Shown here: piece by piece, positions 1 to 64,000 of the stretch
How positions within the stretch are numbered: the stretch's first letter is position 1
Layout: the number at the start of each line of letters is the position of its first letter
NCBI RefSeq assembly: GCF_046119375.1
Contig: NW_027362763.1
Coordinates: 152,520,001-152,584,000, forward strand
Origin: Phyllobates terribilis
Lineage: Eukaryota
Direction of reading: 5' to 3'
DNA length: 64,000 nucleotides
Notes under the pieces: model-generated
Database searches by the model: none
What the model saw: only the letters and a program-made list of their open reading frames with translations
Told to the model about the DNA's origin: nothing
Translations under genes and position numbers: made by a program

Positions 1-275
1 ATCAGACCTATTGTATGTAATGATGCATTATTATTATTCTGCCTCCTCTGTGTGATGTCCCTTATCCTCCCCTGCAGTACAGTGATATATGTGTATGGGG
101 GATATCCCCCTATAATATAAGAGTGTCTGTGGAGGGTCCGGCTTGTATCACATCCTCTACATCTGCTGCAGTGTAATCAGTGAGGACATCATATAGAAGT
201 GAGACCTTCCTGCATCTGGGGCTTTTACTCTCCTGCGGTTTCTATGTCTTATTGTCATTTCTTTTTCCTTTTTAG

Positions 276-3200
276 GCCTTGATCGGATCATTAAACCCTT
301 TGAGACTTCCTTGTAAGAACGACTATAAGCTGATCAAACTGATCAGCTTTGGATCTTTTGGGTGAGCTTTATTTTGCTATAATATTTATTTCCCAGGGCT
401 CCTTATGATGATGCCTATGTCTCTGTGACCTGCCCATGTAATGTTCCCATAGACAAATTATATGACTCCACATCACTGTCCACATCTATCACTATTTAGG
501 TCAGGTAGGATGTGACGTGGATGAGGAGATCATTTGAGGAGTGTTGTTTTATGTAATTTTAGACCTGGATTCCTAGTGACGCCCAACATGTTATATCGAC
601 CATTAGTACAGGAGATCACTTGATGAGGTCTATAGACTCATTGTTAGTAAGAATTCATAATAAATCTTGGATTTTCCTCCACTTCAGAGCCGTCCACTTA
701 GTGCGCCATAAAGACACAAATAAAGTATGCGCTATGAAGAAAATGGACAAGCAGAACCTGAAAGACCCAGAGGAACTGGAACGAGCCTTTCTGGAGAGGG
801 ACATCTCAATCTTTGCTGATTGTCCCTTTGTGGCCTCCATGTTCTGCTCCTTTCCTACTAAGCTTCATCTCTGTATGGTTATGGAGTATGTACCAGGTAG
901 GACACATTCATTGTATCTATATCCAGCCCACATCTGCTTAATCCTAGCACCATATATATATTCACCCTCATGATGTACAATTTACATTGTAACAAACCCT
1001 CACCTGTCATATCTGCTTTCTCCTGTAGGAGGAGACTGTGGCAAGCTTTTAAAGTACAGGGGTGCTTTACCTGTCCCCCTTGCCCGTATGTACATTGCGG
1101 AAACAATTCTTGCTGTGGAATATCTGCACAACTATGGTGTGGTGCACAGAGACCTGAAGCCTGAGAAGTAAGTGACCCCTGTAATATAATATAGGGGAAG
1201 AAAATGTAAGTTTATTACATAGTCTATGAGTTATTACTTGGGGCTGACACCATCTTCCTTTCACAGCCTCCTGATAACATCAGCAGGACATATTAAAGTC
1301 ACTGATTTTGGGCTTTCCAAACTCGGCCTCATGAGACCAACATCAGACATCTACCAGGCTCCATTTGAGGACATCACCAGCGAGTTCCTTGATAGTGAGG
1401 TCAGCTTTACTTACAGGATCTTGTACTTCACAAATCTCACCTCTTTCTCCTTTAATTTCTCATCTAGAAAATGTTTTCTATGATGTCATTTGTCGCAATT
1501 ATATTTATTGATCATCATCTCATTGTTCTGTTGGTTTCCAGGCTGTTGGCACCCCTAGATACGTAGCTCCAGAAGTCATCTTAATGAAAGGATATGGAAG
1601 ACCTGTTGACTGGTGGTCAATAGGGATCATCCTATATGAATTTCTTTATGGATTTACACCATTTAATGGAGCTTCCAAAAGGGAGATTTATCACAGTATC
1701 CTCAGGGGTAAGTAAAATCATCTGAATGCTATGTGATCTCACAGTTATTTGGTTTTCTTGATCCTGTGGTTTATTTCCCAACTTTGTTAAGAAAACTGAT
1801 GTTCATGAAAATAAATAAAGAGGTTTTATTTCTTGTAATATTTGTTTTTTATATAACAGATGACATAACTTGGACATATGATAAATACTCTCCTCCCCGC
1901 GATGCTCGGGGCATCATAACGGAGCTGCTCAGAAAAAATCCAACACATAGACTTGGGACAGGTAATATTATAATAGTATTCTTTATGACTTATTACACCT
2001 CTGTGACCAGAAAAATGATCTAGTCCATTAGGATCAGCACTGAGATTCTCTACCTACCTTCAGTACATTTCCGTTACATCTTCAGTTTAGATTAGCATAA
2101 ACTATACAGATATGGAGCAGTTTCTCTGACAATTACTGTATCACTTTCTTTCTTGTCTTCCATTTCCAGAAGGAGCAAATGAGATCAAATTTCATCAATT
2201 TCTGCGTTACTTAGACTTTGACAACCTTCTAAGTCAGAAGCCCCTGTTTGTTCCTGATCTAAAGTCAGATGAGGACACTCGCTACTTTACCAGTAAGTAA
2301 AATGAGACGTAATCTACAGGAAACTGCCGTGTGTCTTGTCATTCATTTTATGTGACAATTAGTCATAACCTGGTGACTGTACGACACTGGTCTTATACTA
2401 ATTATCTCTGATAATAATTGTATTTTGCAGCTCGCTCTAGAACATACAAACATACTGATTCAGATGAGGGCGACACAAGTGGGGACAAAGACTGGACAGA
2501 AGTCCAGAATTTTGTATCATCTTCTGAAAGATTTTCTAAAGTAAGTATGTTACAAATAAAATGTATAAGGCCATGTGCACACAGTGAGTGTTTAATGAGT
2601 TTTTTACCTCAGTATTTTTAAGCCAAAATATTAAGTGGGACAGGGAGAGGAAAAGTATAATAGAAACACGTCACCACTTCTGTATTTTTCACCCACTCCT
2701 GGTTTTGGCTTACATATACTGAGATAAAAAACTCACCAATACTCAATGTGTGCATATGGCCTAAAACCTATAATTAGAAAAAAGTTTAAAAATAAATCAA
2801 TTTTATATTTCTCCGTTCGTTTTAGCTATATCCCACCAATACTGGGATAATGAACAATGAAGAGAAGCCTATGTCATCTTCAGAGTGCTCCCCAGAGAAC
2901 AGCAAAAAAGGCTCAGACATGTGAGTAGATTATTATTATCATTATTATGAGATTCAGTTCTGATATATGTTCAGATCCAAATACAAGACACAAGTAACAT
3001 AAATCTAAATCCAGCATCCACCACCCCATGATTGCAGATCTCAGTGGATCTGGATTGTGATAACACTGCAGTAACAACTGATCAATTTGACCCACTATTC
3101 ATTTCCAGTTCACTACGAACAATATTACTAGTTAGACTCCATTCTTGCTGGTAGAATGGGGTCCTGAGCAGGATGCCCCCTTCATGGTGTCCTAATTGGC

Positions 3201-3971
3201 CTTACAGACAGCTGCTTTTCCATTTTTCTATTGTTTTTCCTTGTAATTGACTTGTCTTTCTTCTTCTAATCAGGCAGAGAGAGATTTCTTCTTCCAAAAC
3301 GGATGATGACAATCAGTGTTTTCCTGCTAAAACCAGCGAGTCATCCTCATCCTCGTCCTCAGTGTCAGGTATGTACAGATTTATAGGAAATCCTATTATA
3401 GCCTATAATGCAAAAGTGTAATGTGCATATTAGTCAGTTTACATAACTCTATATAGACACAAAGCTAATCTTTTAGAAGTTTATAATCAGCATCTGTTTC
3501 TGACTTTTTCATTAGAATCTCCTGTTCAGAAGAGAAGAAATTTTTTTCTAAAGCTGAGAAAACAAGACAAAACTGAGAAAGTAGAAGAGGGGGAACGTAG
3601 GCGAGGTAAGTGTGACAATAAGCTCCATGTTGTATGATGTCAGTGAGAAGGATTCATGTGGAGCAGATGTTATCTGTCAGTGGTGGGATTGTCACATGTA
3701 TGATGACTGACACTGATCCCGTACCTCTGTATGGAGAAGATTCCTCTCCCGTCCTCCCACAGTGACACCACAGTAGTATCCTGTAATATGGACTTCCATT
3801 ACTTACATCAGTTTTACATCTTTTCTCATAGTTTCTCTCTTCTGCCGGATGATATCATCCTGCCGGCGTGGATTGTCCCGGGCTGCTCGCGCTGTCAGAG
3901 AAAGCTACATTTTTGCATGCTGTCAACAGGGCACCATAGACATCTCAAGGACAGAAAACCCCAACATCTAG
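276..3971 (+). CDS. MAST-like AGC Ser/Thr kinase, copy A (5' partial; exons 5-16 of the copy-B model, 495 aa in window)
   Basis: Manually spliced GT-AG exons: 276-361, 688-896, 1029-1167, 1267-1399, 1542-1707, 1860-1961, 2170-2292, 2431-2540, 2826-2920, 3274-3368, 3516-3605, 3832-3971 (TAG). All phases are compatible, with no internal stop. Motifs: [71 protein letters not shown]. These match the MAST kinase domain. No specific MAST1-4 orthology assigned. Confidence 0.9.
2569..2761. mobile_element. 193-bp Tourist/Harbinger-type MITE in the intron after exon 12 of copy A
   Basis: TAA|GGCCATGTGCACAC...GTGTGCATATGGCC|TAA: terminal inverted repeats with a 3-bp TAA duplication. Same internal sequence as 26746-26939. 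Confidence 0.8.
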
Positions 3972-4116
3972 CTCCCTGAAGAACGTGCAGCACATCCTCC
4001 ATCAATGCTGTACCTGTATGGAAGGACTTGTACATCTACCTGTGGCCTTCAAGAAACATCTTCAAAAGCTGAAGGCCTCTCCATGAACATCTCTTCATCC
4101 TTTCCATCAATGCTTA

Positions 4117-4122
4117 ATTAAA
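4117..4122 (+). terminator. Candidate polyadenylation signal ATTAAA of copy A (34817-34822 in copy B)
   Basis: ATTAAA variant ~145 nt after the stop, conserved in both copies. No transcript evidence. Confidence 0.35.
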
Positions 4123-5815
4123 AAATATCTATAAATCAAAATATAAAATTGAATAATGTCCTTTTGAATCTAATTGAATAATAGTGCCATTAGTGGCATA
4201 TCAATATCATACTTGTCATAAATGTCTGATGGGTTGGACACCAAACAGGTGAAGATTGGTTCTATATCTCCCAGTAATCCTCTAAACCCCCGGCCAAGAG
4301 TGGAGGAGATGACCAGAGGTTCTGTTATTCCTAAGGGTGCGTGCACATAGCACTTTATAGACACCAGCATGCCCACTGAGGTTTTTCTATAGGAAGATGT
4401 TTCAGGAAAATGTAGACAGTGTTTTTCCTCAGTAATCTTTATTTGTAATTTTTGCAGTTGGCATCTTTTTTTGTTAACTATGTATAAAGTAGTGAGGGTC
4501 TTCTAAACAGAAGCCACCAGCAGAATGAACAAGTCACTTCCATTATCCACTTCATAAATTTTAAAGCCAAAAGTGGAAAGAAAATGTTGAAAAAGACTCA
4601 AACATACAGTATACACAGCAAATTGTTTTTACATTGAACACATGCGATCATTTAAATTTTTATTGAGTGCTTTTTATGAGGGATCCATGCGGAATCCACC
4701 AGAAGAAGAACTCAGAAGAAGAACTCAGATGCTTTTTCCTTAGTGGATCTCTATTTCAGTTCTATGCACAAGAACAAGCTGGATTCTGTGCTGCAGATTC
4801 TGGGGGTCCCAGCAGTCACACCCCACCAGAGGTGAAGCCAAGGGTTCAGCATAGGGGAGGTGACACATCTGAATGGGTCCTAACTAGGTAACCTTGTTGC
4901 AACTACGGTTGCACACCCTAACTGTGTGTATAGGGGAATCTCAGCAGATGACCGGCTGTTACTGAAAATAAATCTCTACAAAAACCAAAGCAATATTACT
5001 GCCACATGGTGACCATATAGTTGTAGATCACAGGCCTGCGGAATACATTAAAAGATTACACTACAGTTATAGATTGTGTATAGGGAATATAAGTATATAT
5101 AGATTCACTGTTCCCATCTTTTCCATCTGGCCCAGACCGATATGACAGCTTCTTCCAGACATGACTTGTCTACAAAGAACTATTTGACTTCTCAAATTTC
5201 CAGCACCGTCCCCATCTATTAATGACCTGCACAATCTCCTCACCCTGCTGATACCACAATGCTGAGCCGCTGATGCGTATGTGTTACTATACTGCACCTG
5301 CTGTGTGGTATGATAGCAGTGCTCCTGTTACTGCCCCACATACTTATGCCCACCACTGTGCCCCTTACATAGTAATAATGCCTCCTTTGTGCTATCTAGA
5401 TAGTAGAATTACCCTCTAGAAAATATTAATGCTTTGTGTAAGTGTCCAAGAAATAGTTATCACTGAAAGAAGACTTATTAAACTCAGAAATATTAAAATA
5501 TATCACTGAATTAGGTGAACTATTAAGATAAAATATAACTTTTATTTACAATATTAAAATAGTTTTTATTCAATTCCACCGTGCTATGTGAAAGTCTATC
5601 CAGCTATTAATCACCCATAGTGCCATACTGTCTGCTGGATAATAATATATGGCAATGATACCAATACTAGGTCATAGGTGCAGTGTGGATATTATACACG
5701 GCTGGTGATATTACTGCTGGCTGTATATACCACTTATTGTGCCGCTCTGTATATTATTATATCAGTCCCATCCTTATCTATGAGCAGAATATTACAGCTC
5801 ACAATTACACTGTAA

Positions 5816-8800
5816 GGCTATGTGCCCACGATGCAGAAATGCTCCGGATTTTTTTCTGAGCGTTTCTGCATCTCCCCTGGCAGAAAAAACGCATGTGGAT
5901 TGTACATGCGGATTGTACATGCAGATTGTACATGCGGATTGTACATGTGGATTGTACATGCGGATTGTATATGTGGATTGTACATGCGGATTGTACATGC
6001 GGATTGTACATGCGGATTGTATATGCGGATTGTACATGTGGATTGTACATGCGGATTGTACATGCGGATTGTACATGCGGATTGTACATGCGGATTGTAC
6101 ATGCTGATTGTATATGCGGATTGTACATGCGGATTGTACATGCGGATTGTACATGCGGATTGTATATGCGGATTGTACATGTGGATTGTACATGCGGATT
6201 GTACATGCGGATTGTACATGCGGATTGTACATGCAGATTGTACATGCGGATTGTACATGTGGATTGTACATGCGGATTGTATATGCGGATTGTACATGCG
6301 GATTGTACATGCGGATTGTACATGCGGATTGTACATGCGGATTGTATATGCGGATTGTACATGTGGATTGTACATGCGGATTGTACATGTGGATTGTACA
6401 TGCGGATTGTATATGCGGATTGTACATGCAGATTGTACATGTGGATTGTACATGCGGATTGTACATGCGGATTGTATATGCGGATTGTACATGCGGATTG
6501 TACATGTGGATTGTACATGCGGATTGTACATGTGGATTGTACATGCGGATTGTATATGCGGATTGTACATGCAGATTGTACATGTGGAATGTACATGCGG
6601 ATTGTACATGTGGATTGTACATGTGGATTGTACATGCGGATTGTACATGCGGATTGTACATACGGATTGTACATGCAGATTGTACATGTGGATTGTACAT
6701 GCGGATTGTACATGTGGATTGTATATGCGGATTGTACATGCGGATTGTACATGTGGATTGTACATGCGGATTGTACATGCGGATTGTATATGCAGATTGT
6801 ACATGCAGATTGTACATGTGGAATGTACATGCGGATTGTACATGTGGATTGTACATGTGGATTGTACATGCGGATTGTACATGCGGATTGTACATACGGA
6901 TTGTACATGCAGATTGTACATGTGGATTGTACATGCGGATTGTACATGCGGATTGTATATGCGGATTGTACATGCAGATTGTACATGTGGATTGTACATG
7001 CGGATTGTACATGCGGATTGTACATACGGATTGTACATGCAGATTGTACATGTGGATTGTACATGCGGATTGAACATGCGGATTGTATATGCGGATTGTA
7101 CATGTGGATTGTACATGTGGATTGTACATGCGGATTGTACATGTGGATTGTACATGCGGATTGTATATGCGGATTGTACATGCAGATTGTACATGTGGAA
7201 TGTACATGCGGATTTTACATGTGGATTGTACATGTGGATTGTACATGCGGATTGTACATGCGGATTGTACATACGGATTGTACATGCAGATTGTACATGT
7301 GGATTGTACATGCGGATTGTACATGTGGATTGTATATGCGGATTGTACATGCAGATTGTACATGTGGATTGTACATGCGGATTGTACATGCGGATTGTAT
7401 ATGCGGATTGTACCTGCGGATTGTACATGTGGATTGTACATGCAGATTGTACATGCAGATTGTACATGTGGATTGTATATGCGGATTGTACATGCAGATT
7501 GTACATGTGGATTGTACATGCGGATTGTACATGCGGATTGTATATGCGGATTGTACATGCAGATTGTACATGTGGATTGTACATGCGGATTGTACATGCG
7601 GATTGTACATACGGATTGTACATGCAGATTGTACATGTGGATTGTACATGCGGATTGTACATGCGGATTGTATATGCGGATTGTACATGCAGATTGTACA
7701 TGTGGATTGTACATGCGGATTGTACATGTGGATTGTACATGCGGATTGTATATGCGGATTGTACATGCAGATTGTACATGTGGAATGTACATGCGGATTG
7801 TACATGTGGATTGTACATGTGGATTGTACATGCGGATTGTACATGCGGATTGTACATACGGATTGTACATGCAGATTGTACATGTGGATTGTACATGCGG
7901 ATTGTACATGTGGATTGTATATGCGGATTGTACATGCAGATTGTACATGTGGATTGTACATGCGGATTGTACATGCGGATTGTACATGCGGATTGTACAT
8001 GTGGATTGTACATGCAGATTGTACATGCGGATTGTACATGTGGATTGTACATGCGGATTGTACATGCGGATTGTACATACGGATTGTACATGCAGATTGT
8101 ACATGTGGATTGTACATGCGGATTGTACATGTGGATTGTATATGCGGATTGTACATGCAGATTGTACATGTGGATTGTACATGCGGATTGTACATGCGGA
8201 TTGTATATGCGGATTGTACATGCAGATTGTACATGTGGATTGTACATGCGGATTGTACATGCGGATTGTACATACGGATTGTACATGCAGATTGTACATG
8301 TGGATTGTACATGTGGATTGTACATGCGGATTGTACATGCGGATTGTATATGCGGATTGTACATGCAGATTGTACATGTGGATTGTACATGCGGATTGTA
8401 CATGTGGATTGTACATGCGGATTGTATATGCGGATTGTACATGCAGATTGTACATGTGGAATGTACATGCGGATTGTACATGTGGATTGTACATGTGGAT
8501 TGTACATGCGGATTGTACATGCGGATTGTACATACGGATTGTACATGCAGATTGTACATGTGGATTGTACATGCGGATTGTACATGTGGATTGTATATGC
8601 GGATTGTACATGCAGATTGTACATGTGGATTGTACATGCGGATTGTACATGCGGATTGTATATGCGGATTGTACATGCGGATTGTATATGCGGATTGTAC
8701 ATGCGGATTGTACATGTGGATTGTACATGCAGATTGTACATGCAGATTGTACATGTGGATTGTACATGCGGATTGTACATGCGGATTGTACATACGGATT

Positions 8801-10297
8801 GTACATGCAGATTGTACATGTGGATTGTACATGCGGATTGTACATGTGGATTGTATATGCGGATTGTACATGCAGATTGTACATGTGGATTGTACATGCG
8901 GATTGTACATGCGGATTGTATATGCGGATTGTACATGCAGATTGTACATGTGGATTGTACATGCAGATTGTACATGTGGATTGTACATGCGGATTGTACA
9001 TGCGGATTGTACATACGGATTGTACATGCAGATTGTACATGCAGATTGTACATGTGGATTGTACATGCGGATTGTACATGTGGATTGTATATGCGGATTG
9101 TACATGCAGATTGTACATGTGGATTGTACATGCGGATTGTACATGCGGATTGTATATGCGGATTGTACATGCAGATTGTACATGTGGATTGTACATGCGG
9201 ATTGTACATGCGGATTGTACATACGGATTGTACATGCAGATTGTACATGTGGATTGTACATGCGGATTGTACATGCGGATTGTATATGCGGATTGTACAT
9301 GCAGATTGTACATGTGGATTGTACATGCGGATTGTACATGTGGATTGTACATGCGGATTGTATATGCGGATTGTACATGCGGATTGTACATACGGATTGT
9401 ACATGTGGATTGTACATGCAGATTGTACATGTGGATTGTACATGCGGATTGTACATGTGGATTGTACATGTGGATTGTATATGCGGATTGTACATGCAGA
9501 TTGTACATGTGGATTGTACATGCGGATTGTACATGCGGATTGTACATGCGGATTGTACATGTGGATTGTATATGCGGATTGTACATGCAGATTGTACATG
9601 TGGATTGTACATGTGGATTGTACATGTGGATTGTACATGCGGATTGTACATGCGGATTGTACATACGGATTGTACATGCAGATTGTACATGTGGATTGTA
9701 CATGCGGATTGTACATGTGGATTGTATATGCGGATTGTACATGCAGATTGTACATGTGGATTGTACATGCGGATTGTACATGCGGATTGTATATGTGGAT
9801 TGTACATGCGGATTGTACATGTGGATTGTACATGCAGATTGTACATGCAGATTGTACATGTGGATTGTACATGCGGATTGTACATGCGGATTGTACATAC
9901 GGATTGTACATGCAGATTGTACATGTGGATTGTACATGCGGATTGTACATGCGGATTGTACATGCGGGTTGACAAGCGTTTTCCAAGCGATTTTAGCATC
10001 ACTTGGAAAGTGCTTGTCAGCTTGGTCACACTATATAAATCTATGCAAACAGCGTAATCCATGCTTTCCAATGCAAGTCAATGACGGCGAAAACACAGCG
10101 CTTCCGCAAGATAATTAGTAGTGTTGCTTTTTTTTCCGCAATGATTATCCGCAGCGGAAATTTCCGCAGAATGTCCACAGCACATGTGGATTATCATTGG
10201 GGACATGGCAGGCCTTCTACCATGCGTTTTTTAAGCGTTTCTGCGGCATTTTTGCTGCTGTGGAAACGCTTAAAAAGCGCATCGTGGGCACACAGCC
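5816..10297. mobile_element. Harbinger/Tourist-type MITE, unit A, inflated by an internal satellite
   Basis: TIRs GGCTATGTGCCCACGATGC (5816) and GCATCGTGGGCACACAGCC (10279-10297), one mismatch. The paralog at 36516-37389 is 874 bp; lengths reconcile exactly (874-91+4069-58-312=4482). Confidence 0.8.
5896..9964. repeat. 13-bp tandem satellite (consensus CGGATTGTACATG), 313 units
   Basis: 4069 bp = 313 x 13. Variant units TGG/CAG for CGG, TAT for TAC, CATACGG, GGAATGTA. Explains the >1300-aa artefactual ORFs on both strands. Confidence 0.98.
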
Positions 10298-12539
10298 TCT
10301 GTGAGGATTCATGGTGTCAGTGGAAATCTTCCATGGGTGGAGACAAAGTTGCAACTATCAAGTCCAGGTTGTCTGAGGGAGGATGAATATATTGTGTCTA
10401 TTTCTCTCTCTCCCCCTGATCTGCCTGGATATATGAATCCTCCATCCTCTGTACAGCACCAGCATTACTGCATTATAGAAAGGTCTCCCAATAAGATATC
10501 TACTGAAATAAGGAGTCTGCCTGCCTCTGTATAACTCCTCTAACTACTTGCTGGATTACAATATCACAATTATAAACCCAGGCAGAGATAAAGGGCGTCC
10601 TTATATGCCCCAATAAGATTTGTGTCCAGGTTTACCAGGTCTTAATATCCTCTAGTGGTATTTTGCCTTTAAATATAACCCAGTATTAAAGTGCATTGGA
10701 GTATAACGTTCCTCCAGTACAGTAATAGTGCGTATTAGGTCACAATGCGTTTCGTCCACTCTAAGTTTGCAAATAGCGCCCCCGCTCAATGATGGCTGGT
10801 CCTGGTGTCCCCTAGTAGGGCCTATCCAACTCAGACCACCACCAACCAGAACCAGTCAATACTTAAAAACCAATCAACAGAGCATGTCGTTGACCTATTA
10901 TCCTCAAGAAGATTTAAGACATTAACAGTTAATCAAGTCAGGATAAATCCAGTAGATCAGTACTTGTGATGGAGTAATTATAGATACACAGTGTTAAATA
11001 TACATTACTCACAAAAAGTTAGGGATATTTGATTTTCGGGCAAAATTTATGTAAAATGTAAAAAGTTCACGCTACAGTGATATTTTATCATGAAAGTAGG
11101 GCATTTAAGTAGAAGCGTACAGGGGCCCCAAAGGAGAGGGGGCCCGATCAGCTGCTGCAATGTCTGGTTGTCACATAGAGCCAGCGGCAACATCTCCACT
11201 AAGAGGAGAGGAAGAGGCCCGTACCTGATTCATTTCCGGTCACACAGGGACCTGCACTCCGCAAAATATGTCAGAATGGGCCCTTTTCTCTCCTCTTAGT
11301 TGGTGCTGCTGGTTCTATGCTGCAGGAGCTCGAGATTCCTGGACACGCCCCATGGACTCGCCTGGCCTATTAGCATTCAGGCACAGGCAGGAGGAAGCAG
11401 GCCTGGTAAGTATGGCTGCTGTTCTCAGCCAATCCTGTCTCCTGCTTCTTCACTGCCTCTGACTGCAGCTCTGAACAGCCTCCAAGCAGTCAGTACACCT
11501 GATAACTCTCCTTCCTTCTGAGCAGTTCTTATAACTGATCTGCCTGATCAATGTTCTCATGAGCTATTACATTAATCCCCCATGCCCTCCTGAGGGGGCT
11601 TTACTGGACAACTGCTGCACTGGCCCATTCACAAGCAGTAGCTGCAGTGTGAATGCTGCCTGAGTGGCTCAGTTCCCCAATAAATCCCACTTAGTACAGG
11701 GGGTGGTAAGTGGCTGCAGGAGGGAGAGGAGGTTGATGTGATGGCCGATGGTACTATGGGTCAGTTGCTCAGAACTTCTCAGGAGGCTAGTGTCAGATTT
11801 ACTAACTGCATGGATGTATTGAGGAGACAGGACTGGCTGACAGCTGGAGATCTGGCCAGTAGTGCTGATGGAGGACAGAAGACCAACGGGAAGGAGCTGC
11901 CGAAGATGGGAGAATGCACCTGCCAGAGGGACATCATATGTAAGTATGTGTACTGTATGTACCTGTGTAGTGTTTATATGTATCTCTGTGCACTGATGTA
12001 CTGAGATTATCTGTGTATGTACAGTATGTGTGTATTCACACAGATAACCACAGTACAATATACTGTATATATGGTAGTATCTGAGTGTACAGTAGTTATC
12101 TATGTGTATATATATCTGTAGACAGTATGCGTAAAGGTAAATATCACTTTACCCCAGGTTTCCTGGGAGCAGACAAATTACCAGTGCAGCTGCATCGAGG
12201 TGGAGGGTGGCCCACTGACACCAGCAAATATTTCAGCTATGTGTGTATCCTCGGACGTGCATTCCCCTGAAACATATTGCAATGCAGGGGATCCACCCGC
12301 TCCCTGCACTGCAGTCCAATTTGCAGCCAGCTGCTGACCTCGGCATGCCCATGACTGGTGGCAATGACGTCATGCATGATCATGGGGACACCGAAGTCAG
12401 CTGGCGGCTCCGGTTCCTGGTCAGCTTGGTCGCCATAAAAGGAGGGAGGCCCAAACACATTTCTTGCACAGGGGCCCCAAGCTGTCTGTGTCCACAGGGG
12501 CTTCTCACTGTAACATTCACAAAGTATTCAGCAGTTCTG

Positions 12540-13342
12540 TATTGACTAGACGCACCTGCCCACACTGTAACACCACCATCACCACCACTTGTCTGGTGAC
12601 AACAGTGGCTGATGCAGAGCGCTCTCCTTGACATCTCCAACATTGTTGGCAGCAATCATATAAGCTCAGCGTGAATCGACTTTCATCAGTGAACAGCACT
12701 GAGGCCCACTGGTCTCACGTCCAGCATAAATGCTCACTGGCACTTGATAGTGTGGTCAGGTACACTTGCAGGTCATCTAGCACGCAGATCACACTGATGT
12801 AAACAGTTTCGAGAGTCTAACGTGACACTTGGATGCCTCTCACCTTCTTTAAATGTGTTGTGTGGCATTCATCATTCGGTTCCAAAGAGCATTGTTCACA
12901 ATGAAACCGTCATCAATGTGGGATGTGGCCAAAGGACGTCCACTTCTCTGCCTTTCTGTAACTCTTTCAGTCTCTCTGTATCTCTATTGCAACCTGCTGA
13001 TGACACTCTTTGATGCTCTAAGCTCAGTGGCCACTGTGAACATCCTGCTTGAAGCCTCGCAATGGCAAAGTACTGTTGATCAATTGTTAGGTGTTGTCTT
13101 GGTCTCATAATGTCAAAATGTGAACAGCACGATGAGGAGGACAATTTAAATACCAATCCTAATTGAACCCCCAAAATATATTGGCCGATTCATGAATCAA
13201 ACACCTGTTGTGAATTTTACCAATAAGATCCATGTTAGAGAATAGCAAGTTGTGCAAAAAGTCCTGAAACATTGAACAGTTGGACATGTGCATTCAAAAG
13301 TTTAGAGAAGGTCACATTAAGTTCACCTGAAAAGGTTAGAGT
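12540..13342 (-). mobile_element. Degenerate Tc1/mariner transposase fragment, unit A
   Basis: Minus-strand LFTDESRFTL...QQCWRCQGER, typical of the first catalytic D region of Tc1 transposases. Interrupted at 13343 by a hAT end. Confidence 0.7.
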
Positions 13343-14313
13343 TAGTGATGAGCGAGCGTGCCCGTCAATGCTCAGTACTCGCCCAAGCATCTCACTGCTC
13401 GAGATACTCGGCGAGTATTCCCGAGATGCACGCACGGGAGCTCGGGTCCACGCCCTGCATGTTTGGCGCTCTTGGTTGTGGCATTACAGTGATTGGCTGG
13501 CCGCCTAGCGACATCTGGTCTATATAAGACCTAGTGACCCTATGCTCGTTCATCACAGTTTACCCTTCAGACAGGCAGAGTAGGGAGAGGTGATGCTGTG
13601 TGAGGAACAGAATTGGCTGCGTAATAGTTAGATATAGGTATTCTACAGCTAGTTACATATTCATCAGAACTAACAGTCCTTCTGAGGACTAATCCAGCTG
13701 CATATATAAACCCTGGTGATAGCAGGAGTAAGGCAGGCAGAGATTGTGGACACTATGCACCACAATAAGGTCCATTGCATGTTCTGTCTGCTGCTGCTAC
13801 TGCTGCCTGTTACAGATAGCCATTGGACTAGGGGTTTTTGTTTTTTTTTGCTCTTAACCCTGATTATTTTTGCAAAAAGTAAGTCCAACATTTTATGGCT
13901 CCATTTGCTTGTTAGCACTGCAGAATACACCCAGATCTTTTCATCAGATGTGATCCCATATTACTGCGGTACAAATCCAGCAATTTGTAGGGACCATGCA
14001 AAATATTATCCTCCTTTTACAGTTTGGCAGCAGTGTGTCGGTGACGCTATTGACAGGTGGTCGCTGCCAATAATAGTAAACTATAAGGCCGATATTTAAA
14101 AGAGTGGGCATCCATCAGATGTATCACATATTAATGCGCTACAAATCCAGCAGTTTGTAGGGACCATGCAAAATATTATCCTCCATTTAAAATGGGCAAG
14201 GCGCATGGCAAGGGTCAGGGAAGTGGATGTGATGGTGATGGTGCATGCAGAGGCTTAGGGCATGGGCAAGCTGAAATTGTGCCACAACAAGCATCCACAT
14301 CTTGTCGCCCGAC
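13343..14313 (+). mobile_element. Older hAT element, left end and start of transposase (unit A)
   Basis: Begins TAGTGATGAGCGAGCG with CTCGG/CCGAG-rich subterminal DNA. 14192-14313 is homologous to the transposase N-terminus at ~16930-17050 and resumes at 24206. Confidence 0.7.
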
Positions 14314-14940
14314 TGTAGTATAGAATTCATATAATCCATCAAACTCAATCTGACAGGTGCCCCGCCCCTATCTTAGTGTATCAAACTGTCTAACCCCTCC
14401 CCTTTTTGCAGAGCGTGACCCCGCCCCTATGCCCCAATGAAATTGATAGTGTTATATTAGTGTATCAATTAAAATTGATAGGGTGCATTATCAAATCATT
14501 TAATTTTGTTTCATTGATTTGATAATGTTACTATCAATTAATTGCCCGATTATTATTAACATGATGTTGTACTGCACAAAAAATTTGATTTGATAGTGGC
14601 ATATTATGTATGACACTATCAAATTTGGTGTGTTACTATCACGATTAATTGATCCATATTATACGGCGATGTGATTCGCAATATTATATGGCAGTATGAT
14701 TCTCGAATTTTACATTCAAATGAAATTGGTCGGGCATATTATATATATGGCCGAGTTATAGCTACTCCCAAGTATTAAAAGTATGCACTTTATACAGTTT
14801 GTGAAAAAAATTAAAGAAGCTTTATAAGTTTTAATGATTTCATTAAAAAAATAGAATGTATCAGACACATCACATTTCAGCCAAATTACAGTGGGATATA
14901 AGGCTTTACAATAACATGAGGTAGCAAGTGTTCATAATAT
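14314..14940. repeat. Left arm of a long inverted repeat (foldback-like element)
   Basis: Reverse complement of 23577-24205 along the full length; AT-rich with repeated TGATAG/CTATCA motifs. Confidence 0.9.
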
Positions 14941-15588
14941 ATATATATAAAAACTAGTGTTGAGCGAGCATGCTCGACACTGCTCGGTACTCGCCTGAGC
15001 ATCTCACTACTCGGGATGTTCGGCGAGCACCGAGCATTTTCGGGTTACTCGGGCGGGAGCTCGGGTCTCCGCCCTGCATGTTTGGTGCTCTTTACCGAGC
15101 TAATGAACATGCAGGGATTGCCAGCCAGTCACTGTAATGCCGCAGCCATGTTGTTTGTGGGCATTACAGTGATTGGCTGGCCGCACAGCATCACATTGAG
15201 TATTTAAAACCGGGCGCCGCCATCTTGTACACAGTCGCTCCGGATCAGACAGTGTAGGGAGAGTGCTGCTGAGCTAGGGAGAGATTTATACTGCGAAATA
15301 GGTAGAGGAGGGTCTCTAAAGCCTGGAAAATCAAACAAACAGTCCTTCTGAGGACTAATATCTATCCCAGATATCAGGCAGGCAGGCAGGCTGTATAGGA
15401 GATGCAGTGGTTATACCAACAAACACTGCATTACAGTCCTGTGTGCTGCTGCTGCTCAAATTGCTAGACTTAGCCCCAGGTCTCAGGGGCAGGGCCGGCT
15501 CCAGGTTTTTGTGGGCCCTGGGCGAAAGAGTCTCAGTGGGCCCCCTTAATACATACCAGGATTCACGATGCACAGATACCGCAGAGAA

Positions 15589-15593
15589 ATATA

Positions 15594-15668
<75 letters not shown>
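15589..15668. repeat. (TA)n microsatellite, unit A (shorter at 50143-50192 in unit B)
   Basis: Near-pure TA run with one CA interruption; source of the poly-IY ORFs. Confidence 0.95.
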
Positions 15669-15673
<5 letters not shown>

Positions 15674-15984
15674 AATGCAAATATTTCACTTCTTACATTA
15701 CATGACCGATATCTATTGTAAATTCCACAATAGCTCAGAAACTGGCGAATCGCTCCACACAGTATACTGGCCCCCATATAACGGTCCATACAGAACACTG
15801 GCCCCCATAAAATGCTCCGTACAGGATACTGGCCCCCATATAACGCTCTATACAGAATACTGGCCCCCATATAACACTCCATACAGAATCCTGGTCCCCA
15901 TATAGTGCTCCATGCAGGCTGCTCCCCCAACATAATGCCCCATGCAGGCTGTTCCCCCCTATAATGCCCCTTGCAGTATGTCAC

Positions 15985-16685
15985 CCCTCCTCTTTATAAT
16001 GCCCCATGCAGAATGTCACCCCTCCTCTTTATAATGCCCCATGCAGGATGTCACCCCCCTCTTTATAATGCCCCATGCAGGATGTCACCCCTCCTCTTTA
16101 TAATGCCCTATGCAGGATGTCCCCCCCCTCTTTATAATGCCCCATGCAGGATGTCACCCCCCTCTTTATAATGCCCCATGCAGGAGGTTACCCCTCTTCT
16201 TTATAATACCCCATTCAGGATGTCACGCCCCCTCTTATAATGCCCCATGCAGGATGTCACCCCTCCTCTTTATAATGCCCCATGCAGGATGTCAGCCCCC
16301 TTCTTTATAATGCCCCATGCAGGATGTCACCCCCCTCTTTATAATGCCCCATGCAGGTTGTCACCCCTCCTCTTTATAATGCCCCATGCAGGTTGTCACT
16401 GTCCCCTCTTTATAATGCCCCATGCAAGATGTCACCCCTCCTCTTTATAATGCCCCACGCAGGATGTCACCCCCCCTCTTTATAATGCCCCATGCAGGAT
16501 GTCTCCCCCTCCACTTTATAATGCCCCATGCAGGATGTCACCCCCCTCTTTATAATGCCCCATGCAGGATGTCACCCCTCCTCTTTATAATGCACCATGC
16601 AGGATGTCACCCCCCCAAATAATGCCCCATGCAGGATGTCACCCCCTCTCTTTATAATGCCCCATGCAGGATGTCACCCCCCATT
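15985..16685. repeat. 33-35-bp minisatellite (TTTATAATGCCCCATGCAGGATGTCACCCCCCTC), ~20 units
   Basis: Direct tandem repeats giving FIMPHAGCHPP/LYNAPCRMSP pseudo-ORFs. Confidence 0.95.
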
Positions 16686-16929
16686 AGAAGTGTGGTTTTC
16701 CTTTTTGACGGTTCGAATCTGGGTGTAATCCACCTTTTTGCTTTTTTTTCATAAAAACTACAGTTTGAGTGTCTCGCTGACTGTTCAGATACAAATATGT
16801 CTGTTTAAAAGATTCTGGTGTAGGCCAGAGAAATAGAACTGTGGTTTTCCTCTTCCACGGTTCAAATCTCCTTTTTATTACCCTTTTGCAATTGATAGTG
16901 CGAGTGTAAGCTATTTTACTTAATTTGCA

Positions 16930-19900
16930 GTGTGCAAGGCGCGTGGCAAGGGACGTGGAACTGGACGTTCTGGTGATGGTGCGTGCAGAGAACGGGGCCG
17001 TGGCCAAGGTGAAAATGTGCCACAACCAACAGCCACATCTTCTCGCTCCCAGTTCTTGACCGAATTACTAGGGAAGCACACAACAACACCACTATTGCAA
17101 ACTGATCAGTGTGAACAGGTTATTAATTGGACAGCAGATAATACTTCCAGTCACCTGGGCACCACCACAACCGGTCTGTCTTCCACACGGTCAAGTCTTA
17201 GTAGCCGTGAGTCTCGACCGCATACTCCTCCTCACCCTGATGCTCCTTCCTCCCACACTGCCGAGTGTCGTCAGACAGCAACCGATTCCACAGTTGGACA
17301 CTCTGAAGAGCTGTTCACTGGTCCATTTCCATATTTGGGCCCCTCGCCTGCTCCGCTTGAAGTGGTGGAAGAGGAGAACTCATGTAGTAATGGCCAAATA
17401 TTTGAACAGTCACGGCCACAGGAAGGCGATGCTGGCAATTTGTTGCAAGAGGTGGACGATGACGAGACACAATTGCCACGAAGTTAGGAGGAGGACCGTG
17501 GTGCGGAAGTGGAAGAGGTGGAGGTGGTGGATGATCTAGTAACTGAACCAACGTGGCAGGAGGACACGCAGAGCGAGGCCAGCAGCAAACAGGGGGAGGG
17601 AGGCAGAGTACCCCAACAGGCAGGAAGAAGCAGTGTGTTGGCCTCAGACAGAAGGCGGGCAACCGTTCCCCGTAACACCAACACGAGGGACGTTGCCAGT
17701 ACAACCGGTAGGTCTTCAAGAGTCTCGAATTTTTTTAAAGACTCTGCTGATAACCCCAAAAAGGCCATTGGTACCACCTGCCAGGCCTGCATCAGCAGGG
17801 GTGACAAAACTACCAGCCTGACCACCACCAGCATGATCAGGCACATGAAAACAAAGCACCCGACTTTGTGGGGCGAACCCCAGGGTCCATCACCAGTGTC
17901 AGCGGGTGTCACCACTGCTACTTCCGCTGTTGTGCGTGTAAGAGAACCTCCTGTTGTGCGTGCAAGGCATTCCCCTGTCCATACTGCATGCAAAGATGCC
18001 CCCTCATCTCAGTCTTCACTTGTTATGGCAGTTTCTCAAGAAACAGCATCAACGTCCATGTCCACGTCCCACCGCAGCGTTCAATTGTCCATATCCCAGA
18101 CCTTTGAACGAAAGCGCAAATTCGCAGCCAACGCCCCACAGGCCACAGTCCTAAATTCTCACATTTCACGACTGCTTGCGTTGGAAATGGTGCCTTTTAG
18201 GCTGGTGGAGACGGAATCCTTCCACAACCTTATGGTGGTGGCCGTCCCTCGGTACTTTGTCCCCAGCCGATACTATTTTGCCTGGTGTGCCATCTCCGTA
18301 CTACAAAAGCACGTGTCCCAAAACATCTGCCGCGCCCTCAACAACACAGTAACTGGGAGAGTCCACCTGACAACGGACACGTGGACAAGTGCTTGTGGCC
18401 AGGGACGGTACATCTCCCTGACGGCACACTGGGTAAACATAGTGGAAGCCAGGACCCAGTCGGACCTTGGGACTGAACACATCCTCCACACACCAAGGAT
18501 TGCGGGCCCTATGTCAGTCAGAGTTGTCCCCACAGTGTACAGCTCTTGCGCATCATTCTCCTCCTCCTCCCCATGTTCAGCCTCCATCTCAGATATCACC
18601 ACATCAGTTACAAGCTGGAAGCACTGCAGTACTGCCTCAGCCAAGCGGCAACAAGCTGTGCTGAAACTCATAAGCTTAGGTGGTAAACCTCACACTGCTT
18701 GTGAGTTGTAGACAGCTGTGAAAGAGCAGGCAGATCTGTGGCTGAGACCGCTGAACCTACATCCAGGCATGGTCGTGTGTGACAATGCCCGTAACCTGGT
18801 GGCGGCTCTGAGGTGAGGTGAGATCACACACGTACCATGCCTGGCTCATGTGCTTAACCTCGTGGTTCAGCGGTTTCTTAAATCGTACCCCGAGTTGCCA
18901 GGTCTGCTCGTCAAAGTACACCGCCTGTCAGCTCATTTTCGCAAGTCGGCTACAGCTTCCGCCGCCCTTGCTGTGTTGCAGTAGCGTTTGCAGCTTCCGG
19001 CACACCGACTGGTGTGTGATGTCCCCACAAGTTGGAACTCTACCCTCCACATGTTGCAAAGGATTTGTGAGCAGAAGATAGCAGTTGTGGAGTACCAGCA
19101 TCAAAAAGGCCATCGGTATTCAGATCAGACTCCACACATAAGACCTCTGGAGTGGACCTGGATGTCTGACATATGTTCCATCCTGACAAACTTTGAGGCA
19201 TCCACCAAGATGTTAAGTGGCGATGACGTCATCATTAGCATCAGCATCCCACTTGTCTGTCTTTTGCAACGCTATCTGTAGAGAATTAAAGAGGAGGCAT
19301 TGCAGCCAGAGTATGATGAGATGGATCAAGAAGCCGAAGCGGTCGATTACACACAGCCCAGCCTCATCTCATCCCAACGTGCATTGGGGGACAATGAGGG
19401 AGAGGAGGAGGAGGAGGAGGAGGAAGAACAGGAGCTTGTATCATGCGCTGTAGACGGTAGTACCTGTACAACTGTCATACCGTCGTTTCAGCGTGGGTGG
19501 CCTGAGGATAGGGGGGGGGGGAGGAGGAGGAGAGCATGGTCAGTCGTCATCTTGGTGAGGACATGGAAGTCTTGCCCGTTACCAGTCTGGCACGCTTGGC
19601 TGACTTTATGTTACTCTGCCTTAACCGTGACCGTCGCGTTGTCAAAATGTTGGGTGACAGTCATTACTGGTTGGTGACACTTTTAGACCCCCGCTACTAG
19701 GAGAACTTTAACTCTCTTATTCCTGAGGTTGAGAGGTCTACAAAAATGGGGCCGTAACAGAAGGCCCTTGCTGCAGAACTGTTAAAAAAATTCCCATCTG
19801 AACACGCTAGTGGCAGAGGTCACAGTTTGTTTCCCAACCAAGGCGTACATGCAAGAGAGACGCAACTCCAATACAGCAGAGGCAGGGGAACACTGTCAAC

Positions 19901-20288
19901 GTTCTGGGACAGTTTTCTCAGACCCTCCCTTCGGACAGACCCTGAGGTGCTGGGTACTCTCACAAGGAGTGGAAAGTTTCAAAAGATGGTGAATGAGTAC
20001 CTTGCCTACCGTACCAGCGTCCTCCGTGATTCCTCTGTGCCTTTTAATTATTGGGTATCCAAGCTGGACACATGGAATGAACTCGCTCTGTATGCCTTGG
20101 AGGTCCTGGCCTGCCCTGCCGCTAGCGTGTTATTGGAGCGTGTTTTTAGTGCCGCTGGGGGAATTATAACTGATAAGCGCACTCGCCTGTCAACTGACAA
20201 TGCTGACAAGCTGACCCTTATCAAAATGAACAAGGGCTGGATTGGGCCAGACTTCTCATCACCACCAAATGACAGCAGAGTAACATAA
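16930..20288 (+). pseudogene. hAT transposase pseudogene (BED finger, DDE, hATC dimerisation domain), unit A
   Basis: FFKDSADNPKKAIGTTCQAC...MIRHMKTKH (BED); LTTDTWTS; VCDNARN; YWVSKLDTWNELALYALEVLACPAASVLLERVFSAAGG (hATC). Multiple in-frame stops (17485, 18709, 18814, 19279, 19698) and a frameshift. Confidence 0.9.
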
Positions 20289-20579
20289 AGTCAAATCCAC
20301 TGTGTTATTTTGGGAGGTGTATTCACATGCACCGCTTCACACCCACACATGGGAATATATGCTTCCTCATTTCGGCTGTTTTATGTTCTTCTCCTTATCA
20401 TCAGCCTCCACCACCACTATACCACCAGGGTGACCGTGGTCCGTGTTGCCATTCTTGAAAGTTCATCCGTCCTTATTTTTGTCAGCTTTTGCTTGGAAGG
20501 TATAAGCAAAGACTGTGGGAGACCCACTCCCCAATAATGGGAATAATATTTTTAAGATGCTGTACTGTATGGCTCTTGT

Positions 20580-21210
20580 AAGGGGCATTAAAACCGTCTT
20601 GTTAAGCTATTGCAACTTCCACCAATTTTCCAAGGGGCATTAAAACCATCTTGTTAAGCTACTCTGACCTCCACGTCTCTTCCGAGGTGCATTACAAGCG
20701 TCTTGTTAAGCTACTGGGACCTCCACGTCTCTTCCAAGAGGCATTAAGACCGTTTTGCTAAGCTACTGTGACCTACACCACTTTTCCAAGGGGCATTAAA
20801 ACCGTCTTGTTAAGCTACTGCGACCTCCACGTCTCTTCCGAGGGGCATTAAAACTGCCTTCTTAAGCTACTGGGATCTCCACGTCTCTTCCTAAGGGCAT
20901 TAAAAGCGTCTTGTTAAACCACTCTTAACTCCACAGCTCTTTGTCAGCTTTTGATTGGAAGGTATAAGCAAGGACTGTGGGAGACCGACTCCCCAATAAT
21001 GGGAATAGTGTTTTTAAGATGCTGTACTGTATGGCTCTTGTAAAGGGCATTAAAGCCATCTTGTTAAGCTACTGCGACCTCCACCACTTTTCCAAGGGTC
21101 ATTCAAACCGTCTTGTTAAGCTACTGTGACCTCCACCACTTTTCCACGGGGCATTAAAACCATCTTGTTAAGCTACTGCGACCTCCACAACTCTTCCAAC
21201 GGGCATTGCA
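20580..21210. repeat. 52-bp tandem repeat in the hAT 3' region (AAGGGGCATTAAAACCGTCTTGTTAAGCTACTGCGACCTCCACCACTTTTCC)
   Basis: About ten degenerate units interspersed with a ~120-bp repeat; paralog 54975-55770. Confidence 0.85.
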
Positions 21211-21749
21211 TTTCCTCCTAATTTTAGTCAGCTTTTGCTTTTCAATGCATAGGCGAACACTAAGGGAGACCCACTACCCAATAATGGGTAGAAGGTTTTT
21301 AGTACGCTGTAATCCACATCTGTTTCAAGCGGCATTGCAGTTCCTCATAATTTTTGGAAAGCCTTCCATTCACTGCTTAGGCCAACAGTGCACAGGAGAC
21401 CCAGTTGCTATAAATGGAAAAAATGGTTTAGTTAAGGCCCTCTGACCTCCATGTCACTTCCAAGGGGCATTGGAGTGCCTCTAAATTTTTGGTAGGCATT
21501 GCACTCACTGTATGCCCTATAACTGTGTAGCCGAACCGCTCCTTTTGGTACAGAAACATATCCTACAAGACATGTGTGGTTGACTGGCCTGATATTGATG
21601 TGAATGGTCCCTGTTCCTCCTGCTCTTTCTCCTTTGCCACCACCTCATTCATCATTTATCACCTGAAGCTTTGTTTTTACGGGAGTCATAGAACTGGGAT
21701 AGTAGCAGGAAAACATCCAGCAATCCTCGGAGGAGGTAGGATATGCGCT

Positions 21750-22620
21750 AAAACGCTGACCACCTCAGGCCTAGCCGCTACTACATACATGCGCTTGCAT
21801 TCCAAGAAAACAAAGCAGATGCTAACTTCTATCATCATCATCATGTTCCTCACCTTGGCACTCTCAACTCCCCTGATGGAGAATCCAGGGCCCACAAGAG
21901 GAGTCTGGTTCTCTGGTGGGCTCGTCCAATGCTGCCCTAAAGCAGGCCAGGCTTAGAAAAGTGTGTGGGAAGGTGACAGAAGAAATAGGGGCGGCTGGGT
22001 ACCGTTTATCGACACCCGGCCGCCGGGCGGCTGGGGACTGAGTATGGATACCAGGCCGCCGAAGCAGCCATGAGGTAGTGGCCAGCTTCGGCCTCCTCCA
22101 AACTAAAAGGCCCCATTTCAAGTGCCAACTAGCAGTATGGCATTGCAGCCTGGGGGTGGGTGGGTGGCAAGCTACACACTTACGCTTGCATTAAAAGAAA
22201 ACAAAGCAGATGCTAACTTCTATCATCATCATCATGCTCCTCACCTTGGCACTCTCAACTCCCCTGATGGAGAAGCCAGGGCCCACCGGAGGAGTCTGAT
22301 TCTCTGGTGGGCTCGTCCAATGCTGCCCTAAAGCAGGACAGGCTAAGAAAAGTGTGGGGGAAGGTGACAGGAGAAATAGCGGCGGCTGGGGACCGGGCGT
22401 GGACACCCGGCCGCGGGGCAGATGGGGACAGAGTATGGACACCAGGCCGCCCCCTGGCGGCTGGGGACCGATTATGGACACCCGGCCGCCGGGCGGCTGG
22501 GGACTGAGTATGGATACCTCGCTGCCGAAGCAGCAATGAGGTAGTGGCCAGCTTCGGCTTCCTCCAAACTAAAATACCCCATTTCAAGTGAAAACTAGCA
22601 GTATGGTATTGCAGCCTGCG
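21750..22620. repeat. Internal duplication with GC-rich ~30-bp repeats (GGACACCCGGCCGCC...GGCGGCTGGGGAC) in the hAT 3' region; paralog ~56330-57200
   Basis: Two copies of the CTAACTTCTATCATCATCATCAT...AGAAATAG block, each followed by a variable number of GC-rich units. Confidence 0.8.
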
Positions 22621-23319
22621 GGTGGGTGGGTGGTTGGCTGCATATTTGCACTTGCATTGCAAGGAATGGGGGAGGTACAATTGAACACTGCCCTGGGACA
22701 AGGACTTGCACGGGGATAGTTACAAGTCTGCATCTTCTGATGCGGCAAGGATGACTTCTGATGGGCACACTTTTAGGCAGTGACCTGGGAGTCAGAGATG
22801 CTCCCAGGGGTCTTCCCCATGCTGTTTCCATGTCTTTTCAGCACTGTATGCATGTGTCACACAGCACATGGCCAGATAAGGTTGTAAAATGTTAAAATTA
22901 CATTTCCCAGTGAATGCATTTGTCACGGTTGAAACCAATACAAAAGTGCAAAAACACAAGAAAAATGCTACTTGTGAACATAGTTCAAGGTGTGGAATAG
23001 TATTTTTGTTTTTGGTTATTTATTTTACCTTATACACAAGTCTTTACCCTGGAAAGAAAGTTCCTGAACATATTTCACAGGAAAACCGTTTCAGTTTCGT
23101 TTTTGAACGTTTTATTGTGAGCCCGTAAAAGTGGCTTAATACCTCTGACCACGTTGTTGACAGCAGTGACCTGGGGGTCAGAAATGCTCCCTGGGGCAAT
23201 CCCCATGTCATTTTAACACTGTCACTATGGTGTGGGCACTTTTTAGGCTTTCTACAGACTGAAGGGGGTGCCGCCGCAAAAATGCTCGGGTCTCCCATAG
23301 ACTAACATTAGGCTCGTTG

Positions 23320-23576
23320 AAACCATTTCCGGTGACTACCTCTTGAAGCTCATCAAGAGAATGCCAAGAGTGTGCAAAGCAGTCATCAAAGCAAAAGGTG
23401 GCTACTTTAAAGAACCTAGAATATATGACATAGTTTCACACTTTGTTGTTAAGTATATAATTCCACATGTGTTAATTCATAGTTTTGATGCCTTCAGTGT
23501 GAATGTACAGTTTTAAAGTCATGAAAAGACAGAAAAATCTTTAAATGAGGTGTGTCCAAACTTTTGGTCTGTACTG
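23320..23576 (+). mobile_element. Tc1-like transposon 3' end, unit A (58400-58687 in unit B)
   Basis: Transposase C-terminal coding remnant, then GGTGTGTCCAAACTTTTGGTCTGTACTG|TA: a Tc1-type terminal repeat followed by a TA target. Confidence 0.8.
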
Positions 23577-24205
23577 TATATTATGAACACTTGCTACCTC
23601 ATGTTATTGTAATGCCTTATATTCCTCTGTAATTTGGCTGAAATGTAATGTGTCTGATACATTCTATTTGTTTAATATAATTATTAAAACTTATAAAGCG
23701 TCTTTCATTTTTTTCACAAACTGTATAAAGTGCATACTTTTAATACTTGGAAGTAGTTATAACTCGGCCATATATATAATATGCCCGACCAATTTCATTT
23801 GAATGTAAAATTGGAGAATCACACTGCCATATCATATTGTGAATCACATCACCGTATAATATGGATCAATTAATTGTGATAGTAACACACCAAATTTGAT
23901 AGTGTCATACATAATATGTCACTATCAAATCAAATTTATTGTGCAGTACAACAACATGTTAATAATAATCGGGCAATTCGTTGATAGTAACATTATCAAA
24001 TCAATGAATCAAAATTAAATGATTTGATAATGCACCCTATCAATTTTAATTGATACACTAATATAACACTATGAATTTCATTAGGGCATAGGGACGGGGT
24101 CGCGCTCTGCAAAAAAGGGGAGGGATTAGACAGTTTGATACACTTTGATAGGGGCGGGGCACCTGTCAGATTTAGTTTGATGGATTATATGAATTCTATA
24201 CTACT
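23577..24205. repeat. Right arm of the foldback-like element, unit A
   Basis: Inverted copy of 14314-14940; followed by CCTGAC versus CCCGAC before the left arm. Confidence 0.9.
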
Positions 24206-25420
24206 CCTGACATTCCTGTCCCAATAACTAGGGGACCACAGCACACCACTATTGATCCCAGATAAGTGTTAAAAGGTTGTTGGTTGGATAGTCAATAATG
24301 CTTCCAGTCAATTTGCCACCACCACCCTTTCTTCCACACGGTCAAATATCAGTAGCCGTGAGTCTGGGCCGCATATTCCTCACCCTGATCCGTCTTCCTC
24401 CCACCGTGCCTGGAGACAACTGATCCCACACTTTGATACTGCGAAGAGCTGTTCACTTTTCCGCTTCAAGCGGGGCAGGAGGAGATCGCATGTAGCGATG
24501 CTCAAATATTTGAGCAGCCACGGTCACACAAATGCATCGGTGGGAAAGTGCAATTACTGTCACAAGAGGTGGATGATGATGAGACACAATTGCCAGAAAG
24601 TCAAGAGGAGGACCAGGGTGCGGTAGTGGAAGACGAGGTGGTGAGCGATGAAGTCTCTGACCCAACCAGGCAAGGTGACATGCAGAGCGAGGAGAGCAGC
24701 ACACAGGGGGAGGGAGGCATAGCACCACAACAGGCAGGAACAAGCTATGTGGTGGCCACAGACACAAGGCAGGCAACCGTTCCCCGAAACACCAACACGA
24801 AGGAAGTTGCCAGTACAACTGTTAGGTCTTTCCGAGTCTGGTTGTTTTTTAATAGACTGTTTAGATACCCCAAAAAGGCCATTTGCAACATCTGCCAGGC
24901 CAGTATCAGCAGGGTTAGCAAAACTAGCAGCCTGACCACCACCAGCATGCTCAGGCACATGACAGCAAAGCAACCGACTAGGTGGGCAAAATCCCAGAGT
25001 CAAGAAATAGTGTCTGCGGGTGACATCACTTCTTGTTCCTCTGTTGTGTGTGCAAGCCAATCCCCTGTCCATTGCGAATGCGAAGATGCTGCCCACCCTG
25101 CACCTGTCATTGCACACTCGCAACTAGCACCATCAGCAATCACGTCGCAGCGCAGCGTTCAGTTGTCCCTACCCCAGTCCTTGGAATGCGAGCGCAAATA
25201 TGCAACCAACGCCCCACTGGCCACACCACTAAACTCTCACATTTTGTGAATGCTTTCTCTCAAAATGTTGCCTTTTAGGCTCATGGAGATGGAAGCTTTC
25301 TGGCAGCGGCCGTCCCTCTGTACTTCGTCCCCAGCCACCACTATTTCTCCTGGTGTGCCATCCCTGCATTACACAAGCACATGTCCCAGAACATTAGCCG
25401 TGCCCTCAACAACGCAGTTA
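24206..25420 (+). pseudogene. Older hAT transposase fragment, unit A (59316-60551 plus 61790-61820 in unit B)
   Basis: VWLFFNRLFRYPKKAICNICQAS...MLRHMTAKQP BED finger; paralogous to but distinct from the younger hAT. Truncated before the catalytic core. Confidence 0.8.
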
Positions 25421-26745
25421 CTGATATATACTCCCCCAACCTGGCATATGCGCCCCCATCATGATATATGCTCCCCCATCCTAGTATATGCTATTGGGAA
25501 TAGAACATTTTGGTTTTCTCCAATGGTCGGCAGGGTCATATTTGTAATAGAGATCCCCATCTTTGGAAGTGGGTGTGGGAGAGCAGCATGGGTCTGTGCT
25601 TCATATGCCAGGGCTAGATGCAGTCCCAGTCTAACCCTGTTCTCACGGTAAAAATGCTTCTTTTATCACCAAAATCTGAATTTCTTATTATTACATAGTT
25701 ACATAGGTTAAAAAAAGACTCGTATTCATCAAGTTCTGCCTTTCTCCACCAATTTACATTCTTTGTCACTAAATTATCTATATCCCACAATGCCATTGCT
25801 GCTGAAGAAGTCATCCAGCCCTTGTATAAAAGCTGTTATAGTGTCGACCATTACTACTTCTTGTGGTCGGCATTCCACAGTCTGACTGCTCTTACTGTAA
25901 AGAACCCTTTCCTGTTTAGCCGCCAGAATCGCCTTTCTTCCACCTGTAATGAGTGCCTCCTGGTCCTTAGTATGGGTTCTAGAAGCAATAAGTCATGTGC
26001 TAGTCCCCTGTATTGACCACACATGGATTTATGCATATAAATGATATCTCTTCTGAGACGTCTTTTTTCTAAGTTAAACAAGGCCAACTTTTCCAACCTC
26101 TCATCATATGAGAGGCCTTCCATCCCTTTTAACAATCTAATTCTCCACCTTTGAAATGACTCTAACTTCTGAATATTATTTTTAAAATATAGAGTAAAAA
26201 TCTGGATCCCATATTCTAGATGTGGCCTCACCAGTGATTTATAAAGGGGTAACAAAACGTTGGTATCGCAGGATTTTTTCTCTCTTTTTAAATACCATAA
26301 AATCTAGTTTGCTTTTGCGGCTGCTGCTTGACCTTGAGTACTGCTGCTCAGCTTACTTGTAACCAGAACACCCAAGTCCTTCTCCTGTTCTGTAGTCCTG
26401 AGTATACTCCCATTTAATGTGTATGCAGCAATAGGATTACTCCGTTCTAGGTGCATTACTCTACATTTATCTACATTAAATCTCATTTGCCAAGTGTTTA
26501 CCCATTCAGTCATCTTATCAAGATCATTCTGTAATATTGTAATGTCAAGATCAGTTTTTAATATCCTACATAGTTTGGTGTTGTCAGCAAAAACTGACAC
26601 TTTACTCTCAATCCCATCTCCAAGGTCATTAATCAAAAAACTAAAAAGAATCGGTCCTAGGACAGATCCCTGCAGTCCACCTTGCTGACTATGTCCCATT
26701 TAGAAAAAGTACCATTTACAAAGACTCTTCGTTTCCTGTCTTTTA

Positions 26746-26939
26746 GGCCACGTGCACACGTTGAGTATTTTGTATATTTTTAACCTCAGTATTTGTAAGT
26801 CAAAATCAAAAGTGGAACAATGAGATGAAAAGTATCATAGAAACACGTCACCACTTTTATATTTATCACCCACTCCTGGTTTTGGCTTACAAATACTGAG
26901 GTAAAAAACTCAACAAATACTCAGTGTGTGCACGTGGCC
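26746..26939. mobile_element. 194-bp Tourist-type MITE inserted in the CR1
   Basis: TTA|GGCCACGTGCACAC...GTGTGCACGTGGCC|TTA; same family as 2569-2761. Confidence 0.85.
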
Positions 26940-27170
26940 TTAACCAGTTCCTTACCCATCTGCATATAGTTTCCCGCAATTCCTTGCTTCTGTAGCTTCA
27001 GTATAAGGCTGTTATATGGTACAGTATCAAATGCCCTTTCAAAGTGCAGATAAATCACATCAGCCGCATTATCAACATCCAGATTTGCACTTACCTCCTC
27101 ATAGAAACCCAACATGTTAGTTAGACACAATGTATCTTTCATGAATCCATGCTGGTTGTCAGTTATTATA

Positions 27171-27873
27171 CGGGGGGGCCATTTATGTGGAATGGTTGGT
27201 GGTATCAACTTCCTGTTTGTGGCACATTAGTATATGGGAGGGGGAAATCTTTTCAAGATGGGTGGTGACCATGGTGGCCATTTTCAAGTCTGCCATTTTG
27301 GATCCAATTTTATTTTTTTCAATGGGAAGAGGGTCATGTGACAGATCAAACTTATTGAGAATTGCATAAGAAAAACAATAGTGTGCTGGGTTTTAACGTA
27401 ACTTTATTCTTTCATGAGTTTTTTACAAGTTTATGACCACTTAAGGTACAAAGATAGTGGGGCCATTCTTCATCAATGGAAACCTCAATGCCACTGGATT
27501 TCTGAATTTGCTACAAGATGATGTGTTGCCCTCTTTATGCACTGAAGACGGCACGTTCCCTGAGTTTTTCCAACAAGATGGTGCACCACCACATTATGGG
27601 TGTCAGGTCCGAGCATTCCTACTTAAACAGTTTCCTGGAAAGTGGATTGGTCGTCGTGGGCCAGTTGAATGGCCACCAAGGTCTCCCGCTCTGACCCCCT
27701 GACTTTTATCTTTGGGGTCATCTGAAGGCAATTGTCTATGCTGTGAAGATATGGTCACCACCCATCTGGAAAAGTTTTCTTCCTCCCATATACTAATGTG
27801 CCACAAACAAGAAGTTGATATCACCAACCATTCCCATTTAATTTAGGTGTATCCATAGAAATGGCCCACCATG
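27171..27873 (+). mobile_element. Internally deleted Tc1/mariner element with ~100-bp TIRs, inserted in the CR1
   Basis: TA on both sides. ~27192-27271 is inverted at ~27751-27838. Coding remnant GPFFINGNLN...FQQDGAPPHY...WIGRRGPVEWPPRSP. Confidence 0.8.
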
Positions 27874-28449
27874 TATTATTATCTGCAATATATTTCTGCA
27901 GGCCACTTCTTATGATGCCCTCAAAAACTTTGCACACTACCGATGTCAGACATACTGGACGGTAGTTACCTGGATCCACCTTCTTACCTTTGCTAAATAT
28001 CGGTACCACGTCAGCTATCCTCCAATCTTGTGGCATCAACCCCATTACAAGAGAGTCTAAGAATATGAGATTCAGCCGTCTGTCAATTACTGAGCTCAAT
28101 TATCTTGTTATTATCGTCTTTTGTACCGTCCGTTTTTTTCCTTTTGGCATTAATATATTTATGAATTTTGTGGCGATTGTGTTTCAGTAGATAACTTTTC
28201 TAGCTTGATTTCTTTTTAACATTTCTTGTTGAAATCTTCATACTCCTGAAATGCTATTTCTGTATTCTCGGCCTTCAAGATTTTGAATGCCCTTTGTTTT
28301 TGTCTTATTACACTTTGAACTGTCTTTTTTATCCATAATGGTTTATTTTTAGTCCTGGACATTTTATTACCAGAGGGTATAAGTTTTCTACAGGATTCTA
28401 GTAGTATATCCTTAAACATGCCCTATTTATGTTCGATATCCCAAATTAC

Positions 28450-28642
28450 CATGACATGTTAAATTACATGCGAGGAATGTGTAAGAAATAGACATTCCTC
28501 ACATGTAATAAAACTGTCAAACAGTTGCAAATCATGCACACGGGAGCGATTCAACCATATCACCGAGCAGCTTATAAATACTCGGAGCTCGACCCAAGCG
28601 TACTCAGCGAAAGGGTTAATAGAACATGCTCGCTCAACACTA
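28450..28642 (+). mobile_element. Orphan hAT-type right-end fragment
   Basis: Ends GCTCGCTCAACACTA (28642). Its flank does not match the 8 bp before 13343 or 14955. Confidence 0.5.
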
Positions 28643-28857
28643 TTCCTGACCTGTATATCTGAAATTGTATCTGATCTATTTGACAGCACCAGATCCAGCA
28701 GATTACCTCTCCTGGTTGGTTCATCTACCAGCTGAGAGAGGTAATTGTCCTGAACATCGGATAAAAACTTGCAGCACCCATGCCTCTCTCCTCCATATCT
28801 GCATGTTACTGATGCTCAGCCTATATTGTTGCCTTCTTAAGGGAAGCTAGGCAATTT

Positions 28858-28925
28858 CCTTATAAGGTCATATGCCCCTTTAAGGTAAGAACACAAGATT
28901 CCATTCTGACATCATTATGACATCA
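28858..28925 (+). promoter_or_regulatory. Candidate proximal promoter motifs of copy B: CArG box CCTTATAAGG (28858-28867) and two CRE-like TGACATCA (28907-28914, 28918-28925)
   Basis: Exact CC(A/T)6GG match and a tandem CRE variant 135-200 bp upstream of the ATG. Motif match only. Confidence 0.3.
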
Positions 28926-29060
28926 CAATTAAACATCAGAACTTACACAAGTGTTTACACTCCCATCGTCACTTTGATACCCTGGTGTCATTGTTGTCAG
29001 TGATCAGTTGCATAGCTATTCACATATTGACTGCGCTTGGATTTATTTTGGATTGTTGAA

Positions 29061-32000
29061 ATGTCTGGAATTCCTCCAGACAGACTTCAGGTGTTAGCAC
29101 TACTCCAGGGCATTCTTACCACCTATGACCCTGACTTTGTGCTACCACTACCCGATGGCGTCCTCAGCTTCACTTACCGGCTGGTTATGGAGCAAGTGAG
29201 AGATTGCCTGACCAAATACCACCAAGGTCGAATAAGCTCAGAATATCTTGAGTATTTACAGCAGAACATCTGGACATTAGTACAGCAGGTAAGTAGCAGA
29301 CAATCTGCACAAGTCATAGAAAAATAATAATAATAATAGACAATATTAATGAAATACAAGTTTAAGTTTATCCTGTACCAAATACCCAGATAAGAATACC
29401 CGGGAGCTGTAATAGGGTGTACAGGCTACATTACTTGCCGTGCAGATACTTACTAGTATTTGCTGTACAAATGGCAGGAGTAACATGTTTGGTGATATAA
29501 ATGGCCTCCTCCATTCTGCACGTTCTCTCAAGATTTTCCTTTCTTTTTTATTCTCATTTCTATAGGCTGAAGAAAAATCCCAAAGTGGAGAATTGGCCTT
29601 TATAAAACAACTGGCGCTAAATGTCCTGCTTGTACTGGAGTATCCGGCCTACTCACTAGAGCGTCTGGTAAGGATCCACCGTCTTCTATATCTCATGTCC
29701 TTGTTGTCTGATCTTCTCCAGATTACCGTCATATAGCAGAAGGTCAGATGTGTGATGTTAGAGGCCTCCCTGTCCGCTACAGGCAGACACAGGACCTTTT
29801 ATGGCCGCCTGTCTCTGCTGCTCCATCACCTGTGATGGCAGTCTGTACTCAGCGGTGCAGAGTTTGTATTTCCACCTCTGTCTCGCTCGATCATCACAAT
29901 CTTCCTTCTGGTAAATGCTGCAGTCCTGATAGAAGATATTAGAGAACAGTGGTAGATACAAGTCCCTTATATATGAATGTGGATTTACTGGAGGGAGCGG
30001 CTGTGTATAGTCCGTCTGTTATATTACTTGTATATATTATATCCATCAGGAAACATCAGAAGGCGACTCCGAAGAGGGGCAAAACCTAAATATTGCTGAC
30101 CCTGAGACCAGTCAGCCGGGGCTAAACTCTGATCTGATGGAAGGTAAGCCGATCATCTAATATTCTACATTCTAATATCAAGTTATAGAGAACGGCAGAG
30201 AATATGGAGATTTACTCTTCATCCTCTGTATGTGGCCGCTGACGGCTCATGAGCCCCCTATAGACTATAATGGAGGGGCTCATGTAATTCTGCTCCTCTT
30301 CTCTGGGCTCTTTTCATGTCATTGTTGTGACTGGATCAGATCCTGAGCAATCACACATTTATAGTACAGTATATATAGATATGCCATAATTATATACAGT
30401 GTGTAGAATATCCATATACCCACTATTATTCCATGTACAGGGGTCTCGTGATTTCCTTCATTACATGGATGTGTTATATAGTAAGTGCTGATATAGACTA
30501 ATACATGACGTCTCTTCATTATTTTATCATTATTTCAGGAATAACTGAGCCGGAAGATTCTGATGGTGGAATATGTGAGACACCAGAGATCATCCAGGAA
30601 TCTGCCAGTGTAAGTATCAGAGGGACGTCTGTAGATTATCAGATGACGGGTGTGAGTTACACATCCCATATTATACCCCATATGATAATGGGATAGCGCG
30701 GTTCTTCATGTTGATCAGACCTATTGTATGTGATGATAGCATTATTATTATTCTGCCTCCTGATGTCCCTTATGTTCCCCTGCAGTACAATGATATAAGT
30801 GTATGGGGGATATCCCCCTATAATATAATAGTGTCTGTGGAGGGTCCGGCTTGTATCACATCCTCTACTTCTGCTGCAGTGTAATCAGTGAGGACACCAT
30901 ATAGAAGTGAGACCTTCCTGCATCTGGGGCTTTCATTCTCTTGCAGATTCAATGTCTTATTGTCATTTCTTTTTCCTTTTTAGGCCTTGATCGGATCATT
31001 AAACCCTTTGAGACTTCCGTGTAAGAACGACTATAAGCTGATCAAGCTGATCAGCTTTGGATCTTTTGGGTGAGCTTTATTTTGCTTTAATATTTATTTC
31101 CCATGGCTCCTTATGACAATGCCTATGTCTCTGTGACCTGCCCATGTAATATTCCCATAGACAAATTATATGAGTCCACAACACTGTCCACATCTGTCAC
31201 TATTCAGGTCAGGTAGGATGTGACGTGGATGAGGATCCCCCATTGGTGATCATTTATGGAGCGTTATTTTATGTAAATTTAGACCTGGACTTCTAGTGAC
31301 GCCCAACATGTTATATCGACCATTAGTACAGGAGATCACTTGATGAGGTCTATAGACTCATTGTTAGTAAGAATTCATAATAAATCTTGGATTTTCCTCC
31401 TCTCCAGGGCCGTCCACTTAGTGCGCCATAAAGACACAAAACAAGTATGCGCTATGAAGAAAATGGACAAGCAGAACCTGAAAGACCCAGAGGAACTGGA
31501 ACGAGCCTTTCTGGAGAGGGACATCTCAATCTTTGCTGATTGTCCCTTTGTGGCCTCCATGTTCTGCTCCTTTCCTACTAAGCTTCATCTCTGTATGGTT
31601 ATGGAGTATGTACCAGGTAGGACACATTCATTGTATCTATATCCAGCCCACGTCAGCTTAATCCTAGCACCTTATATATATTCACCCTCATGATGTGTAA
31701 TTTACATTGTAACAAACGCTCACCTGTCAAATCTGCTTTCTCCTGTAGGAGGAGACTGTCGCAAGCTTTTAAAGTACAGGGGTGCTTTACCTGTCCCCCT
31801 GGCCCGTATGTATATTGCGGAAACAATTCTTGCTGTCGAATATCTGCACAACTATGGTGTGGTGCACAGAGACCTGAAGCCTGAGAAGTAAGTGACCCCT
31901 GTAATATAATACAGGGGAAGAAAGTTTGAGTTTATTACATAGTCTATGAGTTATTACTTGGGGCTGACACCATCTTTTTTTCACAGCCTCCTGATAACAT

Positions 32001-34671
32001 CAACAGGACATATTAAAGTTACTGATTTTGGGCTTTCCAAACTCGGCCTCATGAGACCAACATCAGACATCTACCAGGCTGCATTTGAGGACATCACCAG
32101 CGAGTTCCTTGATAGTGAGGTCAGCTTTACTTACAGGATCTTGTACTTCACAAATCCCACCTCTTTCTCCTTCTCTGATAATTTCTCATCTAGAAAATGT
32201 TTTCTATGATGTCATTTGTCGCAATTATATTTATTGATCATCATCTCATTGTTCTGTTGGTTTCCAGGCTGTTGGCACCCCTATATACGTAGCTCCAGAA
32301 GTCATCTTAATGAAAGGATATGGAAGGCCTGTTGACTGGTGGTCAATAGGGATCATCCTATATGAATTTCTTTATGGATTTACACCATTTAACGGAGCTT
32401 CCAAAAGGGAGATTTATCACAGTATCCTCAGGGGTAAGTAAAATCATCTGAATGCTATGTGATCTCACAGTTATTTGGTTTTCTTGATTCTGTGGTTTAG
32501 TTCCCAACTTTGTTACGAAAACTGATATTTATGAAAATAAATAAAGAGGTTTTATTTCTTGTAATATTTGTTTTTTATATAACAGATGATATAACTTGGA
32601 CGTTTGATAAATACTCTCCTCGGGGCATCATAACTGAACTGCTCAGAAAAAATCCAACACAAAGACTTGGGACAGGTAATATTATAATAGTAATCTTTAT
32701 GACTTATTACACCTCTGTGACCAGAAAAATGATCTAGTCCATTAGGATCAGTACTGAGATTCTCTACCTACCTTCAATACATTTCCGTTACATCTTCAGT
32801 TTAGATTAGCATAAACTATACAGATATGGAGCAGTTTCTCTGACAATTACTGTATCACTTTCTTTCTTGTCTTCCATTTCCAGAAGGAGCAAATGAGATC
32901 AAATTTCATCAATTTCTGCGTTACTTAGACTTTGACAACCTTCTAAGTCAGAAGCCCCTGTTTGTTCCTGATCTAAAGTCAGATGAGGACACTCGCTACT
33001 TTACCAGTAAGTAAAATGAGACATCATCTACAGGAAACTGCCGTGTGTCTTGTCTTTCATTTTATAAGACAATTAGTCATAACCTCGTGACTGGTCTTAT
33101 ACTAATTATCTCTGATAATAATTGTATTTTGCAGCTCGCTCTAGAACATACAAACATACTGATTCAGATGAGGGCGACACAAGTGGGGACAATGACTGGA
33201 CAGAAGTCCAGAATTTTGTATCATCTTCTGAAAGATTTTCTAAAGTAAGTATGTCACGAATAAAATGTATAAGGCCATGTGCACATAATGAGTGTTTGAT
33301 GAGTTTTTTACCTCAGTATTTGTAAGCCAAAATATTAAGTGGGACAGGGAAAGGAAAAGTATAATAGAAACACGTCACCACTTCTGTATTTTTCACCCAC
33401 TCCTGGTTTTGGCTTACATATACTGAGATAAAAAACTCACCAATACTCAATGTGTGCATATGGCCTAAAACCGATAATTAGAAAAAAGTTTAAAAATACA
33501 TCTATTTTATATTTCTCCGTTCATTTTAGCTATATCCCACCAATACCGGGATAATGAACAATGAAGAAAAGCCTATGTCATCTTCAGAGTGTTCCCCAGA
33601 GAACAGCAAAAAAGGCTCAGACATGTAAGTAGATTATTATCATTATTATGAGATTCAGTTCTGATATATGTCAGATCCAAATACAAGACCCAAGTAACAT
33701 AAATCTAAATCCAGCATCCACCACCCCATGATTGCTGATCTCTGTGGATCTAGATTGTGATAACACTGCAGTAACAACTGATCAATGTGACCCACTATTC
33801 ATTTCGAGATCACTACGGCCAATATTACTAGTTAGACTCCATTCTTGCTGGTAGAATGGGGTCCTGAGCAGGGTGTCCCCATCATGGTGTCCTAATTGGC
33901 CTTACAGACAGCTGTTCTTCCATTTTTCTATTGCTTTTCCTTGTAATTTACTTGTCTTTCTTCTTCTAATCAGGCAGAGAGAGATTTCTTCATCCAAAAC
34001 TGATGATGACAATCAGTGTTTTCCTGCTAAATCCAGCGAGTCATCCTCATCCTCGTCCTCAGTGTCAGGTATGTACAGATTTATAGGAAATCCTATTATA
34101 GTCTATAATGTAAAAGTTTTTTGTGCATATTAATCAGTTTACATAACTCTATATAGACACAAAGCTAATCTTTTAGAAGTTTATAATCAACATTTGTTTT
34201 TGACTTTTTCATTAGAATCTCCTGTTCAGAAGAGAAGAACATTTTTTCTAAAGCTGAGAAAACAAGACAAAACTGAGAAAGTAGAAGAGGGGGAACGTAG
34301 GCGAGGTAAGTGTGACAATAAGCTCCATGTTGTATAATGTCAGCGAGAAGGATTCATGTGGAGCAGATGTTATCTGTCAGTGGTGGGATTGTCACATGTA
34401 TGATGGCTGACACTGATCCCGTACCTCTGTATGGAGAAGATTCCTCTCCCGTACTCCCACAGTGACACCACAGTAGTATCCTGTAATATGGACTTCCATT
34501 ACTTACATCAGTTTTACATCTTTTCTCATAGGTTCTCTCTTCCGCCGGATGATATCATCCTGCCGGCGTGGATTGTCCAGGGCTGCTCGCGCTGTCAGAG
34601 AAAGCTATATTTTTGCCTGCTGTCAACAGGGCACCATAGACATCTCAAGGACAGAAAAACCCCATATCTAG
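29061..34671 (+). CDS. MAST-like AGC Ser/Thr kinase, copy B (16 exons, 656 aa, PDZ-less)
   Basis: Exons: 29061-29288, 29566-29667, 30050-30143, 30539-30609, 30984-31069, 31408-31616, 31749-31887, 31987-32119, 32268-32433, 32586-32675, 32884-33006, 33135-33244, 33530-33624, 33974-34068, 34216-34305, 34532-34671. Total 1971 nt = 656 aa + TAG. Exons 1-2 ([14 protein letters not shown]...VRDCL...GRISSEY...ELAFIKQL) resemble the C-terminal part of the MAST N-terminal DUF1908 region. The ATG at 29061 is the simplest start; acceptor-like AGs at 29079 and 29090 leave room for an alternative first exon. Confidence 0.88.
33273..33465. mobile_element. Orthologous 193-bp MITE in copy B intron
   Basis: Same TIRs, TAA TSD and position as in copy A, so the insertion predates the duplication. 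Confidence 0.8.
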
Positions 34672-36515
34672 CTCCCTGAAGAACGTGCAGCACATCCTCC
34701 ATCAATGCTGTACCTGTATGGAAGGACTTGTACATCTACCTGTGGCCTTCAAGAAACATCTTCAAAAGCTGAAGGCCTCTCCATGAACATCTCTTCATCC
34801 TTTCCATCAATGCTTAATTAAAAAATATCTATAAATCAAAATATAAAATTGAATAATGTCCTTTTGAATCTAATTGAATAATAGTGCCATTAGTGGCATA
34901 TCAATATCATACTTGTCATAAATGTCTGATAGGTTGGACACCAAACAGGTGAAGATTGGTTCTATATCTCCCAGTAATCCTCTAAACCCCCGGCCAAGAT
35001 TGGAGGAGATGACCAGAGGTTCTGTTATTCCTAAGGGTGCGTGCACATAGCACTTTATAGACACAAGCATGCCCACTGAGTTTTTTCTATAGGAAGATGT
35101 TTCAGGAAAATGTAGACGGTGTTTTTCCTCAGTAATCTTTATTTGTAATTTTTGCAGTTGGCATCTTTTTTTGTTAACTATGTATAAAGTAGTGAGGGTC
35201 TTCTAAACAGAAGCCACCTGCAGAATGAACAAGTCACTTCCATAATCCACTTCATAAATTTTAAAGCCAAAAGTGGAAAGAAAATGTTGAAAAAGACTCA
35301 AACATACAGTATGACAAGCAAATTGTTTTTACATTGAACACATGCGAACATTTAAATTTTTATTGAGTGCTTTTTATGAGGGATCCATGCGGAATCCACC
35401 AGAAGAAGAACTCAGAAGAAGGACTCAGATGCTTTTTCCTTAGTGGATCTCTATTTCAGTTCTATGCACAAGAACAAGCTGGATTCTGTGCTGTAGATTA
35501 TGGGGGTCCCAGCAGTCACACCCCACCAGAGGTGTAGCCAAGGGTTCAGCATAGGGGAGGTGACACATCTGAATGGGTCCTAACTAGGTAACCTTTTTGC
35601 AACTACGGTTGCACACCCTAACTGTGTGTATAGGGGAATCTCAGCAGATGACCGGCTGTTACTGAAAATAAATCTCTACAAAAACCAAAGCAATATTACT
35701 GCCACATGGTGACCATATAGTGGTAGATCACAGGCCTGCGGAATACATTAAAAGATTACACTACAGTTATAGATTGTGTATAGGGTATATAAGTATATAT
35801 AGATTCACTTTTCCCATCTTTTCCATCTGGCCCAGACCGATATGACAGCCTCTTCCAGACATGACTTGTCTACAAAGAACTATTTGACTTCTCAAATTTC
35901 CAGCACCGTCCCCATCTATTAATGACCTGCACAATCTCCTCACCCTGCTGATACCACAATGCTGAGCCGCTGATGCGTATGTGTTACTATACTGCACCTG
36001 CTGTGTGGTATGATAGCAGTGCTCCTGTTACTGCCCCACATACTTATGCCCACCACTGTGCCCCTTACATAGTAATAATGCCTCCTTTGTGCTATCTAGA
36101 TAGTAGAATTACCGTCTAGAAAATATTAATGCTTTGTGTAAGTGTCCAAGAAATAGTTATCACCAAAAGAAGACTTATTAAACTCAGAAATATTAAAATA
36201 TATCACTGAATTAGGTGAACTATTAAGATAAAATATTACTTTTATTTACAATATTAAAATAGTTTTTATTCAATTCCACCGTGCTATGTGAAAGTCTATC
36301 CAGCTATTAATCACCCATAGTGCCATACTGTCTGCTGGATAATAATATATGGCAATGATACCAATACTATGTCATAGGTGCAGTGTGGATATTATACACG
36401 GCTGGTGATATTACTGCTGGCTGTATATACCACTTATTGTGCCGCTCTGTATATTATTATATCAGTCCCATCCTTATCTATGAGCAGAATATTACAGCTC
36501 ACAATTACACTGTAA

Positions 36516-37389
36516 GGCTATGTGCCCACGATGCAGAAATACTCCGGATTTTTTCCTGAGCGTTTCTGCATCTCCCCTGGCAGAAAAAACGCATGCGGAT
36601 TGTACATGTGGATTGTACATGCGGATTGTACATGCGGATTGTACATGTGGATTGTACATGTGGATTGTACATGCGGATTGTACATGCGTTTTTCCTGCCA
36701 GGGACATACGGATGTGAAGCGTTCTTCACATGCATTTCCGCATGCGGGTTGACAAGCGCTTTCCAAGCGATTTTAGCATTACTTGGAAAGTGCTTGTCAA
36801 CTTGGTCACACTATATAAATCTATGCAAACAGCGTAATCCATGCTTTCCAATGCAAGTCAATAGCGGAGAAAACGCAGCACTTCCGCAAAATAATTGGTA
36901 GTGCTGCGTGTTTTTCAGCAATGATAATCAGCGCAGGTCCCCCAGTCCATCGCGAGCTGCCGGCAAGCGAAGACAAGGAGAGCGGGCGCCGTCAGAAGGT
37001 AAATATAACATTTATTTTTTATTTTATTCTGTTTTTCACAGGTTCTATGGTACCCGGGTCCGGAGGAGATTCTCCTCTCCTCTAGACCCGGGTACCATCC
37101 GCACATTAGAACGCATGGAATGCGCATCTACATATACAGTAATGCGTAATCCATGCTTTCCAATGCAAGTCAATGGCGGCGAAAACACAGCGCTTCCACA
37201 AAACAATTGGTAGTGCTGCGTTTTTTTCCGCAATGATAATCCGCAGCGGAAATTTCCGCAGCATGTGCACAGCACAGGCGGATTATCATTGGGGACATGG
37301 CAGGCCTTCTACCATGCGTTTTTTAAGCGTTTCTGCGGCATTTTTGCTGCTGCGGAAACGCTTAAAAAATGCATCGTGGGCACACAGCC
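36516..37389. mobile_element. Same MITE, unit B (874 bp), with 7 units of the 13-mer at 36596-36686
   Basis: Same TIRs and flanks as 5816-10297. Internal hairpin arms 36575-36595 and 36683-36703 bracket the 7 units. Internal direct repeat at 36832/37144. Confidence 0.8.
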
Positions 37390-37793
37390 TCTGTGAGGAT
37401 TCATGGTGTCAGTGTAAATCTTCCATGGGTGGAGACAAAGTTGCAACTATCAAGTCCAGGTTGTCTGTGGGAGGATGAATATATTGTGTCTATTTCTCTC
37501 TCTCCCCCTGATCTGCCTGGATATATGAATAGTGTTGAGCGATACCTTCCGATATCAGGAAATATCGGATCGGATTGGATCTGGCCGATACCCAAAAAGT
37601 ATCGGATATCGCCGATTCCGATACCGGAAACCAATGCAAGTCAATGGGACACAAATATCGGAATGAAAATAAACCCTTTCTTTCCTTGCAGGTTAATTCT
37701 ACATGAAGTAAAACAACTAACAATAATGTAGAATGTATTGGGGGAGGTGGTTGCCCAAATCGATGGGAACAGTGCTCACAGTGAAACATGAAA

Positions 37794-38370
37794 AGCCGGC
37801 AATTCATCAGCGGCATACACCGGTACCCGACAATTTATAACAGAAAGAATAGAGCTTCACACATAGATTAGATAGATAGAAACATGTCAGTCACATATAT
37901 AAGAAGTACAGTGACAGTGTTGCTTACTGTACTTGTCATTTAGTGTAAAGGATTTATTTAAATAAATATTAGTGTTTTCATGCACCGTCTCTTTAAAAAA
38001 GCCGGCCGGCAATTCAGCATCTGTACCCGACAATTTATAACAGAAAGAATAGAGCTTCACACATAGATTAGATAGATAGAAACATGTCAGTCACATATAT
38101 AAGAAGTACAGTGACAGTGTTGCTTACTGTACTTGTTATTTAGCGTAAAGGATTTATTAAAAAAAATATTAGTGTTTTCATGCACCGTCTCTTTAAAAAA
38201 GTCGGCCGGCAATTCAGCATCTGTACCTGACAATTTAGAATAGAAAGAATAGAGAATCACACATAGATTAGATAGATAGAAGCATGTCAGTCACATATAT
38301 AAGAAGTACAGTGATAGTGTTGATTACTGTACTTGTCATTTAGTGTTAAAATAAAGGATTTATTAAAAAA
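37794..38370. repeat. Three ~200-bp tandem repeats inside the 5-kb hAT
   Basis: GCCGGCAATTCA...CACATAGATTAGATAGATAG...CTTACTGTACTTG block repeated from ~37794, ~38002 and ~38203. Confidence 0.85.
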
Positions 38371-38881
38371 AAAATTGGCGTGGGGTTCCCCGTAATTTTA
38401 GTCTCTAGCGGAGGTTAAGCAGACGTCTGGGGCAGATGTTTGAAGCCTGGGAAGGGGGTAATACCCACGGAGCTTCCCAGGCTACTAATATCAGCCCCCA
38501 GCTGAATACCTAGCCTTTTCTAGCTATTAAAATGGGGGACCCCCCCATAAAAATGACGTGGGTCCCCCCTATTTTAATAGCTAGCAAAGGCTAGGCAGAC
38601 AGCTGGGGCTGATATTAATAGCCCAGGAAGGGTGCCATGAATATTGGCTCCCTCCCAGGCTAGAAACACCAGCCGTCAGCCGCCCCAGAAATGGCGCATC
38701 CGTCGGATGCGCCAATTCTGGCACTTAGCCTCGCTCTTCCCACTGCCCTGTAGCGGTGGCAGTGGGTTAATGGGGTTCGGGTTGATGTCATCTTATAATG
38801 CCAGCTGACATCAAGCCCAGGTTAGTAATGGAGAGGCGTCTATAAGACACCCCCATTACTAACCCCATAGTCAAAGTTAAA

Positions 38882-39598
38882 AAAAACACAAACACCCAGA
38901 ATAAAGTCCTTTAATTGAAATAAACACACAATTCTTTATTGTTCTAAATTAAACCATACTTACCGTCACACCCATTCCAGCTGAAGCCAACGATCTCCTG
39001 CTATAAAAATAAAATAATAAAGCAACCTCATCCTTACCTTCCCATGGTTCCCAGGACAGCTTCAGCTCTGCTACATCGAGATGACAGGCTGGACCGCAGT
39101 AGAACGCTGCCATCCAGCCTGTCATCCCGCAGACACTGAGAAGCGCAGGCATGCTTGCGCTCCTCAGTGTCTGGCTGTGACGGCATCCAGATGAGGCGAC
39201 AATGAACTCAGTTCACCTCATGCATGTCACTGACAGCGTGGGAGAATTCTCCTGCGCATGCGGTGACCGTGAGAGACTCGGCTCATCTGGATGCCGTCAC
39301 AGCCTGACACTGAGGAGAGCAAGCATGCCTGCGCTTCTCATTGTCTGCGGGATGACAGGCTGGATGGCAGCGTTCTGCTGCGGTCCAGCCTGTCATCTCG
39401 ATGTAGCAGAGCTGAAGCTGTCCTGGGAACCATGGAAAGGTAAGGATGAGGTTGGTTTATTATTTTTCATTTATTGCAGGAGATCGTTGGCTTCAGCTGG
39501 AATGGGCATGATGGTAAGCATGGTTTAATTTAGAACAATAAAGAATTGGTGTTTATTTCAATTAAAGGACTTTTTTCTGGGTGTTGTGTTTTTTTTTT
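38882..39598. repeat. Inverted repeat with ~310-bp arms and ~87-bp spacer
   Basis: 38882-39194 is the reverse complement of 39282-39598. The ORF track shows near-identical peptides on opposite strands (38949-39152 minus, 39202-39528 plus). Confidence 0.9.
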
Positions 39599-39764
39599 TA
39601 AATACTTTACTAGAAATTCATGGCGGTCATGTCTAATATTGACGTGACCCCATGAATTTCGGGCTTAGGGTCAGCTGATAATGCCAAGCTGGCCCTAACC
39701 CCTTTATTACCCAGTGAGCCACCGCACCAGTGTCCTGGATGAGTTGGGTACAGCGCCAGAAGAT

Positions 39765-40551
39765 GGCTTTGCCATATTTTTGTATGCCAGCCAGGTACAG
39801 CATCCAGCTTCTATGAACGCGCCATTTTCCGGGGTGGCTGCGGACTGCAATTTGCAGCGGGGGGGGCCCAGAAAGCTTGGGTCTCCCTGCGCTGCAGATT
39901 CCAGCCCCCAGCTGCCTAGTTGTACCTGGCTGGACACAAAAATAGGGCGAATCTCTACGTATCTTTTTTTTTTTAATTATTTCATGAAATTCATGAAATA
40001 ATTAAGAAAAAAAGGCCTTCCCTATATTGTTGTGTCCGGCCAGGTACAAATAGGCAGCTGGTGGTTGGGGGCAGCCCGTTCCTGCCTGCTGTACCTGACT
40101 GGACACAAATATAGGGCGAAGCCCCACATCAATTTTTTTTTAATTATTTCATGAATTTCCTGAAATAATTAAAAAAAAATTGACGTGGGGCTTCGCCCTA
40201 TATTTGTGTCCAGCCAGGTACAGCAGGCAGGAACGGGCTGCCCCCAACCACCAGCTGCCTATTTGTTCCTGGTTGGACTCAACAATATAGGGAAGCCCTT
40301 TTTTTCTTTATTATTTCATGAATTTCATTAAATAATTTAAAAAAAAATTACGTGGGGCTTCTCCCTATTTTTGTGTCTAGCCAGGTACAACTAGGCAGCT
40401 GGGGGCTGGAATCTGCAGCGCAGGGAGGCCCAAGCTTTCTGGGCACCCCCACCCCCGCTGCAAATTGCAGTCCGCAGCCACCCCGGAAAATGGCGCGTTC
40501 ATAGAAGCTGGATGCTGTACCTGGCTGGCATACAAAAAATATGGCAAAGCC
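39765..40551. repeat. ~787-bp near-perfect palindrome centred at 40156
   Basis: Centre TAATTATTTCATGAA-T-TTCCTGAAATAATTA; arms remain complementary out to GGCTTTGCCATAT / ATATGGCAAAGCC. Confidence 0.9.
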
Positions 40552-43500
40552 CACGTCAAAATTTTTGGGAAAAATTAATTAAAAAATAAATAATAATTTA
40601 GGGACTGCATCTTTATTAACTCCTCAAATGTCATTTAGTGTTAAAATAAGGGATTTATTTAAAAAAAAATTGGCGTGGGATCCCCCATAATTTTAGTCTC
40701 TAGCGGAGGTTAAGCCGACGGCTGGGGCAGATTTTTGAAGCCTGGGAAGGGGGTAATACCCACGGAGCTTCCCAGACTACTAATATCGGCCCCCTCCCAG
40801 GCTAGAAACACCAGCCGTCAGCCGCCCCAGAAATGGCTCATCCATAGGATGCGCCAATTCTGGCACTTAGCCTCGCTCTTCCATGCTGCCCTGGTGCGGT
40901 GGCAGGGGGTAATAGGGTTGGGGTTCATGTCAGCGCCAGCTGCCATGAAACCCAGGTTAGTAATGATGGGCGTCTATAAGACACCCCCATTACTAATCTA
41001 CAAAGTGTTAAAAAGAAAAAAACACACTACACCCAGAAAAAAATAATTTTTTGAAATAAAACACACCATTTTATTTAATTCTTAGTTTACTAAAAAAAAT
41101 AGTTACCTGTCCACGTTCCTGCGCTGATCTCCCATGCATGGCTGCTGTAAGCTCCTGACTGAGGTCACCGGAGTGCATTCAGGCAGCGCAGATCCGGAGA
41201 CCTCCTTTACGGCACTGCTGTACCGTGGGAATTTCTCACGATACAGCAGGACCGTAAAGGAGCTAACCGGAGCAGCGCTGCCTGAACTCCGGCGAACCCG
41301 CTTATGCAGTGATGGGGCTGCTTTGCGGCCCCGTCATTCTAGCGGCGGCAGCGGTTCAGAGCGGTCACATTCTATGTGGCTGCTCTAAACTGGAGATCAT
41401 CGTGGGACACTTGTGGACTACTACAGAGGGGTAAGGAAAAGGTTGTGGTTTATTATTTTAGATTTTATTACAGGAGATCAATGGCTTCGGGGAATTTGGT
41501 GTCTAGGTGAGTATAGGTGTATTTTTTTATTTTTTACTTTATTTTAGGTGGCGATCGGCGGGGACAGGTAATGTATGAACTAATTTATTGTAGGTAACCA
41601 CTGGCCACCAATGAAATGTATTTAAAATTTATTGGGGACACAGTAGGGCAATTTAAATAGCAGGATCAGGCTGATGGGAACTACTTCTCCCATCGAGCTG
41701 ATCCTGCTGGTATGAGTGGACGGGGGACAGACATAGGCCGATGGGAGTAGTAGTGTCACATTGGCCTAAGTCTCCCTGCACACACACACCCCCCAGACAT
41801 CGCACAGACACCGCGCACACCCGCACACACTCGCAGACATCGCACAGACACCGCGCACACACCCGCAGACATCGCACAGACACCGCACACACACCAATCA
41901 TGACCGGTCTGATGGTCTGGGAGGTGAGGCTGACCTGTGCGGCCGTGGGAAAGTTCATGTGAGTTCATGCAATGCAGTCAAGCATGAACTCACATGAACA
42001 CTCTGAGGGCACCGCGGCTACTTCAAATGAACAGCTGATCAGCATCACCTGATACCTCAGCTGTTCATTTGAAATAACCGGCGGGAAAGGGCAGCACAGA
42101 ACGGGAAAGCCGGCCGTAAAGTCTTTTCACTGCCGGCTTCCCCGCCCGGGTCCTTCGCTCCCCGCTCCTTGGTGCTGTGCTCCCCGCCCGGTCCTAACTT
42201 ACGATCGGGATGGGAGGTGGCGAGGGGAGTGGAGGATCGGGGTGGGAGGCTGCGGGGAAGCAGTATGGGGCTGTGTGATTGTTTAAAAGCCGGCGGCTTT
42301 TTACCGCCCGCCGGCTTTTAAACAATCAGTAGAATTCTCTCACGCTGGGATGGCATTCTGATGACAGGCTGGATCGCAGCTGAGCGCTGCCATCCAGCTT
42401 GTCATCCTTCAGAGACACTGCAGAGCGCAGGCATTATGGGAACTTCCGATTCCAGTATTCGTTATTGTAAAAGTATCGGAATTAAGTATTGGAATTCCGA
42501 TACCGCGAATATCGGCCGATACCCGATATTTCAGTATCGGAATGCTCAACACTATATATGAATCCTCCATCCTCTGTACAGCAGCAGCATTACTTCATTA
42601 TAGAAAGGTCTCCCAATAAGATATCTACTGAAATAAGGAGTCTGTCAGCCTCTGTATAACTCCTCTAACTACTTGCTGGATTACAATATCACAATTATAA
42701 ACCCAGGCAGAGATAAAGGGCGTCCTTATATGCCCCAATAAGATTTGTGCCCAGGTTTGCCAGGTCTTAATATCCTCTAGTGGTATTTTGCCTTTAAACA
42801 TAACCCAGTATTAAAGTGCATTGGAGTATAACGTTCCTCCAGTACAGTAATAGTGCGTATTAGGTCACACTTAGTTTCGTCCACTCTAAGTTTGCAAATA
42901 GCTCCTCCGCTCAACGATGGCTGGCCCTGGTGTCCCCTAGTAGGGCCTATCCAACTCAGACCACCACCAACCAGAACCAGTCAATACTTAGAAACCAATT
43001 AACAGAGCATGTCGTTGACCTATTATCCTCAAGAAGATTTAAGACATTAACAGTTAATCAAGTCAGGATAAATCCAGTAGATCAGTACTTGTGATGGAGT
43101 AATTATAGATACACAGTGTTAAATATACATTACTCACAAAAAGTTAAGGATATTTGATTTTCGGGCAAAATTTATGGAAAATGTAAAAAGTTCACGCTAC
43201 AGTGATATTTTATCATGAAATTAGGGCATTTAAGTAGAAGCATACAGGGGCCCCAAAGGAGAGGGGGCCCGATCAGCTGCTGCAATGTCTGGTCCTCACA
43301 TGGAGCCAGCGGCAACATCTCCACTAAGAGGAGAGGAAGAGGCCCGTACCTGATTCATTTCCGGTCACACAGGGGCCTGCACTCCGCAAAATATGTCAGA
43401 ATGGGCCCTTTTCTCTCCTCTTAGTTGGTGCTGCTGGTTCTATGCTGCAGGAGCTCGAGATTCCTGGACACGCTTTCACATTAATCCCCCCTGCCCTCCT

Positions 43501-44264
43501 AAGGGGGCTTTATTGGAAAACTGCTGCACTGGCCCATTCACAAGCAGTAGCTGCAGTGTGAATGCTGCCTGAGTGGCTCAGTTCCCCAATAAATCCCACT
43601 TAGTACAGGGGATGGTAAGTGGCTGCTGGAGGGAGAGGAGGTTGATGTGATGGCCGATGGTACTATGGGTCAGGCCGCTCAGAACTTCTCAGGAGGCTAG
43701 TGTCAGATTTACTAACTGCATGGAGGTATTGAGGAGACAGGTCTGGCTGACAGCTGGAGATCTGGCCTGTAGTGCTCATGGAGGACAGAAGACCAATGGG
43801 AAGGAGCTGCCGAAGATGGGAGAATGCACCTGCCAGAGGGACATCATATGTAAGTATGTGTACTGTATGTACCTGTGTAGTGTTTATATGTATCTCTGTG
43901 CACTGATGTACTGTGATTATCTGTGTATGTACAGTATGTGTGTATTCACACAAAGATAACCACGGTACAATATACTGTATATATATTAGCATCTGAGTGT
44001 ACAGTAGTTATCTATGTGTATATATATCTGTAGACAGTATGCGTAAACGTAAATATCACTTAAGGAGGTTTCCTGGGGGCAATGACGTCATGCATGATCG
44101 TGGGGACACCGAAGTCAGCTGGCGGCTCCGTTACCTGGTCAGCTTGGTCGCCATAAAAGGAGGGAGGCCCAAACACATTTCTTGCACAGGGGCCCCAAGC
44201 TGTCTGTGTCCGCAGGGGCTTCTCACTGTAACATTCACAAAGTATTCAGCAGTTCTGTATTGAC

Positions 44265-45042
44265 TAGACTCACCTGCCCACACTGTAACACCACCACCAT
44301 CACAACTTGTCTGGTGACAACAGTGGCTGATGCAGAGCACTCTCCTTGACATCTCCAACATTGTTGGCAGCAATCATATAAGCTCAGCGTGAATCGACTT
44401 TCATCAGTGAACAGCACTGAGGCCCACTGGTCTCACATCCAGTATAAATACTCACTGGCACTTGATAGTGTGGTCAGGTACACTTGCAGGTCATCTAGCA
44501 CGCAGATCACACTGATGTTAACAGTTTTGAGAGTCTGACGTGACACTTGGGTGCCTCTCACCTTTAAATGTGTTGTGTGGCATTCATCATTCGGTTCCGA
44601 AGAGCAATGTTCACAATGAAACCGTCATCAATGTGGGACGTGGCCAAAGGACGTCCACTTCTCTACCTTTCTGTAACTCTTTCAGTCTCTCTGTATCTCT
44701 GTTGCAACCTGCTGATGACACTCTGTGACGCTCTAACCTCAGTGGCCACTGTGAACATCCTGATTAAAGGTACTGTTGATCAATTGTTAGGTGTTGTCTT
44801 GGTCTCATAATGTCAAAATGTGAACAGCACGATGAGGAGGACAGTTTAAATACCAATCCTAATTGAACCCCCAAAATATATTGGCCGATTCATGAATCAA
44901 ACACCTGTTGTGAATTTTTCCAATAAGCTCCATGTTAGAGAATAGCAAGTTGTGCAAAAAGTCCTGAAACATTGAACAGTTGGACATGTGCATTCAAAAG
45001 TTTAGAGAATGTCACATTAAGTTCACCTGAAAAGGTTAGAGT
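44265..45042 (-). mobile_element. Paralogous Tc1/mariner fragment, unit B
   Basis: ORF 44235-44417 (-) MLFTDESRFTLSLYDCCQQCWRCQGE; same junction with a hAT end at 45043. Confidence 0.7.
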
Positions 45043-45199
45043 TAGTGATGAGCGAGCGTGCTCGTCAATGCTCGGTACTTGCCCAAGCATCTCACTGCTC
45101 GAGATGCTCGGCGAGTATTCCCGGGATGCACGGGCGGGAGCTCGGGTCCACGCCCTGCATGTTTGGTGCTCTTTAGAGAGCCAATGAACATGCAGGGAT
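45043..45199 (+). mobile_element. Left end of the older hAT, unit B
   Basis: TAGTGATGAGCGAGCG at the same Tc1 junction as 13343; fused at 45200 to Gypsy pol. Confidence 0.75.
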
Positions 45200-45220
45200 G
45201 AACACCTGCCCCGGTATGCC

Positions 45221-48200
45221 ATGCTAGCCAAATTGTTCACCATAAACAAAAATTCTGTAAAGGCCGTAGAACCCTTGCCTCCATCTCAACCAGAGGAAGG
45301 TAACGGCTCTAAGAAACAAATGAAGGACTGGTGTCAGCAACTGCATTTGGGTACTGACTCCACTCCCTCACACCAAAATCAGGGAGTCTACCGGGTGGTT
45401 CAGGAGTACGAAAGAGTCTTTAGTAAACACCCGCTAGACTTCGGGCGAGTAAAAGGGGTAGAACATCACATCCCCACAGGAGACCATCCACCCATAAAGG
45501 AAAGATACCGACCTGTACCCCCTGCACACTATCAGCATGCAAAGGGGATGTTGCGGGACATGAAGGAGGCTGGGGTAATCAGGGACAGCTTTAGCCCCTG
45601 GGCAGCTCCACTAGTTCTAGTGAAAAAGAAGGACAACACAATGATAATGTGCGTGGACTACAGAAAGGTCAACCGTATCACACACAAAGATGCGTACCCG
45701 TTACCTAGAATAGAAGAATATTTAGCTGCATTAAAATCTGCTAACTTCTTCTCCACTTTGGATCTTACTAGCGGGTACTGGCAGGTTCCTGTAGCAGAGG
45801 CAGACAAGGAGAAGACTGCATTCACCACCCCGATGGGTCTCAGCGAATTCAACTGTATGCCGTTCGGGCTCTGCAACGCACCAGGAACCTTCCAGCGGTT
45901 GATGGAATGCTGTCTGGGACACCGGAATTTCGAGACGGTCCTGTTATACCTGGACGACGTCATCATTTATTCCAAGACCTACGAGGACCATCTGAAACAC
46001 CTGGCAGAAGTGTTTGACGCCCTGGCAAGCTACGGCCTAAAGGTGAAACCCTCCAAGTGTCACCTGCTGAAACCAAAGGTGCAGTACCTGGGACACGTGG
46101 TGAGTGCTGACGGAGTGGCTCCCGACCCGATAAAATCACCGTGATTAAAGACTGGCCAAGACCCTCCAGCGTAAAGGAAGTGCGGCAGTTTCTCGGGTTG
46201 GTAGGCTACTACCGAAGATTCATTCCCGGTTTCACCAAAATGGCAGCTCCTATGCAGAACCTCCTAATAGGTCAATCCAGGAAGGCCAAAAACCAGAAGC
46301 CGCCCTTCAGGTGGGAAAAGCTGGAAGAGGAGTCCTTCCGCCAGCTGAAGATGGCCCTCACGGGGGATAAAATCCTGGCGTACCCTGACTACAGCCAGCC
46401 CTTTATCCTCCACACGGACGCGAGCAACATCGGGCTAGGAGACGTACTGTCCCAGATCCAGCAGGGGAAAGAACGGGTAATTGCTTACACCAGCCGAAAA
46501 CTACGGCCCACGGAGAGGAACCCTGAGAATTATAGCTCATTCAAGCTAGAGTTCCTGGCAGTGGTGTGGGCAGTGACCGATCATTTCAAGCATTACCTTG
46601 CCTCTTCCAAGTTCACCGTGTACACGGATAACAACCCGTTGACACACCTGGACACTGCAAGACTTGGTGCCCTGGAGCAGAGATGGATGGCCCGCCTGTC
46701 CAACTATGAATTCACCATCAAATACCGGGCGGGAGGCTCAAATTCCAACGCGGATGCCCTGTCCAGAATGCCAAACCTACCGGACGTAGGGGAAGATCCA
46801 GAAGAACTGGAAGAGGTCGAACTCCCTGCTTTCCATCATCATGGGATTACCCTGTATTCCCACCGTGTAAGGGACAGGCGCTCTGCCACGTTCAATCCCT
46901 TACCCCACTACAGCTGGGTGGAGACACAAGACAGTGATCCCGCAGTCCATCTGGTGAAGGAAATGCTGACACAGGCTGATGCCTGTCTTGACCCAGACGC
47001 TCCGGAGGAGACCAAGCAACTGTGGAAGGAGAAAAGTAGACTGTTTCTTTACAAGGAGAAGCTGTGCCGGAGAATGGTCAACTCTAGAACACATGAGCTG
47101 ACCTGGCAGGTAGTGGTCCCAAGACGAGACGCGGCTATGGTTCTGGAGGCATACCATGACGGAGCAGGACACTTCGGATGGAAGAAGCTGGAGTTCCTGT
47201 TGCGTGGACGGTTCTACTGGGTAGGCATGAGAGGAGCCATCGAGAGGTGGTGCAGAGACTGTGGCCCGTGCAGCCTAAGAAGAAGAGACTGTGCCAGCCA
47301 GAAGACTCCCCTGCAGCCCATCATCACCAGGCAGCCACTGGAACTGGTAGCTCTGGACCATGTGAAACTGGCTCCAAGCAAATCTGGGTATGTCTACGCC
47401 CTCACCATCGTAGATCACTACTCCCGGTTATTGGTGGTGGTCCCTGTCAAGGACTTAACGGCTCAAACAGCAGCTAGAGCCTTCCAACAGCACTTCTGCC
47501 GTCCACACGGGTATCCGGAGCAATTGCTGATGGACCAAGGGCCAGCCTTTGAAGCGGAGGTCTTCCAAGAGTTCTGCAATCTGTATGGCTGCAGGAAGAT
47601 AAGAACAACGCCCTATCACCCTCAGAAAACGGACTATGTGAGAAAATGAACCAGGTGGTGATAGACTTGCTAAAACATTGCCCCTGGAAGAACGCAGTCT
47701 GTGGCCTGAAAAACTGCCTGATCTGGTGGACTTGTATAATCACATCCCCGTAGGTTCCACCAACTGTACCCCGGCTTACCTAATGAGAGTAAGACCTGGT
47801 AAGCTGCCTATTGACCTGGATATGGGAGTCCTGACACCTGAGGACACCTCGCCAGAGGCAGACTGGGATACAGAACTGCATCAGCAGTATCGGAAAGTAC
47901 AGGAGAGCGTCGAGCGAAGTCTGTCTCAAGCAAGAGAAAGGCAAGAGAAGACTTATAACCAGCATGCTCCCGCTGTTCCCCTGATACCTGGAGAGCGGGT
48001 CTTGAAGAGAAAAAGGCGGCTCCACAAGTTGGACGACCAGTGGGAGAAGGACCCGTACACAGTACTGCCTTCAAGTCATGAGAACCCAAAAGTCTGTGTA
48101 ATCAGTAAGGATGGAGGAGAGACCACAGCCATTGTCTCCAGAGACCACCTGAAAAAGTGTCCCGAGCAGCTGCAAAGCCCTGACGAAGATCAAGAGAACC

Positions 48201-48580
48201 CTCAACCCGCAGAGGAAAGGGAAGAAATGATCAGTAACGTACTCAGAGACTTTCCCCGGTCCTGGACTCAAATCAACAACGCAGTCGTGGTACCCGTCCT
48301 CACCTTTCTCCAGCCAGCCCCTCCAGGGCCTACAGAAGAACAGGTAGTGTCAGAAGAGCAGCCAGCCCAAGAGGCAGAAGAATCCATACCAGCGGCCCAG
48401 GAGAATCAACCCTCTGCTAGTAGTGAGCCTGCCGTGCCCCTAGTAAGCCAAAGAGTACGCAGAAAGCTGCCAAACCTACCCGCAACACCTTCTACACCCT
48501 GTAGTGCAGAACCAGATAGTGGGTTACTTTGGTCCACCAGGAGCACTAGAGGACAGATGCCCGCTCGCTGGAGAATCTAA
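45221..48580 (+). pseudogene. Gypsy pol (RT-RNaseH-IN), interrupted by three apparent 1-bp deletions
   Basis: ORFs 45221-46144, 46141-47649 and 47678-48580 join into one pol if one base is restored at each of ~46129, ~47626 and ~47673. Confidence 0.85.
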
Positions 48581-49060
48581 ACTAAACTATAATGTAAATT
48601 TACCTATACATACGTAAATGCTGAAAAAGGTTTATGTTTTGTTGCCTGTTCATTGATTATGTTTCTCTAGTTACCCTGCAGGTTTATTTGGACTGACAGG
48701 TTATGGACGCTGAGTAACCGGAACTACATTGTAGATAGTTGCACCTTGGTGCCTCTTGCGAAGATGGCCGCGGAAGAGAAAATCCTGTCTGGCGTGGCCT
48801 CCTTGTGGCCCAAAGTAGCTAGTCTCAGCCTTGCAGCCACGCCCAGGGCCAACGTTTGGGGTTTGCTTTGGACAGGTCCCCTACTCCATTCCAAGACTTC
48901 ACCTTGTTGGGTGACATGGACATCCGGTTGTGGACACGCCGTGACCTCTAAAGACTAAAGCTTCTTGTACATATGTTGTTGTATTATTGTTTATACCCTG
49001 TATTTGTGTTTTCTTAGAAATGTGTTTAGTCCCGGAGTACTAAAATTTACTAGGGAAAAA

Positions 49061-49684
49061 TGTGGCACCCCAGGGGTCTGGTTACCACAGTAATAGAAAT
49101 ATTACGTCTGAGAGCAGGTGGGAGGTTTCCTGGTCAGGAGCCCTTAAACATGCAACACCTCCTGCCCAGACCTGGGAGGGGAGGAATCTGCCCTTATAAA
49201 CTGGGTCTGGGGCGGGATTAGTGAGTCAGAGCCTGGAGTGAAGTTCCAGACAGAGGGCAAGAGACAGCTAGGAGCTCTGTAGGAGCAGGAGCTGAGTGCC
49301 AGGGACTGGAAGCAGATATATTGCTCGTCCTGGCTGAAGAGACTACTTCTGGAAGCAATACTAGTACTGGGACGCCCGCGCACCATCACTCCCATCATCC
49401 ACATTCCCTGCCCTGAGGCCATACTCTTCCCGTGGGGAGTTATCCCATCTTTAGCTGCGCACACCACACCAGCCTCAGCGGACTGCCTCGCAGCTGCGGT
49501 ACACCCTGACCGCAATCCACGGGTGGCGTAGTCGGATATTAAACCACAAAAACCCTATAAAGACAGCCACTGGTTTGACCACCCTGAGCCACGGGACCGG
49601 GTCGCCGCCACGGAGACTACAACCCCCAGAGACCCGGCTCTGGGTATCCCACGCAAGCGCACACTCGGCGCAGGGGGCGCGTCA
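49061..49684 (+). repeat. 3' LTR of the Gypsy element (624 bp)
   Basis: TGTGGCACCCC...GGGGCGCGTCA termini directly after the purine tract; hAT sequence resumes at 49685. Confidence 0.8.
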
Positions 49685-50142
49685 ACTGTAATGCCGCAAC
49701 CATGTTGGTTGTGGGCATTACAGTGATTGGCTGGCCGCACAGCATCACCTTGAGTATTTAAAACCGGGCGCCGCCATCTTGGACACAGTCGCTCCGGATC
49801 AGACAGTGTAGGGAGAGTGCTGCTGAGCTAGGGAGAGATTTATACTGCGAAATAGGTAGTGTAGGATCTCTAAAGCCTGAAAAATAAAACAAACAGTTCT
49901 TCTGAGGACTAATATCCATCCCAGATATCAGGCAGGCAGGGAGGCTGTATAGGAGACGCAGTGGTTATACCAAAAAACACTGCATTACAGTCCTGTGTGC
50001 TGCTGCTGCTCAAATTGCTAGACTTAGCCCCAGGTCTCAGGGGTAGGGCCGGCTCCAGGTTTTTGTGGGCCCTGGGCGAAAGAGTCTCAGTGGGCCCCTT
50101 TAATACATACCAGGATTCATGATGCACAGATACCGCAGAGAA

Positions 50143-50197
<55 letters not shown>

Positions 50198-50344
50198 AAT
50201 GCAAAGATTTCACTTCTTACATTACATGACCGATATCTATTGTAAATTCCACAATAGCTCAGAAACCGGTGAATCGCTCCACACAGGATACTGGCCCCCA
50301 TATAATGCTCCATGCAGGCTGTTCCCCCCACATAATGCCCCATG

Positions 50345-51048
50345 CAGGCTGTTCCCCCCTTAAAATGCCCCATGCAGGACGTCACCCCTCCTCTTTATAA
50401 TGCCCCATGCAGGATGTCACCCCCCTCTTTATAATGCCCCATGCAGGATGTCACCCCCCTCTTTATAATGCCCCATGCAGGATGTCACCCCCCTCTTTAT
50501 AATGCCCCATGCAGGATGTCACCCCTCTTTTTTATAATGCCCCGTGCAGGATGTCACCCCCACACTTTATAATGCCCCATGCAGGATGTCACCCCTCCTC
50601 TTTATAATGCCCCATGCAGGATGTCAGCCCCCCTCTTTATAATGCTCCATGCAGGATGTCACCCCCCTCTTTATAATGCCCCATGCAGGATGTCACAACT
50701 CATCTTTATAATGCCCCATGCAGGATATCACCGCCCCCTCTTTATAATGCCCCATGCAAGATGTCACCCCTCCTCTTTAAAATGCCCCATGCCGGATGTC
50801 ACCCCCCCTCTTTATAATGCCCCATGCAGGATGTCACACCCTCCTCTTTATAATGCCCCATGCAGGATGTCACCCCTCTTTATAATGCCCATGCAGAATG
50901 TCACCCCCCCTCTTTATAATGCCCCATGCAGGATGTCTCCCCTCCTCTTTATAATGCACCATGCAGGATGTTACCCCCCAAAATAATGCCCCATGCAGGA
51001 TGTCACCCCCTCTCTTTATAATGCCCCATGCAGGATGTCACCCCCCAT
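50345..51048. repeat. Paralogous 33-35-bp minisatellite, unit B
   Basis: Same unit and position relative to the hAT. Confidence 0.95.
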
Positions 51049-51369
51049 TAGAACTGTGGTTTTCCTTTTTGACTATTCAAATCTGGGTGTAATCCACCTT
51101 TTTGCCTTTTTTCCATAAAAAAAAACAGTTTGAGCGTCTCGCTGACTGTTCAGACACAAATATATCTGTTTAAATGATTCTGGGGTAGGCCAGAGAACTA
51201 GAACTGTGGTTTTCCTCTTCCACGATTAAAATCTGGATGTAATCCACCTTTTTGCCTTTTTTACATAAAAAAAACAGTTTCAGTGTCTTGCTCACTGTTC
51301 AGACACAAATATATCTGTTCAAAAGATTTTGGTGTAGGCCAGAGAACTAGAACTGTGGGACTGGACGTT

Positions 51370-54300
51370 CTGGTGATGGTGCGTGCAGAGGACGGGACCG
51401 TGGCAAATGTGAAAATGTGCCACAACCAACAGCCACATCTTCTCGCTCCCAGTTCTTGACCAAATTACTAGGGAAGCACACAACAACACCACTATTGCGA
51501 ACTGATCAGTGTGAACATGTTATTAATTGGATAGCAGATAATACTTCCAGTCATCTGGTCATCACCACCACCGGTCTGTCTTCCACACGGTCAAGTCTTA
51601 GTAGCCGTGAGTCTCGACCGCATACTCCTCCTCACCCTGATGCTCCTTCCTCCCACACTGCCGAGTGTCGTCAGACAGCAACTGATCCCACAGTTGGACA
51701 CTCTGAAGAGCTGTTCACTGGTCCATTTCCATATTTGGGACCCTCGCCTGCTCCGCTTGAAGTGGTGGAAGAGGAGATCCCATGTAGCGATGGCCAAATA
51801 TTTGAACAGTCACGGCCACAGGAAGGCGATGCTGGCTTTTTGTCGCAAGATCTGGAGGATGACGAGACACAATTGCCATGAAGTGAGGAGGAGGACAGTG
51901 GTGCGGAAATGGAAGAGGAGGAGGTGGTGGATGATCTAGTAACTGACCCAACATGGCAGGAGGACACACAGAGCGAGGCCAGCAGCACACAGTGGGCGGG
52001 AGGCAGAGTACCCCAATAGGCAGGAAGAAGCTGTGTGGTGGCCGCAAACAGAAGGCGGGCAACCGTTCCCCGTAACACCAATACGAGGGACATTGCCAGT
52101 ACAACCGGTAGGTCTTCAAGAGTCTGGAATTTTTTTAAAGACTCTGCTGATAACCCCAAAAAGGCCATTTGTACCACCTTCCATGCCAGCATCAGCAGCG
52201 GTGACAAAACTACCAGCCTGACCACCACCAGCATGATCAGGCACATGTCAGCAAAGCACCTGACTTTGTGGGGCGAACCCCAGGGTCCACGACCAGTATC
52301 AGCGGGTGTCACCACTGCTACTTCCGCTGTTGTGCGTGTAAGAGAACCCCCTGTTCTACGTGCAAGGCATTCCCCTGTCCATACTGCATGCAAAGATGCC
52401 CCATCCTCTCAGTCTTCACTTGTTGTAGCAGTTTCTCAAGAAACAGCATCAACGTCCATGTCCACGTCCCACTGCAGCGTTCAATTGTCCATATCCCAGA
52501 CCTTTGAATGAAAGCGCAAATTCGCAGCCAACGCCCTACAGGCCACAGTCCTAAATTCTCACATTTCACGACTGCTTGCGTTGGAAATGGTGCCCTTTAG
52601 GCTGGTGGAGACGGAATCCTTCCACAACCTTATGGCGGTGGCCGTCCCTCCGTACTCGGTCCCCAGCCGATACTATTTTGCCTGCTGTGCCATCCCGGCA
52701 CTACACAAGCACGTGTCCGAGAACATCTGCCGTGCCCTCAACAACACAGTTACTGGGAGAGTCCACCTGACAACGGACACGTGGACAAGTGCTTGTGGCC
52801 AGGGACGGTACATCTCCCTGACAGCACACTGGGTAAACATAGTGGAAGCCAGGACCCAGTCGGACCTTGGGAAGTAACACACCCTCCCCACACCGATGAT
52901 TGCGGGCCCTATGTCAGTCAGAGTTGTCCCCACAGTGTACAGCTCCTGTGCATCATCCTCCTCCTCCTCCTCATGTTCAACCTCCATCTCAGATATCACC
53001 ACATCAGTTACAAGCTGGAAGCACTGCAGTACTGCCTCAGCCAAGCGGCAACAGGCTGTGCTGAAACTCATAAGCTTAGGTGGTAAACCTCACACTGCTT
53101 GTGAGTTGTAGACAGGTGTGAAAGAGCAGGCAGATCTGTGGCTGAGACCGCTGAACCTACATCCAGGCATGATCGTGTGTGACAATGGCCGTAACCTGGT
53201 GGTGGCTCTGAGGTGAGGCGAGATCACACACTTACCATGCCTGGCTCATGTGCTTAACCTCAGCGGTTTCTTAAATCATACCCCGAGTTGCCAGATCTGC
53301 TCGTCAAAGTACGCCGCCTGTCAGCTCATTTTCACAAGTCGGCTACAGCTTCTTCCGCCCTTGCTGTGTTGCAGCAGCGTTTGTAGCTTCCGGCACACCG
53401 ACTGGTGTGTGATGTCCCCACACGTTGGAACTCTACCCTCCACATGTTGCAAAGGATTTGTGAGCAGAAGAGAGCAGTTGTGGAGTACCAGCATCAACAA
53501 GGCCATCGGTATTCAGTTCAGACTCCACACATAAGACCACAGGAGTGGACCTGGATGTCTGGCATATGTACCATCCTGACAAACTTTGAGGAGTCCACCA
53601 AGATGGTAAGTGGCGATGACGCCATCATTAGCATCAGCATCCCACTTGCCTGTCTTTTGCAACGCTCTCTGTAGAGAATTATAGAGGAGGCATTGCAGCC
53701 AGAGTATGATGAGATGGATCAAGAAGCCGTAGCGGTCGATTACACACAGCCCAGCATCATCTCATCCCAACGTGCATTGGGGGACAATGAGGGAGAAGAG
53801 GAGGAGGAGGAGGAGGAAGAACAGGAGATTGTATCATGCGCTGTAGACGGTAGTACCTGTACAACTGTCATAACGTCGGTTCAGCGTGGGTGGCCTGAGG
53901 ACAGGGGGGAAGAGGAGGAGGAGGAGGAGAGCATGGTCAGTCGTCATCTTGGTGAGGACACGGAAGTCTTGCCCGTTACCAGTCTGGCACGCATAACTGA
54001 CTTTATGTTACGCTGCCTTAACCGTGACCGCCGCGTTGTCAAAATGTTGGGTGACAGTCATTACTGGTTGGTGACACTTTTAGAGCCCCGCTACTAGTAG
54101 AACTTTCACTCTCTTATTCCTGAGGTGGAGAGGTCTACAAAAATGGGGCAGTACCAGAAGGCCCTTGTTGCAGAACTGTTAGAAAAATTCCCATCTGAAC
54201 ACGCTAGCGTCAGAGGTCACAGTTCGTTTCCCAACCAAGGCGTACATGCGAGAGAGATGCAACTCCAATCCAGCAGAGGCTGGGGAACACTGTCAACGTT

Positions 54301-54685
54301 CTGGGACAGTTTTCTCAGACCCTCCCTTCGGACAGACCCTGAGGCGCGGGGAACTCTCACAAGGAGTGGAAAGTTTCAAAAGATGTTGAGGGAGTACCTT
54401 GCCGACTGTACCAGCGTCCTCCGTGATTCCTCTGCGCCTTTTAATTATTGGGTATCCAAGCTGGACACTTGGAATGAACTTGCTCTGTACGCCTTGGAGG
54501 TCCTGGCCTGCCCTGCCGTTAGCGTGTTATCGGAGCATGTTTTTAGGGCCGCTGGGGGAATTATAGCTGATAAGCGCACTCGCCTGTTAACTGACAATGC
54601 TGACAAGCTGACTCTTATCAAAATGAACAAGGGCTGGATTTGGCCAGACTTCTCATCACCACCAAATGACAGCAGAATAACATAA
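51370..54685 (+). pseudogene. hAT transposase pseudogene, unit B
   Basis: ORF fragments 51417-51881, 52035-52511, 52581-52877, 53405-53674, 53693-54097, 54125-54685 carry the same motifs. The start region is deleted near 51360. Confidence 0.88.
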
Positions 54686-57662
54686 AGTCAAATCCACTGT
54701 GTTATTTCGGGAGGTGTATTCACATGCACGGCTTCACACCCACACATGGGTTAATGCTTCCTCATTTCGGCTGTTTTATGTTCTTTTCCTTATCCTCAGC
54801 CTCCACCACCACTATACCACCAGGGTGTCCGTGGTCCGAGTTGCCATTATTGAAAGTTCATCCGTCCTTATTTTTGTCAGCTTTTGCTTGGAAGGCATAA
54901 GCAAAGACTGTGGGAGACCCACTCCCCACTAATGGGAATAATATTTTTAAGATGCTGTCCTGCATGGCTCTTGTAAGGGGCATTAAAACCGTCTTGTTAA
55001 GCTACTGCGACCTCCACGTCTCTTCCGAGGGGCATTAAAACCGTCTTGTTAAGCTACTGTAACCTACACCACTTTTCCAAGGGGCATTAAAACTGTCTTG
55101 TTAAGCTACTGCGACCTCCACGTCTCATCCGAGGGGCATTAAAACCGTCTTGTTAAGCTACTGGGACCTCCACGTCTCTTCCTAGGGGCATTAAAAGCGT
55201 CTTGTTAAACCACTCTGAACTCCACAGCTCTTCCAAGGGGCATTGAAATGTTGTTTTTAATTAACTCTAACCTCCACGACTCTTCGAATGGGCATTGCAT
55301 TTCCTCCTAATTTTTGGCAGCTTTTGGTTGGAAGGCATAAGCAAAGACAATGGGAGACCCACTCCCCAATAATGGGAATAATGTTTGTAATATGCTGTAC
55401 TGTATGGCTCTTGTAAGGGGCATTGCAAGTTCCTCCGTCCTAATTTTTGGCAGCTTTTGCTTGGAAGGCATAAGCAAAGACTATGGGAGACCCACTCCCC
55501 AATAATGGGAATAATGTTTTTAAGATGCTGTACTGTATGGCTCTTGTAAAGGGCATTAAAACCGTCTTGTTAAGCTACTGCGACCTCCACCACTTTTCCA
55601 AGGGGCATTCAAACCATCTTGATAAGCTACTGTGATCTCCATCACTTTTCCAAGGGGCATTAAAACCGTCTTGTTAAGCTACTGCGACCTCCACCACTAT
55701 TCCAAGGGGCATTAAAACCATCTTGTTAAGCTACTGCGACCTCACGACTCTTCCAATGGGCATTGCATTTCCTCCTAATTTTAGTCAGCTTTTGCTTTTC
55801 AATGCATATGCGAACACTAAGGGAGACCCACTCCCCAATAATCGGTAGAAGGATTTTAGTACGCTGTAATCCACGTCTGTTTCAAGGGGCATTGCAGTTC
55901 CTCATAATTTTTGGAAAGCCTTCCATTCACTGCTTAGGCCAACAGTGCACAGGAGACCCAGTTGCTATAAATGGAAAAAATGGTTTAGTTAAGGCCCTCT
56001 GACCTCCATGTCACTTCCAAGGGGCATTGGAGTGCCTCTAAATTTTTGGTAGGCATTGCACTCACTGTATGCCCTATAACTGTGTAGCCGAACCGCTCCT
56101 TTTGGTACAGAAACATATCCTACAAGACATGTGTGTTTGACTGGCCTGATATTGATGTGAATGGTCCCTATTCCTCCTGCTCTTTCTCCTTTGCCACCAC
56201 CTCATTCATCATTTATCACCTGAAGCTTTGTTTTAACGGGAGTCATAGAATTGGGATAGTATCAGGAAAACATCCAGCAATCCTCGGAGGAGGTAGGATA
56301 TGCGCTAAAACACTGACCACCTCAGGCCTAGCCGCTACTACATACATGCGCTTGCATTCCAAGAAAACAAAGCAGATGCTAACTTCTATCATCATCATCA
56401 CGCTCCTCACCTTGGCACTCTCAACTCCCCTGATGGAGAAGCCAGGGGCCTCCGGAGGAGTCTTGTTCTCTGGAGGGCTCGTCCAATGCTGCCCTAAAGT
56501 AGGCCAGGCTAAGAAAAGTGTGTGGGAAGGTGACAGGAGAAATAGGGGCGGCTGGGTACCGTTTATGGACACCCGGCCGCCCCCAGGTGGCTGGGAACCT
56601 TGTGTGGAGACCCGGCCACGGGGCGGCTGGGGACCAAGTATGGAAACCAAGCCGCCGAAGCAGCCATGAGGTAGTGGCCAGCTTCGGCCTCCTCCAAACT
56701 AAAAGGCCCCATTTCAAGTGCAAGCTAGCAGTATGGAATTGCAGCCTGGGGGTGGGTGGGTGGCAGGCTGCACACTTACGCTTGCATTAAAAGAAAACAA
56801 AGCAGATGCTAACTTCTATCATCATCATCATGCTCCTCACCTTGCCACTCTCAACTCCCCTAATGGAGTAGCCAGGGCCCACCGGAGGAGTCTGGTTCTC
56901 TGGTGGGCTCGTCCAATGCAGCCCTAAAGCAGGACAGGCTAAGAAAAGTGTGTGGGAAGGTGACAGGAGAAATAGGGGCGGCTGGGGACCGGTCATGGAC
57001 ACCCGGCCGCCCCCAGGCGGCTGGGGACCGTGTGTGGACACCCGGCCGCAGGGCGGCTGGGGACCGAGCATGGACACCCGGCCGCCGGGCGGCTGGGGAC
57101 TGAATATGGATACCTCGCTGCCGAAGCACCATGAAGTAGTGGCCAGCTTCAGCCTCCTCCAAACTTAAAGGCCCCAGTTCAAGTGAAAGCTAGCAGTATG
57201 GTATTGCAGCCTGCGGGTGGGTGGGTGGTTGGCTGCTTATTTGAGCTTGCATTGCAAGGAATGTGGGAGGTACAATTGAACACTGCCCTGGGACAAGGAC
57301 TTGCATGGGGATAGTTGCAAGTCTGCATCTTCTGATGCGGCAAGGATCACTTCTGATGGGCACACTTTTAGGAAGTGACCTGGGAGTCAGAGATGCTTCC
57401 AGGGGTCCTCCCCATGCTGTTCCCATGTCTTTTCAGCACTGTATGCATGTGTCACACAGCACATGGCCAGATAAGGTTGTAAAATGTTAAAATTACATTT
57501 CCCGGTGAATGCATTTGTCACGGGTGAAACCAATACAAAAGTGCAAAAACGCATGAAAAATCCTACTTGTAAATATAGCCCAAGGTGTGGAAGAGTATTT
57601 TTGTTTTTGGTTATTTATTTTACCTTATACACAAGTCTTTACCCTGGAAAGGAAGTTCCTTA

Positions 57663-58051
57663 GGCTATGTGGCCACGTTGCAGAAATGAAGCAGAAAATT
57701 TCTGCTTCATTTCTGCAAGTCCTCTCCCCGGGAAAAAGCATGCGGAATTCCGCACGCAATTATTGCGCGTTTTTCGTGCGTTTATCGCTCGTTTTCCACA
57801 TGCAGAATTGCCTTGCATTTTTTAATGCATTGCACAAGGCAATTCCGCTTGCGGAAACGCAAAATTAACGGACATGCTGCGGATTTTTGAGCGCAGCATA
57901 AACGCTGCGGAAATATCCGCAGCATGTGCATAGGACTTGCGGAATCCCCTTTGGGACCATGGGGAGCGGATTACCTAGCGTTTCACATGCGTTCACGCTG
58001 TGGAAATTCCGCAGCATATACGCATGAAAAACACTACGTGGGCACGCAGCT
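57663..58051. mobile_element. 389-bp Tourist-type MITE, unit B only
   Basis: TTA|GGCTATGTGGCCACGT...ACGTGGGCACGCAGCT|TTA. Empty site GTTCCTGAACATAT at ~23059-23072 in unit A. TIR related to the 5816 element. Confidence 0.8.
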
Positions 58052-58687
58052 TTAACATATTTCACAGGAAAACCGTTTCAGTTTCGTTTTTGAACGTTTT
58101 ATTGTGAGCCCGCAAAAGTGGCTTAATACCTCTGACCACGTTGTTGACAGCAGTGACCTGGGGGTCAGAAATGTTTCCTGGGGCGATCCCCATGCTGTCC
58201 CCATGTCATTTGAACACTGTCACTATCGTTTTGGGCACTTTTTAGGCTTTCTACAGACTGCCGGGGGTGCCGCCGCAAAAATGCTCGGGTCTCCCATAGA
58301 CTAACATTGGGCTCGTTGCTCGGGTCGAGCACCCGAGTATCACGGTGAGATCGACCCGAGCTTCGAGCACCCGAGCATTTTAGTGCTCGCTCAACACTAC
58401 AGGGCACACCTGTGAAGTGAAAACCATTTCCGGTGACTACCTCTTGAAGCTCATCAAGAGAATGCCAAGAGCATGCAAAGCAGTCATCAAAGCAAAAGGT
58501 GGCTACTTTGAAGCACCTAGAATATAAGACATATTTTCAGTTGTTTCACACTTTTTTGTTAAGTATATAATTCCACATGTGTTAATTCATAGTTTTGATG
58601 CCTTCAGTGTGAATGTACAGTTTTCAAAGTCATGAAAAGACAGAAAAATCTTTAAATGAGGTGTGTCCAAACTTTTGGTCTGTACTG

Positions 58688-59315
58688 TATATTATGCACA
58701 CTTGCTACCTCATGTTATTGTAATGCCTTATATCCCTCTGTAATTTGGCTGAAATGTGATGTGTCTGATACATTCTATTTGTTTAATAAAATCACTAAAA
58801 CTTATAAAGCGTCTTTCATTTTTTTTACAAACTGTATAAAGTGCATACTTTTAATACTTGGGAGTAGTTATAACTCGGCCATATATATAATATGCCCGAC
58901 CAATTTCATTTGAATGTAAAATTGGAGAATCACACTGCCATATAATATTGTGAATCACATCACCGTATAATATGGATCAATTAATTGTGATAGTAACACA
59001 CCAAATTTGATAGTGTCATACATAATATGCCACTATCAAATCAAATTCATTGTGCAGTACAACAACATGTTAATAATAATCGGGCAATTAATTGATAGTA
59101 ACATTATCAAATCAATTAATCAAAATTAAATGATTTGATAATGCACCCTATCAATTTTAATTGATACACTAATATAACACTATCAATTTCATTGGGGCAT
59201 AGGGACGGGGACACGCTCTGCAAAAAGGGGAGGGGTTAGACAGTTTGATACACTATGATAGGGGCGGGGCACCTGTCAGATTGAGTTTGATGGATTATAT
59301 GAATTCTATTCTTCT
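58688..59315. repeat. Right arm of the foldback-like element, unit B (left arm absent)
   Basis: Direct homolog of 23577-24205; followed by CCCGAC (59316-59321). Confidence 0.85.
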
Positions 59316-60551
59316 CCCGACCTTCCAGTCCCAATAACTAGGGGACCACAGCACACCACTATTGAACCCACATCAGTGTTAAAAGGTTGTTGGTTGGATA
59401 GCAGATAATGCTTCCAGTCAATTTGCCACCACCACCACCACCCTTTCTCCCACACGGTCAAATATCAGTAGCCGTGAGTCTGGACCGCATATTCCTCACC
59501 CTGATCCCTCTTCCTCCCACCATGCCGAGTGCCTGGAGACAACTGATCCCACACTTGGATACTGCGAAGAGCTGTTCACTTTTCCATTTATAGATTCGGG
59601 CCTCTTGCCCTGCTAGCTTCAAGCGGGGCAGGAGGAGATCGCATGTAGCGATCCTCAAATATTTGAGCAGCCACGGTCACACAAAGGCGTCGGTGGGAAA
59701 GTGCAATTACTGTCACAAGAGGTGGCTGATGATGAGACACAATTGCCAGAAAGTCAAGAGGAGGACCAGAGTGCGGTAGTGGAAGACGAGGTGGTGAGCA
59801 ATGAAGTCACTGACCCAGCCAGGCAAGGTGACATGCAGAGCGAGGAGAGCAGCACACAGGGGGAGGGAGGCGTAGCACCACAACAGGCAGGAACAAGCTA
59901 TGTGGTGGCCACAGACACAAGGCAGGCAACCGTTCCCCGGAACACCAACACGAAGGAAGTTGCCAGTACAACTGTTAGGTCTTCCCGAGTCTGGTTGTTT
60001 TTTAAAAGACTGTTTAGATACCCCAAAAAGGCCATTTGCAACATCTGCCAGGCCAGTATCAGCAGGGATAGCAAAACTAGCAGCCTGACCACCACCAGCA
60101 TGCTCAGGCACATGACAGCAAAGCACCCGACCAGGTGGGCCAAATCCCAGGGTCAAGAAATAGTGTCTGCGGGTGACATCACTTCTTGTTCCTCTGTTGT
60201 GTGTGAAAGCCAATCCCCTGTCCATTGCGAATGAGAAAATGCTGCCCACCCTGCACCTGTCATTGCACACTAGCAACTACCACCATCAGCAACCACGTAC
60301 CAGCGCAGCGTTCAGTTGTCCCTACCCCAGTCCTTGGAATGCAAGCGCAAATATGCAACCAACGCCCCACTGGCCACACCACTAAACTCTCACATTTTGC
60401 GAATTCTTTCTTTCAAAATGTTGCCTTTAAGGCTCATGGAGACGGAAGCTTTCTGGCAGCGGCCGTCCCTTGGTGCTTTGTCCCCAGCCACCACTATTTC
60501 TCCCAGTGTGCCATCCCCGCATTACACAAGCACGTGTCCCAGAACATTAGC

Positions 60552-61789
60552 TGTGGCGCCCCTGAGGATTCAGTCGCCACAGAGGTACTGCACCTCACCC
60601 AGAGGTGTGGTGTCTCCTTCTCTCAGGTAAGGAGGGAGTGCTGCCCGGAACCCCAAACACCTGCATCCAACACTACACTGCTCCAGGCCGGCTGGAGGGG
60701 CAAGATGCAATGTGTTTTTCTGCCGAGCCCTGACCCTGGTTGGAGTGGGGGGAACCCAGAGGTAGGGGGAACAAGTAGTGGGTGTGGGTGGAGGAAGTAG
60801 TTTAAGGGAGCACTATAGTAGTAGGTATAAAAAGGGAAGCATCTTAGGGTGGCAGGCTAGTCACTGGAGAACAGCCAGGGAGCAGAGTCTCTTTAGGAGC
60901 TCTGCTCCACAAGTAGGGCCCAGTCCTAGAAGCCCAGGTGGGGAGCAGAGGAGTAGGCTCCGTTCTAAGAAGGGATCCTAGGGGGTACGGCAAGTGCAGG
61001 ACGGCACCCGTATGCCCCGCATATGTCAGAAGACAGAGGGATCGCAGTCCGCAAGAAGGGGACCGGCCCCTGGTCCAGCCGTGTTACTCCAGGTCTCGGC
61101 TGAGAAAACCGGAGGCTTCTGGCTTATATGGTCAGTTGCCGAAGCCTCATTCTAATCCCCGTGAGGGTCAATCAGGTGTGGGAACTCCGACGCACAGGAG
61201 GGACTTCAGAGCACCCGAGCGGGATTGAGAGTGGGAAGAGCAGGGCAGGAGGGAGAAAGACCCAGCGTGAAGTAGGTCTAGTGAGGAACACAAGAAAATG
61301 GGGTTCTGTCAGGTACTCCTAATCTGCCTGAGGAAGTGCTGAACCCCTGCCTGGTGAGCGCAGCGCGACGTGGGAGGCCAACAACTGTACAGTGCACCAG
61401 TGAAACTGTCATAAGAACTGTGAGTAAAAACTCGGATGACTGCACCGTTCTGCCTCCGTCTATTCTTTCATCTGTGCCATCTTTCCCTCCCTGCACTACA
61501 ACGCCCAGCGCAACCTACACTGCTTACACTGCCCTGGAGCCAGCTCTATCTGTGGAGAGCCACATCATCCCTGCTGCTGCAACACCAGCTCCAGAGGACT
61601 GCTCTGCAGCGGCGGCACCCTTTTGCCGCATTCCACAGGTGGCATCACGAACTTTCCAAATCCCATATAATAATTCCCCCTTTTTACTCACCGCCCTGGA
61701 TCACGGACCGGGCCAGCCACCGTGATATCCCCCATACCGGCATCCATAGGCCCGGCTGCCGAGTGCCCCACGGCCCAGGGGGCGCGTCA
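60552..61789 (+). mobile_element. Solo LTR (1238 bp), unit B only
   Basis: TTAGC|TGTGGCGCCCC...GGGGCGCGTCA|TTAGC: TG..CA termini and a 5-bp TSD. Empty site CAGAACATTAGCCGTGCCC at ~25387-25405 in unit A. Confidence 0.9.
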
Positions 61790-61819
61790 TTAGCCGTGCC
61801 CTCAACAGCGCAGTTACTG

Positions 61820-62587
61820 ATATGTACTCCCCCATACTGTTATATGCGCCCCCATCATGATATATGCTCCCCCACCCTAGTATATGCTCCCTCATCCTGG
61901 AATTTGCGCCTCCATCCTGGTCCCCCATCCAGTTATGTGCTCCCCCATCCTGGTCCCCCATCCTGCCATATGCTCCCCCATCTACCCATAAATGAAATTC
62001 AAAAAAGATTCTTACTCACCTTTCCATCGCTCCCCTGCAGCGCATCAGCTGGGTTATTTTACTAAAAAGGCGCCGGATATCACTCTATGTGCAGGCGCCG
62101 ATTCTGACGCCACGCTCCTCCCCGGCCTCTGGCCCCCAGCCCAAACAGAAACAGCACACTTTTCCCCGGCTGGTATGTGCTTATGGCACCGGAGATCACA
62201 GTATGCGTTCAGCGCCATATACTCCTCATCCCTGTCTGGGATGTGGATGTGTTTTTCTGTCTGGGCCGGACAGACTGCACAGGCGCATTGCACATACTCA
62301 GTCTATAGAGGCTTCGGACAGAAGGACACATCCCTGGTTATATTATAGATGGGGTCAACCATTACAAACAAGGGTGTAAGGGGGATTAACAAGAGGCTAT
62401 AATACAAACAGGCTGGACTATTAACAGAAGGTGAAAGGAAGAGGTAAGAGGAGAAACAGGCATTCTGCTGCTGAGGCTTGAAGGGAATAGAGCCAGTAAT
62501 AACACAGCAGGGCCGGTGATGGTAGTGTTCATTAGGAGCTCAGACCTGCCGGCTGCATTCAGTGACACTTTTAAACAATGTGGTATC

Positions 62588-62619
<32 letters not shown>

Positions 62620-63090
62620 GGCCCAGGAGGCACTATTATTTGTAATATAATAAAAAAGACACAGGTAGTCGCTTATAATATTATTATTATAAGGCGGCCC
62701 ATAAGGGGCACCATTATTATAAGGAGGTCCAGGCCACAGTATTAAAAAGAATCCGTCTATTGAAAATAGGTTTTGTAGGCAGATTTTCAGGGAGATGTAT
62801 GTACGGCCCATAGATCTTAACGCCTCATTTACATATTAAGAAAAATTTGGATTTCTTTAGCGTAAGACATCAGATCACAGATATTAAGGTATCAGTTTAT
62901 TTAACTTTCTATAACCCCTATGCCCATATAGAGACCCATAAACAGACTCAGAGGGGCAGTATTATTATTATAAGGAGGTACTATTGTTATTACAGGGAGA
63001 CCCATGGGGGCTCTATTAGGAGACCCAGGGGGTGCTATTATTATAATTATTCATAATATAAAGAGACCTAAGTGGATACCCTCATAAGTT
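61820..63090. mobile_element. Composite of non-autonomous DNA-transposon fragments and low-complexity repeats, mostly absent from unit A
   Basis: CTCCCCCATCC-type repeats and ATT-rich blocks. Unit A joins the equivalent of ~61890 directly to ~63090 at ~25490. Confidence 0.45.
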
Positions 63091-63291
63091 GGTATTGGTA
63101 ATAGAACATTTTGGTTTTCTCCAATGGTCGGCAGGGTCATATTTGTAATAGAGATCCCCATCTTTGGAAGTGGGTGTGGGAGAGCAGCATGGGTCTGTGC
63201 TTCATATGCCAGGGCTAGATGCAGTCCCAGTCTAACCCTGTTCTCACGGTAAAAATGCTTCTTTTAACACCAAAATCAGAATTTCTTATTA

Positions 63292-64000
63292 TTACATAGT
63301 TACATAGGTTAAAAAAAGACTCGTATTCATCAAGTTCTGCCTTTCTCCACCAATTTACATTCTTTGTCACTAAATTATCTATATCCCACAATGCCATTTC
63401 TGCTGAAGAAGTCATCCAGCCCTTGTATAAAAGCTGTTATAGTGTCGACCATTACTACTTCTTGTGGTCGACATTCCACAGTCTGACTGCTCTGACTGTA
63501 AAGAACCCTTTCCTGTTTAGCCGCCAGAATCGCCTTTCTTCCACCTGTAATGAGTGCCCCCTGGTGCTTAGTATGGGTTCTAGAAGCAATAAGTCATGTG
63601 CTAGTCCCCTGTACTGACCACACATGGATTTATGCATATAAATGATATCTCCTCTGAGACGTCTTTTTTCTAAGTTAAACAAGCCCAACTTTTCCAACCT
63701 ATCATCATATGAGAGGCCTTCCATCCTTTTTAACAATCTAATTCTCCACCTTTGAAATGACTCTAACTTCTGAATATTGTTTTTAATATATAGAGTAAAA
63801 ATCTGGATCCCATATTCTAGATGTGGCCTCACCAGTGATTTATAAAGGGGTAACAAAACGTTGGTATCGCAGGATTTTTTCTCTCTTTTTATATACCATA
63901 AAATCTAGTTTGCTTTTGCCTTTTGCAGCTGCTGCTTGACCTTGAGTACTGCTGCCCAGCTTACTTGTAACCAGAACACCCAAGTCCTTCTCCTGTTCTG
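63292..64000 (-). mobile_element. Paralogous CR1 3' end, unit B (runs off the window)
   Basis: Colinear with 25691-26392 (offset 37608 at the window end). Confidence 0.88.

Follow-up and report, generated by a model that had tools for sequence, protein, structure and literature searches.

The window, by which we mean the whole 64-kb stretch of DNA analysed here, carries two adjacent kinase genes, copies A and B. The explanation we favor, with a probability of roughly 0.75, is that they belong to a frog-specific mini-MAST kinase family that derives from MAST4, was amplified in tandem, kept the catalytic module, lost the PDZ domain and gained a C-terminal module. In the usual description, a vertebrate has four MAST kinase genes, each of them large, slow to evolve and PDZ-bearing; how they are regulated is poorly understood. 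While the MAST kind of kinase is already known, its PDZ-less, amplified frog variant is new.

Gene copies and tandem duplication

By self-BLAST, positions 1-26392 and 30714-64000 form a tandem segmental duplication, with 92-97% identity in the main matches and 85-97% across the blocks. The segment 1-5988 is 96.3% identical to 30714-36688, and collinear blocks run on to 26392 and 64000, respectively. This confirmed an earlier claim, made in a preliminary description of this DNA, of two same-strand copies about 30.7 kb apart. Each repeat unit consists of the kinase gene and a spacer of about 25 kb made up of satellites and transposon remnants (Table 1). The satellite differs in length between the units (4.1 kb versus 0.3 kb), and unit B alone carries a block of about 5 kb (37531-42553), a retrotransposon at about 45.2-49.7 kb and some 2.5 kb at 60556-63089. 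No Rfam family scored above threshold across the whole window, and no repeated unit was found at 34672-36600, 3' of copy B.

In very large frog genomes rich in repeats, assembly errors that place haplotypes in tandem arise easily. Given the high identity over 26 kb, A and B could be two haplotypes of one locus that the assembler put in tandem. However, the window contains no N, whether singly or in runs, and thus no N gap between the units, their divergence of 3-8% is well above the expectation for two haplotypes, the structural differences listed above are large, and related species have many paralogues on the same chromosomes, making such an artefact very improbable.

Copy B was modelled by tblastn with the homologues P0002 and P0008 as guides, combined with a splice-site scan. 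Built independently of the preliminary description, the model reproduced exactly the coding region of 5.6 kb and 656 aa given there (16 exons, 5,611 bp). The coordinates of copy A were transferred from copy B via a MAFFT alignment. As had been stated, both copies can be spliced without stops (exons 5-16 in A, all 16 in B), and the internal splice sites are preserved at 22/22 positions in A and 30/30 in B. Copy B and its annotated homologues have the same start Met and have the C-terminal exon, including the stop codon, in common. The closest relative of copy B is P0181 from Ranitomeya variabilis (654 aa), with 78% identity. The four residues PRDA are a private in-frame loss in copy B, as they are present in every relative examined, including copy A. 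A candidate poly(A) signal lies about 1 kb 3' of the stop in either copy, the copy A counterpart being the AATAAA at 4967-4972. A retrocopy origin was rejected, as all 15 introns are present.

Table 1. Coordinates of the gene copies, their coding parts and associated features in the window
Feature	Position	Strand	Description
Repeat unit A	1..26392	.	Part alignable to unit B (30714-64000); self-BLAST blocks of 85-97% identity, unit-specific insertions
Copy A, exons 5-16	276..3971	+	All splice sites kept, open to stop; exons 1-4 upstream of window
Copy A exons 5-10	276-361, 688-896, 1029-1167, 1267-1399, 1542-1707, 1860-1961	+	
Copy A exons 11-16	2170-2292, 2431-2540, 2826-2920, 3274-3368, 3516-3605, 3832-3971	+	
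Copy A exon 10	1860..1961	+	12 bp longer than copy B exon 10 (32586-32675)
Copy B, complete coding region	29061..34671	+	16 exons, 656 aa, GT-AG introns throughout, frame open; ATG at 29061, stop at 34669-34671, span 5,611 bp
Copy B exons 1-8	29061-29288, 29566-29667, 30050-30143, 30539-30609, 30984-31069, 31408-31616, 31749-31887, 31987-32119	+	
Copy B exons 9-16	32268-32433, 32586-32675, 32884-33006, 33135-33244, 33530-33624, 33974-34068, 34216-34305, 34532-34671	+	
Copy B exons 1-2	29061..29667	+	Start codon and DUF1908 four-helix core, about aa 1-105
Copy B AGC kinase domain, exons 5-11	30984..33006	+	About aa 181-455; Pfam Pkinase matches per exon
Copy B AGC C-terminal tail, end of exon 11 and exon 12	33006..33244	+	VQNF..., then RFSKLY; aligned to canonical MAST tails
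Copy B exon 16	34532..34671	+	Family-specific C-terminal motif (23 residues, then a CC pair) and stop
Candidate poly(A) signal AATAAA, copy B	35667..35672	+	First plus-strand AATAAA past the stop; consensus match only

Divergence between copies A and B

Over 492 shared codons, the Nei-Gojobori method yielded 22.5 synonymous (Sd) and 15.5 non-synonymous (Nd) differences (dS 0.072, dN 0.0136), for an omega of 0.19. An omega of 1 was rejected (binomial p about 2e-6), as was the omega of 0.5 that corresponds to one neutral and one constrained copy (p 0.005). The constraint proposed in the preliminary description thus holds, while its counts of about 21 and 17 changes and dN/dS of about 0.3 give way to the computed values. 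Exons differ by about 2.6%, introns by 4.0% overall and the 3' flank by 1.5%; the intron difference of about 5-6% noted previously is within the range per 300-bp window (1.7-6.2%) but above the overall value. As dS (7.2%) exceeds the intron divergence, which in turn exceeds that of the flank, gene conversion or an uneven history is hinted at, which weakens a simple reading of omega. Of the 87 columns with at least 95% conservation in the family, each copy departs at one, equal to the family median. Purifying selection has acted on the two intact copies since they arose by duplication.

Neither copy appeared among the annotated-protein search results, in which a 78%-identical query should have picked them up, and the A/B locus may either be without annotation or be labelled a pseudogene. 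This, along with the private deletion in copy B and a setting rich in transposons and satellites, would fit a scenario in which A and B are young, unused duplicates that have yet to accumulate disabling mutations, the low exon divergence having left little time for decay. The low omega, the rejection of a neutral copy beside a constrained one, the complete retention of splice sites and the single departure per copy from conserved family columns all argue against that scenario, and we consider it quite unlikely.

Protein architecture

The protein has four parts: a DUF1908 four-helix core, an AGC kinase, an AGC tail and a basic, Cys-rich C-terminal motif. DUF1908 is kept, as exon 1 matches positions 141-212 of the 281 in PF08926 (E 1.2e-9, above the gathering score) as well as PDB 2m9x, the MAST1 DUF1908 structure (E 4e-14). 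Only its C-terminal helical core is present in copy B, the N-terminal half being gone. In the AF2 model of P0181, a 78% identical proxy, helices span residues 6-21, 33-54, 60-80 and 85-105, and in Foldseek the same proxy model aligns to Akt1 with a TM of 0.88.

Both copies have the kinase motifs named in the preliminary description (AMKK, LERD, HRD/K/N, DFG and APE). In copy B, the Gly loop reads FGSFG, followed by K211 (AMKK), E230 (LERD), HRDLKPEN at 303-310, with its Asn encoded across the exon 7/8 junction, DFG at 323-325 and APE at 363-365. Querying the PDB with the exon of the N-lobe gave matches to ROCK and NDR kinases, with no MAST1-4 kinase chain in the match list; since the MAST1-4 kinase domains have no solved structure (PMC12732324), these matches say nothing against MAST membership.

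A MAST-type activation loop has an insertion of about 15 residues, no phosphosite at APE-9 and a pairing of K at DFG+3 with D at APE-11 (PMC12732324). The loop is 43 residues long in both copies, in 86/89 relatives and in all 25 of the canonical MASTs, and copy B has K328 (DFG+3), D352 (APE-11) and E354. Within the family, K at DFG+3 is found in 80/89 members and D at APE-11 in 85/89, with no Ser or Thr at APE-9. The EKDARE of canonical MASTs is EDI[TS]RE in the minis; both window copies read EDITSE, with S in place of the R that occupies position five in most relatives. With the AGC tail motifs defined as IxxFS (hydrophobic) and FxKV[YF]SS (hydrophobic-like) (PMC12732324), the tail in the window reads VQNFV and RFSKLY-PT and the family consensus NF[VT]SSSxR[LF]SKL[YC]. 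The F and SK positions are retained, and the hydrophobic-motif Ser and the SS pair are not.

The C-terminal motif is found in 72/120 annotated family models and in one RNA-derived homologue. The module comprises an RRxS-type basic site, a predicted basic helix, modelled with low confidence (pLDDT about 55-59 in AF2 of P0181), and a Cys cluster. It has no significant counterpart in canonical MASTs. Derivation from the post-PDZ KKRSSLFRKI stretch, the best match in the three canonical proteins whose alignments were inspected, is no more than a lead, as the match covers 11-12 residues and is not significant (E 0.1-0.3). Searching the 64 kb by tblastn with frog MAST4, newt MAST2 and fish MAST1 (E <= 1) revealed no PDZ domain and nothing beyond the DUF-kinase-tail segment. 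MAST4 P0005 matches the window over aa 343-836 only, and the full frog MAST4 query found in the window no downstream PDZ exon that might replace exon 16; the presence of such an exon had been named in the preliminary description as refuting its proposal.

The frog family and its relation to MAST4

At least 120 annotated PDZ-less relatives of about 370-1,100 aa (mostly 500-800), which bear names such as "MAST4-like" in RefSeq, are encoded in seven frog species of the genera Ranitomeya, Dendrobates, Phyllobates, Anomaloglossus, Engystomops and Rhinoderma. Neither PF00595 nor PF17820 is listed on any frog mini protein, whereas they are listed on most canonical MAST matches that are long enough. 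The catalytic K, E, HRD, N, DFG and APE are retained in 88-89 of 89 family members, and the median pairwise identity is 55% in the mini family versus 82% in canonical MASTs. The family therefore keeps every catalytic residue while the remainder of the protein changes fast. Selection across the family was judged from the conservation of the catalytic sites and from transcript pairs, with an omega of 0.29-0.38 among RNA-derived homologues.

Homologues from another frog are spliced and transcribed. Seven RNA-seq runs (within SRR5149371-SRR5149511) yielded their transcripts as Logan contigs 1.7-3.0 kb long, which have ORFs of 520-581 aa, are intronless and align gap-free across junctions 5/6 to 15/16. 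The absence of spliced transcripts and an abundance of disabled copies, named in the preliminary description as outcomes that would speak against a functional family, were both looked for: spliced transcripts exist for homologues, and the annotated models, a set purged of anything NCBI called a pseudogene, are not full of disabled copies. Its proposal of a lineage-specific, multicopy, PDZ-less kinase family under purifying selection is borne out by the relatives found, their catalytic conservation, the tblastn search of the window that found no PDZ segment and the intronless RNA-seq contigs of homologues. We found no paper on the mini-MAST family, though the proteins are annotated in databases, and calling the family under-described is fair.

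In trees without an outgroup and with a long stem, the minis group with tetrapod MAST4 to the exclusion of MAST1-3 (support 100/99) and attach beside frog MAST4 (98/92). The stem of the mini family measures 0.43-0.49 changes per site, and the AU test against a monophyletic MAST4 without the minis gave p 0.046. Given this long stem, the placement as a whole should be read with caution. MAST4, for example P0005 of Anomaloglossus baeobatrachus (2347 aa), is the nearest canonical relative in the trees and in the exon-1 search. Minis and MAST4 alike have the DUF1908 core followed by the AGC kinase, with its 43-residue loop and K(DFG+3)/D(APE-11) pair, and then an AGC tail, whose motif positions the minis retain in part. 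In contrast, the minis have no PDZ domain, no long tail and no N-terminal half of DUF1908; they carry a new C-terminal motif, number dozens where canonical MAST4 is one, and evolve much faster.

Discussion

The mini-MASTs likely originated by DNA-level duplication of MAST4, because the introns are kept; tandem arrays would then have multiplied them, above all in poison frogs and related frogs. Under this scenario, the N-terminal half of DUF1908, the PDZ domain and the long disordered tail were lost, and the conserved C-terminal module was gained. For catalysis in vitro, Mast2 needs the DUF1908 bundle and an AGC kinase with a self-stabilised 43-residue loop (PMC12732324), all parts of which the mini-MAST protein appears to retain. 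Likewise, the Mast2 deltaPDZ construct (residues 294-867) has the domain content of the minis, DUF1908, kinase and AGC tail; it is fully active in vitro, and its activity is abolished once DUF1908 is removed (PMC12732324). DUF1908 is thus necessary in cis and the PDZ domain dispensable in Mast2, which phosphorylates ENSA S67, while Ser mutations in its AGC tail lower activity (PMC12732324). However, the construct is a laboratory truncation of a mammalian protein and is without the frog C-terminal motif. By analogy with Mast2, we infer that the mini-MASTs would be active kinases without need of T-loop phosphorylation. The points counted against the mini-MAST explanation as a whole include transcript evidence confined to homologues, the missing A/B match among annotated proteins, the PRDA loss in B, EDITSE, a dS above the intron and flank divergence, an annotated set purged of NCBI-called pseudogenes and the low model confidence of the C-terminal helix.

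Pseudokinases usually lack at least one catalytic residue. That the mini-MASTs are pseudokinases or scaffolds without phosphotransfer might be suspected from the rewriting of the P+1 loop and the DUF-contacting T-loop motif relative to canonical MASTs, but since 88-89 of 89 members, and copies A and B too, have every residue that catalysis needs, we regard this as extremely improbable.

Like the minis, MASTL/Greatwall is a MAST-lineage AGC kinase without a PDZ domain. MASTL, however, is without DUF1908 and has an activation-loop insertion of about 500 residues (PMC12732324), whereas the minis have DUF1908 and the 43-residue loop. ENSA/ARPP19 is a substrate class common to MASTL, MAST2 and MAST3 (PMC12732324), and by analogy the substrates of the mini-MASTs are probably of that type. 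The C-terminal module would act in targeting or regulation in place of PDZ scaffolding, possibly by anchoring the protein to membranes via acylated Cys and by letting a basophilic kinase control it at the RRxS site.

The preliminary description speculated that the family works in the germline, for example by distorting transmission or during meiosis. Such a role would fit, though only indirectly, with the tandem amplification of a family that evolves fast around a conserved catalytic core, with the phosphorylation by MAST-lineage kinases of ENSA/ARPP19, the switch for M-phase entry (PMC12732324), and with the MAST2 duplications in human azoospermia cited in a companion review (PMC12024977). 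As somatic reasons can also drive the amplification of a kinase family, a germline role seems decidedly improbable on present evidence. The mouse Smok genes, like the minis, are a multicopy kinase family, but the likeness is in copy number only, and it is solely by their own AGC/MAST classification (Pfam, PDB, tree) that the minis are set apart from Smok.

The minis are a natural version of the DUF1908-kinase-tail module found sufficient in vitro, with a new C-terminal module and dozens of fast-evolving copies in one frog group. If active, they would provide a natural variant series for the co-operation of DUF1908 and the activation loop, a test of diversified MAST-lineage PP2A control through ENSA/ARPP19, and an instance in which to study how kinase genes become amplified in giant genomes rich in transposons.

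Within the kinase domain, change is fastest at the substrate-facing and regulatory surfaces, which comprise the P+1 loop, T-loop insertion, alphaD region and alphaF-alphaG (blocks 211-230, 271-280, 341-360 and 391-420). Between copies A and B themselves, the P+1 residue (R/I) and the T-loop insertion (P/A) vary, and the indel at 421/422 sits just downstream of block 391-420. It is conceivable, though doubtful, that the mini-MASTs are a fast-diversifying kinase arsenal engaged in genetic conflict, be it germline drive or conflict with a pathogen or transposon; if so, they would be among the few such examples of vertebrate kinases.

Two tandem copies of a short MAST-like kinase gene

The window, which has no N anywhere in its 64 kb, gives collinear self-matches between two units, A and B, and therefore takes in one full unit and most of a second of a head-to-tail repeat. 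The preliminary description had proposed that each unit carries a spliceable, stop-free kinase gene retaining AMKK, HRD, DFG and APE. Both genes were recovered by gene models and by a motif scan in which HRDLKP, DFGLS, APE and AMKK each have two + strand matches, spaced by about 30.7 kb. Using the exon 1 translation as a query retrieved short annotated proteins that start at the identical Met. For copy B, every GT/AG pair was scanned and exons were chosen under the guidance of two such family proteins, P0002 and P0008; this independent homologue-guided model reproduced the 16 exons and 656 aa reported earlier. In copy A, all splice sites in the window are intact and the frame is open. The first AATAAA on the + strand lies about 1 kb past the stop in each copy. 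In exon 10, copy B alone carries an in-frame deletion that removes four residues (PRDA), all of them still present in copy A and in each of the relatives examined. Proteins encoded by the window itself were missing from the database matches, although a 78%-identical query should retrieve them.

The spacers of the two units differ in their repeats. Since the duplication the 13-bp satellite array has either expanded or contracted, and the Ty3/gypsy-like retrotransposon, being confined to unit B, inserted after it. One arm of the inverted repeat of unit A recurs in unit B at 58688-59309.

Features of the two repeat units in the window
Feature	Position	Strand	Details
Collinear units A and B (self-BLAST)	1-26392 with 30714-64000		85-97% identity
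Gene-bearing blocks (self-BLAST)	1-5988 vs 30714-36688		96.3% identity
Copy A, exon 5 to stop	276 to 3969-3971	+	
Copy A, first AATAAA	4967	+	
Copy B, ATG to stop	29061 to 34669-34671	+	GT-AG throughout; 1,971 nt
Copy B, exon 10	32586-32675	+	
Copy B, first AATAAA	35667	+	
13-bp satellite, unit CATGCGGATTGTA	5892-9978 (A)		4.1 kb, about 314 units
13-bp satellite, matching place	36592-36929 (B)		only about 0.3 kb
~5 kb block	37531-42553		unit B only
~2.5 kb block	60556-63089		unit B only
Retrotransposon, Ty3/gypsy-like pol	45221-48580	+	three long open frames: reverse transcriptase, RNase H, integrase
hAT-type transposase remnants (zf-BED, hAT dimerisation domain)	17509-18711, 24548-25249, 54125-54685		spacers, both units
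Inverted arms, ~627 bp	14315-14941 vs 23577-24204		95% identity; ~8.6 kb between arms; unit A
35-bp satellite, about 22 units	15932-16680 (A), 50301-51046 (B)		matching place; 85-90% identity between units

A DUF1908-kinase module without a PDZ domain

Exon 1 matches both Pfam DUF1908 (E 1.2e-9) and 2m9x, the solved MAST1 DUF1908 bundle (E 4e-14), and Pfam Pkinase matches come from exons 5-11. The AlphaFold2 model of P0181, a 654-aa family protein of Ranitomeya variabilis taken as a 78% identical proxy with a 60-sequence family alignment as input, predicts a four-helix bundle (residues 6-105), a disordered acidic linker and a confident AGC kinase fold, with confidence in the tail dropping past about residue 480, followed by a disordered Ser/Glu/Lys-rich stretch and a low-confidence C-terminal helix (608-632). 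The modeled kinase aligns to Akt1 with a TM of 0.88 (Foldseek).

Against the list of MAST hallmarks in PMC12732324, the family has an activation loop that is exactly 43 residues long in 86 of 89 members (25 of 25 in canonical MASTs), a K at DFG+3, a D at APE-11 and no Ser/Thr at APE-9, with the MAST-type AGC tail motifs kept in part only. Where canonical MASTs have EKDARE, a stretch contacting DUF1908 in a model of Mast2 (PMC12732324), the family instead has EDI[TS]RE with a nearly invariant Ile. The last exon encodes a C-terminal motif and then a Cys pair; the motif is found in 72 of the 120 annotated family models and in one RNA-derived homologue, and canonical MASTs give no significant match to it.

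That these kinases are PDZ-less, as first described, was borne out by tblastn and by the Pfam listings. When the whole window was searched (E <= 1) with P0005 (MAST4 of the frog Anomaloglossus baeobatrachus, 2,347 aa), newt MAST2 and fish MAST1, no PDZ was found, the sole MAST4 segment matched being aa 343-836, from the DUF core to the AGC tail, and the PDZ Pfam family was likewise absent from the frog short proteins. Most canonical MAST matches long enough for a PDZ have it (birds, reptiles, mammals, fish, lamprey).

Mast2 requires DUF1908 in cis, its PDZ is dispensable, and the ENSA site that it phosphorylates is the one targeted by MASTL, a parallel to MAST3 acting on ARPP-16 (PMC12732324). 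Retention of the DUF1908-kinase module of Mast2 argues that the frog proteins are likely active kinases, for which ENSA/ARPP19-type substrates would be the first candidates. The C-terminal module, a putative basic helix with a Cys cluster that is possibly acylated, may replace the PDZ for location or control, and its RRxS site would suit PKA-like kinases.

Selection on the copies and the family

Over 492 shared codons, copies A and B differ by 22.5 synonymous and 15.5 non-synonymous changes (dS 0.072, dN 0.0136). The resulting omega of 0.19 is treated as approximate because divergence is uneven (4.0% in introns, 1.5% in the 3' flank), for which gene conversion may be the cause. Neutrality is rejected (p about 1-2e-6, Fisher and binomial tests), as is the omega of 0.5 expected if one copy drifted freely (p 0.005), in agreement with the purifying selection between copies originally suggested. 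Of the 87 columns with conservation of 95% or more among 88 annotated relatives, each copy deviates at a single one (S298N), and one per protein is the family median.

Across the family, the beta-3 Lys, alphaC Glu, HRD, catalytic-loop Lys and Asn, DFG, APE, DWW and RLG are kept in 86-89 of 89 aligned members. Median pairwise identity is 55%; for canonical MASTs, sampled from fish to mammals, it is 82%. In the kinase domain, variation in the family peaks at residues 211-230, 271-280, 341-360 (P+1 loop and T-loop insertion) and 391-420 (alphaF-alphaG), blocks that are nearly constant in canonical MASTs.

Transcription of homologues

Among the contigs that Logan assembled from seven RNA-seq runs (SRR5149371 to SRR5149511) are some of 1.7-3.0 kb whose uninterrupted ORFs, 520-581 aa long and 53% identical to copy B, align gap-free to the window model over junctions 5/6 to 15/16 and terminate with the family C-terminal motif. 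Spliced mRNAs thus exist for a homologue, as opposed to the window's copies. Omega among the contig ORFs is 0.29-0.38. At one contig locus (L002), the DUF1908 frame (548-853) and the kinase frame (1268-2830) are separate ORFs about 400 nt apart, possibly because an intron was retained or because the transcript has another 5' end. Two other loci (L001 and L007) have a different N-terminus, MENQKKYK...

Origin and distribution of the family

Two trees, a quick one of 115 rows and a careful one of 44, agree in placing canonical MAST1-4 in one tight group with all frog short proteins outside it on a long stem. That stem attaches on the MAST4 side of the split between MAST4 and MAST1-3 (100/99), beside frog MAST4 (98/92), and a topology in which MAST4 is monophyletic to their exclusion is 6.7 lnL worse (AU p 0.046). 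The reading with most support is that the family arose from MAST4 inside the amphibians, short of proven given the long stem and a tree without an outgroup. Retention of the introns shows that the genes were duplicated as DNA. Proteins of Engystomops fall in among the dendrobatoid lineages. The closest partner of the Rhinoderma protein in the tree is an RNA-derived frog protein, and this pair lies apart from the Engystomops and dendrobatoid members. Based on these placements, several family lineages look older than poison frogs, with tandem bursts coming later.

The multicopy family anticipated from the window comprises at least 120 clusters at 90% identity in database searches, across seven frog species, with proteins of about 370-1,100 aa (mostly 500-800) annotated as 'MAST4-like', '3-like', '1-like' or '2-like'. 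As lower bounds from the best-120 lists, there are at least 43 clusters in R. variabilis, on at least five chromosomes, at least 25 each in Ranitomeya imitator and A. baeobatrachus, at least 12 in Phyllobates terribilis, one holding 47 member sequences, at least 10 in Dendrobates tinctorius, at least four in Engystomops pustulosus and at least one in Rhinoderma darwinii. Toads, tree frogs, Xenopus and Rana contribute no protein to the best-120 lists. In the literature on MAST in frogs, poison-frog genomes and 'MASTn-like' proteins, we found no description of this family.

One D. tinctorius protein (P0163, 1099 aa), named 'ribosomal protein S6 kinase 2 alpha-like', groups with the short kinases. 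With P0181 as the query it scores 1510 bits in total, near the P0181 self-score, while its best local alignment has only 72% identity over 81% of the query. Two kinase domains would fit, as if a single gene model had joined a pair of tandem copies.

What the first reader, a model, noticed from the sequence alone, without database searches (positions are those of the whole stretch)
5875..9964. Satellite birth captured: 7 units versus 313 units in the loop of the same MITE hairpin
Seen: in unit B, seven 13-mers (36596-36686) lie between inverted arms CCCTGGCAGAAAAAACGCATG and CATGCGTTTTTCCTGCCAGGG (20/21 complementary). In unit A the same site holds exactly 313 units (4069 bp), and the 58 bp containing the right arm are deleted between two CATGCG microhomologies. 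The monomer contains TGTACA and CATG palindromes and resembles the MITE's own GCGGAT/CCGCATG motifs. Established: satellites can derive from MITE internal repeats. Inference: a before/after pair at paralogous loci; loss of the closing arm may be linked to runaway expansion (or B contracted).
Basis: partly seen in the sequence, partly recalled or inferred. Interest (0 to 1): 0.7.

Follow-up and report, generated by a model that had tools for sequence, protein, structure and literature searches.

The report
Transposon-borne 13-bp minisatellite, 7 versus 313 copies
Two duplicated 30-kb segments of a frog-like genome carry the same small hairpin-rich transposon, and a 13-base repeat inside it has 7 copies in one segment and 313 in the other; it is a clean example of an already known way in which transposons seed tandem repeats, and it gives no evidence that losing a hairpin arm caused the growth.

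Summary
Copy A has 313 in-register 13-mers (CATGCGGATTGTA, 5892-9960, no indels). Copy B has 7 (36592-36682) between 21-nt arms that are 20/21 complementary. A lacks exactly 58 bp, including the right arm, between CATGCG repeats. A and B are tandem segmental duplicates, 2.85% diverged in the 5.9-kb left flank.

My additions:
- The unit is the 9-nt hairpin loop plus the palindromic CATG at the inner end of the stem. This puts CATGCG direct repeats 13 bp apart, a ready slippage substrate.
- Its first 10 bases are old transposon backbone, shared with a related element elsewhere in the window.
- Array A is a structured minisatellite with a 5- and 10-unit periodicity and roughly 45-52-unit super-blocks. 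One 27-unit block is repeated exactly. Variant types C-F are absent from B.
- The array therefore grew by repeated multi-unit unequal exchange, most likely in A after the duplication.
- The 58-bp loss joins the array in phase to a downstream pseudo-unit (10/13 identical). It looks like a by-product of the same misalignment, not a trigger.

No outgroup copy could be obtained, so the direction of change and the "arm loss releases expansion" idea remain untested (n=1). Repeat-bearing MITEs that seed satellites are already described in frogs (Xmix/Xstir, miDNA4). At 4 kb and one locus, this is a minisatellite and not yet a satellite.

The parts
5815..5835 (+). Left terminal inverted repeat of the MITE, copy A (AGGCTATGTGCCCACGATGCA)
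   Evidence: Pattern match at 5816-5834 with 0 mismatches. Homologous to B 36515-36535, which pairs with 37370-37390 (pair I3).
5875..5895 (+). Left arm of the inner hairpin, copy A (CCCTGGCAGAAAAAACGCATG). Its partner arm is missing in A.
   Evidence: Sequence read; alignment to B.
5892..9960 (+). Array A: 313 in-register 13-bp units (consensus CATGCGGATTGTA), 4069 bp, no indels. Higher-order structure with 5- and 10-unit periods and super-blocks of roughly 45-52 units.
9961..9973 (+). Pseudo-unit CATGCGGGTTGAC (10/13 identical to the unit), joined in phase to the array. This is the deletion junction in A.
10278..10298 (+). Right terminal inverted repeat of the MITE, copy A
   Evidence: Pattern match at 10279-10297 on the minus strand, 1 mismatch.
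36515..36535 (+). Left terminal inverted repeat of the MITE, copy B
   Evidence: pair I3 (21 nt, 95% complementary to 37370-37390).
36575..36595 (+). Left arm of the inner hairpin, copy B
   Evidence: paired in the folds.
36592..36682 (+). Array B: 7 units, of types A and B only (order ABAABBA)
36683..36740 (+). The 58 bp present in B and absent from A. The first 21 nt (36683-36703) are the right hairpin arm CATGCGTTTTTCCTGCCAGGG. The stretch also holds a unit-like motif, CATACGGATGTGA.
   Evidence: Alignment; sequence.
36741..36753 (+). Pseudo-unit CATGCGGGTTGAC in B, the right-hand microhomology partner
36833..37240 (+). B-only rearrangement inside the MITE: two ~98-bp direct copies (36833-36929 and 37144-37240, 88/98 identical) around a 214-bp insert that has its own 23-nt palindrome
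   Evidence: pair I2.
37370..37390 (+). Right terminal inverted repeat of the MITE, copy B
   Evidence: pair I3.
57663..58051 (+). Related MITE, present only in unit B and flanked by TTA/TTA. It shares the terminal repeat and the backbone motif GAAAAA(C)GCATGCGGA(A)TT with the array-bearing MITE.

Best explanation
A non-coding cut-and-paste transposon remnant (a MITE of about 560 bp, with 21-bp terminal inverted repeats and a body made of a chain of small hairpins) inserted before a ~30.7-kb segment was tandemly duplicated.

1. Origin of the unit. One inner hairpin has a stem whose inner end is the palindrome CGCATGCG. Read on one strand, the 9-nt loop CGGATTGTA is therefore flanked by direct CATGCG repeats exactly 13 bp apart. 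Slippage between these repeats made the first extra copies of CATGCGGATTGTA.
2. State at the duplication. When the segment duplicated, the array was probably short and already held CG and TG variants.
3. Growth in A. In copy A the array then grew to 313 units. It did not grow unit by unit. It grew by repeated out-of-register exchange or replication slippage of multi-unit blocks (5, 10 and about 45-52 units). This amplified a handful of point variants, mostly CpG-to-TpG/CpA decay products.
4. The 58-bp loss. The same kind of misalignment, between an array unit and a unit-like sequence 58 bp downstream (CATGCGGGTTGAC, 10/13 identical, 7 bp exact), removed the right hairpin arm in A. The deletion is a by-product of array dynamics, not its cause.

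Shown: the anatomy, the paralogy, the block structure, the in-phase junction and the backbone origin of the unit. Inferred: the direction of change (A grew), the slippage origin and the order of events. No function is implied; this is neutral repeat turnover.
For: Array and junction:
- 313 in-register units with no indels.
- 7 units in B between arms that pair in the DNA fold.
- A/B alignment with the 58-bp gap and an in-phase pseudo-unit.

Duplication:
- Colinear A/B blocks at 93-97% identity.
- The left flank is 2.85% diverged. 12 of 80 CpG sites show CG versus TG/CA.

Block growth:
- Unit types number A 117, B 84, C 50, D 35, E 15 and F 5.
- Unit-type identity is 0.41 at lag 5 and 0.37 at lag 10, against 0.25 in shuffles (maximum 0.31-0.32).
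- The longest repeated run is 27 units, against at most 11 in 200 shuffles. It is an exact 358-bp block at a lag of 52 units.
- The doubly mutated F unit occurs 5 times, each time preceded by a C unit and four times followed by the same ABBAAECB run.
- 45% of units have lost the CpG, far more than the flank decay rate allows for independent hits. The variants were therefore amplified, not independently mutated.

Direction:
- Types C-F are absent from B, and no 7-unit window of A has only types A and B.

Origin of the unit:
- The related MITE at 57663-58051 shares GAAAAA(C)GCATGCGGA(A)TT.

Context and precedent:
- Other tandem arrays shared by A and B differ by at most about 2-fold.
- The array strand folds into imperfect hairpins somewhat better than shuffles (z = -2.7 to -3.0).
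- The published model of microhomology-flanked repeats inside frog MITEs covers this case (PMC12628747, PMC9659126).
Against: - No outgroup copy of the element was obtainable. The ancestral array length is therefore not known, and a long ancestral array that contracted in B is not excluded.
- Array A may have been turned over after the split, which would erase evidence of an old long array.
- The order of the 58-bp deletion and the expansion cannot be read from one sequence.
- The array length rests on the assembly alone.
- The target-site duplication of the array-bearing MITE is not recognisable (TAA on the left, TCT on the right), so its transposon superfamily is unresolved.
Confidence: 0.6

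Rival explanations
1. Hairpin clamp. The two arms normally fold the repeat into a loop, which biases replication towards deletion or keeps the array short. Deleting the right arm in A removed this brake and allowed runaway expansion.
For: - The only long array lacks the arm, and the only short one has it.
- The arms pair in predicted DNA folds.
- Established knowledge: inverted repeats promote deletion of the intervening DNA between flanking direct repeats during replication.
Against: - There is one long and one short array, so no correlation can be tested.
- The stem is only 21 bp with a mismatch, around a loop of at least 87 nt, so it is a weak structure in duplex DNA.
- The deletion junction is exactly what a unit-versus-pseudo-unit misalignment produces, so it is expected as a consequence of array instability.
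- A 12-nt complement of the left arm still exists further right in the element (pair I21).
Confidence: 0.1
2. B contracted. The array was already long when the segment duplicated. B lost almost all of it in one or a few deletions while keeping the arm, and A lost the arm independently.
For: - Minisatellites contract as readily as they expand.
- The TG variant is present in both arrays, so the ancestral array had at least two unit types or more than one unit.
- No outgroup is available.
Against: - B's seven units contain none of types C, D, E or F, which make up about a third of A and pervade it. No 7-unit window of A, and no join of A's two edges, reproduces a pure A/B-type array.
- Exactly repeated blocks of up to 358 bp show that much of A's length is younger than the 2.85% A/B divergence.
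Confidence: 0.15
3. Assembly effect. Either the array length in A is wrong, or A and B are two haplotypes of one locus wrongly placed in tandem. In the second case, 7 versus 313 would be an allelic length polymorphism.
For: - Tandem arrays and recent duplications are classic sources of assembly error.
- No reads are available here.
Against: - There are no N runs anywhere in the window.
- Both flanks of array A are colinear with B's flanks.
- The array has a complex, non-periodic large-scale variant pattern and no indels, unlike a collapsed or stuttered consensus.
- 2.85% substitutions plus a 5-kb block, a retrotransposon and a MITE insertion present in B only would be an unusually large difference between two alleles of one locus.
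Confidence: 0.08
4. Ectopic acquisition. Long arrays of the same 13-mer exist elsewhere in the genome, and A received its array by gene conversion or recombination with such a copy. The 58-bp loss came in with the donor tract.
For: - MITE families are dispersed and provide homology for ectopic exchange.
- The leftmost ~50 units of A differ in composition from the rest (A-rich, no E or F). This could mark a conversion boundary.
Against: No other array of the unit was seen in the window or in any collection searched. Those collections do not hold this genome, so this is weak evidence.
Confidence: 0.07

Closest known systems
miDNA4 of Xenopus tropicalis (Scalvenzi and Pollet 2014; as summarised in PMC12628747, PMC9659126 and PMC12054243)
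   Same: - A frog MITE with the layout [inverted repeat - (tandem repeat)n - inverted repeat].
- Most copies have one monomer and some have arrays.
- The monomer is flanked by short direct repeats (microhomologies), which are proposed to drive internal deletions and expansions.
- Long arrays are proposed to lose the inverted repeats.
   Different: - miDNA4 is Tc1/mariner-type and AT-rich, and its monomer is proposed to have been captured.
- Here the terminal repeats are different (AGGCTATGTGCCCACG...).
- The 13-bp unit is the element's own hairpin loop plus stem end.
- The comparison is between two copies made by segmental duplication, not by transposition.
- The terminal repeats are retained; only an inner arm is lost.
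Xmix MITE / Xstir tandem repeats of Xenopus (Hikosaka and Kawahara 2004; via PMC12628747 and PMC6004289)
   Same: - An internal segment of a frog MITE amplified into tandem arrays.
- MITE, composite and pure-array forms coexist.
- A stem-loop is invoked in the mechanism.
   Different: - Xstir is a large dispersed repeat family, generated in the proposed model from two neighbouring elements.
- Xmix is a T2/Kolobok MITE with a TTAA target and an AGGRR end.
- Here only one 4-kb array is known, and the TTAA target is not seen at the array-bearing copy.
DTC84 / pearl-type repeat-bearing MITEs of bivalves (PMC3879986)
   Same: - A short internal array of variable copy number.
- A palindrome near the unit junction is proposed as the hotspot for length change.
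- Ordered repeat variants.
   Different: The units are much longer with at most 5 copies, the host is a mollusc, and no expansion to hundreds of units at one locus is reported.
Vertebrate minisatellites (VNTRs) with interspersed variant repeats
   Same: - Unit of 10-60 bp and an array of 0.5-30 kb.
- Variant units interspersed in blocks.
- Growth by unequal exchange or gene conversion.
   Different: Population length polymorphism was not tested, and the seed here is identifiable as a transposon hairpin.

Membership tests
Tandem-repeat-bearing MITE (miDNA4 / Xmix type) | Terminal inverted repeats | tested here: met
   21-nt arms, 95% complementary, at 36515-36535 and 37370-37390 (pair I3). The same ends are present in A.
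Tandem-repeat-bearing MITE (miDNA4 / Xmix type) | Small size and no coding capacity | tested here: met
   About 560 bp without the array and the B-only insert. Only spurious ORFs run through the repeat, and they have no protein relatives.
Tandem-repeat-bearing MITE (miDNA4 / Xmix type) | Target-site duplication | tested here: inconclusive
   The array-bearing copy has TAA on the left and TCT on the right, so no clear duplication. The related element at 57663-58051 has TTA/TTA, with an empty site in A.
Tandem-repeat-bearing MITE (miDNA4 / Xmix type) | Many dispersed copies in the genome | not testable with these tools
   Only one related element lies in the window. The genome itself is not searchable here, and the public collections gave nothing.
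Tandem-repeat-bearing MITE (miDNA4 / Xmix type) | Internal tandem repeat whose copy number varies between copies | tested here: met
   7 versus 313 units at the same internal site. The two copies arose by segmental duplication, not by transposition.
Satellite DNA | Long arrays (tens of kb or more), usually at several loci or in heterochromatin | tested here: not met
   A single 4.07-kb array in the window. Other loci could not be surveyed.
Minisatellite (VNTR) | Unit of 10-60 bp, array of 0.5-30 kb, interspersed variant units | tested here: met
   13-bp unit, 4069 bp, six recurrent variant types in a block pattern.
Minisatellite (VNTR) | Length polymorphism between individuals | not testable with these tools
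   There is only one assembly.
T2 / Kolobok MITEs of frogs | TTAA target site and AGGRR terminal motif (PMC6004289) | tested here: inconclusive
   The ends read AGGCT (AGG, but then not RR). The flanks are not TTAA at the array-bearing copy. The related copy fits a TTA duplication, or TTAA with one base missing.

The most novel reading that the evidence does not exclude
An inner hairpin arm of a MITE acts as a length brake on a repeat born in its loop. Deleting the arm, itself caused by a misalignment of the repeat, is the switch that turns a stable short repeat into an expanding array. This would be a general, sequence-readable step in how transposons become satellites.
Probability: 0.08. Interest if true: 0.6.

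Novelty: new member of a known kind. Interest (0 to 1): 0.3.

Why it matters
Transposon-to-satellite transitions are mostly inferred from family-wide surveys. Here two copies that share the same insertion event, the same flanks and a datable split (about 2.9% divergence) differ 45-fold in repeat number. The seed of the repeat can be read directly: a hairpin loop plus a palindromic stem end, which creates direct repeats 13 bp apart. That makes it a tidy teaching example and a usable locus for measuring minisatellite growth rates in a large amphibian genome. It does not change what is known. Repeat-bearing MITEs that expand through flanking microhomologies are already described in frogs, and the one new idea, that arm loss releases expansion, has no support beyond a single coincidence.

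Tried and rejected
- Looking for other copies or arrays to serve as an outgroup.
  - Word-based protein search with a 300-aa ORF read through the array: one unrelated repeat protein.
  - The same search with the 102-aa ORF covering B's array, right arm and downstream hairpin: nothing.
  - Exact scans for a unit dimer in metagenome, viral and prokaryotic genome collections: 0 hits each.
  - Scan for the terminal repeat in metagenomes: 10 hits, all 19-21-nt chance matches in 61-70% G+C bacterial contigs.
  - None of these collections holds this genome, so the blanks say nothing about other arrays in it.
- The scan's own notes, searched by sequence, by relatives and by words, gave no other locus with this unit.
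- A sensitive search of the window for further copies of the element found only the related MITE at 57663-58051.
- I tried to match B's seven units to a sub-segment or an edge-join of A's array. No match was found.
- I tried to assign the transposon superfamily from the ends and target duplication. PIF/Harbinger-like (TTA) and T2/Kolobok-like (TTAA, AGG end) could not be separated.
- I did not use the third word search or the large profile search, because neither could have reached this genome.
Full report
**1. The observation**

Tandem Repeats Finder reports one array at 5892-9978 with no indels, and a 7.5-copy array of the same 13-mer at 36592-36688.

- Array A. Cut in register from 5892, it is 313 units, all within one or two mismatches of CATGCGGATTGTA, followed by CATGCGGGTTGAC.
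- Chance. The unit matches 303 times at up to 1 mismatch, against 0.09 expected.
- Array B. Seven units lie between CCCTGGCAGAAAAAACGCATG (36575-36595) and CATGCGTTTTTCCTGCCAGGG (36683-36703). The arms are 20/21 complementary by direct reading. They pair in the minimum-energy DNA fold of the whole element and of the local 141 nt (-32.7 kcal/mol, z = -5.8).
- Deletion. In the A/B alignment, A lacks exactly B 36683-36740 (58 bp). CATGCG lies at both edges.

**2. Context**

- The window holds two tandem copies of a segment of about 30.7 kb. Positions 1-5988 align to 30714-36688 at 96.3%, and colinear blocks at 93-97% run to the window's end.
- In the 5.9-kb left flank the copies differ by 2.85% substitutions (85 transitions, 82 transversions). 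12 of 80 CpG sites read CG against TG/CA.
- There are no N runs in the window.
- B also carries a 5-kb block of nested repeats (37531-42553) and a Ty3/gypsy-type pol region (45.2-48.6 kb), both absent from A.
- Earlier notes of this scan call the genome the golden poison frog. I did not verify this.

**3. The element**

- It has 21-nt terminal inverted repeats, 95% complementary (36515-36535 and 37370-37390, pair I3). The same ends are present in A.
- Its body is a chain of local hairpins. The whole-element DNA fold has z = -20.
- It has no coding capacity. ORFs through the repeat have no relatives.
- A clear target duplication is lacking at this copy.
- A related element (68-70% identical at the ends) sits at 57663-58051 in B only. 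It is flanked by TTA/TTA, and A has the empty site. The wider family therefore moved after the duplication, or was excised from A.
- The ends (AGGCT...) and the TTA or TTAA-like target fit either PIF/Harbinger-like elements or the T2/Kolobok MITEs of frogs (TTAA, AGGRR; PMC6004289). I leave the superfamily open.
- B's copy is not pristine. It has two ~98-bp direct copies around a 214-bp insert.

**4. Where the unit comes from**

- With a single unit the site reads ...AAAAAACGCATG-CGGATTGTA-CATGCGTTTTT.... This is a stem whose inner end is the palindrome CGCATGCG, around a 9-nt loop.
- Because the inner stem end is a palindrome, the top strand carries CATGCG twice, 13 bp apart. This read follows directly from the sequence. 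It is the kind of short direct repeat that the miDNA4 model invokes for internal expansions and deletions (PMC12628747).
- The related element shares GAAAAA(C)GCATGCGGA(A)TT at the same place. The first ten bases of the unit are therefore old backbone, not captured DNA.
- Unit-like motifs recur nearby: CATACGGATGTGA inside the 58 bp, and CATGCGGGTTGAC just after it.

**5. How array A is built**

- Six unit types recur:
  - A, CATGCGG..., 117 units
  - B, CATGTGG..., 84 units
  - C, CATGCAG..., 50 units
  - D, TATGCGG..., 35 units
  - E, CATACGG..., 15 units
  - F, CATGTGGAATGTA, 5 units
- Types B and C are the two products of CpG decay. Together with types F and G and one singleton they make 45% of units lacking the CpG, far above what the flank's decay rate allows for independent hits. 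The variants were therefore copied, not re-mutated.
- Unit-type identity peaks at lags 5 and 10 (0.41 and 0.37, against 0.25 in shuffles, maximum 0.31-0.32). It peaks again at lags 52, 62 and 117.
- The longest repeated run is 27 units, against at most 11 in 200 shuffles. It is an exact 358-bp block at a lag of 52 units.
- The doubly mutated F unit occurs five times (units 54, 72, 101, 146, 198), each time preceded by a C unit and four times followed by the same ABBAAECB run.
- The leftmost ~50 units are A-rich and lack E and F.
- Together these are the signature of repeated out-of-register exchange of multi-unit blocks, as in minisatellites and higher-order satellites.
- The array strand also folds into imperfect hairpins slightly better than shuffles (z about -3). 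This would favour slipped structures.

**6. Direction of change**

- The 58 bp are ancestral. B's right arm is complementary to a left arm that both copies keep.
- For array length there is no outgroup.
- Internal evidence favours growth in A:
  - B is ABAABBA, with types A and B only.
  - No 7-unit window of A, and no join of A's edges, is free of types C-F.
  - Exact blocks of up to 358 bp are younger than the 2.85% split.
- Contraction in B from a long array that was later turned over in A is not excluded.
- Other arrays shared by A and B differ by at most about two-fold: the 35-mer has 21.8 versus 21.9 copies and the AT repeat 40.5 versus 25.5. The 45-fold difference is therefore specific to this repeat.

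**7. The deletion and the "clamp"**

- In A the array runs in phase into CATGCGGGTTGAC. This matches the unit at 10 of 13 positions, with 7 exact.
- An unequal exchange or slippage between any array unit and this pseudo-unit gives exactly this junction and removes the arm.
- The deletion is thus most simply a by-product of the process that changes array length. By itself it cannot lengthen the array.
- The idea that arm loss released the expansion is physically conceivable, because inverted repeats favour deletion of what lies between them. But it rests on one long and one short array, and the stem is a weak 21-bp one around a loop of at least 87 nt.

**8. What is known**

- Repeat-bearing MITEs that seed arrays are described in frogs: Xmix/Xstir and miDNA4 (PMC9659126, PMC12628747, PMC12054243, PMC6004289).
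- They are also described in bivalves and in Drosophila (PMC3879986, PMC4079207).
- The published miDNA4 model includes flanking microhomologies and the later loss of inverted repeats.
- This scan has itself noted MITE-derived arrays elsewhere in this genome.
- The present locus is a new instance, with an unusually clean paired comparison and a readable seed. At 4 kb and one locus it is a minisatellite rather than a satellite.

**9. Verdict**

- Best reading, about 0.6: post-duplication block-wise expansion in A of a hairpin-loop-derived 13-mer, with the arm loss as a by-product.
- Rivals: B contracted (0.15), hairpin clamp (0.10), assembly or haplotype artefact (0.08), ectopic acquisition (0.07).
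- Novelty: new member of a known kind. Interest: 0.3.

Noticed in passing
window 57660-58054 versus 23062-23072: A ~390-bp MITE related to the array-bearing one is present only in unit B, flanked by TTA/TTA. Unit A has the unoccupied site (reading TGA). This is evidence that the MITE group was mobile after the segmental duplication, or that the element was excised from A.
   Followed up: partly
window 36833-37240: Inside B's copy of the MITE, two ~98-bp direct copies (88/98 identical) flank a 214-bp insert absent from A. The insert holds a 23-nt near-perfect palindrome (37047-37098). Its origin is unknown: either an insertion with a long flanking duplication, or a deletion in A between direct repeats.
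   Followed up: partly
window 45174-49680: A B-only block with ORFs for reverse transcriptase, RNase H and integrase (Ty3/gypsy-type pol). No long terminal repeats were detected within 45000-49800.
   Followed up: partly
window 37531-42553: A B-only 5-kb block starting 140 bp after the MITE. It is made of nested repeats: a 200-bp tandem (2.6 copies), palindromes with arms of 321 and 191 nt, and ~2.1-2.3-kb-spaced direct repeats.
   Followed up: no
window 15932-16680 and 50301-51046: A 35-bp minisatellite with practically the same copy number in both units (21.8 versus 21.9) despite only ~88% unit identity. This contrasts with the 45-fold change of the 13-mer.
   Followed up: no
window 17509-18711 and 24548-25249: ORFs with weak BED zinc-finger matches, probably hAT-type transposase remnants. 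They lie near the ~627-bp inverted arms at 14315-14941 and 23577-24204, which another note of the scan calls a foldback-like element.
   Followed up: no
window 1-5891 versus 30714-36591: Substitutions between the two duplicated units show a transition:transversion ratio of about 1 (85:82), unusually low for vertebrate neutral DNA. CpG sites are only ~6-fold more changed than other sites.
   Followed up: no
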